Counted from the first letter of the stretch, positions 1 through 51,520 are shown. The stretch: 51,520 bases of DNA from an uncultured Bacteroides sp. (GCA_964580305.1 CAZOKL010000001.1:19617-71136); one strand, 5' to 3'. Notes: generated by a model from the letters alone, not told the origin. Program-made: numbers and translations.

Positions 1-212
1 GGGGCATTTATGTCGAAATCAATGAAAACAAGTGTGAAGGCATGATTCCTATGCGCGACTTAGGTGAAGATTTCTATGAATTCGATGAGAAGAACTATTG
101 CCTCATCGGTCGCAAACGTCACAAGAAGTATTCGTTAGGCGATGCTGTCCGCATCCGCGTCGTGCGTGCCAGCCTGGAGAAGAAGCAGCTCGACTTCACA
201 CTTGCCGACTGA
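1..212 (+). CDS. rnr: Ribonuclease R, C-terminal S1 domain (5' end outside window)
   Basis: Frame from nt 3 reads GIYVEINENKCEGMIPMRDLGEDFYEFDEKNYCLIGRKRHKKYSLGDAVRIRVVRASLEKKQLDFTLAD-stop (TGA 210-212), typical RNase R S1 C-terminus; absent from the ORF track because it has no start codon in the window. Confidence 0.88.
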   Translation, partial: GIYVEINENKCEGMIPMRDLGEDFYEFDEKNYCLIGRKRHKKYSLGDAVRIRVVRASLEKKQLDFTLAD

Positions 213-242
213 CGCAGAGTCTTCCCACAGTGAGGCGATTCT

Positions 243-294
243 AACAAAATGCACAAAGCCACAGAGGTTTCAGGGGCTTTGTGCATTTTTTGTT
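243..294. terminator. Probable bidirectional intrinsic terminator between convergent rnr and tatC
   Basis: AAAATGCACAAAGCC (246-260) / GGCTTTGTGCATTTT (275-289) inverted repeat with A- and T-tracts on the outer sides. Confidence 0.8.
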
Positions 295-305
295 TAATGT
301 CTGCC

Positions 306-1103
306 TTAGCGGCGCACAACCCAGATGCTGACTTCATAGAGCAAGCAGATGGGCAAGGCCACGAGGCAAAGAGTGAACGCATCGCTCGTAGGGGTGATGA
401 TGGCAGCAATGATGAGGATGATGACGATGGCATGCTTCCTGTAACGCCGCATGAAAGTGGCCGAAAGCACACCCAGACGCCCCAACAGCCAGCACAGGAT
501 GGGCAACTCAAAGAGCACGCCCATGAGAAAGCTCATCACCAACAAGGTGTCCATGTAAGACTGCAGGGTAATCAGGTTTGGAACGTCCGCACTCACCTGA
601 TAAGTACCTAAAAAGCGGAAGGTGAGAGGAAAGATGAGAAAGTAGCACAATGCCACGCCCAAAAGGAACATCACATAGCCCGCGACCACAGCCCAGCGCG
701 AGTATTTCCGTTCGCGTTCATAGAGTCCCGGTGAGATGAAGTGAAAGAGCAGATAAATGCAGTAAGGCGAGGCCAGCAGCAAACCGACATAGAGCGAGGT
801 TTTGATGTGTATCTTGAACTGCTCGGCCAACCCCGTGTTGATGAGGCTAACCGAGAAGCTCGTGTCAGAGGGTGTGGAAAACCATGCTCCCACTTGTTCA
901 AAGAGTTGATAGATGGGGAACGTGTCGTTCTTTGGCGCCAGAACGACGGCAAAGATTTCATCCTTGAAAAAAAATGCTGCCACCCCGCAAGCCAGGACTG
1001 CCACTGCTATCTTGATGAGCACGCCGCGCAACACGTCCAGATGTTCCCAGAACGTCATTTCACCGTCATCGTGCGTGGCGTCGGTCTCAGGCTTTGTCGT
1101 CAT
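306..1103 (-). CDS. tatC: Twin-arginine translocase subunit TatC
   Basis: EMTFWEHLDVLR N-terminal motif, FISPGLYERE, LFELP and AAIITPTSD motifs; multiple TM helices; overlaps tatA end. Confidence 0.96.
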   Translation of the reverse strand: MTTKPETDATHDDGEMTFWEHLDVLRGVLIKIAVAVLACGVAAFFFKDEIFAVVLAPKNDTFPIYQLFEQVGAWFSTPSDTSFSVSLINTGLAEQFKIHIKTSLYVGLLLASPYCIYLLFHFISPGLYERERKYSRWAVVAGYVMFLLGVALCYFLIFPLTFRFLGTYQVSADVPNLITLQSYMDTLLVMSFLMGVLFELPILCWLLGRLGVLSATFMRRYRKHAIVIILIIAAIITPTSDAFTLCLVALPICLLYEVSIWVVRR

Positions 1104-1296
1104 CTTTCTTTCCGGCTTCTTGCGTCTGTTCAGGTTTCTTCTCTGTCAAGTCGGTCTCCAGTCCGTTCATCCCTTCCTTGAAGCTGCGAACGCCTTTGCC
1201 GAGCCCTTTCATCAGCTCGGGAATCTTCTTGCCGCCAAAAAACAGCAGCACGACGAGGGCGATGAGGATAATTTCTTGTGCACCTATTCCAAACAT
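1087..1296 (-). CDS. tatA: Twin-arginine translocase subunit TatA/E
   Basis: MFGIGAQEIILIALVVLLFFGGKKIPELMKGLGKGVRSFKEG: single TM, FG hinge and amphipathic helix. Confidence 0.96.
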   Translation of the reverse strand: MFGIGAQEIILIALVVLLFFGGKKIPELMKGLGKGVRSFKEGMNGLETDLTEKKPEQTQEAGKKDDDKA

Positions 1297-1298
1297 AA

Positions 1299-1811
1299 TT
1301 ATTTCCGTATTAAGTGTTTAATAAAAAGATAACCTCCGAAGACCTGCAACAGCATGCCCGGGATGCCGATGCGGAAATCCTGCGCAGCGAGATAAAAGTC
1401 ACCCTTCATGACCCACTCGCCCAATGTGCCGAACACCTGATAGGCCAGAACGACGCCCAGCATGAGCAGAAGACTGACTTTTCCGTAGTGACGGGCTGCC
1501 AGTCCGGCAAAGACAGCAAGCAGGCATGACTTGAGCAGGATGGCGGGCAATGCTGCTACGGCCGGCATGCCAAACAGCAAAGAGTTGACCAGTGGCGAAG
1601 CAACGGCTGTGAGCAGGCCCACACGCCAACCATATTTGTATGCTCCGACGAGAGTGAAGAAATAAATGGGCAGCCACATCACCCCTCCCTGAGGAACAAG
1701 GTGGAAGAGTTGCGGCAAAACAATGTTTCCGACGACGAACAGCAGTGCTGTCGCATAGGTCTTGATGCTGTTGTAGGGCAGCGAATAGAGTTTGACGGTT
1801 GTTGTTTCCAT
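1299..1811 (-). CDS. ECF transporter S-component-like membrane protein
   Basis: 170 aa hydrophobic protein with LPQLFH..GG..WLPIYFFTL..G..G..G and SPLVN..LFGMP motifs typical of ECF substrate-binding components. Confidence 0.72.
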   Translation of the reverse strand: METTTVKLYSLPYNSIKTYATALLFVVGNIVLPQLFHLVPQGGVMWLPIYFFTLVGAYKYGWRVGLLTAVASPLVNSLLFGMPAVAALPAILLKSCLLAVFAGLAARHYGKVSLLLMLGVVLAYQVFGTLGEWVMKGDFYLAAQDFRIGIPGMLLQVFGGYLFIKHLIRK

Positions 1812-1825
1812 AATGTTTGTTATTA

Positions 1826-2251
1826 TTATTGTCGTTTCATGTTGTTTACGAATGTGCGGATGGCGTCAATCATCGCGTCCACGGAAGTCAATCCGTGGCA
1901 AAGACGTTCCACGGGACACCAATCTGTCCCTGCACGGTTGATGATGTGGGGCACGAGGCAATCATAGGCTGTGTCAATGCCTGCCTCTTGCAGCAACTCC
2001 AGGGCAGGCCGGCTGATGACGTCCGTGTGAAGCCTTCCGACTTCTCCCTTGACCATCAAGGCTGCGGCTCCCCGCCCCACCACTTTGTCGGCCAGGCTTG
2101 CCCCGTGTAGAAAAGCAGGGTCATGGTCAAGCAAGTCGAGCAAATCGGCCACCCCCCGCCGGATGAAGGTGCGTATGACTTCGCCTTGCTGCACCACAAG
2201 GGTGCAGTTATCTTTGTGAAGACGGTCGACGAGTATGTTCAAGTCGGTCAC
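1826..2251 (-). CDS. DUF1893 (TM1506-like) protein
   Basis: RGVADL, ADKVVGRGAAAL, VISRPA and I.NRAGTDWCPVE motifs; overlaps the AKR stop codon. Confidence 0.82.
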   Translation of the reverse strand: MTDLNILVDRLHKDNCTLVVQQGEVIRTFIRRGVADLLDLLDHDPAFLHGASLADKVVGRGAAALMVKGEVGRLHTDVISRPALELLQEAGIDTAYDCLVPHIINRAGTDWCPVERLCHGLTSVDAMIDAIRTFVNNMKRQ

Positions 2252-3627
2252 AGAGTCTCCTGTTTCAGTTGTTCAACATAGTGATCAATGCGGTGCAGCT
2301 CGGCAGGGATGTCGATGGCCTGCGGACAAAGCTCGACACACTGGCGGCAGCCGATGCAGTGACTGGCCTGACGCAGACGGGGCACGCTTCTGTCATAGCC
2401 CACAAGGAAGACACGCCGTGCCTGCCGGTAGTTGGCAGTGGCCGAGGTGGTAGGCAAGTTGCCTTCGTTCACACACTTATTGTAATGGAGCAGGATTTTG
2501 GGGATATCGATGCCATAGGGGCAAGGCATGCAATATTGGCAATCGTTGCACGGGATGGTGGGATATTGCTTCATCAGGTCGGCTGTCTGCTGAAGAAACT
2601 CAAATTCCGCCGGTGTGATGGGCACGAGCGGAGAATATGTGCGAAGGTTTTCCTGTAGATGCTCCATATAGGTCATGCCGCTGAGCACTGTGAGCACACC
2701 GGGAAAAGTGCCGGCAAAGCGGAAAGCCCACGAGGGCACACTGCTGTCTGGATTCTGCTGTTTGAAGCGGGCGATGATGTGTTCGGGCACTTTCGAAAGC
2801 CGGCCTCCGAGCAGAGGCTCCATGATGACAGCGGGGATGTGACGCTTCTCCAGTTCGCTGTAGAGATAGTCAGCATTGACATTATTTCCTGAAGCATAGC
2901 GCCAGTCGAGATAGTTGAGCTGGATTTGCACAAAGTCCCAATGCACACGCTCATGCATGGCAAGCACTTCATCAAACGCGGCTTTCGTGCCGTGAAACGA
3001 GAAGCCCAGGTTGCGGATGCGTCCGGCCTCGCGCTCGGCCATGAGGAAGTCAATCATCCCGTTCTCGATGTAACGTCTGCGGAAGTTTTCAATGCCTCCG
3101 TTGCCGATGTTGTGAAGCAAGTAATAGTCGATGTAGTCCACTTGTAAATCTTCGAATGAACGGCGATACATCGCGATGGAGTTCTCACGTGTGGGGTTGG
3201 AGAAGTTTGACAGCTTTGTGGCAATGAAAAACTTGTCGCGCGGGTGACGCTTGAGGGCGATGCCCGTTGAGCGCTCCGACCATCCCTGCACATAAACGGG
3301 CGACGTGTCATAATAGTTCACTCCATGAGCCATGGCATAGTCTATGAGTTCGTTGACGGCATCCTGGTCGACAACGCTGCCGCCTTTATCGGGAGCAGGC
3401 AACGTCGGCCAGCGCATACAGCCGTAACCCAGCAGAGACACGTGTTCACCCGTTTTCGGGTTCGTGCGCTGCTCCATCTTGCCCAAGGGGACTTCGCCCT
3501 GGGCGTCATGAGCCGAAGCCCCTGTTCCTTTCGGACCGCATCCTGCCAATGCAGCTGCACCGGCTGTGCTGATGCCCACGATTTTCAGAAATTCGCGTCG
3601 GGAAATGTCTTTATTCGAGTGGTTCAT
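2248..3627 (-). CDS. Aldo/keto reductase with Tat-lipoprotein signal and C-terminal 4Fe-4S domain
   Basis: SRREFLK twin-arginine motif followed by LAGC lipobox; LGYGCMR, YYDTS..Y, ATK, LLH catalytic residues; C-terminal CNDCQYCMPCP and CIGCRQCVELCP. Confidence 0.9.
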   Translation of the reverse strand: MNHSNKDISRREFLKIVGISTAGAAALAGCGPKGTGASAHDAQGEVPLGKMEQRTNPKTGEHVSLLGYGCMRWPTLPAPDKGGSVVDQDAVNELIDYAMAHGVNYYDTSPVYVQGWSERSTGIALKRHPRDKFFIATKLSNFSNPTRENSIAMYRRSFEDLQVDYIDYYLLHNIGNGGIENFRRRYIENGMIDFLMAEREAGRIRNLGFSFHGTKAAFDEVLAMHERVHWDFVQIQLNYLDWRYASGNNVNADYLYSELEKRHIPAVIMEPLLGGRLSKVPEHIIARFKQQNPDSSVPSWAFRFAGTFPGVLTVLSGMTYMEHLQENLRTYSPLVPITPAEFEFLQQTADLMKQYPTIPCNDCQYCMPCPYGIDIPKILLHYNKCVNEGNLPTTSATANYRQARRVFLVGYDRSVPRLRQASHCIGCRQCVELCPQAIDIPAELHRIDHYVEQLKQETL

Positions 3628-3684
3628 TTGTCAGTTGTGTGTCAGTTTACAATGATTATAGGTAAAAAAAGGGCTTTGCCCGGG

Positions 3685-5178
3685 TCAGATGTTCCGATGC
3701 CGTTCGTGTCCTTCCACATAGATGGCACTGAACGGACGGGCAGGACAGAGATTCTCACAGGCACCGCAGCCGATGCAACGCTCGGTGTCGACAGCCGGAA
3801 TCTTCGGAGAGTCCGGATTGGCCGCATCAGAAGGCACCATCAGGATGGCGCCCGTGGGACAGTGGCGGGCACAATTTCCGCACTCCACACCGTCGGTCAG
3901 CGGGACGCAGTTTGCCCGCACCCACACGGCGTGGCCTATCTGTGTGGCCGACTTGTCGGCCGTCGTAATGGGTTTGATGGCTCCGGTCGGGCAGACATCA
4001 GCACACTTTATGCACTCCGGCCGGCAGTAGCCGCGCTCATAGCTCATTTCGGGTTGCATCAGTGTCTTCAGTCCGGTCGATGGGCGAAGCACTTCATTGG
4101 GGCACACCGACACACAGAGCTGACAGGCCGTGCAATGCTGATAAAAATGCTTGATGCCCTTTGCACCGGGAGGCACGACGGGCGTCTGCCGGTGAGGGAT
4201 TTTCTTGTCCTCAATGACTGCCAGTCCGCCATCCACCTTCTTTTCCTGCGCCTTCAGCGTGGCTGCCGCAAGGGCCATGCCGGAAACTGCGAGGAAGGTG
4301 CGGCGGGAAGAAGGCCCGGCCTCCTCAGCTTTCAACGGCTCCTCCTTCGGGAGTGATTGGGGAAGACCAAAGCTTATCGCCCCATGCCGGCAAGTGCCGA
4401 TGCAATCCATGCAGGCAACACAGCGGCTGTAGTCAACGCTGTGGTTCTTATGGTCGATGCAGGCGGCTTTGCACCGGTGGCTGCAAAGGCTGCACGAGTT
4501 GCATTTATGTTCGTCAATGCGTATGCGAAACAGTGAAAAGCGCGACAGAAAGCCCAACACCGTGCCCACCGGGCAGATGGTGTTGCAATAGGTGCGACCG
4601 CCACGCCAGGCCAGGGTGGCGATGATGACAAACGTGGCTGCGGCAATGAGGAAGGTGGGCAGGCTCTTGAGCCACACGGAGGTCTCATAAAACGCATAGC
4701 TGTCGGCGCGTTCTGCCAGATAGGCCAGGAAATTGTTGGCCGAACCGTAGAACGGGGCAAAAAGGTTTTGCGCGATGCGGCCGTAGGAACTGTAAGGTTC
4801 CAACAGGGCGACAAACGAGCCTATGCCGGCCAGAAGGGCAATGATGAAGAGCACCAGCACACCATAGCGCAACCAACGTTTTTCGGGCGAATAGCTGAAA
4901 CGGTAGCGGCGTTTCTTCGAGCGGCCACCCAGCCAGGTGACTACGTCCTGCATCACACCCATCGGGCAGATGACGGAGCAGTAGCCACGCCCAAGGATGA
5001 GCGTCAGGGCGACGAGGAACACAATAACCCCCGCGTTCAGCGCCAGCACCGAAGGCAGGAATTGCGTGTGGGCCATCCAGCCGAGCCAGGTGTGCACTGT
5101 CCCCGTAAAGTCGAGAAAGAGCAGGGTGATGCAGGCAAAAAACACAATGGCCAAAGTTAGTCTGATTTTACGCAACAT
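3685..5178 (-). CDS. Membrane-bound polyferredoxin / 4Fe-4S binding protein (NapH/YccM-like N-half, NapF/MauM-like C-half)
   Basis: Several TM helices, GRxYCxxICP motif twice, multiple CxxCxxCxxxC(P) motifs, internal SRRTFL before a hydrophobic segment. Confidence 0.88.
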   Translation of the reverse strand: MLRKIRLTLAIVFFACITLLFLDFTGTVHTWLGWMAHTQFLPSVLALNAGVIVFLVALTLILGRGYCSVICPMGVMQDVVTWLGGRSKKRRYRFSYSPEKRWLRYGVLVLFIIALLAGIGSFVALLEPYSSYGRIAQNLFAPFYGSANNFLAYLAERADSYAFYETSVWLKSLPTFLIAAATFVIIATLAWRGGRTYCNTICPVGTVLGFLSRFSLFRIRIDEHKCNSCSLCSHRCKAACIDHKNHSVDYSRCVACMDCIGTCRHGAISFGLPQSLPKEEPLKAEEAGPSSRRTFLAVSGMALAAATLKAQEKKVDGGLAVIEDKKIPHRQTPVVPPGAKGIKHFYQHCTACQLCVSVCPNEVLRPSTGLKTLMQPEMSYERGYCRPECIKCADVCPTGAIKPITTADKSATQIGHAVWVRANCVPLTDGVECGNCARHCPTGAILMVPSDAANPDSPKIPAVDTERCIGCGACENLCPARPFSAIYVEGHERHRNI

Positions 5179-5245
5179 AGTTCTTTCTTATTAATAATGA
5201 TGATGTATGGATAGCTCAATTTCGGCTTCTGTTATTCTGTCGATA

Positions 5246-5313
5246 CAAATATAAACAGAAAAAACAAACGGAAATTAGAAATATTACTGAATAGGCTACC
5301 TATATTACAGAAT
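5246..5313 (-). promoter_or_regulatory. Promoter of polyferredoxin-AKR-tat operon with 21-bp-spaced direct repeat operator
   Basis: Minus-strand TATATTTG (5246-5253) fits the TAnnTTTG -7 element; ATATTACTGAAT (5281-5292) and ATATTACAGAAT (5302-5313) repeat at 21-bp spacing. Confidence 0.6.
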
Positions 5314-5377
5314 TTTAAGACCTCGACTCCGCGCCACAATTCTCCGGCAATGCTTGGCAATTTTCGTGCCCGATGAG

Positions 5378-5457
5378 CGGAGTAGAGGGCGGCCGAGAGC
5401 CGAGTCCAGGGTAGGCGAGCACGGAGTCTATGCTAAGGTCGGGCGGAAAGGAGACCC
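5378..5457 (+). repeat. 22-bp periodic tandem array A (4 units)
   Basis: Cores start 5378 CGGAGTAGAGGGCG, 5400 CCGAGTCCAGGGTA, 5422 CGGAGTCTATGCTA, 5444 CGGAAAGGAGACCC; the most degenerate copy. Confidence 0.8.
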
Positions 5458-5586
5458 CGTTTTTCGCCCTTTGGCAGAGACAAAACCACAAAGGGTAGCC
5501 GGATGCAAAGTGACAAGGATATCCTCATGCATCAGCAACCACACCGGGATGTTTCCATATGACTTCCGGCACAGTCTTGCGGCTAC

Positions 5587-5624
5587 AAAAAATCCCCGCT
5601 ATGGCAGTCGCACCATAGCGGGGA
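5587..5624 (-). terminator. Intrinsic terminator at the end of the PUL
   Basis: TCCCCGCTATGG (5593-5604) / CCATAGCGGGGA (5613-5624) with A6 at 5587-5592 (U-tract on minus strand), 33 nt past the stop at 5658. Confidence 0.85.
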
Positions 5625-5657
5625 AATTACATTTTACTTTAAGCTAATGCCTGTCGC

Positions 5658-7220
5658 TTATCTCCAGCGTGGGTCACCGATACCATTAGCATTGTAAATC
5701 AAGTCTTCGTTGCCCAGCGTAAAGTCGCCGTTTTCTGCGTCGGCATATTCTGGGTCAAGCGTCGTGCCGGATGTATCGTAGAATCTTGCGCTTCCTCCAT
5801 CGTCAGACACCAGATTGGCAGTATTCCAATAGTTGTTATTGGAGAATGTCGGAGTCGAAGTGCTGCTATTATCGGAGAATCCGCGTCCACAATCTGGCAT
5901 GTTAGACACAATGTTGTTGGTAAACCTAATGCTGTTGCCTGAGAAGCGTACGTAGAGCAAACGACGGCTACTGTTGTTGCTACATCCGTCAATCGTACAG
6001 TGATCAATCGTAATAACCGGAGAGATGCCCGAGTAGCTGGATGAACTGTCGTCCATGCGGATGAAGTCACGGCTTGCGCAACTGTTCCAAATGGTGCTGT
6101 TCGTCAACGTCAGACTCTCAATGTAGCCGGCACGGCTGTCAAACATGTCGCCACCGCTACACTCAATGTCGTGAATCAAGCAGTTGTCTATTGTAATCGC
6201 ACTGATTTGTGCAGCATAACTTGAGCTTACGTAATAGAAGCCCGTCGTGTAGTTGCAAATCTCACAGTTGCTGAGGTTCAAGCCTTCAAACGTGCCGCTT
6301 TCGCTGAATACGAATGCTTGGCCGTCAGAACCAGTACCATCAAATATCATGTAGCTTGCCGTCAGGGATGCACCGGCTTTCAACTGGATGCGTCCGTTGA
6401 ATACGGGCAAATCATCTCTGTCGGCTGCCGTGATGGAGATTTTGGCGGAAATCTCCAGCGAACCCACATCGGCCGATTCGCCACTGCTGGGCACAACGTA
6501 TGTGCCGGGATAGAAGGCGAAGGAGGCGCCTTCTTCTGCATTTTCCAGTATGTCCACAATATCGTCTCCCGGATAGATGGCCGTCGCAGTGCCAATGTTA
6601 ATCGGGGTGCTGAATGTTATGGTGCCGCGCACTACGCCATCACGTGTCATCACAGCTGTATAATCGGTTTCAGGGTCCAAGTCTGTGATGGTGGCCGAAC
6701 CGTTAGCAATGTCTTCATCGGTAATCTCATAGATAATGTTACCCGGTGTGAGGGTAATGGTGTCGGCTACTTCACCAGCCGGCCAGCGCAAAGTCACTTG
6801 TGTGGCCTGGATGTCAGAGTTGGCCACGGTTTCAAATATTTGTTCCGTATCGGTGGAGAACGTAGCTTCCACCCACTTGGATTCGGTAATGTTTTCACCG
6901 ACAGCCTTCACGCGTACGAAGTAGTCCGTGTCACCATTCAGGCCTTCATAAGTGTAAGAGGTGGTGGTTACTTCATCCGTGCTGACTAATGTGCCGTTGG
7001 CATCGGAGCCTTGATAGAGTTCCAATACGTAAGACGTTGCATTGGTCACCTCATTCCATGACACAACACAATTTACACGGCTTCTCACGCTGGTAGTAAG
7101 CTCTGTGGGCGAGAACAAACGGTCATAACTTGCCTCTGTCAACTCCTCGGGAGCGTCTGAACAAGATGCTATTGCGCCCATCAATAGGCATCCGGTGATA
7201 TATTTCAAATATTTCTTCAT
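5658..7220 (-). CDS. Surface lipoprotein with FN3 domains and beta-helix (DUF4957/DUF5123-like), probable glycan-binding protein
   Basis: IASC lipobox followed by acidic SDAPEE; FN3 signatures (VSW..V..A..Y.LE, GL..DTDYFVRVKA); beta-helix repeats; C-terminal IGDPRW; lies directly after susD. Confidence 0.78.
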   Translation of the reverse strand: MKKYLKYITGCLLMGAIASCSDAPEELTEASYDRLFSPTELTTSVRSRVNCVVSWNEVTNATSYVLELYQGSDANGTLVSTDEVTTTSYTYEGLNGDTDYFVRVKAVGENITESKWVEATFSTDTEQIFETVANSDIQATQVTLRWPAGEVADTITLTPGNIIYEITDEDIANGSATITDLDPETDYTAVMTRDGVVRGTITFSTPINIGTATAIYPGDDIVDILENAEEGASFAFYPGTYVVPSSGESADVGSLEISAKISITAADRDDLPVFNGRIQLKAGASLTASYMIFDGTGSDGQAFVFSESGTFEGLNLSNCEICNYTTGFYYVSSSYAAQISAITIDNCLIHDIECSGGDMFDSRAGYIESLTLTNSTIWNSCASRDFIRMDDSSSSYSGISPVITIDHCTIDGCSNNSSRRLLYVRFSGNSIRFTNNIVSNMPDCGRGFSDNSSTSTPTFSNNNYWNTANLVSDDGGSARFYDTSGTTLDPEYADAENGDFTLGNEDLIYNANGIGDPRWR

Positions 7221-7234
7221 GGTTGTTTACGTGT

Positions 7235-9055
7235 TTATTGGTAATTCTCATAGTTAACCAGCATACCGTTGCTGTTGTCAATAAAGATTTGGAAGATGGG
7301 CCAGAACTGATGTTGGTCGGGATCGCCATCTGTGCAACGATATAATCCAAGTATCTTACCTTCCCAAGAACTGCTGTTTGCCCATCCTTTATTCGACTCG
7401 AAATTCAAGGCAGCACCTTCGTCATCGGTCTGGCCGAGTTCCAAACCGTAGATTTCCACAGTTTCATCATTTGTAATATCATCAAACACATTGCCCACAC
7501 CTTGGTACGGGGTTTCAGCCGAAATTGTCTGATAATAAATTCTGTTAGGCAGATTCGCATATTTTCCTGTTCTGTTGAACAAGTCGTACATCTCATTACG
7601 GGCCTCTACCAATGTGCTGGTCAAACGATTCCAACGAATGAGGTCAAACTTGCGGATAATCTCGCCACAGAATTCCAAACCGCGTTGTTCAACAATGGCT
7701 TCACGGAATGCGCTCTGGCTGGCAGTTGCTTCGTTCATGTATTCTTCCACCTTGGCATTGTTGTCAGGGAAAGCACGTTCCAAAATGGGGCGCAGATATT
7801 GGGCTGCATTGGTTGGGCCTTCCAGCTCATTAATGGCTTCGGCTGCCATGAGATAGACGTCGGCCAAACGCATATAAATCCAGTTCATGCCATCGTCGTT
7901 GCCGGCAGAAACGACACGACTCATCCATTCATGACGGAATTTGCCAAGATACCACTGATGCACAGAGTTGGGCACTTGAATGCCGTTTTCCCAATAGTAG
8001 GGCACGCAAGTCACATTGCGACGCACATCTTCCGGGTCATAGCGATAGAAAGCAATCGGAGTCGGTCCGTCATAGCCACCATTGCACATATTTGTATATA
8101 CATCGGCATTTTCATGAGGCACGGCCCAGTCTCTCATGACACGTCCACGACTGGAAGTATATGGAATCTCCCACAAAGATTCACGACCTGCTGTAAGGTT
8201 TTCAGCCATAAGCTCCTGGAAAGTCTGCTTGAAGCCACCCAATGTGTTGCAACCCTGGTTGATGATGCTTACACACTCGTCACGGGCAATCTGCCACATG
8301 GTGTTCTGTGCCAAACGCGAGTCGTTGCTCAGACGAATCGTGCCGTCGGCACGCTGCGAGTAACCGCCTGCATGGAGGGCAATGCGGGCACGAAGACCTT
8401 TTACAAATGATTTGCTTATCCGCTCCACAGAAGAAGTAACTGTGGTCGCATTGGGCCAGGCCACCATCTCTTCGGCGCGTGCCAAGTCATCGAGCAAGCG
8501 GGCATAAATCGAATCTCGGTCTGTACGCGCCATGTAGATAGTCTCATTGGTTATGGGCTCAAAACGTCCCGGCACATCGCCCCAGAGCTTTATCAAGTCT
8601 GCGTAAAAAATGGCACGGTAAGTAAGAGCTTCACCCAGGAGTTGCTGAAAGTCGGGGTCATCCAGGTCTGCATACGCCTCCAGTCCACGGATACACAAAT
8701 TGGCTTGCTCAATACCCTCATACATCATGGCCCAAGGACTGTTGTCCACATTCATACGGTCATTGTTGGAGGTGGCTGAATAGCTGGCCAACTGAGATTG
8801 GGTATCATTGTTACCTGAGTTGTTATACCATTCCATGTCCGTATTCTGGAAGAAGTGGCAGAAACGACCACGATAGTTCGTTCCTCCAAATATATTCGTG
8901 ATTCCCAAAACAGCATTCTCAGCCAAATCATAGCTGGCAAACACCACAGACTCGTCTGTTGAAGAGATAGTGGGCGCATCCAGAATGTCATCACAAGATG
9001 TCATGGCTCCCGTCAGGAGAAAGAGTGATGCATAAATATATTGTTTCATTCTCAT
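7235..9055 (-). CDS. susD: SusD/RagB family lipoprotein
   Basis: MTSC lipobox, GEALTYRAIFY..L..LWGDVP, MRLADVYLMAAEA, RGLEFCGE..RKFDLIRW; directly after susC. Confidence 0.95.
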   Translation of the reverse strand: MRMKQYIYASLFLLTGAMTSCDDILDAPTISSTDESVVFASYDLAENAVLGITNIFGGTNYRGRFCHFFQNTDMEWYNNSGNNDTQSQLASYSATSNNDRMNVDNSPWAMMYEGIEQANLCIRGLEAYADLDDPDFQQLLGEALTYRAIFYADLIKLWGDVPGRFEPITNETIYMARTDRDSIYARLLDDLARAEEMVAWPNATTVTSSVERISKSFVKGLRARIALHAGGYSQRADGTIRLSNDSRLAQNTMWQIARDECVSIINQGCNTLGGFKQTFQELMAENLTAGRESLWEIPYTSSRGRVMRDWAVPHENADVYTNMCNGGYDGPTPIAFYRYDPEDVRRNVTCVPYYWENGIQVPNSVHQWYLGKFRHEWMSRVVSAGNDDGMNWIYMRLADVYLMAAEAINELEGPTNAAQYLRPILERAFPDNNAKVEEYMNEATASQSAFREAIVEQRGLEFCGEIIRKFDLIRWNRLTSTLVEARNEMYDLFNRTGKYANLPNRIYYQTISAETPYQGVGNVFDDITNDETVEIYGLELGQTDDEGAALNFESNKGWANSSSWEGKILGLYRCTDGDPDQHQFWPIFQIFIDNSNGMLVNYENYQ

Positions 9056-9088
9056 AATATGCTATTGTTCGTTGGTTAAAGGATGATA

Positions 9089-12000
9089 TTAGAAGTTGAG
9101 GTTTAAACCGAAGACGAACGAGCGGCTCTTCGGATAAGCCGAGTAATCCACGCCCGGAGTCAGATTCGTTGAACGACGAGTAGACACTTCAGGATCGTAG
9201 CCGGAGTAACTTGTCCAACAGAAGAGGTTGTGGCCTGTTACATAGAAACGCAAGCTCTGAATCTTCACTTTGTTCAGTAACGATTTCGGCAGGGAGTAGC
9301 CCAGCGTTATGGTGCTCAGACGGAGGAAAGAACCATCTTCCACAGCCCAATCGGAGAATACATAGTTCTGCATGTAGGGCGACCACATAGTGGTATTGGC
9401 ATTCATGGCAGCCAGTTGTTCGGGATCATTGCAAAGCGTACCGTCTGCATTGAGGTTTGTCCAACGTTTACCATCGGCCATCTCGGTGATCATGTTACGA
9501 TACTTCGAACCGGCAGTGGTTGTGTATTCTATTTTGTTGGCGTTGTACACGTCGTTGCCATAGCTCCACGTAAAGTTGGCAGAAAAATCGAAATTATAAA
9601 CACGCATATTCATACCAAAACCTCCGGTATGCACGGGATTGGCATCGCCGATGATTTCACGGTCGTCCAGTGTCACTACGCCATCGCCTGTAAGGTCTTT
9701 CAGCTTCATGGAACCCGGACGAAGTGTGCCGATAATCTGTGAACAATCGACCACACCCTCACGCAGAATCCAAGTATGAGTGGTTTCGTCATAACCTGAG
9801 AAGTCAGACACCTCATAACGCCCATCACTACGATAGCCGTACATCTGGCCCACAGATCCGCCTACAGCAACCATATAGTCGGCTGTAATATCTGAGCTGG
9901 CCCAGCCTGAACTAGCTGTAAAGTCGCTCATAATGCCCAGCGATTCGATTTTATTCTTGTTGAAACTGATGTTGGCGTTGAAGTCCAAGCCAAAGTTAGC
10001 CTTATTCACTGCAACCCAGTTGATGGAGGCTTCAAAACCTCGGTTAGAAGTCTCGCCCAAGTTGCGATATTGGTCTTCATAACCCGTACCGGAAGTCGGG
10101 AACTGAATGAGCAAATCTTTTGTAGTGTTCCAGTAATATTCCAACGAACCGTTCAAACGTCCACCGAGAAGAGTGTAATCCACACCGATGTTACGCGTAA
10201 TGGTAGTCTCCCATTTCAAATCGGGATTATACATGTGCGAGCTCGGATTCCAGATGGTGTTAGTCGTGTTTATATACACCGCATTACTACCTGTTGTTGA
10301 CTCCCATACTTGTGTGATTTGTCCGCTCGGGATATTATTATTACCAGCTGTACCATAGCTGAAACGCAGCTTCAAGTCGTCAAGCCAATTGCGTGTTTTC
10401 TCCATGAACGGTTCGGCAGAGACGCGCCATGCGACGGCTGCAGAGGGGAAGAAGCCCCATCGATTGCCTTCGGCAAATTTGGAAGAACCATCGGCACGGA
10501 ACGTAGCCGAGAGGAGATACTTGCTGTCATAGTCATAGTTGACACGACCGAACCAAGATAACAGGATGTCATTGGGTGAATAATAATCTTCCACTGAAGA
10601 GGGTACGCCTTGTGTAGTCAAGGAGAAACAGTCGTCGGCTGTGAAACTTGTCGGGAAGCCCAACAACGTGCTGGTCATCTCGCGTTCTTTCTCGATGATG
10701 TATTCCTGACCTACCATAACGTTCAAATGGTGTGAGCTGTTTTTCTGGAACAGGCTTTTAAAATCGTAGCTCAACGTATTGGTGTTGCGGAAGGTGTTAC
10801 GTTCCGTTCCTGTAAGGACAATAGCCGGATAGCCACAATAATCGCCCGCGCGTTGGCGTGAGAAATACGTGGTGAGGCCATAATAGCGGTTGTCATCGTT
10901 GTCGTAGGTGTCCCAACCGAACTCAGTCTTGAATTGGAAGTTCTTGAAAATCTCCCAAGTGAAACTTCCGGCCATATTCAGTGTCTCGCGGCGTTGAATG
11001 CGGTCGTTGTCACTGACAAACTGCATTGGGTTGTAGAGACCAAAATCCTCATCCGTGTCGCCACTGTCATCAGACAAGCCATCCACTGGGAACGGAGTAT
11101 AAAGTATGGAGTTTTTCAGACGAGAGTCAGAGCTGGAATACTCATTTTGTTCATTTGCACCTCCACCGGTCACTTTACGCTTGGCATAGCGTATAGAGAA
11201 ATCGAGCTTTGTGTTCTTAGTCGGTTTCGCATTCAGTTTCAAGCTGAGGTTGTCACGCACGAAGTCAGACATCTGCATGATGGCCTTGTCATCCATGTGT
11301 GAATAGTTGAATGAGAATTTCATCTTATCCGAACCACCGCTAATACTTAAACTGTGGTTGAACGTGTGACCTGTACGGCCAAAGATGATATCCTGCCAGT
11401 CATTGGTTTCCATGTTATCATAAAGGTCGATGTCCTGATAGTTCCCGAAGTACTGAGTATACTGCGTAGGATTGATTTCATTAGGACGGGTGCTGTTATT
11501 CAACATTGCCAGTTCATATTGCCAACGGACGTAGTCACTTGGATCCAGGACGTTGAGTTTGTTGGCCAGATTCTTCACAGAAAGGTAGGCATTATAGCTT
11601 ACGTTAATCTTGCCTTCCTGGCCACTCTTGGTAGTCACGATGATAACACCATTGGCACCGCGTGAACCGTAGATGGCGGTTGAAGAAGCATCCTTCAGCA
11701 CAGTGATGTCTTCGATGTCACTCGCAGGAATATCGCTGATGCTTTCCACTGGGAAACCATCGACAATGTAGAGGGGGTCGTTGCTCTGAGTGATGGAACC
11801 GCCGCCACGCACACGAATCGTCATCTCAGCATCAGGCGAGCCTTCAGTCGTAGTGATGCGCACACCGGCCAGTTTTCCCTGCATGGCCTCCACAGCTGAA
11901 GCCACGGGAACTGCCATCAAGGCTTCATTGCCCACAGTGGCCACAGAACCGGTGATGTCTTTCTTCTTCACCGAGCCGTAACCGATGACCACTACTTCTT

Positions 12001-12322
12001 CGAGACTCTGGGTGTCTTCACGAAGAGTGATTTTTAGCGGAGAATTATCACCTCTTACACGTGCTTCCTGGGTTACATAACCTATATAAGAAAAGACAAG
12101 CGTACTTCCTTCCGGCACATCGGCCAGCTTGAAGTTTCCGTCAAAATCGGTGATGGCGCCTTGTTTTGCACCCTTCACTTGTACACTCACGCCAATCAAA
12201 GGTTCGCCCGTTGGGTCGATTACCGTACCTGTCACGTGCTTACCCTGCGCGAAAGCGAACAGGCAGCATAAACTCATCAGCAGAGTTGCCGCCCATCTTT
12301 TAAAGAGACATTTTTGAATCAT
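9089..12322 (-). CDS. susC: SusC/RagA TonB-dependent transporter
   Basis: N-terminal CarboxypepD-like domain, LEEVVVIGYG, VLKDASSTAIYGSRGANGVIIVTTK plug motif, DLKWETT, C-terminal GLNLNF. Confidence 0.97.
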   Translation of the reverse strand: MIQKCLFKRWAATLLMSLCCLFAFAQGKHVTGTVIDPTGEPLIGVSVQVKGAKQGAITDFDGNFKLADVPEGSTLVFSYIGYVTQEARVRGDNSPLKITLREDTQSLEEVVVIGYGSVKKKDITGSVATVGNEALMAVPVASAVEAMQGKLAGVRITTTEGSPDAEMTIRVRGGGSITQSNDPLYIVDGFPVESISDIPASDIEDITVLKDASSTAIYGSRGANGVIIVTTKSGQEGKINVSYNAYLSVKNLANKLNVLDPSDYVRWQYELAMLNNSTRPNEINPTQYTQYFGNYQDIDLYDNMETNDWQDIIFGRTGHTFNHSLSISGGSDKMKFSFNYSHMDDKAIMQMSDFVRDNLSLKLNAKPTKNTKLDFSIRYAKRKVTGGGANEQNEYSSSDSRLKNSILYTPFPVDGLSDDSGDTDEDFGLYNPMQFVSDNDRIQRRETLNMAGSFTWEIFKNFQFKTEFGWDTYDNDDNRYYGLTTYFSRQRAGDYCGYPAIVLTGTERNTFRNTNTLSYDFKSLFQKNSSHHLNVMVGQEYIIEKEREMTSTLLGFPTSFTADDCFSLTTQGVPSSVEDYYSPNDILLSWFGRVNYDYDSKYLLSATFRADGSSKFAEGNRWGFFPSAAVAWRVSAEPFMEKTRNWLDDLKLRFSYGTAGNNNIPSGQITQVWESTTGSNAVYINTTNTIWNPSSHMYNPDLKWETTITRNIGVDYTLLGGRLNGSLEYYWNTTKDLLIQFPTSGTGYEDQYRNLGETSNRGFEASINWVAVNKANFGLDFNANISFNKNKIESLGIMSDFTASSGWASSDITADYMVAVGGSVGQMYGYRSDGRYEVSDFSGYDETTHTWILREGVVDCSQIIGTLRPGSMKLKDLTGDGVVTLDDREIIGDANPVHTGGFGMNMRVYNFDFSANFTWSYGNDVYNANKIEYTTTAGSKYRNMITEMADGKRWTNLNADGTLCNDPEQLAAMNANTTMWSPYMQNYVFSDWAVEDGSFLRLSTITLGYSLPKSLLNKVKIQSLRFYVTGHNLFCWTSYSGYDPEVSTRRSTNLTPGVDYSAYPKSRSFVFGLNLNF

Positions 12323-12401
12323 AAGCAGAGTTTTTTGGTTATTGATTTAAGTTTGCTAATTATTTCTCTTTTTAGTTTCCTGTAACATGTAAATAGGTGT
12401 G

Positions 12402-12463
12402 CAAAGATAGGATAATAAAACCTAAAACATAGAGGACTATTCGCTTAATAGGGTGGACTATTT
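12402..12463 (-). promoter_or_regulatory. susC promoter with GGACTATT direct-repeat operator (HTCS/AraC-type)
   Basis: Minus-strand TATCTTTG at 12402-12409; GGACTATT at 12434 and 12455 (21-bp spacing); same motif recurs at 15919 and inverted at 15951-15982. Confidence 0.72.
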
Positions 12464-12521
12464 CTCTAAAATCAGGCTATTTTACCCTTCTGCTACTAAA
12501 AAAGAACTGTCGGAAGCCGTA

Positions 12522-13991
12522 TTAAAACAAATCTTCCACCAGCCCGTTCAGATAAACTTCCAGATTCGTATAATGAGGGTCAAGATTGTAGGCCGCACCG
12601 TCGTCAGGATTTGCCGGGTTCAGTCCGTGGGCCTGTTCCCACGCATCAGGCATCCCGTCGCCATCGGTGTCTGTCGGGGCCGCGGTCTGGCGATATTCGC
12701 CCCAGCCGCCCACATCCGAGGGCTGGTCAATCATGCCCAGCGTGCTGCCGTGCGAGCCTTCATAGGTGTATGTCCCCCGACGTACTTCATCAACAATGCG
12801 AGCATCGTGCTTGTCACGACTGAGAGATGCACCGGCATGGAGGAGGACTGATTCGTATGCATCCCATGTGGGCTGCAACGTGGTGTGTTCGGCAATGTCG
12901 AAAGCCTTTGTGGAGAGCAATTTGCTTTTCGGGGCAAACTCATCCTTGACGACCAGTCCGGCCGTGTTGTTCTTATTGACCTCCATTACGGCCTTGCGTT
13001 TCTTCTCGTTCAGCTTATTGCAAGTGGGGTCAATGTAGTTCCCTTCAAAATGGAACACGCCGTGCGTACCTTTTTCATTCTTATTCTTCCCGTCATCGGC
13101 GTAGGCGGTGAAGAGCCGGTTGTAGGACGATTTTGTGGATGTGTAGGGGCCGGGCTTATAATAATTGTTCAAGAAGTTGTAGGAACCACCCTCACCGGCG
13201 TATGCTCCGTCGCTGCCATAATTATATATGACGTTATTGAACAACTCCACCCGTTCCTCCTCAGGCTTACCTGTGTAGCGGCTGCCGCAGAGGCGTGGTG
13301 TGCGGTTGGTGTGATGGGCCAGCAGGTTGTGATGGAAGGTGGCGGGCTGTCCGCCCCAAATGCCACCATAGCCGTGTTTGCCTTTCTCATGAATGGAGTT
13401 TGCAAGGCTCTCGCTGACGATGCACCACTGGAGGGTGAAGTCGCGGTTGTCATAAAACGTGGCACACTCGTCGGTGCTCCAGCTCATGGAGCAGTGGTCA
13501 ATGATGATATTACGGTGATGTGTGAAACCGTTTATTGCATCGTCACCTCGCTGCTTGATGTCGGCTCCCATGCGTGAACGAATGAAACGGATGATTACAT
13601 TGTCGGCCGACACGCCGAGGGTGTAGTTTTTCAGGCAAATGCCGTCACCGGGAGCTGTCTGTCCGGCGATGGTCAGGTCGCCATTGTTGATTTTCAAAGG
13701 CTTGGTCAGTTCGATAATGCCGCTCACGGCAAACACGATGGTGCGTGGCCCTTCTTTCCGGATGGCCCAGCGAAGAGTTCCCTCCGAGCCGTCATCGGCC
13801 AGAGATGTCACCGTGTAGACCTTACCGCCGGCCCCACCGAGGGTATATTTGCCGGCCCCGTCAGCTCCGGGAAAGGCCGGAACTTGCGAGCGGTCGGGAG
13901 TGGGATAGGTATTCAGGCCTTCGGCCTGTGCAGGCAAGAATCCGGTTCCGCCAAGGAGCAGTCCGCATAATAGGTTAATCAGTTTTTTCAT
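12522..13991 (-). CDS. Pectate lyase, PL1-like (signal peptide)
   Basis: AFPGADGAG..T.GG.GG, GDLTIAGQTAPGDGI, IIDHCSMSWSTDE, HHNLLAHH..RTPR, C-terminal DTDGDGMPDAWE. Confidence 0.9.
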   Translation of the reverse strand: MKKLINLLCGLLLGGTGFLPAQAEGLNTYPTPDRSQVPAFPGADGAGKYTLGGAGGKVYTVTSLADDGSEGTLRWAIRKEGPRTIVFAVSGIIELTKPLKINNGDLTIAGQTAPGDGICLKNYTLGVSADNVIIRFIRSRMGADIKQRGDDAINGFTHHRNIIIDHCSMSWSTDECATFYDNRDFTLQWCIVSESLANSIHEKGKHGYGGIWGGQPATFHHNLLAHHTNRTPRLCGSRYTGKPEEERVELFNNVIYNYGSDGAYAGEGGSYNFLNNYYKPGPYTSTKSSYNRLFTAYADDGKNKNEKGTHGVFHFEGNYIDPTCNKLNEKKRKAVMEVNKNNTAGLVVKDEFAPKSKLLSTKAFDIAEHTTLQPTWDAYESVLLHAGASLSRDKHDARIVDEVRRGTYTYEGSHGSTLGMIDQPSDVGGWGEYRQTAAPTDTDGDGMPDAWEQAHGLNPANPDDGAAYNLDPHYTNLEVYLNGLVEDLF

Positions 13992-14008
13992 GGTTTTATA
14001 CTCTTTAA

Positions 14009-15544
14009 TCAGTTTGGAAACAAATCTTCGACAAGGCTGTTCATGTAGACCTCCAGATTTGTGTAGGAGCTGCTCAGGTCATATCCGGCACTGTCGTCCT
14101 GCTCCGGGTCAAGGCCGTTTGCTTTCTCCCACTCGTCGGGCATGCCGTCATTGTCAGAATCGGCCAAGGCCTCGCCTGTATAGGTGGGCCATCCACCCAC
14201 GTCAGAGGGGTCGTCAATGAAGCCATAGTCGCTGCCGTTGCTGCCGGATGCCGTGTAGTCACCGTTGCGCACATTGTTCACCACCCGTTCATCCACAGCA
14301 TCGCGTTGGAGCGAGGCGCCGGCATAGGCCAGCACAGCTTCATAGGCATCTGTGGCCGACTGCGTGTAGTCTGCCGCATCGGACGTAATGGAAAATTCAC
14401 CTGCCGCAAGCAGCTGGTCTGTCGAGATAAAATCATTTTTGGCTATGAGTCCTTTCGTGTTGTCGGCATTTACGGCTGCAATCTGGTTCAGGCGGCTCTG
14501 GTTTTCAATGACCGAGTTGTCAATGTAATTGCCTTGCAGATAAAAATAACCGTATGTGCCGTACTCGTTTAGCGAATTGTTGCTGCCATCATCGGAATAT
14601 GCCACAAACAGATAACTGCACGAATCGCCATTGGTCTCACGCAGGTAAGGGCCCGGTTTGTAGTAGTTGTTCACGAAGTTGTAAGAACCACCCTGACCAC
14701 CGTAAGCTCCTTCGTTACCCCAGTTGTAGATGACGTTGTTGCGCAGGTCGACTTTCTCCTCGGCAGGCAGACCGCTCGAACGGCTGCCATCCAGGCGAGG
14801 CGTGCGGTTGGAGTGATGCGCCAGCAGATTGTGGTGATAGGTGGCAGGTGAGCCGCCCCAGATGCCACCGTAGCCGTGCCCGCCCTTGGTGTGTAACGAG
14901 TTGGTCAGACTTTCTGCAATGATGCACCACTGCATGGTGAAGTTCTTGTTATTATAAAAGGAAGCGCACTCGTCGGTACTCCAGCTCATGGAGCAGTGGT
15001 CGATGATGATGTTACTATAGCCCCGTCCCCAGATAGCATCGCTGCCGTCGGCCTCTTCTTCCGTCAAAGCATCAGCCCCCAAACGGAAGCGCATGAAACG
15101 CACAATGACATTGTCGGCATTGATGACAACCGAGTGATTTCTCACACAAATGCCGTCGCCGGGAGCTGTCTGTCCGGCGATGGTCAGGTCGCCATTTCGC
15201 ACGCGGAGCTCGCTTTGCAGCTCAATGATGCCGCTCACGCGGAACACCACGGTGCGCGCTCCTTCTTCGTTGACAGCCCAACGGAGTGTGCCTTCCGAAC
15301 CGTCGTCGGCAAGCGAGGTGACAACAAGCACCTTTCCTCCTGCGCCGCCACTTGTGTAGCGTCCGGCACCGTAGGCTCCGGGAAAGGCATCCACCGTCGT
15401 GCGGTCGGGTGGTGTTGTCGTGGGATCTTCTGAAGGGTTAGTAACTTCCTGTTCTGGTTCGTCTGTTATCGAGTCTTCGCTCGAACAAGCCATGTTGGCC
15501 AGCAAACCGGCACAACAAACTGCGGTTAACAAATAGTGTTTCAT
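14009..15544 (-). CDS. Pectate lyase, PL1-like lipoprotein
   Basis: NMAC lipobox plus acidic SSEDSITDE; same PL1 motifs as its neighbour (AFPGAYGAG, TIAGQTAPGDGI, IIDHCSMSWSTDE, RTPR, DSDNDGMPDEWE). Confidence 0.9.
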   Translation of the reverse strand: MKHYLLTAVCCAGLLANMACSSEDSITDEPEQEVTNPSEDPTTTPPDRTTVDAFPGAYGAGRYTSGGAGGKVLVVTSLADDGSEGTLRWAVNEEGARTVVFRVSGIIELQSELRVRNGDLTIAGQTAPGDGICVRNHSVVINADNVIVRFMRFRLGADALTEEEADGSDAIWGRGYSNIIIDHCSMSWSTDECASFYNNKNFTMQWCIIAESLTNSLHTKGGHGYGGIWGGSPATYHHNLLAHHSNRTPRLDGSRSSGLPAEEKVDLRNNVIYNWGNEGAYGGQGGSYNFVNNYYKPGPYLRETNGDSCSYLFVAYSDDGSNNSLNEYGTYGYFYLQGNYIDNSVIENQSRLNQIAAVNADNTKGLIAKNDFISTDQLLAAGEFSITSDAADYTQSATDAYEAVLAYAGASLQRDAVDERVVNNVRNGDYTASGSNGSDYGFIDDPSDVGGWPTYTGEALADSDNDGMPDEWEKANGLDPEQDDSAGYDLSSSYTNLEVYMNSLVEDLFPN

Positions 15545-15865
15545 AGATAATAGATGATTGTCTGTTGATGATGTTTATTTGAATAGAATATAGCTTCTCG
15601 CATTCACTGACGATGGCACAAAAACGTATGCCGGGCATTCTTAATGGTATGGCCGAGGGCATCCGTCCCCCGGGGACTATGAGAAAGAGAAAAGGGTGTG
15701 TCGCAATGAAAATCTCCAATACATTGACACAAAGACGCGGGCAGCACCCACAGATGATCAAGAAATGAAAAATCTTGTGTTTTCATGGTCTTGGATTCGA
15801 CTTCCTTTTGACACACCCTTTCTTACTCAACCATAACCTTATTTCCATGAAAAAAAACAACGTCA

Positions 15866-15982
15866 CAAAAATAAGAATGCAACCGCCAAGCCATCAAATA
15901 ATATCTGTTGGGAATGGTGGACTATTTGCCGGGAAAGCCGAGAAAAAACAAATAGTCCACCATTTAAGCGAATTAATCCTCT
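15866..15982. promoter_or_regulatory. Promoter of the lyase operon plus two oppositely oriented operator copies
   Basis: Minus-strand TATTTTTG at 15866-15873; GGACTATT at 15919 (46 nt from the -7 edge, same as at susC); perfect 16-bp inverted repeat AATGGTGGACTATTTG 15913-15928 / 15949-15964. Confidence 0.7.
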
Positions 15983-16023
15983 CTGAAAGTCGGCCAGTCT
16001 GAAGGGAACATGTGCAAGAACAG

Positions 16024-16076
16024 ATAAACGAAGTCCGGCAAAAAGACGGTTGTGCTCTTTGCCGGACTTCGTTTAT
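16024..16076. terminator. Long stem-loop, probable terminator downstream of the TIM-barrel gene
   Basis: 19-bp perfect inverted repeat ATAAACGAAGTCCGGCAAA (16024-16042) / TTTGCCGGACTTCGTTTAT (16058-16076). Confidence 0.78.
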
Positions 16077-16102
16077 GTGTGAGGATATGAATCCTTACGG
16101 TT

Positions 16103-16987
16103 TCAGTTCTGGAAGATGCTTTTCAGGTAGGCGGCATTGGTCCCGTAGTTCTTTTTCACATTGTGCACGTCGGTGGTGTCGCGTGAGCGTTCGATGACGA
16201 GCCAGCCACTCCAGCCCATGTCGTCGAGCGTGGCTTTCACTCGTTTCAGGTCGAGGCGCGTGTTCTTGTCAAGTGTCACGCCGTCGGTGTCGGTGCAGTG
16301 AATGAGTTCGCACAGGTTGTCACATCCCAGGATTTTCAGTTCAGCGCAGACATCGCGTCCGGCCTCGAGTGCGTTTTGAAACTTGAAGTATATCTTGATG
16401 CCCTCCGAATCGATTTCCCGTAGTAGCTCCACGTCACCTTGCGCATCGAGCGAAGTCTCGATGCCGATGATGCGTCCTTCGCGTGCAGCCATGTCGCCGA
16501 TGACTTTCAAGCGGTGCACCAGCTCGGGACGTATCTCCGGGTTCTTCTTCAGGTCGCATGGGCCGAGCGGCAGGAATGCAGTCCTTACGTCCATGGCTTT
16601 CATCGTGTTGAGACAGTCCTGCACGAGGTCGGCATAGTTGTCACGTGCCAGGATGGACTGTCCGTAGAAACCTGACATGGCTATGGAGGATATTTCAACG
16701 TTGTTTTCTTTCGCTGTCTCTTTAAAGAGTTTTTGAAAATGCGGATAGCGGAGCTTGTTGTCAAACGTGTCGCGTTTGCCCAGTCCGCCCATGTCAACTT
16801 CAATGCCGTCGCACCCGATTTCACGTGCCAGGGCAAACTCTCCAATCTTTTGGCGTTTGAGAATCATCCAGTCACATACGGAGATTTTATAACGCTCCTT
16901 TACGGGACGCATGGGAAACACTTCGCCCGGTAGCAGGGTGACAAACATGAGCAAAAGGGAAAGAGAAGGGGTAATCAGTCTTTTCAT
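16103..16987 (-). CDS. Sugar phosphate isomerase/epimerase family (xylose-isomerase-like TIM barrel) with signal peptide
   Basis: DGIEV, IGIET, IHCTDTD, GWSGWLVIER motifs; start placed at ATG 16987 (MKRLITPSLSLLL) because a -7 TAACTTTG lies at 17025-17032. Confidence 0.8.
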   Translation of the reverse strand: MKRLITPSLSLLLMFVTLLPGEVFPMRPVKERYKISVCDWMILKRQKIGEFALAREIGCDGIEVDMGGLGKRDTFDNKLRYPHFQKLFKETAKENNVEISSIAMSGFYGQSILARDNYADLVQDCLNTMKAMDVRTAFLPLGPCDLKKNPEIRPELVHRLKVIGDMAAREGRIIGIETSLDAQGDVELLREIDSEGIKIYFKFQNALEAGRDVCAELKILGCDNLCELIHCTDTDGVTLDKNTRLDLKRVKATLDDMGWSGWLVIERSRDTTDVHNVKKNYGTNAAYLKSIFQN

Positions 16988-17125
16988 AGTAAAAGTATAT
17001 GTTTTGTACTTATATTTCAACGGACAAAGTTAGGTGTTTTTTTAGTCGTTGCAATGCTTTGACATTCAAAATGTGTCTTCTTGCCATTTGTTCCTGAAAA
17101 TGAGGGCTTTTGACCCTCTCGTGAG

Positions 17126-17205
17126 CGGAGTAGAGGGCGGCCGGATGCCGAAAGGAAGGCGGGCGGGAGCGGAAAGGAGGGCAGGAAAGGGCGGAAAGGA
17201 GGGCG
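17126..17205 (+). repeat. 22-bp periodic tandem array B (4 units)
   Basis: Cores at 17126 CGGAGTAGAGGGCG, 17148 CCGAAAGGAAGGCG, 17170 CGGAAAGGAGGGCA, 17192 CGGAAAGGAGGGCG. Confidence 0.92.
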
Positions 17206-17398
17206 GCCCGGGATGGGGAAAAGACCATGGGTGTGCCTGGAGGAATAAATGGTGGAAAAACAAAGGCCGTTCGCTGTGAATGTGTTACTTTTGCACGAGT
17301 TTCACTTCGTCTTCTCCCGGCCGATGGCAGAAAAGAATGTATCGGGAGCAGCTTTCGGAGTGATTTTTCAGAATATATAATTATGTAATTATGGTTCT

Positions 17399-18631
17399 AT
17401 GGTTCTGAACTACATTTGGATTGCTTTCTTCGTGGTGGCTTTTCTCATAGCCTTGGCGAAACTCATATTTTGGGGCGACACGGCTGTGTTTCCCGCAATG
17501 GTGGAGTCCACCTTTTCCTCTGCCAAAACGGCATTTGAGATTTCGCTTGGCCTGACGGGTGTGTTGGCGCTCTGGCTGGGCATCATGCGCATTGGCGAAC
17601 GTGGCGGCGTGGTGGCCGTGCTGGCGCGTTGGCTCAGTCCGCTGTTTGTCCGTCTGTTTCCCGACATCCCTAAGGGGCATCCTGCCACGGGGGCTATCTT
17701 CATGAACATCGCGGCCAACATGCTGGGGCTGGACAATGCTGCCACACCCATGGGTCTGAAGGCGATGGAAGAACTCCAGAAACTCAATCCGCACAAGGAC
17801 ACGGCTTCGAACCCGATGATTATGTTTCTCGTGCTGAACACATCGGGACTGACCATTATCCCCATCAGCATCATGGTCTATCGTGCCCAGCTGGGCGCGG
17901 CACAGCCGACCGATGTCTTTGTCCCCTTGTTGCTGGCCACATTCTTTTCCACGCTGGCGGGCATCATCTGCGTGAGCCTCTACCAGCGCATCAATCTTCT
18001 CAACCGGACACTCCTTCTCACGCTCGGGGGTACCACGTTGGCCGTAGCCTTGCTCATCGTGGGGCTGGACAGTCTGTCGCGTGTGCAGATAGATGCCCTT
18101 TCCACGTCAGTGGCCAACATCCTCCTGTTTCTTATTATAGTGGTGTTTATCCTCGCAGGTGTCCGGCGGCGCATTAATGTCTATGATGCTTTCATCGACG
18201 GTGCGAAGGAGGGATTCCAGACAGCTGTGCGCATCATCCCCTATCTGGTGGCCATGTTGGTAGGCATCGGGGTGTTTCGTGCGTCGGGGGCAATGGATAT
18301 GCTGGTGGGTGTCGTGGAGTGGGTGGTCGCTTCCTGTGGGGGCGACACGGATTTCGTGGGTGCGTTGCCTACGGCGTTGATGAAACCTCTGAGCGGAAGC
18401 GGTGCACGGGGCATGATGGTCGATGCAATGAATACTTACGGAGCCGATTCATTTGCCGGTCGGTTGGCTTGCATCTTCCAGGGCTCCACAGACACGACTT
18501 TCTACATCCTGGCTGTCTATTTCGGCAGTGTGGGCATTCGTTACACGCGCCATGCCGTGGCCTGCGGCTTGCTGGCCGACCTGGCGGGAGTGATAGCTGC
18601 CATTTGCATGGCCTATTTGTTTTTCGGCTGA
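17399..18631 (+). CDS. SpmA/SpmB-fusion membrane protein (nucleoside recognition/Gate domain)
   Basis: ANMLGLDNAATPMGLKAM (SpmA-like) and MKPLSGSGA..GSTDTTFYILAVYFGSV (SpmB-like); -7 TACTTTTG at 17286-17293. Confidence 0.87.
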   Translation: MVLNYIWIAFFVVAFLIALAKLIFWGDTAVFPAMVESTFSSAKTAFEISLGLTGVLALWLGIMRIGERGGVVAVLARWLSPLFVRLFPDIPKGHPATGAIFMNIAANMLGLDNAATPMGLKAMEELQKLNPHKDTASNPMIMFLVLNTSGLTIIPISIMVYRAQLGAAQPTDVFVPLLLATFFSTLAGIICVSLYQRINLLNRTLLLTLGGTTLAVALLIVGLDSLSRVQIDALSTSVANILLFLIIVVFILAGVRRRINVYDAFIDGAKEGFQTAVRIIPYLVAMLVGIGVFRASGAMDMLVGVVEWVVASCGGDTDFVGALPTALMKPLSGSGARGMMVDAMNTYGADSFAGRLACIFQGSTDTTFYILAVYFGSVGIRYTRHAVACGLLADLAGVIAAICMAYLFFG

Positions 18632-18682
18632 TGGGTTCTCCGGAACATTGTCAGCTTGTTGATTAAATGTAAAGACTGAAAT

Positions 18683-19108
18683 ATGATTACTTATCAGACG
18701 GACGGCGTGAAGTTTCCGTCCATCAAGCGGCGCGAGACAAGTGCATGGGTGAAAGCCGTGGCTGCCACCTATGGCAAACGGGTGGGCGAGATTGCCTACA
18801 TCTTTTGCAATGACGAGAAAATTCTGGAAGTGAACCGGGAATATCTGCAACATGACTACTACACGGACATCATCACGTTCGACTACACCGAGGGAGATGT
18901 CATCAGCGGCGACCTCTTTATCAGCCTCGACACGGTGCGTACAAACGCCGAGCAGGTGGGTGCCGCCTACGACGAAGAACTCCACCGTGTCATCATTCAT
19001 GGCATTCTTCATCTTTGCGGCATCAACGATAAGGGGCCGGGCGAGCGGGACATCATGGAGGCTGCGGAAAACAAGGCCTTAGCGTTGTTGCGTGCTAAAG
19101 CTGATTGA
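18683..19108 (+). CDS. ybeY: rRNA maturation endoribonuclease YbeY
   Basis: NREYLQHDYYTDIITF, GDLFIS, HGILHLCG zinc motif. Confidence 0.95.
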   Translation: MITYQTDGVKFPSIKRRETSAWVKAVAATYGKRVGEIAYIFCNDEKILEVNREYLQHDYYTDIITFDYTEGDVISGDLFISLDTVRTNAEQVGAAYDEELHRVIIHGILHLCGINDKGPGERDIMEAAENKALALLRAKAD

Positions 19109-19128
19109 CAAATGGACAATGGAGCATT

Positions 19129-20880
19129 TCAGTTTCCTTGTACATGAGCCATCACACGTAAGAAGTTGCCTCCCCAGATTTTCCGGATGTCTTCCTCCGA
19201 GTAACGCTCTGCGAGCAGGCGGCGCGTGAGATTGATGACTTCTGCGGCCGATGCACAGCCGGGCACTCCTCCGTCACCGTCGAAATCAGTGCCGATGCCC
19301 ACGTGGTTGATGCCCATGATGCTCACCATGTGGTTCAGATGTTCGATGACATCGGGCAGACCGGCTTGTCCGTCGAGGCGGAGAAAGCCCCCGTAGAGAC
19401 ACACCTGTGCCACACCGCCGTTGTGGGCAAGTGCCCGCAGTTGGTCGTCTGTCAAGTTTCGTGGATGGTCGCATAGGGTGCGGCATGATGAGTGGGAGCA
19501 CACGACGGGGTGTGTGCTGCATTCCAATGTATCATAGAAACTTTGTTCCGAGGCGTGCGAAAGGTCAACGAGCATTCCCGTGCGGTTCATCTCGTGCACG
19601 GCTTCACGGCCGAACGGGCTCAGTCCTCCATGTTCGCCGTTGCCCCGTGCCGAGTCACAGATGTCGTTGTCTCCGTTGTGGCAGAGAGTCATGTAGACGA
19701 CACCCCGCTGGCGGAAACGTGCGATGTTTGTCAGGTCGCGTCCGACGGCATATCCGTTTTCGATTCCCAGCATGATGGCTTTCTTTCCCTCGCGTTTCAA
19801 GCGTACGATGTCAGCCGGTGTGCGTGCAATGTCCACATAAGACGCATTGGCATGCACCATTTCTTCAATTTGGTTCAGAATGCGGTCGGCCTTGGCTGTG
19901 GCTGCAAGCAGTGATTCTGGGTCGCGCTCGCCTTGTTTTAGGTAGGCCACCATGATAGTGGCATCCAGCTTTCCCTCGTTCATCTTGTGCAGGTCGACCA
20001 ACACGTGTGGGTCACGTGTGTGAAACCGGATGCCTTCGTGGAAGAACATTGGTGTGTCGCAGTGGCTGTCGAGGGTGACGATGCGGGCATGCAACTCTTT
20101 TGCACGGGCGAATGAAGCGGCTTCGTCCACCAACCAGTGAAACAGTGGCAACATGCTCTCGTCGCCGGCCAACACCATGCATTCGGGATGCCACTGCACA
20201 CCCAGCATTGACTTGTGTTCGGCTGACTCGATGGCTTCGATGATGCCGTCGGCAGCACGGGCACAGACACGGAAGCCCGGGGCCGGTTCGCTCACAGCCT
20301 GATGATGGAATGAGTTCACGGGGAGCACGTTGCAGTCTGGAAACAAGCGTGACAACGTTGTCCCCTCGTCGATGCGCACGGTGTGCGAGGCATAGCTGCG
20401 GTCGAGTTGCTGGTCATGCTTCAGACACGTCACACCTGCTTGAGTGTGTATGTCCTGGTAGAGTTTTCCTCCGAAGGCAGCGTTCATCACTTGAATGCCT
20501 CGGCAGATGCCCAGCATGGGAATCTGACGGTCGGCTGCTAGGCGTGCCAGCAACAGTTCTTGGCGGTCGCGCCGGTGGTTGATGCTTTGCAGTTGCTCCA
20601 AAGGCTCTTCACCGAGAAAGAGGGGATTGATGTCGCCTCCACCTGTGAGTAGCAAGCCGTCGATGCTGTCGAGGGTGGAGAGAAGTGCATCGCGCTCCTC
20701 ATAGGGAGGGATGATGAGGGGTGTGCCTCCGGCACGCAGCACGGAGGTGCAATAACCGTCGCTCAATAAACAATTCCCGTCACTGAAGTTGGCTGTCACT
20801 CCAATGACGGGCAATCGTTGATATCCGGGGTATGAAGCATGAACGTCTTCATACGTCCGCTCAATGTCAAATGTCTTCAT
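19129..20880 (-). CDS. Peptidase C26 (class I glutamine amidotransferase-like) fused to membrane dipeptidase M19
   Basis: N-half: LLTGGGDI, GICRGIQ, VNSFHHQ, GVQWHPE; C-half: DSHCD, IENG, VDLSH, SHS, HPRN, GIGTDFDG, GGNFLRV. Confidence 0.9.
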   Translation of the reverse strand: MKTFDIERTYEDVHASYPGYQRLPVIGVTANFSDGNCLLSDGYCTSVLRAGGTPLIIPPYEERDALLSTLDSIDGLLLTGGGDINPLFLGEEPLEQLQSINHRRDRQELLLARLAADRQIPMLGICRGIQVMNAAFGGKLYQDIHTQAGVTCLKHDQQLDRSYASHTVRIDEGTTLSRLFPDCNVLPVNSFHHQAVSEPAPGFRVCARAADGIIEAIESAEHKSMLGVQWHPECMVLAGDESMLPLFHWLVDEAASFARAKELHARIVTLDSHCDTPMFFHEGIRFHTRDPHVLVDLHKMNEGKLDATIMVAYLKQGERDPESLLAATAKADRILNQIEEMVHANASYVDIARTPADIVRLKREGKKAIMLGIENGYAVGRDLTNIARFRQRGVVYMTLCHNGDNDICDSARGNGEHGGLSPFGREAVHEMNRTGMLVDLSHASEQSFYDTLECSTHPVVCSHSSCRTLCDHPRNLTDDQLRALAHNGGVAQVCLYGGFLRLDGQAGLPDVIEHLNHMVSIMGINHVGIGTDFDGDGGVPGCASAAEVINLTRRLLAERYSEEDIRKIWGGNFLRVMAHVQGN

Positions 20881-20919
20881 ACTATGATTTTCGTTTTCAA
20901 GTCCGACTTGTCCGGATGC

Positions 20920-21231
20920 TTAAAACTTATAGGTGCGTTTCGGATTCTTCGGAAACCAGCCTTTCTTCACCCTCTCTTCCTGTTCAAAAATCTCTTTGAT
21001 GCTCCAGAAAGAGGAGAAAGCAAACACACCCAGCAGCGTGGACATCAGCACATTGTCTGTCAGAAGCGAGCTGACAACGCCTCCGATGCCCAGCAGCAGG
21101 AAAACCCACCAGCAGCGTGTGCCGAAATAGTACTCACACTTCACCACCACCGGATGGAAGAAACCGATGATGAGGAACGTGCAGATGCCAATTAAAAGTC
21201 CCGAGAAATGCAAGCTGTTAAGACACTCCAT
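20920..21231 (-). CDS. Small membrane protein, DUF4491-like
   Basis: IIGFFHPVVVKCEYYFG and EQEERVKKGWFPKNPKR; three hydrophobic segments; tightly coupled to neighbours. Confidence 0.78.
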   Translation of the reverse strand: MECLNSLHFSGLLIGICTFLIIGFFHPVVVKCEYYFGTRCWWVFLLLGIGGVVSSLLTDNVLMSTLLGVFAFSSFWSIKEIFEQEERVKKGWFPKNPKRTYKF

Positions 21232-21235
21232 GAAC

Positions 21236-21697
21236 TTATTTCTCGCTGATGGGGATTTCCTTCTTGATGCTTTGTTCCAGAGAGATAAGGGTTTCCGTGG
21301 CTGTCACTCCGGGAATTTCCTGTATGCGCCGGTTCAGCAACTCCATCAGGTGCTCGTTGTCACGTGCATAAAGCTTGATGAGCATCGTGTAGGGACCGGT
21401 CGTGAAGTGGCATTCGACGATTTCGCGAATGTTTTCCAACTGAGCCACAGCATCTTTGTACATCGAGCCTCTCTCCAATTTAACTCCCACATACGTGCAT
21501 GTACTGTAACCCAGGCTTTTCGGGTTGACATGATAGCCAGAGCCTATGATGACACCGAGATCAATCAGACGCTGTACGCGTTGGTGGATGGCTGCGCGGG
21601 ACACGCCGCATTCAGCAGCAACGTCTTTGAACGGGATGCGTGCATTCTGGGAAATAATCTCCAGAATGCGACGATCTAAATTATCAATTCTTTCCAT
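21236..21697 (-). CDS. Lrp/AsnC family transcriptional regulator
   Basis: IDNLDRRIL..NARIPF..VA..CGVSRAAIHQRVQRL HTH plus RAM domain; -7 TACATTTG at 21799-21806. Confidence 0.93.
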   Translation of the reverse strand: MERIDNLDRRILEIISQNARIPFKDVAAECGVSRAAIHQRVQRLIDLGVIIGSGYHVNPKSLGYSTCTYVGVKLERGSMYKDAVAQLENIREIVECHFTTGPYTMLIKLYARDNEHLMELLNRRIQEIPGVTATETLISLEQSIKKEIPISEK

Positions 21698-21958
21698 TCT
21701 GTTGAGGATTTGATTGTTTTTTAGTGAATATCCGTAAGTTGTCTTCTTTGGGGACGGAGCCTTGCGGATGTTCAGTCGCTTAATAACTCTATCATAAGCA
21801 AATGTAGTATATTATATTGTAAAAATCGACGTTTTGATAGTTTTTTTTCGAGTAATACCAAAAAAAGTATAGGAACAGTCGGAATTAGCGTATTATTTTT
21901 AGTTTTTTAGTTGGCGAATGGTGAAACACGGAAGATGGTTGTGGAAGGTGGCCGGACC

Positions 21959-22060
21959 GGGCATAGAGGGCGCCCGTGAGCGGAAAGGAGGGCGTGGTCG
22001 GGCGGAGTAGAGGGCGGATGCGGGCGCAAAGGAGGGCGTCCGTAAAGGGGAAAAAGGATG
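21959..22060 (+). repeat. 22-bp periodic tandem array C (4 units plus degenerate fifth)
   Basis: Cores at 21959 GGGCATAGAGGGCG, 21981 CGGAAAGGAGGGCG, 22003 CGGAGTAGAGGGCG, 22025 CGCAAAGGAGGGCG, 22047 GGGGAAAAAGGATG. Confidence 0.92.
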
Positions 22061-22108
22061 TCACCGGATGAGCGGATGGCCGACGACCTTTCCGCATCAC
22101 CCGGTGAC
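22060..22108. terminator. Imperfect stem-loop downstream of the phosphatase gene
   Basis: GTCACCGG (22060-22067) / CCGGTGAC (22101-22108) enclosing GCGGA/TCCGC; no clean adjacent U-tract. Confidence 0.45.
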
Positions 22109-22148
22109 GGTTTTGACTTCTGACAAGTGCGATGTTTGATTCTGCTGC

Positions 22149-23093
22149 TTACTTGCTTTTCTGCACGGTGTGGAGCACGTGCCCTTCTTTGTCAATCATG
22201 TGGAGCGACAATGTGTTTTTATCGGCCGACACGAGGGAGAAGCCCGGTTCGTTGCTGCAGAACACGGTGCCGTCAGTGGGCCTCACGTCGCGGCTGAGCG
22301 AAGCCGAGGAGTTGACCACGTAGTCAATGTCGGTGTCCGGCTTGCGGATGTGCTGGAAGGTGTGGATGTGTCCGCAGATGTACATGGCCACGTTTGGATG
22401 ACGGAGCAGGATGCTGTTCACACGGTTTTGCATGTCCGTGCGTTCCTTCTCGTTCTTGTCTGTGTCTGCATAGATGGGGTGATGCCCGATGACGAGCACC
22501 CAGTCTTCTTTGGCAGAAGCAAGCACCTCGTCGAGCCATTTCAGCTGGGTGTCGATGTCCTGCTTGCCGGCGTCGGGATATTTCTCCGTGTCCTTGCGAT
22601 ATTTGTCAAGAAGCGGTGACGTGTCGATGAGCACAAGGCGCACTGTCACATCGTTGTCTTCCACAACTTTCGTGTAGTAACGTCCCTTCATGTCCCAGCG
22701 GGCGCTCACCTTGGTATAGTCAAGCACAGCCTGCGTGTTTCCACGATATTCGTGATTGCCCATGATGGGATACCACGGGAGCATCAGCTCCGGGTGGCTG
22801 TAGATGAGTTCGTAGTTGGTCATCCACAGGGGGTCGTTCACGCTGCGCACACCCTCGAAGTGGTGCACGTCGCCGGCAGCCACCACGCATTCGATACCCA
22901 CGGTTTCAGCCATCGTACCCATAAGCTCGGCGATGGTTTTCTGGTCGTAGTAGCCGTTGCGGCCCAGGTCGTTGGCCACGTAGAAATTGACGTCTTTCTC
23001 GAGTTTGGCCCATTCGGCAGGTGTCTGCGCAAAGGAGAATGTGGCCGTGCAGAGAATCAGGCACGCGGTGAAGAGTTTCTTCATTGCATTCAT
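22149..23093 (-). CDS. Secreted calcineurin-like metallophosphoesterase (purple acid phosphatase-like)
   Basis: Signal peptide; metal-binding motifs NDLG, GDVHH, GNHE, GHH, GHIH. Confidence 0.9.
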   Translation of the reverse strand: MNAMKKLFTACLILCTATFSFAQTPAEWAKLEKDVNFYVANDLGRNGYYDQKTIAELMGTMAETVGIECVVAAGDVHHFEGVRSVNDPLWMTNYELIYSHPELMLPWYPIMGNHEYRGNTQAVLDYTKVSARWDMKGRYYTKVVEDNDVTVRLVLIDTSPLLDKYRKDTEKYPDAGKQDIDTQLKWLDEVLASAKEDWVLVIGHHPIYADTDKNEKERTDMQNRVNSILLRHPNVAMYICGHIHTFQHIRKPDTDIDYVVNSSASLSRDVRPTDGTVFCSNEPGFSLVSADKNTLSLHMIDKEGHVLHTVQKSK

Positions 23094-23148
23094 AGTCGGT
23101 TCTTTTCTTGATTGATTGTCTTTGGTTTGTGAATATAGGGAATAATGT

Positions 23149-25935
23149 TTAGAAAGCTATCTTGAAGCCGGCATTGACCCGTATGCCGTAGTATTCCACC
23201 TGCATCGTGCGGTCTTTAGTGCCTTGGTAGTAGCGCAGGGGTTGGTTGAGCAGGTTGTTGGCCGAAGCATAGACGGTGTATTTGAACTTTTTGCCCCAGG
23301 TGTAGCTGGCATTGAGGTCAAGATAGTTCGTCTTGTCATAATAGCGGCGCAGGCGGCTTTCATCCTGATACTCTTCATCGTCCTGGAAGGCCGAGGTGAA
23401 GTTGTATGACAGGCGCACGTTCAATCCCCACTTGTCGAAGTAGAGCGAAGCGTTGGCCATGTGCTCGGGTGAACCCGGGAGCACTTGCTCGTCCTTGTCA
23501 CCAAAGATTGACTTGGTGATGTTGCTGTGCGTGTAGGTGTAGTTGCCGTAGAAGCCTACGCATTTCAGGACGGGAGCAATGAAACTGAAGTCGCGTTGGT
23601 AGCTCACCTCCACGCCGAAGAGGTCGGCATCGAAAGCGTTGAGCGGCTGTGTCAGGGAGACGTCCGTGTAGTTGCCGTAGGTCACGTGGTTCTGTTCATA
23701 CTCGACGATGAAGTCCTTCACGCGCTTATAGAACACGCCGGCAGACACGAGGCCTACGCTTTTGAAGTAATATTCACCCGAAAGGTCAAAGTTGTTTGAC
23801 GTGATGGGCTTCAGGTCGGGATTGCCGACATAGACTTCCACGGGTGTTTCCGTGCGGTCAATGGATGCACCGGCCACAAGGTTTGTATATTTCGGTCGTG
23901 AGAGTGTCTTCGTGTAGGAGGCGCGCACTTTGAAGTCGTTGTTCACATCCCACTTGAAGAGTACGCTCGGCAGCCAGTTGACGTAGTTGTTCTTATACGT
24001 ACCGGTGCTTTGCAATGATTCGTTCTCGTCCTCGTCGGTCACCCAGTTGAATCCGCTGGTCTTCAGGTTGGTGGCTTCCACACGAAGGCCGAGCATCATC
24101 TCCAGCTTCGGGCCGAGTTTCTGTGTGAAGCGGGCATAGGCAGCCGTCACTTGTTCTGTGGCATCGTAGTCGCCCGACGACTCTTCCCACACGCGCTCGC
24201 CGCCGAGGGCATTCAAGTCGGCACTGGTAAAGTTGCCGATGTAGTGCTTGTCGACAAACTCCGTAGGTGTATATTGGTCGCCTGCCATGAAACCGTCGCG
24301 TATCTGCATGGCGAGGTTGTTCTTCCATTCATCGCCGTAAGTGTCGGCATATCCTCCGGCATAGTCGTAGCAGATGTTTTCTTTGGTTTTATGCTTGTGG
24401 GTGTATTTTGCACCAAATTTGAGGCTGTTGCCGAAAATGCCTTTGGCAAGGGGTAACTCAAAGTCGAGCTTGGCCTTCCATTCGTTTTCAGCCACGTCTT
24501 CATTGGCATTGGTGAACTCGTCGACTTCCCATGTGCCCGATGTCAGGGAAATGGATGTGAGCGAGTAGGGGTGGCGTCCGCCGGCATCGGCCATGTCGAT
24601 GGTGAGTCCTTCTTGTTTCAGGGTGAAGTAGCGTTCGTCGGGCTTATTCTCTGTGGCTCGTGAGTAGGACACTGACCAGTCGCTCTGCAAGCGGTTCCAC
24701 AGAAGGTGGTTGCCACCCAGAGTGAAGTCCATCGTCTGTTGCAGTTCGCGGCGTGCGTTGCGGTTGTTGTCCGAACCGGTTTTTATTTGCGACTCGACTG
24801 ATTGTTCACCGGCTCCGTCGGCCAGGTCCTTATAGGTCAGTCCGTAGCGGTTTTCCCAATCGTTGCGCCGGTTGTAGATGCCGTTGAAGTAGAGCTTCTG
24901 GGTGGGTGAGAATTCATAGTCGAGAGAAAGTGAATAGCTCTGGCGTTCGCGGGTGACGTAGTACTGGCGTATCTCGGCATCGGTGAGCACCACGTTGTCA
25001 TTGTCGTCAATGTCATACTCAAACTCCGTGTTGTCCGAGCCGGCAGGTGAGTTCTGGTAGGAGATGGCTGCCATGAGCCCCAGTTTGTTGTTGAAGAAGC
25101 GGTCGCCGTAGGTCAGGCCCAAGTTGAGCTGCATCTTGTCGCTGATCCAGTTGTAACCTGTGCCAACGTTGGCATTGAACACCCTGTGATAGGGTGTGTT
25201 TTTCGTGATGAGGTTGATGGCTCCGCCAATGGCGTCACCATCCATATCGGCCGTTACCACCTTGTTCACTTCAATGGTCTGAATCATGTCGGCCGGGATG
25301 AGGTCGAGCTGCACGTTGCGTGCGTCGCCTTCGGCCGAGGGGAGACGGTTGCCGTTGATGGACACGCTTGAGAGGTCGGGCGAGGTGCCACGTACCTGTC
25401 CGAAACGGGCTTCGCCTTGGTCATATTGCACATTGATGCCGCTGATGCGTTTCAGGGCGTCGCCTATGTTGGAGTCGGGAAACTTGCCCACTTGGTCGGC
25501 TGAGACGATGTTTGTCAGGTTAAAGTTGCTCTTCTGTTGATTGATGGCGCGGCTTTGTCCTTGAAACACGCCTCCCACGACCACTTCCTGTAGTTCAACA
25601 CCTTCGTTCATCGTGATGTCTCGTTCCACAATTTTACCCTCTGGCACATTGAGCGTGAGGTAGATGGGCTCATAGCCCACATAGCTGACTTTCATCTGGT
25701 AGGTACCCGGTTTCAGGTTGGCCAGAGTGTAAAAACCGTTGATATCGCTCACCACACCGGTTTTCAGGTTTTCAATGAAGATGGTTGCACCTGGCAGAAT
25801 GTGCTTTTCAGAATCGACCACACGTCCACGTATCACACCGACCACGGGGTCTTCACTGTTATTATCTGCTGACACTGGATTGCACAGAACGGTAGAGAGT
25901 AGTAGAAGTCCTGTTGCTTTTGCAATTCTTCTCAT
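23149..25935 (-). CDS. TonB-dependent receptor (no SusD partner)
   Basis: Signal peptide, CarboxypepD-like domain, GKFPDSNIGDALKRISG plug, IEVNK..TADMDGDAIGG, GNPDLKP, ANNL, terminal Phe. Confidence 0.93.
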   Translation of the reverse strand: MRRIAKATGLLLLSTVLCNPVSADNNSEDPVVGVIRGRVVDSEKHILPGATIFIENLKTGVVSDINGFYTLANLKPGTYQMKVSYVGYEPIYLTLNVPEGKIVERDITMNEGVELQEVVVGGVFQGQSRAINQQKSNFNLTNIVSADQVGKFPDSNIGDALKRISGINVQYDQGEARFGQVRGTSPDLSSVSINGNRLPSAEGDARNVQLDLIPADMIQTIEVNKVVTADMDGDAIGGAINLITKNTPYHRVFNANVGTGYNWISDKMQLNLGLTYGDRFFNNKLGLMAAISYQNSPAGSDNTEFEYDIDDNDNVVLTDAEIRQYYVTRERQSYSLSLDYEFSPTQKLYFNGIYNRRNDWENRYGLTYKDLADGAGEQSVESQIKTGSDNNRNARRELQQTMDFTLGGNHLLWNRLQSDWSVSYSRATENKPDERYFTLKQEGLTIDMADAGGRHPYSLTSISLTSGTWEVDEFTNANEDVAENEWKAKLDFELPLAKGIFGNSLKFGAKYTHKHKTKENICYDYAGGYADTYGDEWKNNLAMQIRDGFMAGDQYTPTEFVDKHYIGNFTSADLNALGGERVWEESSGDYDATEQVTAAYARFTQKLGPKLEMMLGLRVEATNLKTSGFNWVTDEDENESLQSTGTYKNNYVNWLPSVLFKWDVNNDFKVRASYTKTLSRPKYTNLVAGASIDRTETPVEVYVGNPDLKPITSNNFDLSGEYYFKSVGLVSAGVFYKRVKDFIVEYEQNHVTYGNYTDVSLTQPLNAFDADLFGVEVSYQRDFSFIAPVLKCVGFYGNYTYTHSNITKSIFGDKDEQVLPGSPEHMANASLYFDKWGLNVRLSYNFTSAFQDDEEYQDESRLRRYYDKTNYLDLNASYTWGKKFKYTVYASANNLLNQPLRYYQGTKDRTMQVEYYGIRVNAGFKIAF

Positions 25936-25980
25936 TCGTTATTGATTTAAATTAGACGCAGCAAAATAACGGTGCTCGTG

Positions 25981-26040
25981 TTACATAAATCTTACAGAAT
26001 GTTGAAGTGAGAGTGACAGACGGATTACATTCGTATAACA
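25981..26040 (-). promoter_or_regulatory. Pho-box-like array of 11-bp-periodic direct repeats
   Basis: TTACA 25981, TTACA 25992, TGACA 26014, TTACA 26025, TAACA 26036 (minus strand TGTAA/TGTCA/TGTTA), all in an 11-bp register, upstream of the receptor-phosphatase pair. Confidence 0.7.
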
Positions 26041-26123
26041 ATTTAGGTTGGTGGATGCTTGCAGCTGTGAGATTGGCAGCCGCATAGATATTGAAAAACT
26101 CCTAAGCGATGGAATGAAAAACA

Positions 26124-26182
26124 AACACAGAGCGCACACCGGCGCAGAGAATCGAATGTCTGTGCCTTTGTGACTCTGTGTT
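26124..26182. repeat. Imperfect palindrome of CACAGAG-type subrepeats (REP-like / terminator) after ftsW
   Basis: AACACAGAG..GGCGCAGA pairs with TCTGTGCC..CTCTGTGTT. Confidence 0.55.
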
Positions 26183-26234
26183 CAAATCTTATTTTGCTCT
26201 TTCTTTTTGTGTTTTCGTATTAGGAAGACTGCGA

Positions 26235-27500
26235 TTATGATGTGCTGTTTTCCAGTCCCTTGTCCATCTCCTTCAGCCGTTCGGCTTGGGAGGTGTCACC
26301 TTCGGCAAGCGCTTGTTGTTTTTCAACCTTCAGGTTGTTGTAACGGCTTACGCTCAAGATGATGCCGACGTAGACGCAGTTGATGATGGTCGATGTGCCA
26401 CCTCGGCTGATGAGGGGCAGAGGTTGTCCTGTGACGGGAAAGAGCCCGACAGCCACCATCATGTTGACCAGTGCCTGTGTGACGATGAGTAGTGCGATAC
26501 CAATGACCATCAGTGCAGGAAAGTCTTTGTCACACTTGTTGGCAATCTTGGCCGTGCGTATGAGCAGAATGATGTAGAGGGCGATAATGATGGCGCCGGG
26601 GATAAGGCCCAGCTCCTCGAGGATGATGGCAAAAATGAAATCCGAGTAGGCATGTGGCAGGAAATCGCGTGCCTTTGAGTTGCCCGGGCCGCGTCCGAGA
26701 ATATGCCCCGACGAAATGGCAATGTTGGCATGCCCCACTTGGTAGTTTTCCTTGCTTTGGATGTCAAACTCCTCAGGCGGGATGTTCTTATGTTCCTTAT
26801 CCCTGAAATCTGAGATACGTCCCTTCCACGTGGGGCCGCGTTTTTCCAATAAGGGGATTTTCTTTAGCGTTTCGTCAGGTGTCACCACAAGAAAGGCGCA
26901 GAAGAGTGCGCTTGCGACTATGAGTGCACCCGTCAGTTTGGCCATCTGGCGTAAGGGAACGTGACCAATAAGCATCATGAGGAAAACAACGAGACCCAAG
27001 ATAAGGGCAGTGGAGAGGTTTTCCGGTGCAATGAACACGAGTGTGAAGCCTGCAGGCCACAAAATGAACTTGATGGCTTTCGGTGAAGCCCCTTTATCTT
27101 CTTGGTGAATGGAAAGGAGGAGGGCAGTAGTGATGACCAATCCCATCTTGGCCAACTCAGAAGGCTGGAAAGTAATGCCGAAAAGGTTGAACCAGCGTGC
27201 ACCGTCGTTTTTTTCGACACCTAAGCCGCACAACAGCAAGATGAGGAATATACAGGAGATAAACAGCAACAGCGGGGCTAATTTGAACACACGCAGTGGG
27301 ATGAACTGCACGAACATGGCCAGCAGTGCTCCTCCGAAGAGAAACAGACTGTGGCGTCGGATGGGTGCCCAATAGTCGCCCGTGGCGAAAGACAGTGTGC
27401 TCGTCGCGCTGAACACTTCAATGATGGAGATGAAGCAAAGCAACATGAAAATGACCCACACCACTTTGTCGCCCTTGAAGAGATTCTTGATGAGTTCCAT
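26235..27500 (-). CDS. ftsW: Cell division SEDS protein FtsW
   Basis: GARW..FQPSELAK, LPHAYSDFIFAII.EELG, PVTGQPLPLISRGGTS; follows murD. Confidence 0.94.
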   Translation of the reverse strand: MELIKNLFKGDKVVWVIFMLLCFISIIEVFSATSTLSFATGDYWAPIRRHSLFLFGGALLAMFVQFIPLRVFKLAPLLLFISCIFLILLLCGLGVEKNDGARWFNLFGITFQPSELAKMGLVITTALLLSIHQEDKGASPKAIKFILWPAGFTLVFIAPENLSTALILGLVVFLMMLIGHVPLRQMAKLTGALIVASALFCAFLVVTPDETLKKIPLLEKRGPTWKGRISDFRDKEHKNIPPEEFDIQSKENYQVGHANIAISSGHILGRGPGNSKARDFLPHAYSDFIFAIILEELGLIPGAIIIALYIILLIRTAKIANKCDKDFPALMVIGIALLIVTQALVNMMVAVGLFPVTGQPLPLISRGGTSTIINCVYVGIILSVSRYNNLKVEKQQALAEGDTSQAERLKEMDKGLENSTS

Positions 27501-27505
27501 AAACG

Positions 27506-28858
27506 TCAGCAGTTGTTAGAGGGTGGTTGCAGAGTGCTTACGCAGGCTTTGAACTGGTCACCGCGGTCTTCATAACTTTTGAATAGGTCGAAGCTGGCAC
27601 AGCAAGGACTCAGCAGCACGGTGTCTCCCGGACGGGCCATACGGCGTGCAGCGTCGACAGCGTCGGCCATGCTTTGTACGTCGGCCACAGGTAATTCCAT
27701 TGGGTCGAAGAAGTCATGCAGTTTCTCGTTGTGCAGTCCCAAGTAGACCAGTGCGCGGCATTTCTCCTTCACCAGTTCCTTGATGTCGTTGTAGTCGTTG
27801 CCTTTGTCTTTTCCGCCTAGAATGAGCACCGTGGGTGTGGTCATGCTTTGCAGGGCATACCAGCAGGAGTTTATATTAGTAGCTTTGGAGTCGTTGATGT
27901 ATGTTACGCCATCCACAGTAGCTACCCGTTCCAATCGGTGTGGTACGCCTTTGAAGTCGCGCAGGGCTTCGCGAATGGTCTCCTTGCGAATACCTGCGAG
28001 GTTGGCCGAGATACCGGCTGCCATTGAGTTATAGAGGTTGTGCCTACCGGTGAGGGCAAGTTCCTCTTCCTCCATGTTGAAGGCGATAGGCTCGGTGAAG
28101 TAGAGCTTATTGTCCTCCGTATAAGCTATGACACCTTTTTCTTTCAGTTCAGAGAAGGGGCAGAGCTTGGCTTGCAAGCCATACTTCTTGAGCTCGCGCT
28201 GGATGATGGGGTCATCGTTCCAGAACACGAAAGCGTCGTCGTGTGTCTGGTTCTGAATGATGCGGAATTTGGCGTCAATGTAGTTTTGCATGTTGTGGTC
28301 GTAGCGGTCCAGGTGGTCGGGGGTGATGTTCATGAGCACGGCGATGTTGGCACGAAAGTTATACATGTTGTCCAACTGGAAGCTACTTAGTTCAATAACA
28401 TAATAGTCATAGTCTTTCTCAGCCACTTGCAGAGCAAGGCTCTGTCCGATGTTTCCCGCCAGTCCGACATTGAGTCCTGCACTGCGGAAGATGTGATAGA
28501 TGAGCGAGGTTGTGGTGGTCTTGCCATTGCTACCTGTGATGCAAATCATCTTGGCATGCGTATATCGTCCGGCAAACTCGATTTCAGAGATGATGGGTAT
28601 CCCCTTGGCTTTTGCTTTCAGCACTATGGGAGCGTCGTTGGGTATGCCTGGGCTCTTGATGATTTCGTCGGCATTGAGGATGCGGTCTTCAGTGTGGTGT
28701 CCTTCCTCCCACATGATGCCGTGTGAGTCGAGCTGCTGCTTATACTTATCTTTAATGGACGACATGTCCGATACGAACACGTCGAAGCCTTTCACCTTGG
28801 CTAAGACAGCTGCACCGGCTCCGCTTTCGCCGGCTCCTAAAATAACAATACGTTTCAT
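27506..28858 (-). CDS. murD: UDP-MurNAc-L-Ala--D-Glu ligase
   Basis: GAGESG, KSPGIP, ITGSNGKTTT, ELSSFQL, DHLDRY, NDSKATN, SPCCASFD. Confidence 0.97.
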   Translation of the reverse strand: MKRIVILGAGESGAGAAVLAKVKGFDVFVSDMSSIKDKYKQQLDSHGIMWEEGHHTEDRILNADEIIKSPGIPNDAPIVLKAKAKGIPIISEIEFAGRYTHAKMICITGSNGKTTTTSLIYHIFRSAGLNVGLAGNIGQSLALQVAEKDYDYYVIELSSFQLDNMYNFRANIAVLMNITPDHLDRYDHNMQNYIDAKFRIIQNQTHDDAFVFWNDDPIIQRELKKYGLQAKLCPFSELKEKGVIAYTEDNKLYFTEPIAFNMEEEELALTGRHNLYNSMAAGISANLAGIRKETIREALRDFKGVPHRLERVATVDGVTYINDSKATNINSCWYALQSMTTPTVLILGGKDKGNDYNDIKELVKEKCRALVYLGLHNEKLHDFFDPMELPVADVQSMADAVDAARRMARPGDTVLLSPCCASFDLFKSYEDRGDQFKACVSTLQPPSNNC

Positions 28859-28860
28859 CG

Positions 28861-30129
28861 TTATCTGATTTTAAGTGTAATTATGGTGATGGCCGCCAGC
28901 ACAATGGTTACAATCCAGAAACGAATCGTAATCTTTGACTCGTGGAACGCATTGGCCGGCTTTGTGAATACATAGTGGCAGTTGGGATCGAGCTGTGCGA
29001 AGGTCGTGCGAAAATGATCATGGATGGGGGTCCGCTTGAACAAGCGTTGCTTGATGCCTCGTTTCTTCCCGTTTTTGTAGTAACGCACCTGGAGGATGAC
29101 CGAAAGGTTTTCCACCAAAAAGACCCCGCAGAGGATGGGAATGAGCAGTTCCTTGTGTATGATGATGGCAAACACGGCAATGATGCCACCGATGGTCAGG
29201 CTTCCTGTGTCGCCCATGAAAATTTGGGCAGGGTAGGCATTATACCACAAGAAACCGATCAGAGCACCGATGAAGGCACAGATGAAGATGACCAGTTCCT
29301 CGCTGCCCGGTATATACATTATATTAAGATAGCCTGCGTATTCGATGTGACTCGACACGTAGGCCAATATGCCCAGTGTTACGCCAATGATGGCAGAATT
29401 TCCGGCTGCCATGCCGTCCATGCCGTCGTTCAGGTTGGCTCCGTTTGATACGGCTGTAACCACAAAAATGGTCACTAAGGCAAAGAGAATCCAACCTGCA
29501 GTCTCTTTATGCTTGCCCATGAATCCAACGATGTCAGCGTAGTCCAAATTGTTGTTTTTGAAGAAAGGTATGGTGGTTTGTGTAGATTTCTCTGCCTCGC
29601 TCTTATGCACAATAGCCACAGTGTTGTTGTGTTGTGTTGTCTCGATGTTTTTACGGATAACCACGTCCGGACTCAAGTAGAGAGTGAGCCCGACAATAAG
29701 TCCTAAACCTACCTGTCCGACAATCTTGAATTTGCCGTGCAAGCCTTCCTTGTCATGCTTGAACACTTTGATATAGTCGTCCAAGAAACCAAGTGTACCC
29801 AGCCATACGGTGGTGATGAGCATCAGTATCATATAGATATTGTGCAACTTCCCGAGCAGAAGACACGGGATAAGGATGGCCACGATGATGATAATCCCCC
29901 CCATCGTGGGTACACCCACTTTGTTCGTGTTGAACGGGTCGATGCTGGCGTCTCGCTGTGTCTCTGAGATTTGCTTCCGTTTCAGCAGGGAAATGAAATA
30001 TTGACCAAAAATGGCGGAGATGAGCAGTGCCAGAATGATGGCCATGAGCGAGCGGAATGACACATAGCCGAACATGCGTGCTCCCGGGAAATTGAGTTTT
30101 TCCAGATAGTTGAATAAATAGTAGAGCAT
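28861..30129 (-). CDS. mraY: Phospho-MurNAc-pentapeptide transferase
   Basis: PTMGG, GFLDDY, NLNDGMDG, FMGDTGSL, PIHDHF. Confidence 0.97.
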   Translation of the reverse strand: MLYYLFNYLEKLNFPGARMFGYVSFRSLMAIILALLISAIFGQYFISLLKRKQISETQRDASIDPFNTNKVGVPTMGGIIIIVAILIPCLLLGKLHNIYMILMLITTVWLGTLGFLDDYIKVFKHDKEGLHGKFKIVGQVGLGLIVGLTLYLSPDVVIRKNIETTQHNNTVAIVHKSEAEKSTQTTIPFFKNNNLDYADIVGFMGKHKETAGWILFALVTIFVVTAVSNGANLNDGMDGMAAGNSAIIGVTLGILAYVSSHIEYAGYLNIMYIPGSEELVIFICAFIGALIGFLWYNAYPAQIFMGDTGSLTIGGIIAVFAIIIHKELLIPILCGVFLVENLSVILQVRYYKNGKKRGIKQRLFKRTPIHDHFRTTFAQLDPNCHYVFTKPANAFHESKITIRFWIVTIVLAAITIITLKIR

Positions 30130-30157
30130 GAACCGTTAGTTAAAGGTTTAGTTATAT

Positions 30158-31609
30158 TCAGTTTGCAAATATGTCACGGATGACTTCCCGGTCATCGAAG
30201 TGGTGTTTCACACCTTTGATTTCTTGATAGTCTTCATGTCCTTTTCCCGCCACCAGAACGACATCGCCCGGCTGGGCTAGCATGCATGCCATGCGGATGG
30301 CCTCGCGACGGTCGGCGATGGCAAGTGTCTTCTTTTTGTCTTCGGCTGTCAGTCCGGCCAGCATGTCGTCGATAATGGCCTGGGGATCTTCGAAACGAGG
30401 ATTGTCAGAAGTGATTAGAAGGCGGTCGCTTTGCTTTGCCGCTTCTTGTGCCATGAGGGGGCGTTTCCCCTTGTCACGGTTGCCTCCAGCGCCGACCACG
30501 GTGATGACTTGTCCACGTCCGCGAAGCACTTCATGGATGGCATTCAGCACATTTCCCAATGCATCGGGCGTGTGGGCATAGTCCACGATGGCCGTGTAGC
30601 CGCTTGGTGAGCGCATGGAGTCAAATCGGCCGGCCACCGGGCGCAGAAGGCTCAGTGCCACGAGTACGTCTTCCGGCTTTTGTCCGAGAAGGACGGCTGC
30701 TCCGTAGACAGCCAAGAGATTGGACGCATTGAAGCGGCCGATGAATTGTACGTTTACTTCCGTGCCATTGATGTCGAGCAGCATGCCTTCAAAACCGTCT
30801 TCCAACACTTTTCCTTGGAAGTCTGCCAGACTGCGAAGTGAATAGGCCGCAATCCGGGCACGAGTGTTCTGCACCATGACATTTCCATTACGGTCATCGG
30901 CATTGATGAGAGCAAAGGCTGTCTTGGGAAGTTCGTCGAAGAAGGCTTTCTTTGCTTTCAGATAGTTCTCGAATATCTTATGATAGTCCAGATGGTCGCG
31001 TGTCAGGTTGGTAAAGATGCCCCCGGCGAATTGCAGCCCTCCGATACGTTTTTGAACTACGGAGTGCGAGCTCACTTCCATGAAGACATATTGGCAGCCC
31101 GCATCGGCCATGCGTCCCAGCAGTGAATTTAGCGTGATGGGGTCAGGGGTTGTATGATCGGTGGGAATGGCTTCGCCATCGATGTAATTGCACACAGTCG
31201 AGAGTAGTCCTGCTTTATAGCCGAAATGGCGGAACATATTATATAATAAGGTAGCAATGGTCGTCTTGCCGTTCGTTCCGGTCACGCCCACCAGTTTCAG
31301 TCTTGACGTAGGATGGCCATAGAAAGTGGTAGCCACTTGCCCTACGACGTCTTCGGTGTTGTCCACTTGCACATAGGTCACGCCTTCATTCAGTGTGTCG
31401 GGCAGAGTCTCGCACAGGATGGCTGCAGCCCCTTGGCTGATGGCTTTACCGATGTAGGAGTGTCCGTCAGCTTGAGTGCCACGCAGGGCGACAAACAGAT
31501 GTCCCGGTTCGATTCGGCGTGAGTCGATGTTTACGCCCGTGATGTTGCATTGTCGGTCGCCCGTCAGGTTCTTTATCTTGATATCTTTAATCAGTATCTC
31601 CAGTTTCAT
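30158..31609 (-). CDS. murE: UDP-MurNAc-dipeptide--2,6-diaminopimelate ligase
   Basis: [38 protein letters not shown] (mDAP specificity), GKGHE. Confidence 0.97.
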
Positions 31610-31641
31610 AAGACTGTATTATTTTTTAAAGTTCACTTTGT

Positions 31642-33810
31642 TCAGTTCCTTAATTGCAGTGTAATGCTTCGTCCTTTCACGATTGTGCTTCCGGGAGGCA
31701 GACTTTGCCAATAGACCTGGCCTATGCCTTCCAGGCGGACGTGCAGTCCGGCTTGTTCAAGAATGTAGACAGCATCTTTGGCTCCCATGCCTTTCACGTC
31801 AGGAACAAGTCCTTTGGAGAACTCTCTGGGCTGTAGTCTCACAGCATCAGACTCGTGTGTCGCTTTTCCCCATTCAGAGGCTTCATCCAAATCTGCACTG
31901 CACACCATTTTTATGTCCAGCGCGTTTAGCACATGGGCCGCTTCGTTCAGGTTGCCATTTTTCACGGTAGGAATAACGACAGAGGTAGAGTCGATGGCAT
32001 CTTCCAGATTCAGTGTCAGATCCTTGGCATAGACGCGTTCGGCGATGCGACTGAACACACTGCCCGCCATCAGACCTCCGGATGCTGGCCCATGAGGGAT
32101 TCTGATGGACACAATGCAACTGTATTTCGGATGTTCGGATGGGAAATATCCGCAGAAACTAACCAGATATTGCACTGTGCTCGATTTGTATCCTTTGTTT
32201 CCTTGCGCCACTTGTGCCGTGCCCGTCTTGCCCGACACATTGAACTGCTTGCTTCCCGCCGGTTTGGCCAAACCTTGACTGACCACTCGTCGGAGGATGG
32301 TGTGTATCCACATAAGTGTGGTGTCGGAGCATATTTTCGGGTTGATGACTTCCACGGGATATTGCTCCACGACTTTGCCGTCGCGCACAGCTTCTGTCAC
32401 GAAACGCGGACGCACCATTTTTCCGCCGTTGGCAATGGCATTATAGAATGTCAGGATGTTTATGGGGGGAATCATGGTTTCATAACCGATGCTCATCCAC
32501 GGGAGTGTCGTGCCTGCAAAATACTTCTCTTTCGGCCCCCGAATGTTGGGTTTGCCTTCGCCGGGCACTTGCAGGTGAAGGGGCTGGTCGAGGCTCATGC
32601 GCTTCAGCCCGTCAACATACTTTTGAGGGTCGTTATGGTAAAAGCGGTCGATGATGTAGGACACGCCTATGTTTGATGACACTTCGAGGATGCGGCTTAC
32701 GTTTATCTTTCCGTAGCCGCCATTGCGCCAGTTATGGTCACGCATGATGCCTCCATGCATGGGCATGACGCCATTGCCCGTGTCCACTTCGTAGTCTGGT
32801 GTGATGTAACCATCGTCCATGGCCACCATGATGGAGGCTGTCTTGAAAGTGGAGCCGGGCTCCATCATGGCACCCACGGCCCAGTTGTCTTTTTCCACAT
32901 AGACGCTGTCGTGCGTCCGTGTCAGGTTAACGATGGCCTTCACGTCGCCCGTGGCTACTTCCATCAGGACGGCTGTTCCCCAAAGGGCGTTGATTTCCTT
33001 CAGCTTGTCATACAAGGCTTTTTCGGCAATGTCCTGCATGTCTACGTCGATGGTGCTGATGATGTCACACCCTTCTTCCGGCTGACGGTCGACGATGGGC
33101 AACTGGTCGTGATTCATCACCTTTTGCTTGTGGGCCACACCGGGCCTGCCGCGCAGCAGGGAGTCGAACGAGAGTTCCAGACCGCTGATGGCAGAATCTT
33201 TGGAGGGGTGCATCTCACCTAGTGTGCGTCGTGCCAGCGAACCGAAAGGCTTTTTGCGCCGGTTGAACGATTGATTTACAAGGCCACAGGTGCTCTTCCC
33301 GAGGTAAGACTGGAGGAGTTGCTTCACCTCCTGATATTTTGTGTAGGAAATGCGATTGGGATAGAGCTGGTGATATTGGCTTTTTTTCTGCATTCCCTTC
33401 TTGATGACATTCTTGAACTCGCGTGTGCTCCGGTCGGGGAGCAACTTGTGCAATCCTGTGCTTATGTCATCCAGGTGAGCAGTGATTAGTTTGTTTTTTT
33501 CGGCCACCAGTTTCTCGTCCAAAACAGGCTTGTTTGATGAGTCTCTTTTCCAGCATCCCGCCAGGAAATCCATGTAGATTTTAAATTCCGGCAGACTGCT
33601 GGCCATGAGTTGCCCGTCGGCAGAGAGAATGTTGCCCCGCACGGCCGGCACAGTGACGTTGTTTGTCACTAGACGTTTGGCCACGACTTGCCAGTAGTCA
33701 TGTTCGGCAAACATGATGATACCTCCCTTCACGATGATGGATATGCCAACCACGATCATGATGGCGATGAGGCAGAAGTAACGTCGCATGATATTCTTGT
33801 GCTTGGCCAT
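31642..33810 (-). CDS. ftsI: Class B penicillin-binding protein FtsI with C-terminal PASTA domain
   Basis: RGNI, EPGSTFK (SxxK), SSN, KTG; C-terminal VPDVKGM PASTA; position in dcw cluster. Confidence 0.94.
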   Translation of the reverse strand: MAKHKNIMRRYFCLIAIMIVVGISIIVKGGIIMFAEHDYWQVVAKRLVTNNVTVPAVRGNILSADGQLMASSLPEFKIYMDFLAGCWKRDSSNKPVLDEKLVAEKNKLITAHLDDISTGLHKLLPDRSTREFKNVIKKGMQKKSQYHQLYPNRISYTKYQEVKQLLQSYLGKSTCGLVNQSFNRRKKPFGSLARRTLGEMHPSKDSAISGLELSFDSLLRGRPGVAHKQKVMNHDQLPIVDRQPEEGCDIISTIDVDMQDIAEKALYDKLKEINALWGTAVLMEVATGDVKAIVNLTRTHDSVYVEKDNWAVGAMMEPGSTFKTASIMVAMDDGYITPDYEVDTGNGVMPMHGGIMRDHNWRNGGYGKINVSRILEVSSNIGVSYIIDRFYHNDPQKYVDGLKRMSLDQPLHLQVPGEGKPNIRGPKEKYFAGTTLPWMSIGYETMIPPINILTFYNAIANGGKMVRPRFVTEAVRDGKVVEQYPVEVINPKICSDTTLMWIHTILRRVVSQGLAKPAGSKQFNVSGKTGTAQVAQGNKGYKSSTVQYLVSFCGYFPSEHPKYSCIVSIRIPHGPASGGLMAGSVFSRIAERVYAKDLTLNLEDAIDSTSVVIPTVKNGNLNEAAHVLNALDIKMVCSADLDEASEWGKATHESDAVRLQPREFSKGLVPDVKGMGAKDAVYILEQAGLHVRLEGIGQVYWQSLPPGSTIVKGRSITLQLRN

Positions 33811-33813
33811 GGG

Positions 33814-34233
33814 TCACTTGATTAAGTATGGAGGGTTGGTTGATGTCTGAAGGTCACTCTTTTCTCGCGACACATATTCTTCGATTTTCGACTGGCGGCT
33901 TCTTTCCGTCAGCTCTGAAGAGCGTGTGAGTGCGTTATATTTCATGTTGGTCAGCTCCTTCTTCAGACGGTCGATTTCGATAAGTTGCTGCTGGCAGGCA
34001 TAGCGGTTGCCGATGTAGAGGATGGCACATATCACCAACTCTATCAGCAGCCAGAACTGACGCTGGAAAAATTTATGGGTCAGAATCTCGCCTCCCAGGA
34101 AGTATTTTACAAATAGTTTGAGCGACAACTGCTCAGGCTGTTCCTTTGCCTCAGTCTCAGTCTCTTGCTCCGGAGCTGCTTGAGGTGTGGCGGTTTCGGG
34201 TATGTCTGTGTTCTTTCTTTCTTCTTCTTCCAT
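33814..34233 (-). CDS. ftsL: FtsL-like cell division protein
   Basis: Single TM followed by coiled coil, YIGNRY and SRQS motifs; between rsmH and ftsI. Confidence 0.85.
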   Translation of the reverse strand: MEEEERKNTDIPETATPQAAPEQETETEAKEQPEQLSLKLFVKYFLGGEILTHKFFQRQFWLLIELVICAILYIGNRYACQQQLIEIDRLKKELTNMKYNALTRSSELTERSRQSKIEEYVSREKSDLQTSTNPPYLIK

Positions 34234-34245
34234 AAGGCATGTTGT

Positions 34246-35157
34246 TTAGTTCTTTTCCGCAATTCGGAGCTTGGCGCTGCGTGAGCGAGGGTTGCGTAGC
34301 TGTTCGTCATCGTCGGGGATGATGACTTTGTTGTTTACAAGACGGAATGGTGTCTGCACGTTGCCGAAAAAGTCCTTTTCCATGCGTCCTTCCGTGTTTC
34401 CCGTTTTCATGAGGTTTTTCACCATGCGGTCTTCCAACGAGTGGTAGGTGATGACCACCAGCCGTCCGCCGGGTTTCAGCACCCGTACAGCGTCGGTCAG
34501 CATCTCCTTCAAGGCTTCCATCTCCTGATTCACTTCGATGCGCAGGGCCTGGAATGCCTTGGCCAGCTCTTTCTTCTCGCGCTCGCGACCGAAGAGTGGG
34601 CGCACAACGGTGAGAAAGTCGTCAATCGTGGTGAAGGGCGTGCGTGTGCGTGCCTTCACCAGCGTGGAAGCCAGTTTGCGGCTGTTTTTCAGCTCTCCAT
34701 AGAGACGGAAGATGTCGGCCAACCGCTCTTCGGCATACGTGTTGACTACGTCGGCGGCCGTGAGGCCTGAACGCTTGTTCATGCGCATGTCCAGCTTCCC
34801 TTCGAAACGGAAGGAGAATCCCCGCTCACTGTCGTCGAAATGATGGGAAGACACGCCCAAGTCTGCCAGAATGCCGTCCACCTCCTCGTGGCCATAGTAA
34901 CGCAGAAAGTTGCGCAAGTAGCGAAAGTTGCTGCGCACGAAAGTGAAGCGCGGGTCGTCAATGATGTTTTGCTCGGCATCCTCGTCCTGGTCGAAACCGT
35001 AGAGACGAGCCGTGCTGTCCATACACTTCAGTATCTCGCGTGAATGTCCGCCCCCTCCGAAGGTCACGTCCACATACACGCCTCCGGGTCGGATGTTCAT
35101 GCTGTCCACACTGGAATGGAGCAGGACGGGCACATGATAGACTTTGTCTGCATTCAT
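34246..35157 (-). CDS. rsmH: 16S rRNA m4C1402 methyltransferase
   Basis: HVPVLL, DVTFGGGGHS, DLGVSS, LDMRM, FQALRIEVN, YHSLEDR, NPRSRSAKLR; start at ATG 35157 (MNADKVYHVPV), the 70-codon upstream extension judged non-coding. Confidence 0.96.
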   Translation of the reverse strand: MNADKVYHVPVLLHSSVDSMNIRPGGVYVDVTFGGGGHSREILKCMDSTARLYGFDQDEDAEQNIIDDPRFTFVRSNFRYLRNFLRYYGHEEVDGILADLGVSSHHFDDSERGFSFRFEGKLDMRMNKRSGLTAADVVNTYAEERLADIFRLYGELKNSRKLASTLVKARTRTPFTTIDDFLTVVRPLFGREREKKELAKAFQALRIEVNQEMEALKEMLTDAVRVLKPGGRLVVITYHSLEDRMVKNLMKTGNTEGRMEKDFFGNVQTPFRLVNNKVIIPDDDEQLRNPRSRSAKLRIAEKN

Positions 35158-35395
35158 TTTCTTGGCTGTCGTTGAAAAAAGTAAGGGCATGAGCGTCAGG
35201 GCTGTGTGCGTGTGCGTTACCGTCTCGTTTCCCAGACTGTTCTCAGTGCTGAATTTTGTGTGTAAAAATACATAATTCCTGAGTATCGTGTACTTTATTT
35301 TGTGAAAAACCTGCGAATTAGTTTTCAACACGATGTTGATAAGGCCTATCTCTTGAGTGTGAGGCACTTCCGTGGGGCATAATTGGGAGCTTGCA

Positions 35396-35475
35396 CGGAA
35401 AGGAGAGCAGGCAAACGCGGAAAGGAAGGCGGGTGGGGACGGAAAGGAGGGTAGGCAGGTGCGGAAAAGAGGGTG
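35396..35475 (+). repeat. 22-bp periodic tandem array D (4 units)
   Basis: Cores at 35396 CGGAAAGGAGAGCA, 35418 CGGAAAGGAAGGCG, 35440 CGGAAAGGAGGGTA, 35462 CGGAAAAGAGGGTG. Confidence 0.92.
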
Positions 35476-35519
35476 CCCGCATGCGTGTGGAAAGATGGAT
35501 GCGGATACCCTCCGTTGTG

Positions 35520-36182
35520 TTATTGCACTTTGTAAATATTCATCTCATCCTGAAAATCCTGAAGGATGTTGAACAGGTCTTGTTCGCCTGCCTTGCGTGC
35601 CTTGATGACCATTGTCACCTGATAGGTCGTGGCGCGTTCATGGTTCACTTGCTCCATTTCGTAGGAAGCAATGATGAAACCGCTGGCCAGAAGACGTTCG
35701 CGCACGGCATTCACCACTTCGCGCCGTGAGGTGGAAAACTCTATGTAGGAGCTTTTCATGCCGATGCTTTTGAACAAGTAGCTGAGCACCTCCAGACCCA
35801 CGAGGGTGAGTACTGCGGCCGATATGCCCAGCCAGTACATGCCTGCACCAATGGTCATGCCGATGCCAGCCGTGGCCCAGATGCCTGCAGCCGTGGTCAG
35901 TCCGCGCACGATTTGTTTCTGGAAGATGATGGTGCCCGCACCGATGAAACCTATACCCGTTACCACCTGTGAGGCGATGCGGCTTGGGTCAAGGTTGACG
36001 CCCGGCTCTCCAATCAGTGCGTCGAAGCCGAATTGAGAGACAATCATGAGCAGCGCGCTGCCCAGCGATACGAGGAAATGGGTGCGATAGCCGGCTTCCT
36101 TGGCGCGATATTCGCGATCCAGTCCGATGAGTGCGCCCAATACGCCGGCCAAGAAGAGGCGGAAGATGAATTCTAATATCAT
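35520..36182 (-). CDS. MgtC/SapB family membrane protein
   Basis: IGLDRE..AGYRTH.LV, DPSRIASQVVTGIGFIGAG, GLTTAAGIW; start at ATG 36182 because -7 TATCTTTG lies at 36205-36212. Confidence 0.92.
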   Translation of the reverse strand: MILEFIFRLFLAGVLGALIGLDREYRAKEAGYRTHFLVSLGSALLMIVSQFGFDALIGEPGVNLDPSRIASQVVTGIGFIGAGTIIFQKQIVRGLTTAAGIWATAGIGMTIGAGMYWLGISAAVLTLVGLEVLSYLFKSIGMKSSYIEFSTSRREVVNAVRERLLASGFIIASYEMEQVNHERATTYQVTMVIKARKAGEQDLFNILQDFQDEMNIYKVQ

Positions 36183-36299
36183 AGCCTTATGGTTTATTTG
36201 TGCCCAAAGATACGACAAACCTTCTGTCGGCCGTTCTGTTTCAGGGCGTTTTTTGGGACTCTGATTGTCGAATATTGTCTTCTTTTGCGGATAGGCAGT

Positions 36300-36887
36300 T
36301 CAGATGGATTGTCCTTTGAACACGCTGGACTCTTCCGTGGGTATCAGCTCGCCAATCAGCGTGATGTTGTTGGAATGGAAGTTCGGATAGATAGTGGCTG
36401 AGGCTTTGTTGCTCCCTTTGATTAGCGAGATGCTCACCCGTGCCGACAGCACCACGCCTATGACGCTCATGGTGAAGGTCACATTGCCACGTTTGTCTGT
36501 TTCCATTTTGATGTTTGAAGCCCTTCCGTCCAACGTGATACCGCCCACACCGTTCGGTCCGCCGCTATAGAAGGGTGCCACTTGAACGGTTGCATACTCG
36601 TCGTGCAGTGAGATGAAGTTGGTTGTGGCACTGACAAAGGCTGTGTTGCCGCGCTTGAATTGCAGTTGTTTGGCCTCCAGCACGAAATCAAGTCCTTCCA
36701 GCGCTTTCACTGCCCGGACAAAGTTCAAGGAGTCAAGTTTGGCTTCCATCTGCTTACGCTGTTGGCGTTCATTCTGCCGGCTTTCACTCATGTTTTCCTG
36801 TTCGGAGCGTGTGTAGATTCGTTTTTCGGTTTGCGCCCATGCTGCCGTGCTGCACATCAGCATGAGCAAGAATAGCATTTTTTTCAT
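36300..36887 (-). CDS. Exported protein, DUF4251-like
   Basis: Signal peptide (AWA), FVLEA..L, TNFI, GPNGVGGIT.DG motif. Confidence 0.75.
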   Translation of the reverse strand: MKKMLFLLMLMCSTAAWAQTEKRIYTRSEQENMSESRQNERQQRKQMEAKLDSLNFVRAVKALEGLDFVLEAKQLQFKRGNTAFVSATTNFISLHDEYATVQVAPFYSGGPNGVGGITLDGRASNIKMETDKRGNVTFTMSVIGVVLSARVSISLIKGSNKASATIYPNFHSNNITLIGELIPTEESSVFKGQSI

Positions 36888-37017
36888 AAGTCTTTGTTTT
36901 TTGTGTGTTATACAAATAAAGCAATGTTTTGCCGGAAACGGCTCGTCCGAAAACGAAGTTTATTGGTTTTTAATTCATTGATAACATTTCTGTTAAACCC
37001 TGTATAAAGCACTCCGG

Positions 37018-37677
37018 TCAGAACCGGACGACCTGCCCGCCGTCCGACCCGGCATATCGGCGCAGGAGTTCCTGCATGTAGCTGCCCGCTTCGTCCAGTC
37101 CTTCTTCGCCGCCATATCCGTTGATGACGGTCAGCAGGTGTGTGGTCTGGAGGGTGAGTTTGGTGCGTTCGTTGTCGCTGGTGGGAGTCCCGATGCCTCC
37201 CCGTGCATCTCGATAGACAGGCATCCCTTCGATGTTGAGCGGCCCGCGCCCGATGCCTTCGTAAGGTTCTCCGGCCTTTCCGATGCCCAGCGTGAGTGTG
37301 TCTCCCTCAATTTTGTCAGCGTCAAATCCGCCTATGGAATATCCGCTGGCGATGGATACCACGTTGATGAGGTCGACAAGTGTGTCAATTTGATAGAGTG
37401 GGTGGCCTTTCAGGATGCGTCGGCACAGAGCTTCGGCCGAAGGGCGGTAACGGCTCGGATCCTTGCCACACCGTTTGTAGGCTTCACGGGTGGCCTGGAT
37501 GGCCGGTATGGTTTTGATGGACTCGGTTGTGTAACGTTGGCGATAGTCGTGCGTGAAACGTTCGATTTCCTGCCATAGCGGTTCGCAGTAGGTCGTGTTA
37601 TGCACTTCGGCCAGTATGGCCAGCCCGCGAAATTGTGGGCAAATCTTTTTCATTTCTTCAGTAACGAGGATATTCAT
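37018..37677 (-). CDS. B3/4 domain protein (PheRS beta editing-domain-like)
   Basis: REAYKRCGKDPSRYRPSAEALCRR, LVDLINVVS, FDADKI; start at ATG 37677 supported by -7 TACTTTTG at 37716-37723. Confidence 0.85.
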   Translation of the reverse strand: MNILVTEEMKKICPQFRGLAILAEVHNTTYCEPLWQEIERFTHDYRQRYTTESIKTIPAIQATREAYKRCGKDPSRYRPSAEALCRRILKGHPLYQIDTLVDLINVVSIASGYSIGGFDADKIEGDTLTLGIGKAGEPYEGIGRGPLNIEGMPVYRDARGGIGTPTSDNERTKLTLQTTHLLTVINGYGGEEGLDEAGSYMQELLRRYAGSDGGQVVRF

Positions 37678-37882
37678 GTTTCTAAGTTTTTTGTCTAAAT
37701 GATGAATTACGTAAGCAAAAGTACGCCAAACTTGCGGATAAACGTCGCACAGGAAAGTGATTAGTGTGCAATGTGGCAATAAAATCTCTTTAAAATATGT
37801 TTTTTATACGTTCTATTAATCCGATATCCGAAAGATACATTATTTTTGCAACGCTTTACTAAGTATTTGGATTGGAATAAGA

Positions 37883-38707
37883 ATGACAGCTAATTCGTCG
37901 TTTTTGATAGACGTGGATCGGATATTGCATGCCAAGGCAGGGAAAAAGGCAAAGTATGTTCCCCGTTTTGTTGTGTCATATCTGAAACGCATCATACATC
38001 AGGATGAAATCAATGAATTTCTGATCAGTGTTGAAGGAAAAGTCGGAATTGACTTCCTGGAAGAAGGAATGCATTTCCTGGACACCAAGCTGGAGGTGAA
38101 AGGTTTGGAAAACCTTCCAGACGACCATCGCTTTTACACGTTCGTAAGCAATCACCCGCTGGGTGGTCAGGACGGAGTAGCATTGGGTTATCTGTTGGGC
38201 AAGCATTATAACGGCAAGATTAAATATCTGGTCAATGACCTCCTGATGAATCTCAAAGGATTGGCACCCCTCTTCATTCCTATCAACAAGACCGGCTCCC
38301 AAGCAAGGGATTTTCCTCAGATGGTGGAAGCCGGATTTAGTTCAGACAATCATATCATCATGTTCCCGGCAGGACTGTGCTCACGTCGGCAGAAGCACGG
38401 AGTCATTCGTGACTTGGAGTGGAAGAAAGCTTTCATTGTGAAGAGTGTGCAGCATCAGCGTGATGTCGTGCCCATTCATTTCGAGGGACGCAATTCCGAC
38501 TTTTTCTACAATCTGGCTAATGTCTGCAAAGTCTTAGGTATTAAATTCAACATAGCCATGCTTTATCTGGCCGATGAGATGTTTAAGAATCGGCATAAGA
38601 CGTTCCGTGTGACCATTGGCAAGCCTATCCCCTGGCAAACTTTCGACAAAACAAAAACAGCAACCGAGTGGGCGGAATACGTAAAGACGATTGTCTATAA
38701 CTTGTAA
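37883..38707 (+). CDS. glsA: PlsC-family O-acyltransferase, probable glycine-lipid GlsA
   Basis: NHPLGGQDG (HxxxxxD) and FPAG motifs; paired with a GNAT N-acyltransferase and followed by dgt/dut as recalled for Bacteroides; -7 TATTTTTG at 37841-37848. Confidence 0.75.
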   Translation: MTANSSFLIDVDRILHAKAGKKAKYVPRFVVSYLKRIIHQDEINEFLISVEGKVGIDFLEEGMHFLDTKLEVKGLENLPDDHRFYTFVSNHPLGGQDGVALGYLLGKHYNGKIKYLVNDLLMNLKGLAPLFIPINKTGSQARDFPQMVEAGFSSDNHIIMFPAGLCSRRQKHGVIRDLEWKKAFIVKSVQHQRDVVPIHFEGRNSDFFYNLANVCKVLGIKFNIAMLYLADEMFKNRHKTFRVTIGKPIPWQTFDKTKTATEWAEYVKTIVYNL

Positions 38708-38724
38708 TTGAAAAATCAATATAT

Positions 38725-39711
38725 ATGGAAGAAATTATCGCACCGATAGCGAAAGAAGTTTTGAAGTCAGAGCTTACGGAAGACAAAAGGCTTCGCTTTA
38801 CAAACAGGAGCAACAATGAAATCTACATAGTTACGTATCAAGATTCGCCAAATGTGCTGCGTGAGATTGGACGTTTGCGCGAGATTGCGTTTCGCATGGC
38901 CGGAGGAGGAACGGGCAAGTCGCTTGATCTCGATGAGTATGACACTATGGAGAACCCTTACAAGCAGTTGATTGTTTGGAATCCCGAAGCCGAGGAACTT
39001 ATCGGAGGCTATCGCTACTTGAAAGGCACTGACGTGGAATTTGACGAGAATGGTCAACCACGCTTGGCCACAGCGCATATGTTTCACTTCTCGGATACGT
39101 TTATCAAAGACTATCTGCCCACGACCATTGAGTTGGGGCGTTCTTTCGTCACTTTGGAATATCAGTCGACAAGAGCCGGTTCGAAGGGGTTGTTTGCACT
39201 TGATAATCTGTGGGATGGATTGGGAGCGCTTACCGTCGTGATGCCCGAGGTGAGATATTTCTTTGGAAAGGTGACCATGTATCCTTCTTACAGTCACTTC
39301 GGACGTGACATGATTCTTTACTTCCTTAATAAACATTTTGCCGACAAGGACAACCTCATCACTCCCATGAAGCCTCTGATGCTTGAAACAGACCCGAGGC
39401 TGCTGGAAAAGATTTTCTGCAAGGACAAGTTTAAGGAAGATTATAAAATTCTGAACACCGAAGTGCGTAAGCTGGGATATAACATCCCACCGTTGGTGAA
39501 CGCTTACATGGGACTGTCGCCCACGATGCGCATGTTTGGCACAGCCATTAATTATGGTTTCGGCGATGTGGAGGAGACGGGTATCCTTATAGCTGTGGAC
39601 GAGATTCTGGAGGAAAAGCGCATCCGGCATATCGAGTCGTTTGTTAAGCAACACCCTGAGGCGCTGAAAATTACTTCGGGAGCTAACAAAGTGATTTATA
39701 AAGCTAACTAA
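38725..39711 (+). CDS. glsB: GNAT-family N-acyltransferase, probable glycine-lipid GlsB (often annotated hemolysin)
   Basis: EIGRLREIAFR..GGG, IGGYR, IELGRSFV..EYQ, LWDGL, IPPLVNAY: OlsB-like fold motifs. Confidence 0.78.
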   Translation: MEEIIAPIAKEVLKSELTEDKRLRFTNRSNNEIYIVTYQDSPNVLREIGRLREIAFRMAGGGTGKSLDLDEYDTMENPYKQLIVWNPEAEELIGGYRYLKGTDVEFDENGQPRLATAHMFHFSDTFIKDYLPTTIELGRSFVTLEYQSTRAGSKGLFALDNLWDGLGALTVVMPEVRYFFGKVTMYPSYSHFGRDMILYFLNKHFADKDNLITPMKPLMLETDPRLLEKIFCKDKFKEDYKILNTEVRKLGYNIPPLVNAYMGLSPTMRMFGTAINYGFGDVEETGILIAVDEILEEKRIRHIESFVKQHPEALKITSGANKVIYKAN

Positions 39712-39728
39712 GATTTAATAGATAAAGG

Positions 39729-39778
39729 ACGACGGACAGTCAGCCCTCTGATGGAGGACTGGCTGTCCGTCGTTTTTT
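39729..39778. terminator. Intrinsic terminator between convergent glsB and dgt
   Basis: ACGACGGACAGTCAGCCCTC / GAGGACTGGCTGTCCGTCGT stem followed by a T-tract. Confidence 0.85.
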
Positions 39779-41108
39779 ATACGGCCGGCAGACTGTTGCC
39801 GTTGATTTTACGGAAGAGGTCGAGGGCATAGATGTCTGTCATGCCTGACAGATAGTCAAGCACAGCCTGGATGCGACCGTAGAGCGTCGGAGCGTGCACG
39901 TCATACTGCTCCGACACGCGGTTAATGAGCAGTTGCGAGTAGGCTTTTTCGGGCGATATGACGGCTTCTATGAGCAAGTCGAGCAGGGTCATGATGATTT
40001 TGAAGCCGGCCAACTCGATGTCGACCACATCCTTTGAACGATAGATTTTCTCATACGCTTTGCGTGAACAGGCTTCGTAGGCCTCCTTCACCGGAGAGTT
40101 GATGCGCTCCGTGAGACATCCGTGGAAGGTGCCGGCGAGCAACTCCTCTTCGTGTGCGACAAAGGCTTGCGTGCATTCCTTCACCAGAGTGCCGATGACC
40201 GACGAGCGAAGGTAGGCCACTTGCTCGTTTACATCCTTCACCATGTGGCAGATGCCGGAAATGTGCTCCCGCTTCTTTCCCTCGAAGAATCCCAAGAATA
40301 GTTGACGTATTTCCTCCGTGCTCACCAGTTTCAGCTTGTGTGCATCTTCCATATCCATCACCTGATAGCAGATGTCATCGGCCGCTTCCACCAGATAGAC
40401 CAACGGGTGGCGGACGTAGCGGAGCGGTTCGCCTTCGCGGCTCAGCTGAGTCAGGCCGAGTTCGTCGGCAATGCGCCGGAAGTCGTTCACTTCACTGCTG
40501 AAGAATCCGAACTTCATCTTTTCGCCTGCCAGGGTGGAGACATACGGGTATTTCACAATGGAAGCCAGTGTGGAGTATGTCATGACGAAGCCTCCCTGCC
40601 GACGGCCTCTGAACTGGTGGGTGAGCAGGCGGAAGGCATTGGCGTTTCCTTCGAAATGTATCAGGTCTTGCCATTCGATTTCCGACAGTTTTTCTCGCAG
40701 TTGCAGCCCGTTTCCTTCGGAGAAGTAGGTGCCGATGGCACGTTCGCCCGAGTGCCCGAAAGGCGGATTTCCCATGTCATGGGCCAGGCAGGCGGCTGAC
40801 ACGATGGCACCGATTTCCGACAGATGGCTGTCGCATAGTTCGGGATGGAGCTTGAGCAGCTGTTTGGCAGAGTCGTTGCCCAGCGAACGTCCCACGCACG
40901 ACACCTCCAGACTGTGAGTCAGACGGTTATGTACGAAGACGCTGCCCGGCAGGGGGAACACCTGTGTCTTGTTCTGCAGGCGACGGAAGGGAGCGGAGAA
41001 AATCAGCCTGTCATAGTCGCGCTGGAACTCCGTGCGGTCGTCTTTTCGCTTTGCATGGAGCTCTTCCAAGCCGAACCGTTTGTTTGATAAGAGTTGTTTC
41101 CAGTTCAT
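39777..41108 (-). CDS. dgt: Deoxyguanosinetriphosphate triphosphohydrolase (HD family)
   Basis: FQRDYDR, FRRLQNKTQVF, RLTHSLEV, AHDMGNPPFGHSGE, FEGNA, EAADDICY; -7 TAACTTTG at 41137-41144. Confidence 0.95.
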   Translation of the reverse strand: MNWKQLLSNKRFGLEELHAKRKDDRTEFQRDYDRLIFSAPFRRLQNKTQVFPLPGSVFVHNRLTHSLEVSCVGRSLGNDSAKQLLKLHPELCDSHLSEIGAIVSAACLAHDMGNPPFGHSGERAIGTYFSEGNGLQLREKLSEIEWQDLIHFEGNANAFRLLTHQFRGRRQGGFVMTYSTLASIVKYPYVSTLAGEKMKFGFFSSEVNDFRRIADELGLTQLSREGEPLRYVRHPLVYLVEAADDICYQVMDMEDAHKLKLVSTEEIRQLFLGFFEGKKREHISGICHMVKDVNEQVAYLRSSVIGTLVKECTQAFVAHEEELLAGTFHGCLTERINSPVKEAYEACSRKAYEKIYRSKDVVDIELAGFKIIMTLLDLLIEAVISPEKAYSQLLINRVSEQYDVHAPTLYGRIQAVLDYLSGMTDIYALDLFRKINGNSLPAV

Positions 41109-41195
41109 AGTGTGGTGTGCATCATTGGTCTGTCGGCAAAGTTACGATTTTCGTCCTATTTTCCCTCTGTTGTGGCCAAGGATTCGGGCCGACCG

Positions 41196-41275
41196 CGGAA
41201 AGGAGGCCGGGCGAGGACGGAATAGAGGGTAGCCGACCACGGAAAGGAGGGCGCGTTTGGGCGGAGTAAAGCCCG
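41196..41275 (+). repeat. 22-bp periodic tandem array E (4 units)
   Basis: Cores at 41196 CGGAAAGGAGGCCG, 41218 CGGAATAGAGGGTA, 41240 CGGAAAGGAGGGCG, 41262 CGGAGTAAAGCCCG. Confidence 0.92.
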
Positions 41276-41412
41276 TCCGCGGACTTTGCCGGAAGCGGGT
41301 CGTGGCATTCGGAGTTTTTGGAACAGGCTCTTAAATTATTGAAAATCTTTCCTCCTATGTTTCCCGAAATACCTATATTCGCATAATAATAGAATCTCTT
41401 TAAACTTAACTT

Positions 41413-41847
41413 ATGAACGTACAAATCATCAATAAGTCAAAACATCCCTTGCCCGCCTATGCCACTGCACTGTCGGCCGGTATGGATTTGCGTGCCAATC
41501 TGGATGCCCCCATCGTGCTGAAACCTTTGCAGCGTTGCCTGGTGCCGACGGGGCTTTACATTGCCTTGCCTGAAGGCTATGAGGCGCAAGTGCGTCCGCG
41601 CAGTGGTTTGGCCATCAAAAAAGGAATCGGGGTGCTTAATGCTCCGGGCACTATTGATGCTGACTATCGGGGTGAAATCTGTGTCATTCTGGTCAATCTT
41701 TCGTCGGAAGACTTCGTGGTGGAAGACGGCGAGCGCATCGCCCAGATGGTGGTGGCACGCTACGAACAGGTGCATTGGAGCGAAGTGGACGTGCTTGACG
41801 ACACCGAACGCGGAGCCGGAGGATTCGGCCACACGGGAAAGGAGTGA
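41413..41847 (+). CDS. dut: dUTP diphosphatase
   Basis: All five motifs: [36 protein letters not shown]. Confidence 0.97.
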
Positions 41848-41849
41848 GG

Positions 41850-43664
41850 ATGAAGGTAATAAATTCGTGGACTATGAAACTGACAACTGCCCTTATGATA
41901 CCTCCGTTGCACGGTGTTTCCCTCTGTGCCGTGTGTTGCGTGTTGATGTTGGCCGCCTCCTGCAAGTCGGTGTCGCAGACCATCGCACCGTTGGGCAAGG
42001 CAACAATCTCGGAAATGCCGCTGACAGACGACGAGGAACGAAAGTTCGAATATTTCCTCATCGAGGCCTCCCGCCTGAAACTGGCCGGTAACTACGACGC
42101 AGCACTTGAAATGTATGAACACTGTCTGAGCATCGACTCCACATCGGCCACGGTGCTTTATGAGATGGCTTCCTTCTACACTGTGATGGGGCTTAAACAG
42201 AAAGCCGAGGCTTGTTTCGAGCGAGCCGTCGAGCTGAATCCTGATAATTTTTGGTACAAACAGACACTGGCAGCCTTTTATCAACAGAGCGGACAAATAG
42301 ACAAGGCGATTGCTGTCTACGAGGCGATGGCTTCACAATTTTCCCAGCGTAGCGAGTCGCTGATGACGCTCGTCGCGCTCTATGGGGAGAAGGAAGACTA
42401 TCCGAATGTGATTCATGCGCTTGACCGCCTGGAGGTGAAGGAAGGAAAGTCTGAACAGTTTTCGATGCAAAAGTTCCGCATCTATCTTCAGATGGACAGC
42501 ACGGCACGTGCTTTCCGGGAGATAGAAGGACTGGTGAAGGAATATCCGAACGACACCCGTTACAAGCTGATTTTGGGCGGTGTCTATCTGGACAACAACC
42601 GGCTGGACGATGCCTACCACACTATCTGTGAAGTGTTGAGCGAGGAACCAGACAATGCGCAGGCGCAACTTGCCGTGGCTTCTTACTACCAACGTGCAGG
42701 CAACGACTCTTTATACAATGTGAACCTGAACAAGGCACTTCTCAATGAAAAACTCGACACACCCACGCGCCTTGACATTATGCGCCAGCTCATCATCGAT
42801 GCCGAACAGGTTGGTGACACACTCCGTGTGATGGATATGTTTCGCAAGGTCATCCCCCTTGAACAGGAAGTGGCCGACTTGAGCATGCTTTGTGCACAAT
42901 ACATGATTACGAAGAAGATGCCTGAAGACCGCATCAAGCGCGTGTTGAACCACATCCTCAAGATAGAGCCCGACAACACGGTGGCTCGTTTGCAACTGTT
43001 GAGTTATGCCGTGAAGGAGAATGATTATGAGGATGCCATTGCCATCTGTCGTCCGGCCTTGGAATACAATCCGGAGGTCATCGAGTTCTATTATTATCTG
43101 GGCATATCCTACTATCAGGCTGGGAGCAAAGACGATGCACTCACCACCTTCCAGAAAGGTGTGAAGCAAGCCACTGAAAAGAGCGACAAGAATATCATTT
43201 CAGACTTCTATCAGATGATTGGTGATTTATATCATGAGAGGAAGGAAGACACGCTGGCCTATGCAGCATACGACTCGTCATTGGTGTACAATCCTGCCAA
43301 CATCGTGACTCTGAACAATTATGCTTATTTCCTATCTCTCAAGCGCAAAGACCTTGATCGTGCCGAGGAGATGAGTTATAAGACGGTCAAGGCCGAGCCG
43401 CAGAACAGCACTTACCTTGATACGTATGCTTGGATTCTCTTTGAGAAGGGACGCTACACGGAAGCCAAACTCTACATTGACGACGCCATAAAGAACGAAA
43501 AAACACCCAGTGCTACAGTGACGGAACACTGTGGTGACATCTATTACATGACGGGTGACGTGGAAAAAGCGTTGGAATATTGGCAGAAGGCTTTGAAAAT
43601 GGACGACAACGAATCAAAGACACTCGAGCGCAAGATTAAACTGAAAAAATACATTGCCGAATGA
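41850..43664 (+). CDS. TPR-repeat lipoprotein (start uncertain, 41850 or 41874)
   Basis: LAASC lipobox; many TPR units; LNNYAYFL and YLDTYAWILF motifs. Confidence 0.88.
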   Translation: MKVINSWTMKLTTALMIPPLHGVSLCAVCCVLMLAASCKSVSQTIAPLGKATISEMPLTDDEERKFEYFLIEASRLKLAGNYDAALEMYEHCLSIDSTSATVLYEMASFYTVMGLKQKAEACFERAVELNPDNFWYKQTLAAFYQQSGQIDKAIAVYEAMASQFSQRSESLMTLVALYGEKEDYPNVIHALDRLEVKEGKSEQFSMQKFRIYLQMDSTARAFREIEGLVKEYPNDTRYKLILGGVYLDNNRLDDAYHTICEVLSEEPDNAQAQLAVASYYQRAGNDSLYNVNLNKALLNEKLDTPTRLDIMRQLIIDAEQVGDTLRVMDMFRKVIPLEQEVADLSMLCAQYMITKKMPEDRIKRVLNHILKIEPDNTVARLQLLSYAVKENDYEDAIAICRPALEYNPEVIEFYYYLGISYYQAGSKDDALTTFQKGVKQATEKSDKNIISDFYQMIGDLYHERKEDTLAYAAYDSSLVYNPANIVTLNNYAYFLSLKRKDLDRAEEMSYKTVKAEPQNSTYLDTYAWILFEKGRYTEAKLYIDDAIKNEKTPSATVTEHCGDIYYMTGDVEKALEYWQKALKMDDNESKTLERKIKLKKYIAE

Positions 43665-44518
43665 AAGCTCTGACGATATGGAAGACGGGGCTGCTCATGG
43701 CGCTGACGGTGGGACTGCTTGCCGGATGTCGTTCCTCACGCCTGCCGGCAGAGAAGTCGCCGGAAATGACAACCGTCAGTGATTTGGAACATGTGGAGCG
43801 GGTCATCGCACAAGTGCCCCAGACCGAATGCGTGAATGCCAAGATGCACTTTTCATTGCAGTTGGGCAGCAAAGATTTCTCGATAGGTGGCAATCTTCGC
43901 ATGAAGAAGGACGACGTCATCCAGCTTTCTCTCGTGGGTTTCGGCATTATTGAGGGCGGTCGCATTGAGTTCACGCGTGATTCTGTGTTGCTTGTTGACC
44001 GCATTCATCACCAATACGTTTCCGTTGCTTATCGTGACGTGCATTTCCTGCGTGAGGCACAGGTCGATTTTTACACGCTTCAGTCTCTTTTCTGGAATGA
44101 ACTGGTATTGCCGGGTTTGCCCCAGGTGACACAGGCTGAGGCTTCTGACTTTGAGGTGACACATGAAAAGGAAAACACCGTGCTTTCCGCTAGACGGACG
44201 AACCGTCGTTTGGCCTATCGCTTCGTGACTTCCCTGGCCACCGGTTTGCTGGAACAGACGGTGATAAGTTCCGCTTCCGGCAGCGCACTGAAGTGGAGTT
44301 ATGGTGATTTTGTCGACTTGGCCGGAGCGAAATTCCCCTCGCTTCAGAAAGTGGAACTTTCCGGGATGCATGTACCTGCCGTGATGACCATTTCTCTGAA
44401 CCGCATCGCGACAGATGGTGGTTGGGCCACACGCACACAGGTGTCCAAACGTTATCGGCGCATCAGTGGCGACGAGTTTATCAAGATGTTGATGCAAATG
44501 CAAAGTCTCGGCCTATGA
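43661..44518 (+). CDS. DUF4292-like lipoprotein
   Basis: LAGC lipobox, LRMKKDDVIQLS, DFYTLQSLFWN; ATGA overlaps at both ends. Confidence 0.8.
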   Translation: MKALTIWKTGLLMALTVGLLAGCRSSRLPAEKSPEMTTVSDLEHVERVIAQVPQTECVNAKMHFSLQLGSKDFSIGGNLRMKKDDVIQLSLVGFGIIEGGRIEFTRDSVLLVDRIHHQYVSVAYRDVHFLREAQVDFYTLQSLFWNELVLPGLPQVTQAEASDFEVTHEKENTVLSARRTNRRLAYRFVTSLATGLLEQTVISSASGSALKWSYGDFVDLAGAKFPSLQKVELSGMHVPAVMTISLNRIATDGGWATRTQVSKRYRRISGDEFIKMLMQMQSLGL

Positions 44519-45765
44519 AGAAGTGGTGGCTGTCAGTCTGTTTGTTATGCATGGCGTTGTCCCTGTCGGCACAAACCAACAGCAAGATTAGGGAGTTGCA
44601 AACTCAGCGCGGGTCTTTGATGAAGGAGATTTCCGCTTCGGAAAAGATGTTGCTTTCGACACGGAAAGACGTGCGCAGTCTGCTGAACGACCTCAATGTG
44701 CTGACCGGGCAAATCGAGCAGCGCAAGAAACTGATAGCAACCATCGAACGTGACGTGAAGACATTGGATGCCGAACTGAACACGCTCCATGCCCAACTGG
44801 ACGATTTGCGTAAGCAGCTTGCCGACCGGGAGGACAAGTATGCAGCTTCGCTCCGATATAGTTACCGTAATCGTTCGGTGCAGGACAAACTGATGTTCAT
44901 ATTTTCGGCAGAGAATCTTGCACAGACCTATCGCCGTCTGCGCTATGTGCGTGAGTATGGTGACTTTCAGCGTCGGCAGGCTGAGGACATCATGCGTCGT
45001 CAGAAAGACATCGAGGTAAAGCAGAGCGAACTGCGCGAGGTGCGTATCGAACAGAGCGGCTTGATCGACCTCCAGACAGCTGAGCTCGCCAAATTGAGAG
45101 CGCAAGAGAAGAGTCAACAGACTCTCGTTGCCGACTTGCAGCGCAAACAGAAGAGTCTGCAAAGCGAATTGACTAAGAAACGTCGTGAGGCCGATCGCCT
45201 GAATGCACAGATTGACCGCCTGATTGAGGCGGAGATTGCGTCTGCAAAAAAGGAGAGCGCGGATAAAGCTGCGTCAGCAAAGAGTAAGACATCCTCATCT
45301 GCCAGGACTGCCCCTATGGAGACTTATAAGGTGGATGCGGACAACCGTAATCTGTCAACCGTCTTCGAACGTAACAAAGGCATTCTTCCCGTTCCCATCA
45401 CAGGGCCTTATCTCATCGTGGAGCACTATGGCCGCCACAATGTGCCCGGTATGCGTTATGTTGCGCTTGACAACAAAGGCATCGACATCAAGGGACAGGC
45501 TGGAGCGCAGGCACGTGCGATTTTCGACGGTGAGGTGTCTGCCGTGTTCCAATATAACGGGATGACCAATGTGCTGGTACGTCATGGGAGTTACATCTCT
45601 GTCTATTGCAATCTTTCGTCGACTAGCGTGAAACGCGGTCAGAAAGTGAAGGCACGCGATCCGCTCGGTCGTGTGGCCGACGACGGTTCGGGCAACATCA
45701 TTCTTCACTTCCAGCTTCGCAAAGAGACGGCGAAGTTGAATCCCGAAGCTTGGATAAAAGGGTGA
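44515..45765 (+). CDS. EnvC-like murein hydrolase activator (coiled coil plus degenerate M23 domain)
   Basis: Signal peptide MKKWWLSVCLL, long coiled coil, NKGIDI and LHFQLR; start at ATG 44515 overlapping the previous stop. Confidence 0.87.
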   Translation: MKKWWLSVCLLCMALSLSAQTNSKIRELQTQRGSLMKEISASEKMLLSTRKDVRSLLNDLNVLTGQIEQRKKLIATIERDVKTLDAELNTLHAQLDDLRKQLADREDKYAASLRYSYRNRSVQDKLMFIFSAENLAQTYRRLRYVREYGDFQRRQAEDIMRRQKDIEVKQSELREVRIEQSGLIDLQTAELAKLRAQEKSQQTLVADLQRKQKSLQSELTKKRREADRLNAQIDRLIEAEIASAKKESADKAASAKSKTSSSARTAPMETYKVDADNRNLSTVFERNKGILPVPITGPYLIVEHYGRHNVPGMRYVALDNKGIDIKGQAGAQARAIFDGEVSAVFQYNGMTNVLVRHGSYISVYCNLSSTSVKRGQKVKARDPLGRVADDGSGNIILHFQLRKETAKLNPEAWIKG

Positions 45766-45889
45766 AGTCTTCCAGACGCGTGTTTTTATTGACTCTACCC
45801 GTATTTACACCATAGAAAATTGGCTGCATGTCACTCATTGTGTTGATGAGTGCATCTCATGTGATTTATTATATCTTGTTTGCCAGTCG

Positions 45890-47116
45890 TTAGAGTAATC
45901 TGCGGCTAAGGTGGCGGACAGGATACCATACAGCAAGGAATCCCACGGCGATAACGGTGACGAATATTACAAGAATGTCGATTGCATGGACGCTCACCGG
46001 ATAGGCGTCGACAACAAAGCTGTCTGCCGAAGTGCCAAGTGTGAGCAATCCGAAACGTTGCTGTGCATAGCAGAGAGCCAGTCCGGCAAGGATGCCGGCC
46101 ACGGCGCCTAAAAAGGAGATCATGCGCCCTTCAAACAGGAAAATGCGTATGATAAGCCGGTCGTCGGCTCCCAAGCTGCGCAGGGTGGCCACATCAGCTT
46201 TCTTGTCGATGATGAGCATGGAGAGCGAGCCGATGACGTTGAAGCAGGCAATCAGCAAGATAAATGTAAGAAAAAGGTAGGCGATGAGTTTCTCTATTTC
46301 CATGATGCGGAAAACATCGGCTTGTTGTTCGTAGCGGTCGGCCACGGTGAAGTCTGGGCCCATGATTTCACTTATCTTTTCTTTTGTCCGGGCCATGTCG
46401 GTGCCCGGCTTGAGTTTCAGTTCGACGGCCGAGACTTCCGTATCATAGTCAAACAGCTGTCGGGCGAAGTCAAGTGACACGAGGATGTAAGAGTCGTCAT
46501 ACTTCTGTTGGTTGACGATAAAAACCACTCCCGGTGAATAGAGATAGCTTCGGTTGAAGCTGGTTGCGGGATTAGCCATATTGACACGCGCCTTGCGTTT
46601 GGGGACATACACTTCCCAAGGGTCGACAAAAGCGATGCCGGAGCCCAGTATGGAGGTGAGTTGTATGCCGGGGATGCCATAGTTGACCACTTCGTCGCGG
46701 AGCATGAAATGACCATGGCCGTAAAGGATGCTGTCAATGTCTGTGAGTTGTTCAAAGTTATCCTCCACCCCTTTGAGTGTCACCATCGCCTGCTTGCCTT
46801 TGTATTGCACCATCGCATTGTCTTCCAGCGAACAAGAAAACACATCTACTTCGGGCAGCAAACGCACTTGAGCGAGACGCTTGTCTTGCGAATCAAACAC
46901 TTTGCCCTGACGCACGGTGATTTTCAGTTCTGGGTCGAAGGTGGTGAAGAAACTTGCCACCAAGTCTTGGAAGCCGTTAAAAACGGATAACGTGCACACC
47001 ATAGCCAGTGTGGCAAGAGCCACACCGCACACAGAGATGCCCGAAATGATGTTGATGGCATGGTGCGATTTCTTCGAGAAGAGGTAACGCTTGGCGATGT
47101 AGAGAGGCAGGTTCAT
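45890..47116 (-). CDS. FtsX-like / LolC-E family ABC permease
   Basis: IAKRYLFSKK, LSVFNGF, large periplasmic domain, three C-terminal TMs, LRSLGA..IFLFEG. Confidence 0.87.
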   Translation of the reverse strand: MNLPLYIAKRYLFSKKSHHAINIISGISVCGVALATLAMVCTLSVFNGFQDLVASFFTTFDPELKITVRQGKVFDSQDKRLAQVRLLPEVDVFSCSLEDNAMVQYKGKQAMVTLKGVEDNFEQLTDIDSILYGHGHFMLRDEVVNYGIPGIQLTSILGSGIAFVDPWEVYVPKRKARVNMANPATSFNRSYLYSPGVVFIVNQQKYDDSYILVSLDFARQLFDYDTEVSAVELKLKPGTDMARTKEKISEIMGPDFTVADRYEQQADVFRIMEIEKLIAYLFLTFILLIACFNVIGSLSMLIIDKKADVATLRSLGADDRLIIRIFLFEGRMISFLGAVAGILAGLALCYAQQRFGLLTLGTSADSFVVDAYPVSVHAIDILVIFVTVIAVGFLAVWYPVRHLSRRLL

Positions 47117-47448
47117 TCCTTCAGGAGCTCATCAATCTTTTCCAGGTAGTCCAGTGAATCGTCAAGGAAGAAGCGCAGTTCGGGGATGATGCGCAGTTGG
47201 AAACGTACGCGGCTGCCCAACTCGTAGCGGATGTTTTTGGCGTGTGTCTTGATGTTGTTCAGAATTTCCTCACTACGGTTGGAGGGGAAGATGCTCAGGT
47301 AGGCACGAGCCACGCTCAAGTCAGGGCTGATGCGCACCACACTGACCGTAATCAATACGCCACCCATGGCTTTGGTTTCCTTTTGAAATATGTCGCTCAG
47401 TTCTTTCTGGATGAGCCGTGCGATTTTGTTTTGTCTGGTAGTATCCAT
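47113..47448 (-). CDS. rbfA: Ribosome-binding factor A
   Basis: RQNKIARLIQKELS, SPDLSVAR.Y.S, LRIIPELRFFLDDS. Confidence 0.96.
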   Translation of the reverse strand: MDTTRQNKIARLIQKELSDIFQKETKAMGGVLITVSVVRISPDLSVARAYLSIFPSNRSEEILNNIKTHAKNIRYELGSRVRFQLRIIPELRFFLDDSLDYLEKIDELLKE

Positions 47449-47472
47449 ATTAATATAAAATAGGTGTTAAGG

Positions 47473-48111
47473 TTATCGTTTCCGGATGATGGTCAGTCCG
47501 TCGCGTAGCGGGAGGATAACTTTCTCCACCCGCGTGTCGGCTGCCACAAGGTCATTGAACGCCTGTATGCCGATGGTTTGCTGGTCGGAGGAAGCTGCTT
47601 CTTTCAACACGTGGCCGTCCCACAGGGTGTTGTCTGCCAGAATGTAGCCTCCGGATGTGAGGCGTGGGAGAATCATTTCGTAGTAGTCGGTGTAGTGCCG
47701 TTTGTTCCCGTCGATGAAGGCCATATCAAAGTGCAGGTTGAGGCGGGGCACCAGCTCCAGTGCATCGCCGATGTAGAACCGAATCTTGTCAGCGCAGGGC
47801 GAGTGCTCCAGCCACGGGCGGGTGAAGTCCTCCTGTTCATCGTTGATTTCAAACGTGTGAATCATGCCTCCTTCCTCCAGTCCCTCTGCCATGCAGATGG
47901 CCGAATAGCCGCTGTAAGTGCCGATTTCCAGAATCTGCCTGGGGCGTATCATGCGGACGAACATCTTTAGCATACGTCCTTGCAGATGCCCTGAAGCCAT
48001 GCGGGGATAGAGTAGCTTCACGTGTGTGTCGCGATAGAGTGCCCGCAGATAGTCGCCTTCGTCGTCAATGTGGCTCAGGATGTAGTCATCAATGGATTCG
48101 GTCTCTTGCAT
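47473..48111 (-). CDS. SAM-dependent O-methyltransferase (CCoAOMT/TrmR-like)
   Basis: ILEIGTYSGYS, FDMAFIDGNK, ADNTLWDG, LPLRDGL. Confidence 0.9.
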   Translation of the reverse strand: MQETESIDDYILSHIDDEGDYLRALYRDTHVKLLYPRMASGHLQGRMLKMFVRMIRPRQILEIGTYSGYSAICMAEGLEEGGMIHTFEINDEQEDFTRPWLEHSPCADKIRFYIGDALELVPRLNLHFDMAFIDGNKRHYTDYYEMILPRLTSGGYILADNTLWDGHVLKEAASSDQQTIGIQAFNDLVAADTRVEKVILPLRDGLTIIRKR

Positions 48112-48129
48112 GCGAGGTCGGCCTTTGTG

Positions 48130-49602
48130 TTACAGGTAGCGGTTCCGGTTCGGGAGTATGTACTCGTCGTCTTCGGCATACTTCAACACATCGCTCACCA
48201 GATTGATTTCCAAGAAAGAGGTGTGTGTGCCTTTCTTCCCTCCACTCAGGTAAGCCACCATCTCGTTCTCACGGATGACGCCGTCGTTGAGCAGCTTGTG
48301 CAGGGCTGCGAAGTAGTAGGCTTGTCCGTTGGGCAGTTCCGGCATGTAGATGGCTTCCACGCCGTAAGACAGTGCCAGGTGGCGCATGGTTTTCTCATTA
48401 TAGCAGATGGCCAGCACGGGATATTCTCCGCGGAAAGATGCCAGATTGCGTGCCGTGTATCCGCTGAAGCTGTCGGTGATGATGGCACGGATGTTCATCT
48501 TCTCCGTGGCCTTCACGGCTTGTTTTGCCAGGAACTCGGTCACACTGCAGTCTGGGCCGAGCGGGATATGGATGTCGTTTTCCGACATTTTGTCGATTTC
48601 AGCCTGTGCCGCGATTTTGCTCATGGTCTTCACAGCTTCCACCGGGTATTTGCCGTAGGCCGTCTCACCGCTGAGCATTAGAGCGTCGGTGCGGTAATAG
48701 ATGGCATTGGCAATGTCGGTTACCTCGGCACGTGTCGGACGCGGGTTCTGAATCATCGTGTGCAACATCTGTGTGGCGACGATGACCGGCTTGCGTGCCA
48801 TCACGCACTTGCGGATGAGGATGCGCTGGATGCCCGGGATGCGTTCCTGCGGCACCTCGATGCCCAGGTCGCCGCGTGCCACCATGATGCCGTCGGCCAC
48901 TTCCAGAATCTCGTCAATGTTGTCCACGCCTTCCTGGTTCTCTATCTTGGCTATGATTTTGATGCTGCTGTGGTGTTCGTTGAGAATTTTACGTATGTCG
49001 AGCACATCCTGCTTGTTGCGCACGAAAGAGTGTGCGATGAAGTCAATGTCTTTCTCGATGGCATACAAAATGTTGTTGCGGTCTTTTTCCGTGAGCGACG
49101 GCAGGTTGATGCGCACACCCGGCACATTCACGCTCTTGTGGTTGCCCAAGGTCGCATCGTTGCGCACCTCGCATATCAGTGTGTTGGTCGTTTCGTCTTT
49201 TTCCATTACGGCCAGTTCCAGGTCGCCATCATCGATGAGGATAGTTTCGCCCACTCGCAAGTCGTTCACAAAGTGCGGATAGGAGACGGCAATGCAGTCA
49301 TGGCTTGTTTTTTCCATCGGGTCACCAATCACGGTCACTCGTTCGCCCGTATGGAAGGGGATGGGCTCTCCGTTAAGCAGGTCGGTGGTGCGCACTTCCG
49401 GGCCTTTGGTGTCCATCAGTATGGCGATGCGGTTTGAAACCTTACGCACGTTGGCTATCAGCTTCTCGAAACCTTCACGGTTGGCATGGGCTGTGTTCAT
49501 GCGCACGACATTCATGCCGGCTTCAAACAGTTGTCTTATAAAATCTTCATCGCAGCGCAAGTCGGAGATAGACGCCACGATTTTTGTTTTCTTTAGCATC
49601 AT
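48130..49602 (-). CDS. pyk: Pyruvate kinase
   Basis: KTKIVA, RMNTAH, DTKGPEVR, IAKIEN, MVARGDLGIE, ATQML, MLSGETA. Confidence 0.97.
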   Translation of the reverse strand: MMLKKTKIVASISDLRCDEDFIRQLFEAGMNVVRMNTAHANREGFEKLIANVRKVSNRIAILMDTKGPEVRTTDLLNGEPIPFHTGERVTVIGDPMEKTSHDCIAVSYPHFVNDLRVGETILIDDGDLELAVMEKDETTNTLICEVRNDATLGNHKSVNVPGVRINLPSLTEKDRNNILYAIEKDIDFIAHSFVRNKQDVLDIRKILNEHHSSIKIIAKIENQEGVDNIDEILEVADGIMVARGDLGIEVPQERIPGIQRILIRKCVMARKPVIVATQMLHTMIQNPRPTRAEVTDIANAIYYRTDALMLSGETAYGKYPVEAVKTMSKIAAQAEIDKMSENDIHIPLGPDCSVTEFLAKQAVKATEKMNIRAIITDSFSGYTARNLASFRGEYPVLAICYNEKTMRHLALSYGVEAIYMPELPNGQAYYFAALHKLLNDGVIRENEMVAYLSGGKKGTHTSFLEINLVSDVLKYAEDDEYILPNRNRYL

Positions 49603-49629
49603 AGAACTTTTAAAATATTTTTGTTGTAA

Positions 49630-50064
49630 CTATTTCTTGGTCTGGTTTGTTTGGAGCAATGCTTCCACCGCCAGGCGGTAAGAGTCAAGCCCGAAGCCGC
49701 AGATGACGCCCACGCAGGCGCATGAAATCATCGACTTGTGGCGGAATTCCTCGCGCCGGTGCACGTTTGAGATGTGTACCTCGATGACCGGTGAAGTGAT
49801 GGCGCGGATGGCATCCTGCAAGGCGATGGATGTGTGGGTGTAGGCTCCGGCATTGAGCACGATGCCGTCACAATCGAAACCCACTTCGTGAAGTTTGTTT
49901 ATCATCTCGCCCTCGACGTTCGACTGGTAGTAGGCCAGCTCAATGTCAGGATAGGCTTTGCGCAGGGTCTCCAAATAAGTATCAAACGAAACTGCGCCAT
50001 AGATGGAAGGCTCGCGTTTGCCCAGAAGGTTAATGTTGGGCCCGTTGATAATTTGTATTTTCAT
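49630..50064 (-). CDS. aroQ: Type II 3-dehydroquinate dehydratase
   Basis: NGPNINLLGKREPSIYG, QSNVEG, NAGAYTHTS, EVHISNVHRREEFRH. Confidence 0.97.
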   Translation of the reverse strand: MKIQIINGPNINLLGKREPSIYGAVSFDTYLETLRKAYPDIELAYYQSNVEGEMINKLHEVGFDCDGIVLNAGAYTHTSIALQDAIRAITSPVIEVHISNVHRREEFRHKSMISCACVGVICGFGLDSYRLAVEALLQTNQTKK

Positions 50065-50102
50065 GTCTGTAGACTTTGGAGGTTTTGTTCTATTTTTGTA
50101 GG

Positions 50103-50122
50103 TAAATTTGGGTACAAAGGTA
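50103..50122. promoter_or_regulatory. Face-to-face -7 elements of xerD (+) and aroQ (-)
   Basis: TAAATTTG on + (50103-50110) and TACCTTTG on - (50115-50122) in a 68-bp divergent gap. Confidence 0.55.
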
Positions 50123-50132
50123 GGAAAAAGAA

Positions 50133-51071
50133 ATGGAAAACAAGGAAAAATGTTTCAATAAGGAACAAAACAACACCCTTCTTAGGAAATATAAACAGTA
50201 TTTGCAACTGGAGCAATCTCTCTCACCCAATACGGTTGAAGCCTATTTGGCTGATGTGGACAAACTGATGGCCTATTTGACATTGGAGGGCGTTCAAGTG
50301 TTTGATGTCGAGCTTGACGACCTGCACAACTTCGCTGCCGGACTGAAGGACATCGGCATCCACCCGCGCTCGCAGGCACGCATCCTTTCCGGCATACGCT
50401 CATTCTACAAGTTCCTTGTGCTCGACGGCTATATGGAGGACGACCCTACGGTCTTGCTGGAGTCGCCCAAACTGGGGCTGCACTTGCCCGAAGTGTTGAC
50501 GGTGAGTGAGATTGACCGTATCATCGCTGCCGTCGACCTGTCCAAAACCGAAGGCCAGCGCAACCGTGCCATTGTCGAGACCCTTTACAGTTGCGGCCTG
50601 CGCGTGTCAGAGCTCTGTGAACTCAAGCTCTCCGGCCTGTATTTGAATGAAGGCTTCATGCGTGTGGAGGGCAAGGGCAATAAGCAACGCCTTGTCCCCG
50701 TGTCGCCCCGTGCCGTTGAGGAACTGAAACGCTATTTCGAGCAGCGTGCCGAGATGACCAACATCAAATCCGGTCATGAAGACTACGTATTCCTGAGCTT
50801 CCGGCGAGGTACCAGGTTGTCACGCATCATGGTGTTTCACTTCATCAAGGAACTGGTGGAGCTGGCCGGTGTGAAGAAGAGTGTCAGCCCGCACACGTTT
50901 CGCCACTCCTTTGCCACCCATCTGCTCGAAGGTGGAGCCAATCTGCGTGCCATCCAGCTGATGCTTGGTCACGAATCCATCGGGACGACAGAAATCTACA
51001 CGCACGTAGACCGCAACATGTTGAGAGAAGCCATCCTCGAACATCACCCTCGAAACATCAACCGTAAATGA
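50133..51071 (+). CDS. xerD: Site-specific tyrosine recombinase XerD
   Basis: LSPNTVEAY, SQARILSGIRSFY, LPEVL, LYSCGLRVSEL, GKGNKQRLVP, SPHTFRHSFATHLL, LGHESIGTTEIYTH; housekeeping context. Confidence 0.9.
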   Translation: MENKEKCFNKEQNNTLLRKYKQYLQLEQSLSPNTVEAYLADVDKLMAYLTLEGVQVFDVELDDLHNFAAGLKDIGIHPRSQARILSGIRSFYKFLVLDGYMEDDPTVLLESPKLGLHLPEVLTVSEIDRIIAAVDLSKTEGQRNRAIVETLYSCGLRVSELCELKLSGLYLNEGFMRVEGKGNKQRLVPVSPRAVEELKRYFEQRAEMTNIKSGHEDYVFLSFRRGTRLSRIMVFHFIKELVELAGVKKSVSPHTFRHSFATHLLEGGANLRAIQLMLGHESIGTTEIYTHVDRNMLREAILEHHPRNINRK

Positions 51072-51124
51072 CTTTTCGTAAAAGTATGGCAGGCGGCCAA
51101 ATCTGTCACAGAGCATGGCGTGAG

Positions 51125-51226
51125 CGGAGTAGAGGGCGCTCGAACACGGAGTAGAGAGCGGGCAAGGACGGAATAGAGGCCGCCCGAGCACGGAGTAGAG
51201 GGCGGACAAAGAGGGAGAAAAAGGCG
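51125..51226 (+). repeat. 22-bp periodic tandem array F (4 units plus degenerate fifth)
   Basis: Cores at 51125 CGGAGTAGAGGGCG, 51147 CGGAGTAGAGAGCG, 51169 CGGAATAGAGGCCG, 51191 CGGAGTAGAGGGCG, 51213 GGGAGAAAAAGGCG. Confidence 0.93.
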
Positions 51227-51394
51227 GCTCGCGCCCCCTTTCGATGGGTGCACAGACGCTGTTCGGACGAGTTCGGCAGCAATGTTTTTCCTTCGCCTGT
51301 GCGTCAAGAGGAGAGGCATTCTTTCAGAGGTCTGTTTGAATGTATAATTATGGAATAATTTCTTTTACTATTAAGGGCATTACAAGAAAAATAT

Positions 51395-51520
51395 TAAATT
51401 TGCAATGTCCGTATCCGGTGCTGGAAGCCCTGTTGGGCAGAGGTTGGGCGGACACATATATACATAAGGCGTAACTGTACGCTTTGGTTTTGACGATAGA
51501 AGAACTTCGCAAATTCATCG
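51395..51520 (+). promoter_or_regulatory. Promoter and structured 5' leader (or small RNA) running off the window end
   Basis: TAAATTTG at 51395-51402, then TGTCCGT/GCGGACA stem enclosing GCCC-TGTT-GGGC, and AAGGCGTA-ACTG-TACGCTTT hairpin. Confidence 0.4.

Follow-up and report, generated by a model that had tools for sequence, protein, structure and literature searches.

A stretch of 51,520 nucleotides from an uncultured Bacteroides sp., hereinafter the window, raises the question of why short arrays with an exact 22-bp register recur between its housekeeping genes, and which protein, if any, reads them. The window is Bacteroidales DNA (SusC, GlsA/GlsB, LolB1) at the end of contig C1 in assembly G000, which comprises 2.27 Mb in 190 contigs. 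An initial annotation, made on the window alone, had described six intergenic arrays of four cores each. All six are present where it placed them, with cores at +0, +22, +44 and +66 and no indel; the identical 22-mer (5374 and 17122) and the 18-mer shared with the last array (51121) are both exact, and each array is flanked by long ORFs with family matches. The features are as follows, G006 being the sister genome.

Array A, 5374..5461, no strand: four 22-bp pseudo-palindromic units in the co-directional gap that separates a ferredoxin-type gene from a gene of a SusC cluster; a family array stands at the matching place in G006 (C104:278911), with flanks that the automatic test did not map colinearly.
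Array B, 17122..17209, no strand: four units in a divergent gap; site common to G006, and occupied in genome G012 by an array of that genome's own family.
Array C, 21955..22042, no strand: four units in a co-directional gap upstream of an asnC-like gene; site common to G006.
Array D, 35392..35479, no strand: four units between an mgtC-like gene and rsmH, at the start of a cell-wall cluster; site common to G006, where there are five units.
Array E, 41192..41279, no strand: four units between divergent dGTPase and dut genes; site common to G006.
Array E segment, 41149..41325, ends approximate: about 175 bp, missing from the orthologous gap of genome G017 (empty site).
Array F, 51121..51226, no strand: four units and a degenerate fifth core, downstream of a xerD-like gene; a G006 family array lies just beyond the syntenic block (C71:67451).

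Since the segment around array E is missing from G017, it was either gained in the G000/G006 lineage or lost in G017; a terminal repeat was looked for in this segment, and none was recognisable.

A profile built from the 24 window cores was scanned over the G000 genome, and the matches lay 22 bp (137 pairs), 44 bp (67) or 66 bp (19) apart, with none at spacings of 21, 23, 43 or 45. With both orientations allowed in the model, period 22 gave 121 arrays (128 with a looser cut-off) and none of nine control periods gave any; a reversed-pattern control gave 0 matches. The missing off-register spacings, the empty control periods and the empty reversed-pattern control together indicate that the 22-bp phasing is not due to chance. 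The genome-wide scan thus extends the window arrays to a chromosome-wide intergenic family with strict phase and a bounded number of units. Four is the modal number of units, as the six arrays had suggested, and no fixed rule: the 121 arrays have two (5), three (37), four (69) or five units (10), and the range of two to five also holds in G006. Four or five units at period 22 only are found in 79 of the 121, in keeping with constant-period satellites of at least four units. The in-phase signal reaches one to two slots past the array ends and is then gone, the outer slot often having a TTAA centre.

Each core is pseudo-palindromic, with 7-bp halves of two related types, and 8-bp linkers separate the cores. 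The linkers form a small vocabulary that is closed under reverse complement, so the free linker drift assumed at first does not hold. Both core orientations occur in register within 64 of 128 arrays, while 35 of 128 are of a single orientation, among them five of the six window arrays; since half of the arrays mix orientations, the same-strand look of the window arrays is atypical. That is to say, the units are dyads found in both orientations within one array, and the earlier picture of iteron-like direct repeats is not supported. A CRISPR array was also considered and rejected, as the 8-bp linkers come from a shared vocabulary, there are no long unique spacers and Rfam gave no match.

The distribution of the family across genomes is narrow. 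A strict pattern found a match in one of 40 relatives (G006), and a looser one found 132 matches in G000, 196 in G006 and 0–2 in each of 399 other Bacteroidaceae genomes; among the genomes searched, the family is abundant only in G000 and G006. All 24 matching stretches in a scan of named genomes are labelled Phocaeicola coprophilus, and viral contigs gave 0 matches to one strict pattern. The single G017 copy is a passenger on a transferred 9.7-kb SusC/SusD block, 99% identical and common to G006, on which a DNA-binding partner gene was looked for and none was seen. Cores of a related type are found in low numbers in G043, G045, G024 and others. Moreover, the period is kept across species and the sequence is not: G012 has 87 period-22 arrays per Mb of unrelated sequence, with a mode of four units and mostly unshared sites (1 of 7 shared), G017 has 55 per Mb of again unrelated sequence in a de novo scan, and other Phocaeicola carry unrelated array families with periods of 21–24 bp. 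At least a dozen further families of 21–24 bp were found de novo in G000 itself.

The comparison with G006 covered 1.18 Mb of its 3.8 Mb, on which there are 101 arrays. Of 128 G000 arrays, 32 could be mapped colinearly, the other 96 having no mapping to the examined part, and for 29 of these 32 G006 also carries an array there; starting from G006, 28 of 38 mapped arrays have a G000 counterpart at their site (63 unmapped). The in-register identity of orthologous arrays is 64% (core 69%, linker 55%); flanking genes reach 84% and random pairs 54%. By gapped alignment, arrays are 70% and adjacent intergenic DNA 69% identical, and gap openings per 100 bp number 1.4 in arrays against 3.8 in adjacent DNA. 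Among 88 aligned orthologous cores, five are nearer to the reverse complement of their counterpart, three of these within one base. The shared sites, the kept register and the rewritten and inverted cores together suggest that place and phase persist while the letters are changed by exchange. Strong haplotype structure and species-specific variants, whose frequencies differ between G000 and G006, likewise show copying among arrays. A kept register with rewritten sequence agrees with the earlier suggestion of selection on spacing.

A vehicle for the spread of the arrays, for which a non-autonomous element had been proposed, does exist in G006 for a subset of arrays. Several G006 arrays whose G000 sites are empty lie inside a cassette of about 250 bp with terminal inverted repeats, of which G006 has roughly twenty copies with 74–88% identity. 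The same ends bound a 1.5-kb frameshifted element of the ISAs1 family in G022. Ends of this kind also adjoin arrays belonging to other families at 3 of 24 loci, in G014, G043 and G045. A comparison of ten cassette copies gives 90% identity and no gap over the central 66 bp, and 63–67% identity with 2.1–4.6 gaps per pair in the flanks; since the array itself served both to choose and to anchor these copies, the contrast between inside and flank is inflated, and copying could also explain the conservation. No target-site duplication is evident by eye at the cassette ends, which are themselves decayed. In G000, one of 12 matches resembling the terminal repeats faces an array, and none is found at the window arrays. 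As only this one G000 terminal repeat faces an array, a carrier origin for the window arrays is putative.

A pointer to the possible reader of the arrays comes from the genes of HU-HIG proteins, a link that the first reading of the window had missed. HU-HIG genes were collected by TIGR01201 (one G000 gene by PF14848), and of the 51 full-length genes from five genomes, 33 are preceded by a periodic array at no more than 600 bp, a number that rises to 37 when downstream arrays are counted as well; at the same score, the background is 96 of 1647 G000 ORFs (5.8%). The 51 exclude five short or canonical HU/IHF hits, none of which has an array; nor is there one at the two canonical HU/IHF genes of G000. 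Two or three of the 33 linked arrays are of low complexity and doubtful. Further HU-HIG loci of G043, G045 and G024 mostly show the same linkage, and orthologous HU-HIG clades tend to keep the period and related cores, a clade fused to a wHTH domain using period 21 and one clade period 24. In G000, 11 of 12 HU-HIG genes have a distinct array family within 600 bp. These linked families have a period of 21–24 bp, dyad cores and about four units, and the window family has the same architecture.

The twelfth G000 gene lies on contig C180, which starts only 22 bp before the gene, so that its upstream DNA is missing. Its orthologues in G006 (90% identical) and at a metagenome locus (93%) have an array of the window family 627 and 585 bp upstream, respectively. 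This distance is greater than is usual for HU-HIG genes, and the array is nearer to the divergent gene; with a family density of one array per ~10–18 kb, a nearby copy is not rare by chance. In G024, a homologue of 46% identity is preceded at about 0.7 kb by an array whose core is nearly identical, and in G017 two of three members of the C180 clade adjoin the two abundant families of that genome. A window-family array is absent near the orthologues of G012 (78% identical), G001, G003, G005 and 22 metagenome loci. G003 has the clade and no abundant array family in 160 kb, and G043 and G045 have related cores and no close C180 homologue. For the G006 orthologue an HU fold is predicted (pLDDT 79.8), with 4FMR (BVU_2165) as best match. 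The C180 protein is the best candidate partner of the window family, at roughly even chances. The arrays with related cores were also tried as pointers to a partner; the loci of about 3 kb in G043, G045, G004, G020, G041, G183 and G350 and one in G024 hold no HU-HIG gene, and therefore gave no partner identity.

Taken together, the window arrays are probably phased binding sites for the dimers of one HU-HIG protein, most likely that of C180, within a family of ~125 intergenic arrays of two to five 22-bp units; protein binding, bending, regulation and selection are what we infer from these patterns. One two-fold symmetric dimer would occupy each 22-bp unit, so that about four to five dimers would stand on one helix face over ~90–110 bp, and they may bend or coat ~100 bp of promoter-side DNA. 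An HU-HIG gene would be autoregulated through the array copy next to it. Inversion of a core would be harmless by dyad symmetry, and indels would be harmful by loss of phase; inverted cores without loss of register are as expected for a symmetric binder. Amplification of the family would go back to the ancestor shared by G000 and G006, with non-autonomous IS-ended elements responsible for at least a part of it, and selection on spacing together with sequence exchange among copies would keep the family.

The strongest competitor, which we regard as unlikely, is that the arrays are functionless minisatellite relics, spread by MITEs and kept alike through gene conversion and template switching between palindromic copies, in which case period and length would reflect copying and not a protein. 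The cassette with ISAs1-type ends, the empty G000 sites, the mosaic linker vocabulary with its lineage-specific variants and the precedent of the BrickBuilt element are all in its favour, as is the identity of orthologous arrays, no better than that of adjacent intergenic DNA, which is also a point against binding. However, such relics would hardly keep the number of units between two and five, with the same mode of four in the unrelated G012 family, when BrickBuilt varies from 1 to 22.8; nor would they be expected to show no off-register spacing and to persist while their flanks decay, and relics offer no account of the unrelated families beside HU-HIG genes. Less probable again is that the arrays are phased sites for another nucleoid protein or regulator and merely resemble the HU-HIG-linked families. 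No HU-HIG gene has the window family within the usual distance of 25–230 bp, and the C180 clade and the array family do not co-occur cleanly, which both speak for another binder; on the other side stand the architecture common to the eleven HU-HIG-linked G000 families and the one G000 HU-HIG gene that is left without an assigned family.

Genomic placement supports the main reading and also bears on the remaining explanations. In G000 an array is present in 41 of 140 gaps between divergent genes, in 60 of 270 between co-directional genes and in 8 of 75 between convergent ones (Fisher p=0.007). The count covers gaps of 150–1500 bp, bounded by ORFs that we called crudely ourselves, and leaves aside short ORFs that overlap arrays. 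Two long ORFs overlap arrays and have the appearance of shadow frames by eye. As had been stated, the arrays form no regulon of related genes. Their distance to the -7 promoter motif is variable as claimed, with no fixed value, and its range is wider, evenly spread over 25–292 bp instead of about 50–190 bp. An RNA-level element (a REP-like hairpin, terminator or small RNA) is very improbable: dyads and mixed orientations do permit hairpins in some arrays, and Bacillus repeats are transcribed (PMC8625621), yet when the six arrays are folded on each strand the z-scores lie between -2.2 and +0.5 with only one of 12 below -2, Rfam has no match, arrays are rarer in convergent gaps, and helical phasing is a property of duplex DNA. 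Just as improbable is a replication-oriented chromosome signal similar to KOPS, Chi or matS. In its favour are the direction common to all six window arrays and the polarity shared by neighbours in 50 of 79 G006 pairs (p=0.024). Against it, neighbours agree in 20 of 37 G000 pairs (p=0.74), neither genome shows a link with local GC skew, a single orientation occurs in only 35 of 128 arrays, and the family is absent from close relatives.

If the HU-HIG reading is carried further, Bacteroidales might possess parallel, lineage-private nucleoid systems in which each HU-HIG paralogue reads its own phased array. In each lineage, IS-ended carriers could raise one pair to a density of about one array per 10–18 kb, in a quarter of promoter-side gaps, and protein and sites would drift together by conversion and core inversion; the window family would exemplify such a take-over, as a chromatin-like layer that is programmed by sequence and turns over between sister species. 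This wider proposal is tentative, and we rate it somewhat below even. The arrays link two questions, namely why constant-period non-coding repeats of ~22 bp without shared sequence persist and what HU-HIG proteins do in gut Bacteroidales. The eleven assigned families and the window family offer matched protein–site pairs in one genome for direct comparison of cross-binding, and the two-species alignment shows ~125 sites keeping phase while being rewritten. If the proposal is true, sequence specificity of the HU fold evolved many times outside IHF, and orthogonal protein–array pairs would be usable tools in Bacteroides genetics.

Among known systems, iterons, parC/ParR and omega-repressor arrays are helically phased cooperative sites, often beside the gene of their binder. 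They are single-locus plasmid or origin elements, whereas the present arrays are chromosome-wide, lie beside housekeeping genes and have invertible dyad units; an array of the iteron/parC type, in which direct repeats of one orientation accompany rep/par genes at a single locus, was rejected on these grounds. REP/BIME sequences are abundant, lineage-restricted, intergenic mosaic repeats, as is the window family, which differs in having no stable hairpin, no Y1 transposase in G000 and fewer arrays in convergent gaps; PF01797 (Y1/RAYT transposase) was not found in G000 (96% complete) and gave one weak match in G006. The BrickBuilt MITE of Porphyromonas gingivalis is likewise an intergenic Bacteroidales element, with a 23-nt imperfect tandem repeat in a non-autonomous unit with IS-like ends, and its paper, in the portion available, cites 22-nt repeats reported earlier (PMC4596501). 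According to the same portion, it has 19 copies, 1–22.8 units and IS5-type ends (PMC4596501), compared with ~125 copies, two to five units and ISAs1-type ends in a G006 subset only for the window family, in which such free variation in repeat number is not seen in either genome.

Subirana and Messeguer described constant-length non-coding repeats of 20–23 nt and 52 nt and suggested a polymerising protein (PMC8161180, in the part available; PMC8625621); the available text of PMC6749651 makes no mention of Bacteroides. Their repeats resemble the present arrays in forming dispersed non-coding families with a constant period of 20–23 nt, near two helical turns, and with sequences unlike between species, and the explanation put forward for them is a protein that requires repeats of uniform length; the accessible part of PMC8161180 contains no named protein, dyad half-sites, unit inversion, four-unit bound, orthologous-site conservation or HU-HIG link. 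The initial view that this is no described family therefore holds only in part: the family itself was not found in the literature searched, and constant 20–23-nt non-coding repeats and the BrickBuilt MITE are published. No paper on the window family or on arrays beside HU-HIG genes was found in a literature search that covered only a minority of subscription papers.

The candidate partners belong to the HU-HIG clade of the HU/IHF superfamily (TIGR01201, PF18291), which the available part of PMC5499826 presents as expanded, fast-diverging and without operon partners. In that same part, Burroughs et al. (2017) consider HU-HIG proteins unlikely to be sequence-specific factors and perhaps interceptors of foreign DNA (PMC5499826), a view that tells against the binding proposed here, whereas most HU-HIG genes in the present analysis adjoin a private phased array; for the IHF-like proteins of Bacteroidetes, specificity is left open in the accessible text of a preprint (10.1101/2024.06.24.600358). 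In summary, as a repeat class the arrays are a variant of the known constant-period bacterial repeats, and it is their pairing with HU-HIG genes that is apparently unpublished.

Besides the main family of about 125 intergenic arrays, the source genome G000 carries eleven other palindromic array families, with periods of 21-24 bp and 1-12 copies apiece, and in each of them one copy adjoins a gene of the HU-HIG family (HU-like DNA-binding proteins, the predicted array binders), the gene being a different one for each family. Further small families have no assigned HU-HIG gene in the assembly; in the relatives G012 and G019, a clade of HU-HIG genes has an upstream array that matches the first of these families listed below.

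Other array families of G000 (contig:position)
Eleven arrays adjoining HU-HIG genes: C20:15689, C55:4623, C54:3982, C53:5746, C9:4140, C76:7247, C26:10032, C22:14607, C13:21521, C5:14003, C2:22278
Small families without an assigned HU-HIG gene: C4:18292, C26:24820, C34:1; C153:1931; C67:3431

In G012 (L279-L298) the abundant period-22 arrays belong to another family, distinct from the main one and marked by a central ATAT; there are 40 of them in 400 kb, with four units modal. The two families are not wholly separate in sequence or place: some of its linkers are common to the main family, and it also occupies the site of window array B. As for array D, it fills the gap between rsmH and the mgtC-like gene (window 34246-36218). 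The usual first gene of the rsmH (cell-wall) cluster is mraZ; no ORF of at least 100 aa lies in this gap, and therefore mraZ is absent there.

Long arrays of 7 to 14 units, with cores related to the main family, were seen in G043 and G045 (L192:1500-1650, L193:1370-1680), between genes labelled by eye as mltG-like and rplT. In G017 (L075-L094) there are compound arrays of at least 10 units, in which two families are joined in one continuous 22-bp register (for example C1:128371, 148508, 335176 and 491157), and similar ones occur in L319 and L320.

A 9.7-kb SusC/SusD block is 99% identical between G017 and the sister genome G006 (L195:5289-15000; L196:4177-13891), which marks a recent transfer, and one main-family array travels on it as a passenger.

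A frameshifted ISAs1-family element of G022 has a terminal repeat that recurs in G014, G045 and G043, where it adjoins arrays of other families.

ISAs1-type element and terminal-repeat loci
L268:3-1519; L260:1501-1800; L262; L272

In G006, a separate inverted-repeat element, which we take to be REP-like, lies between the array and the HU-HIG gene, about 300-420 bp upstream of the gene (L107).
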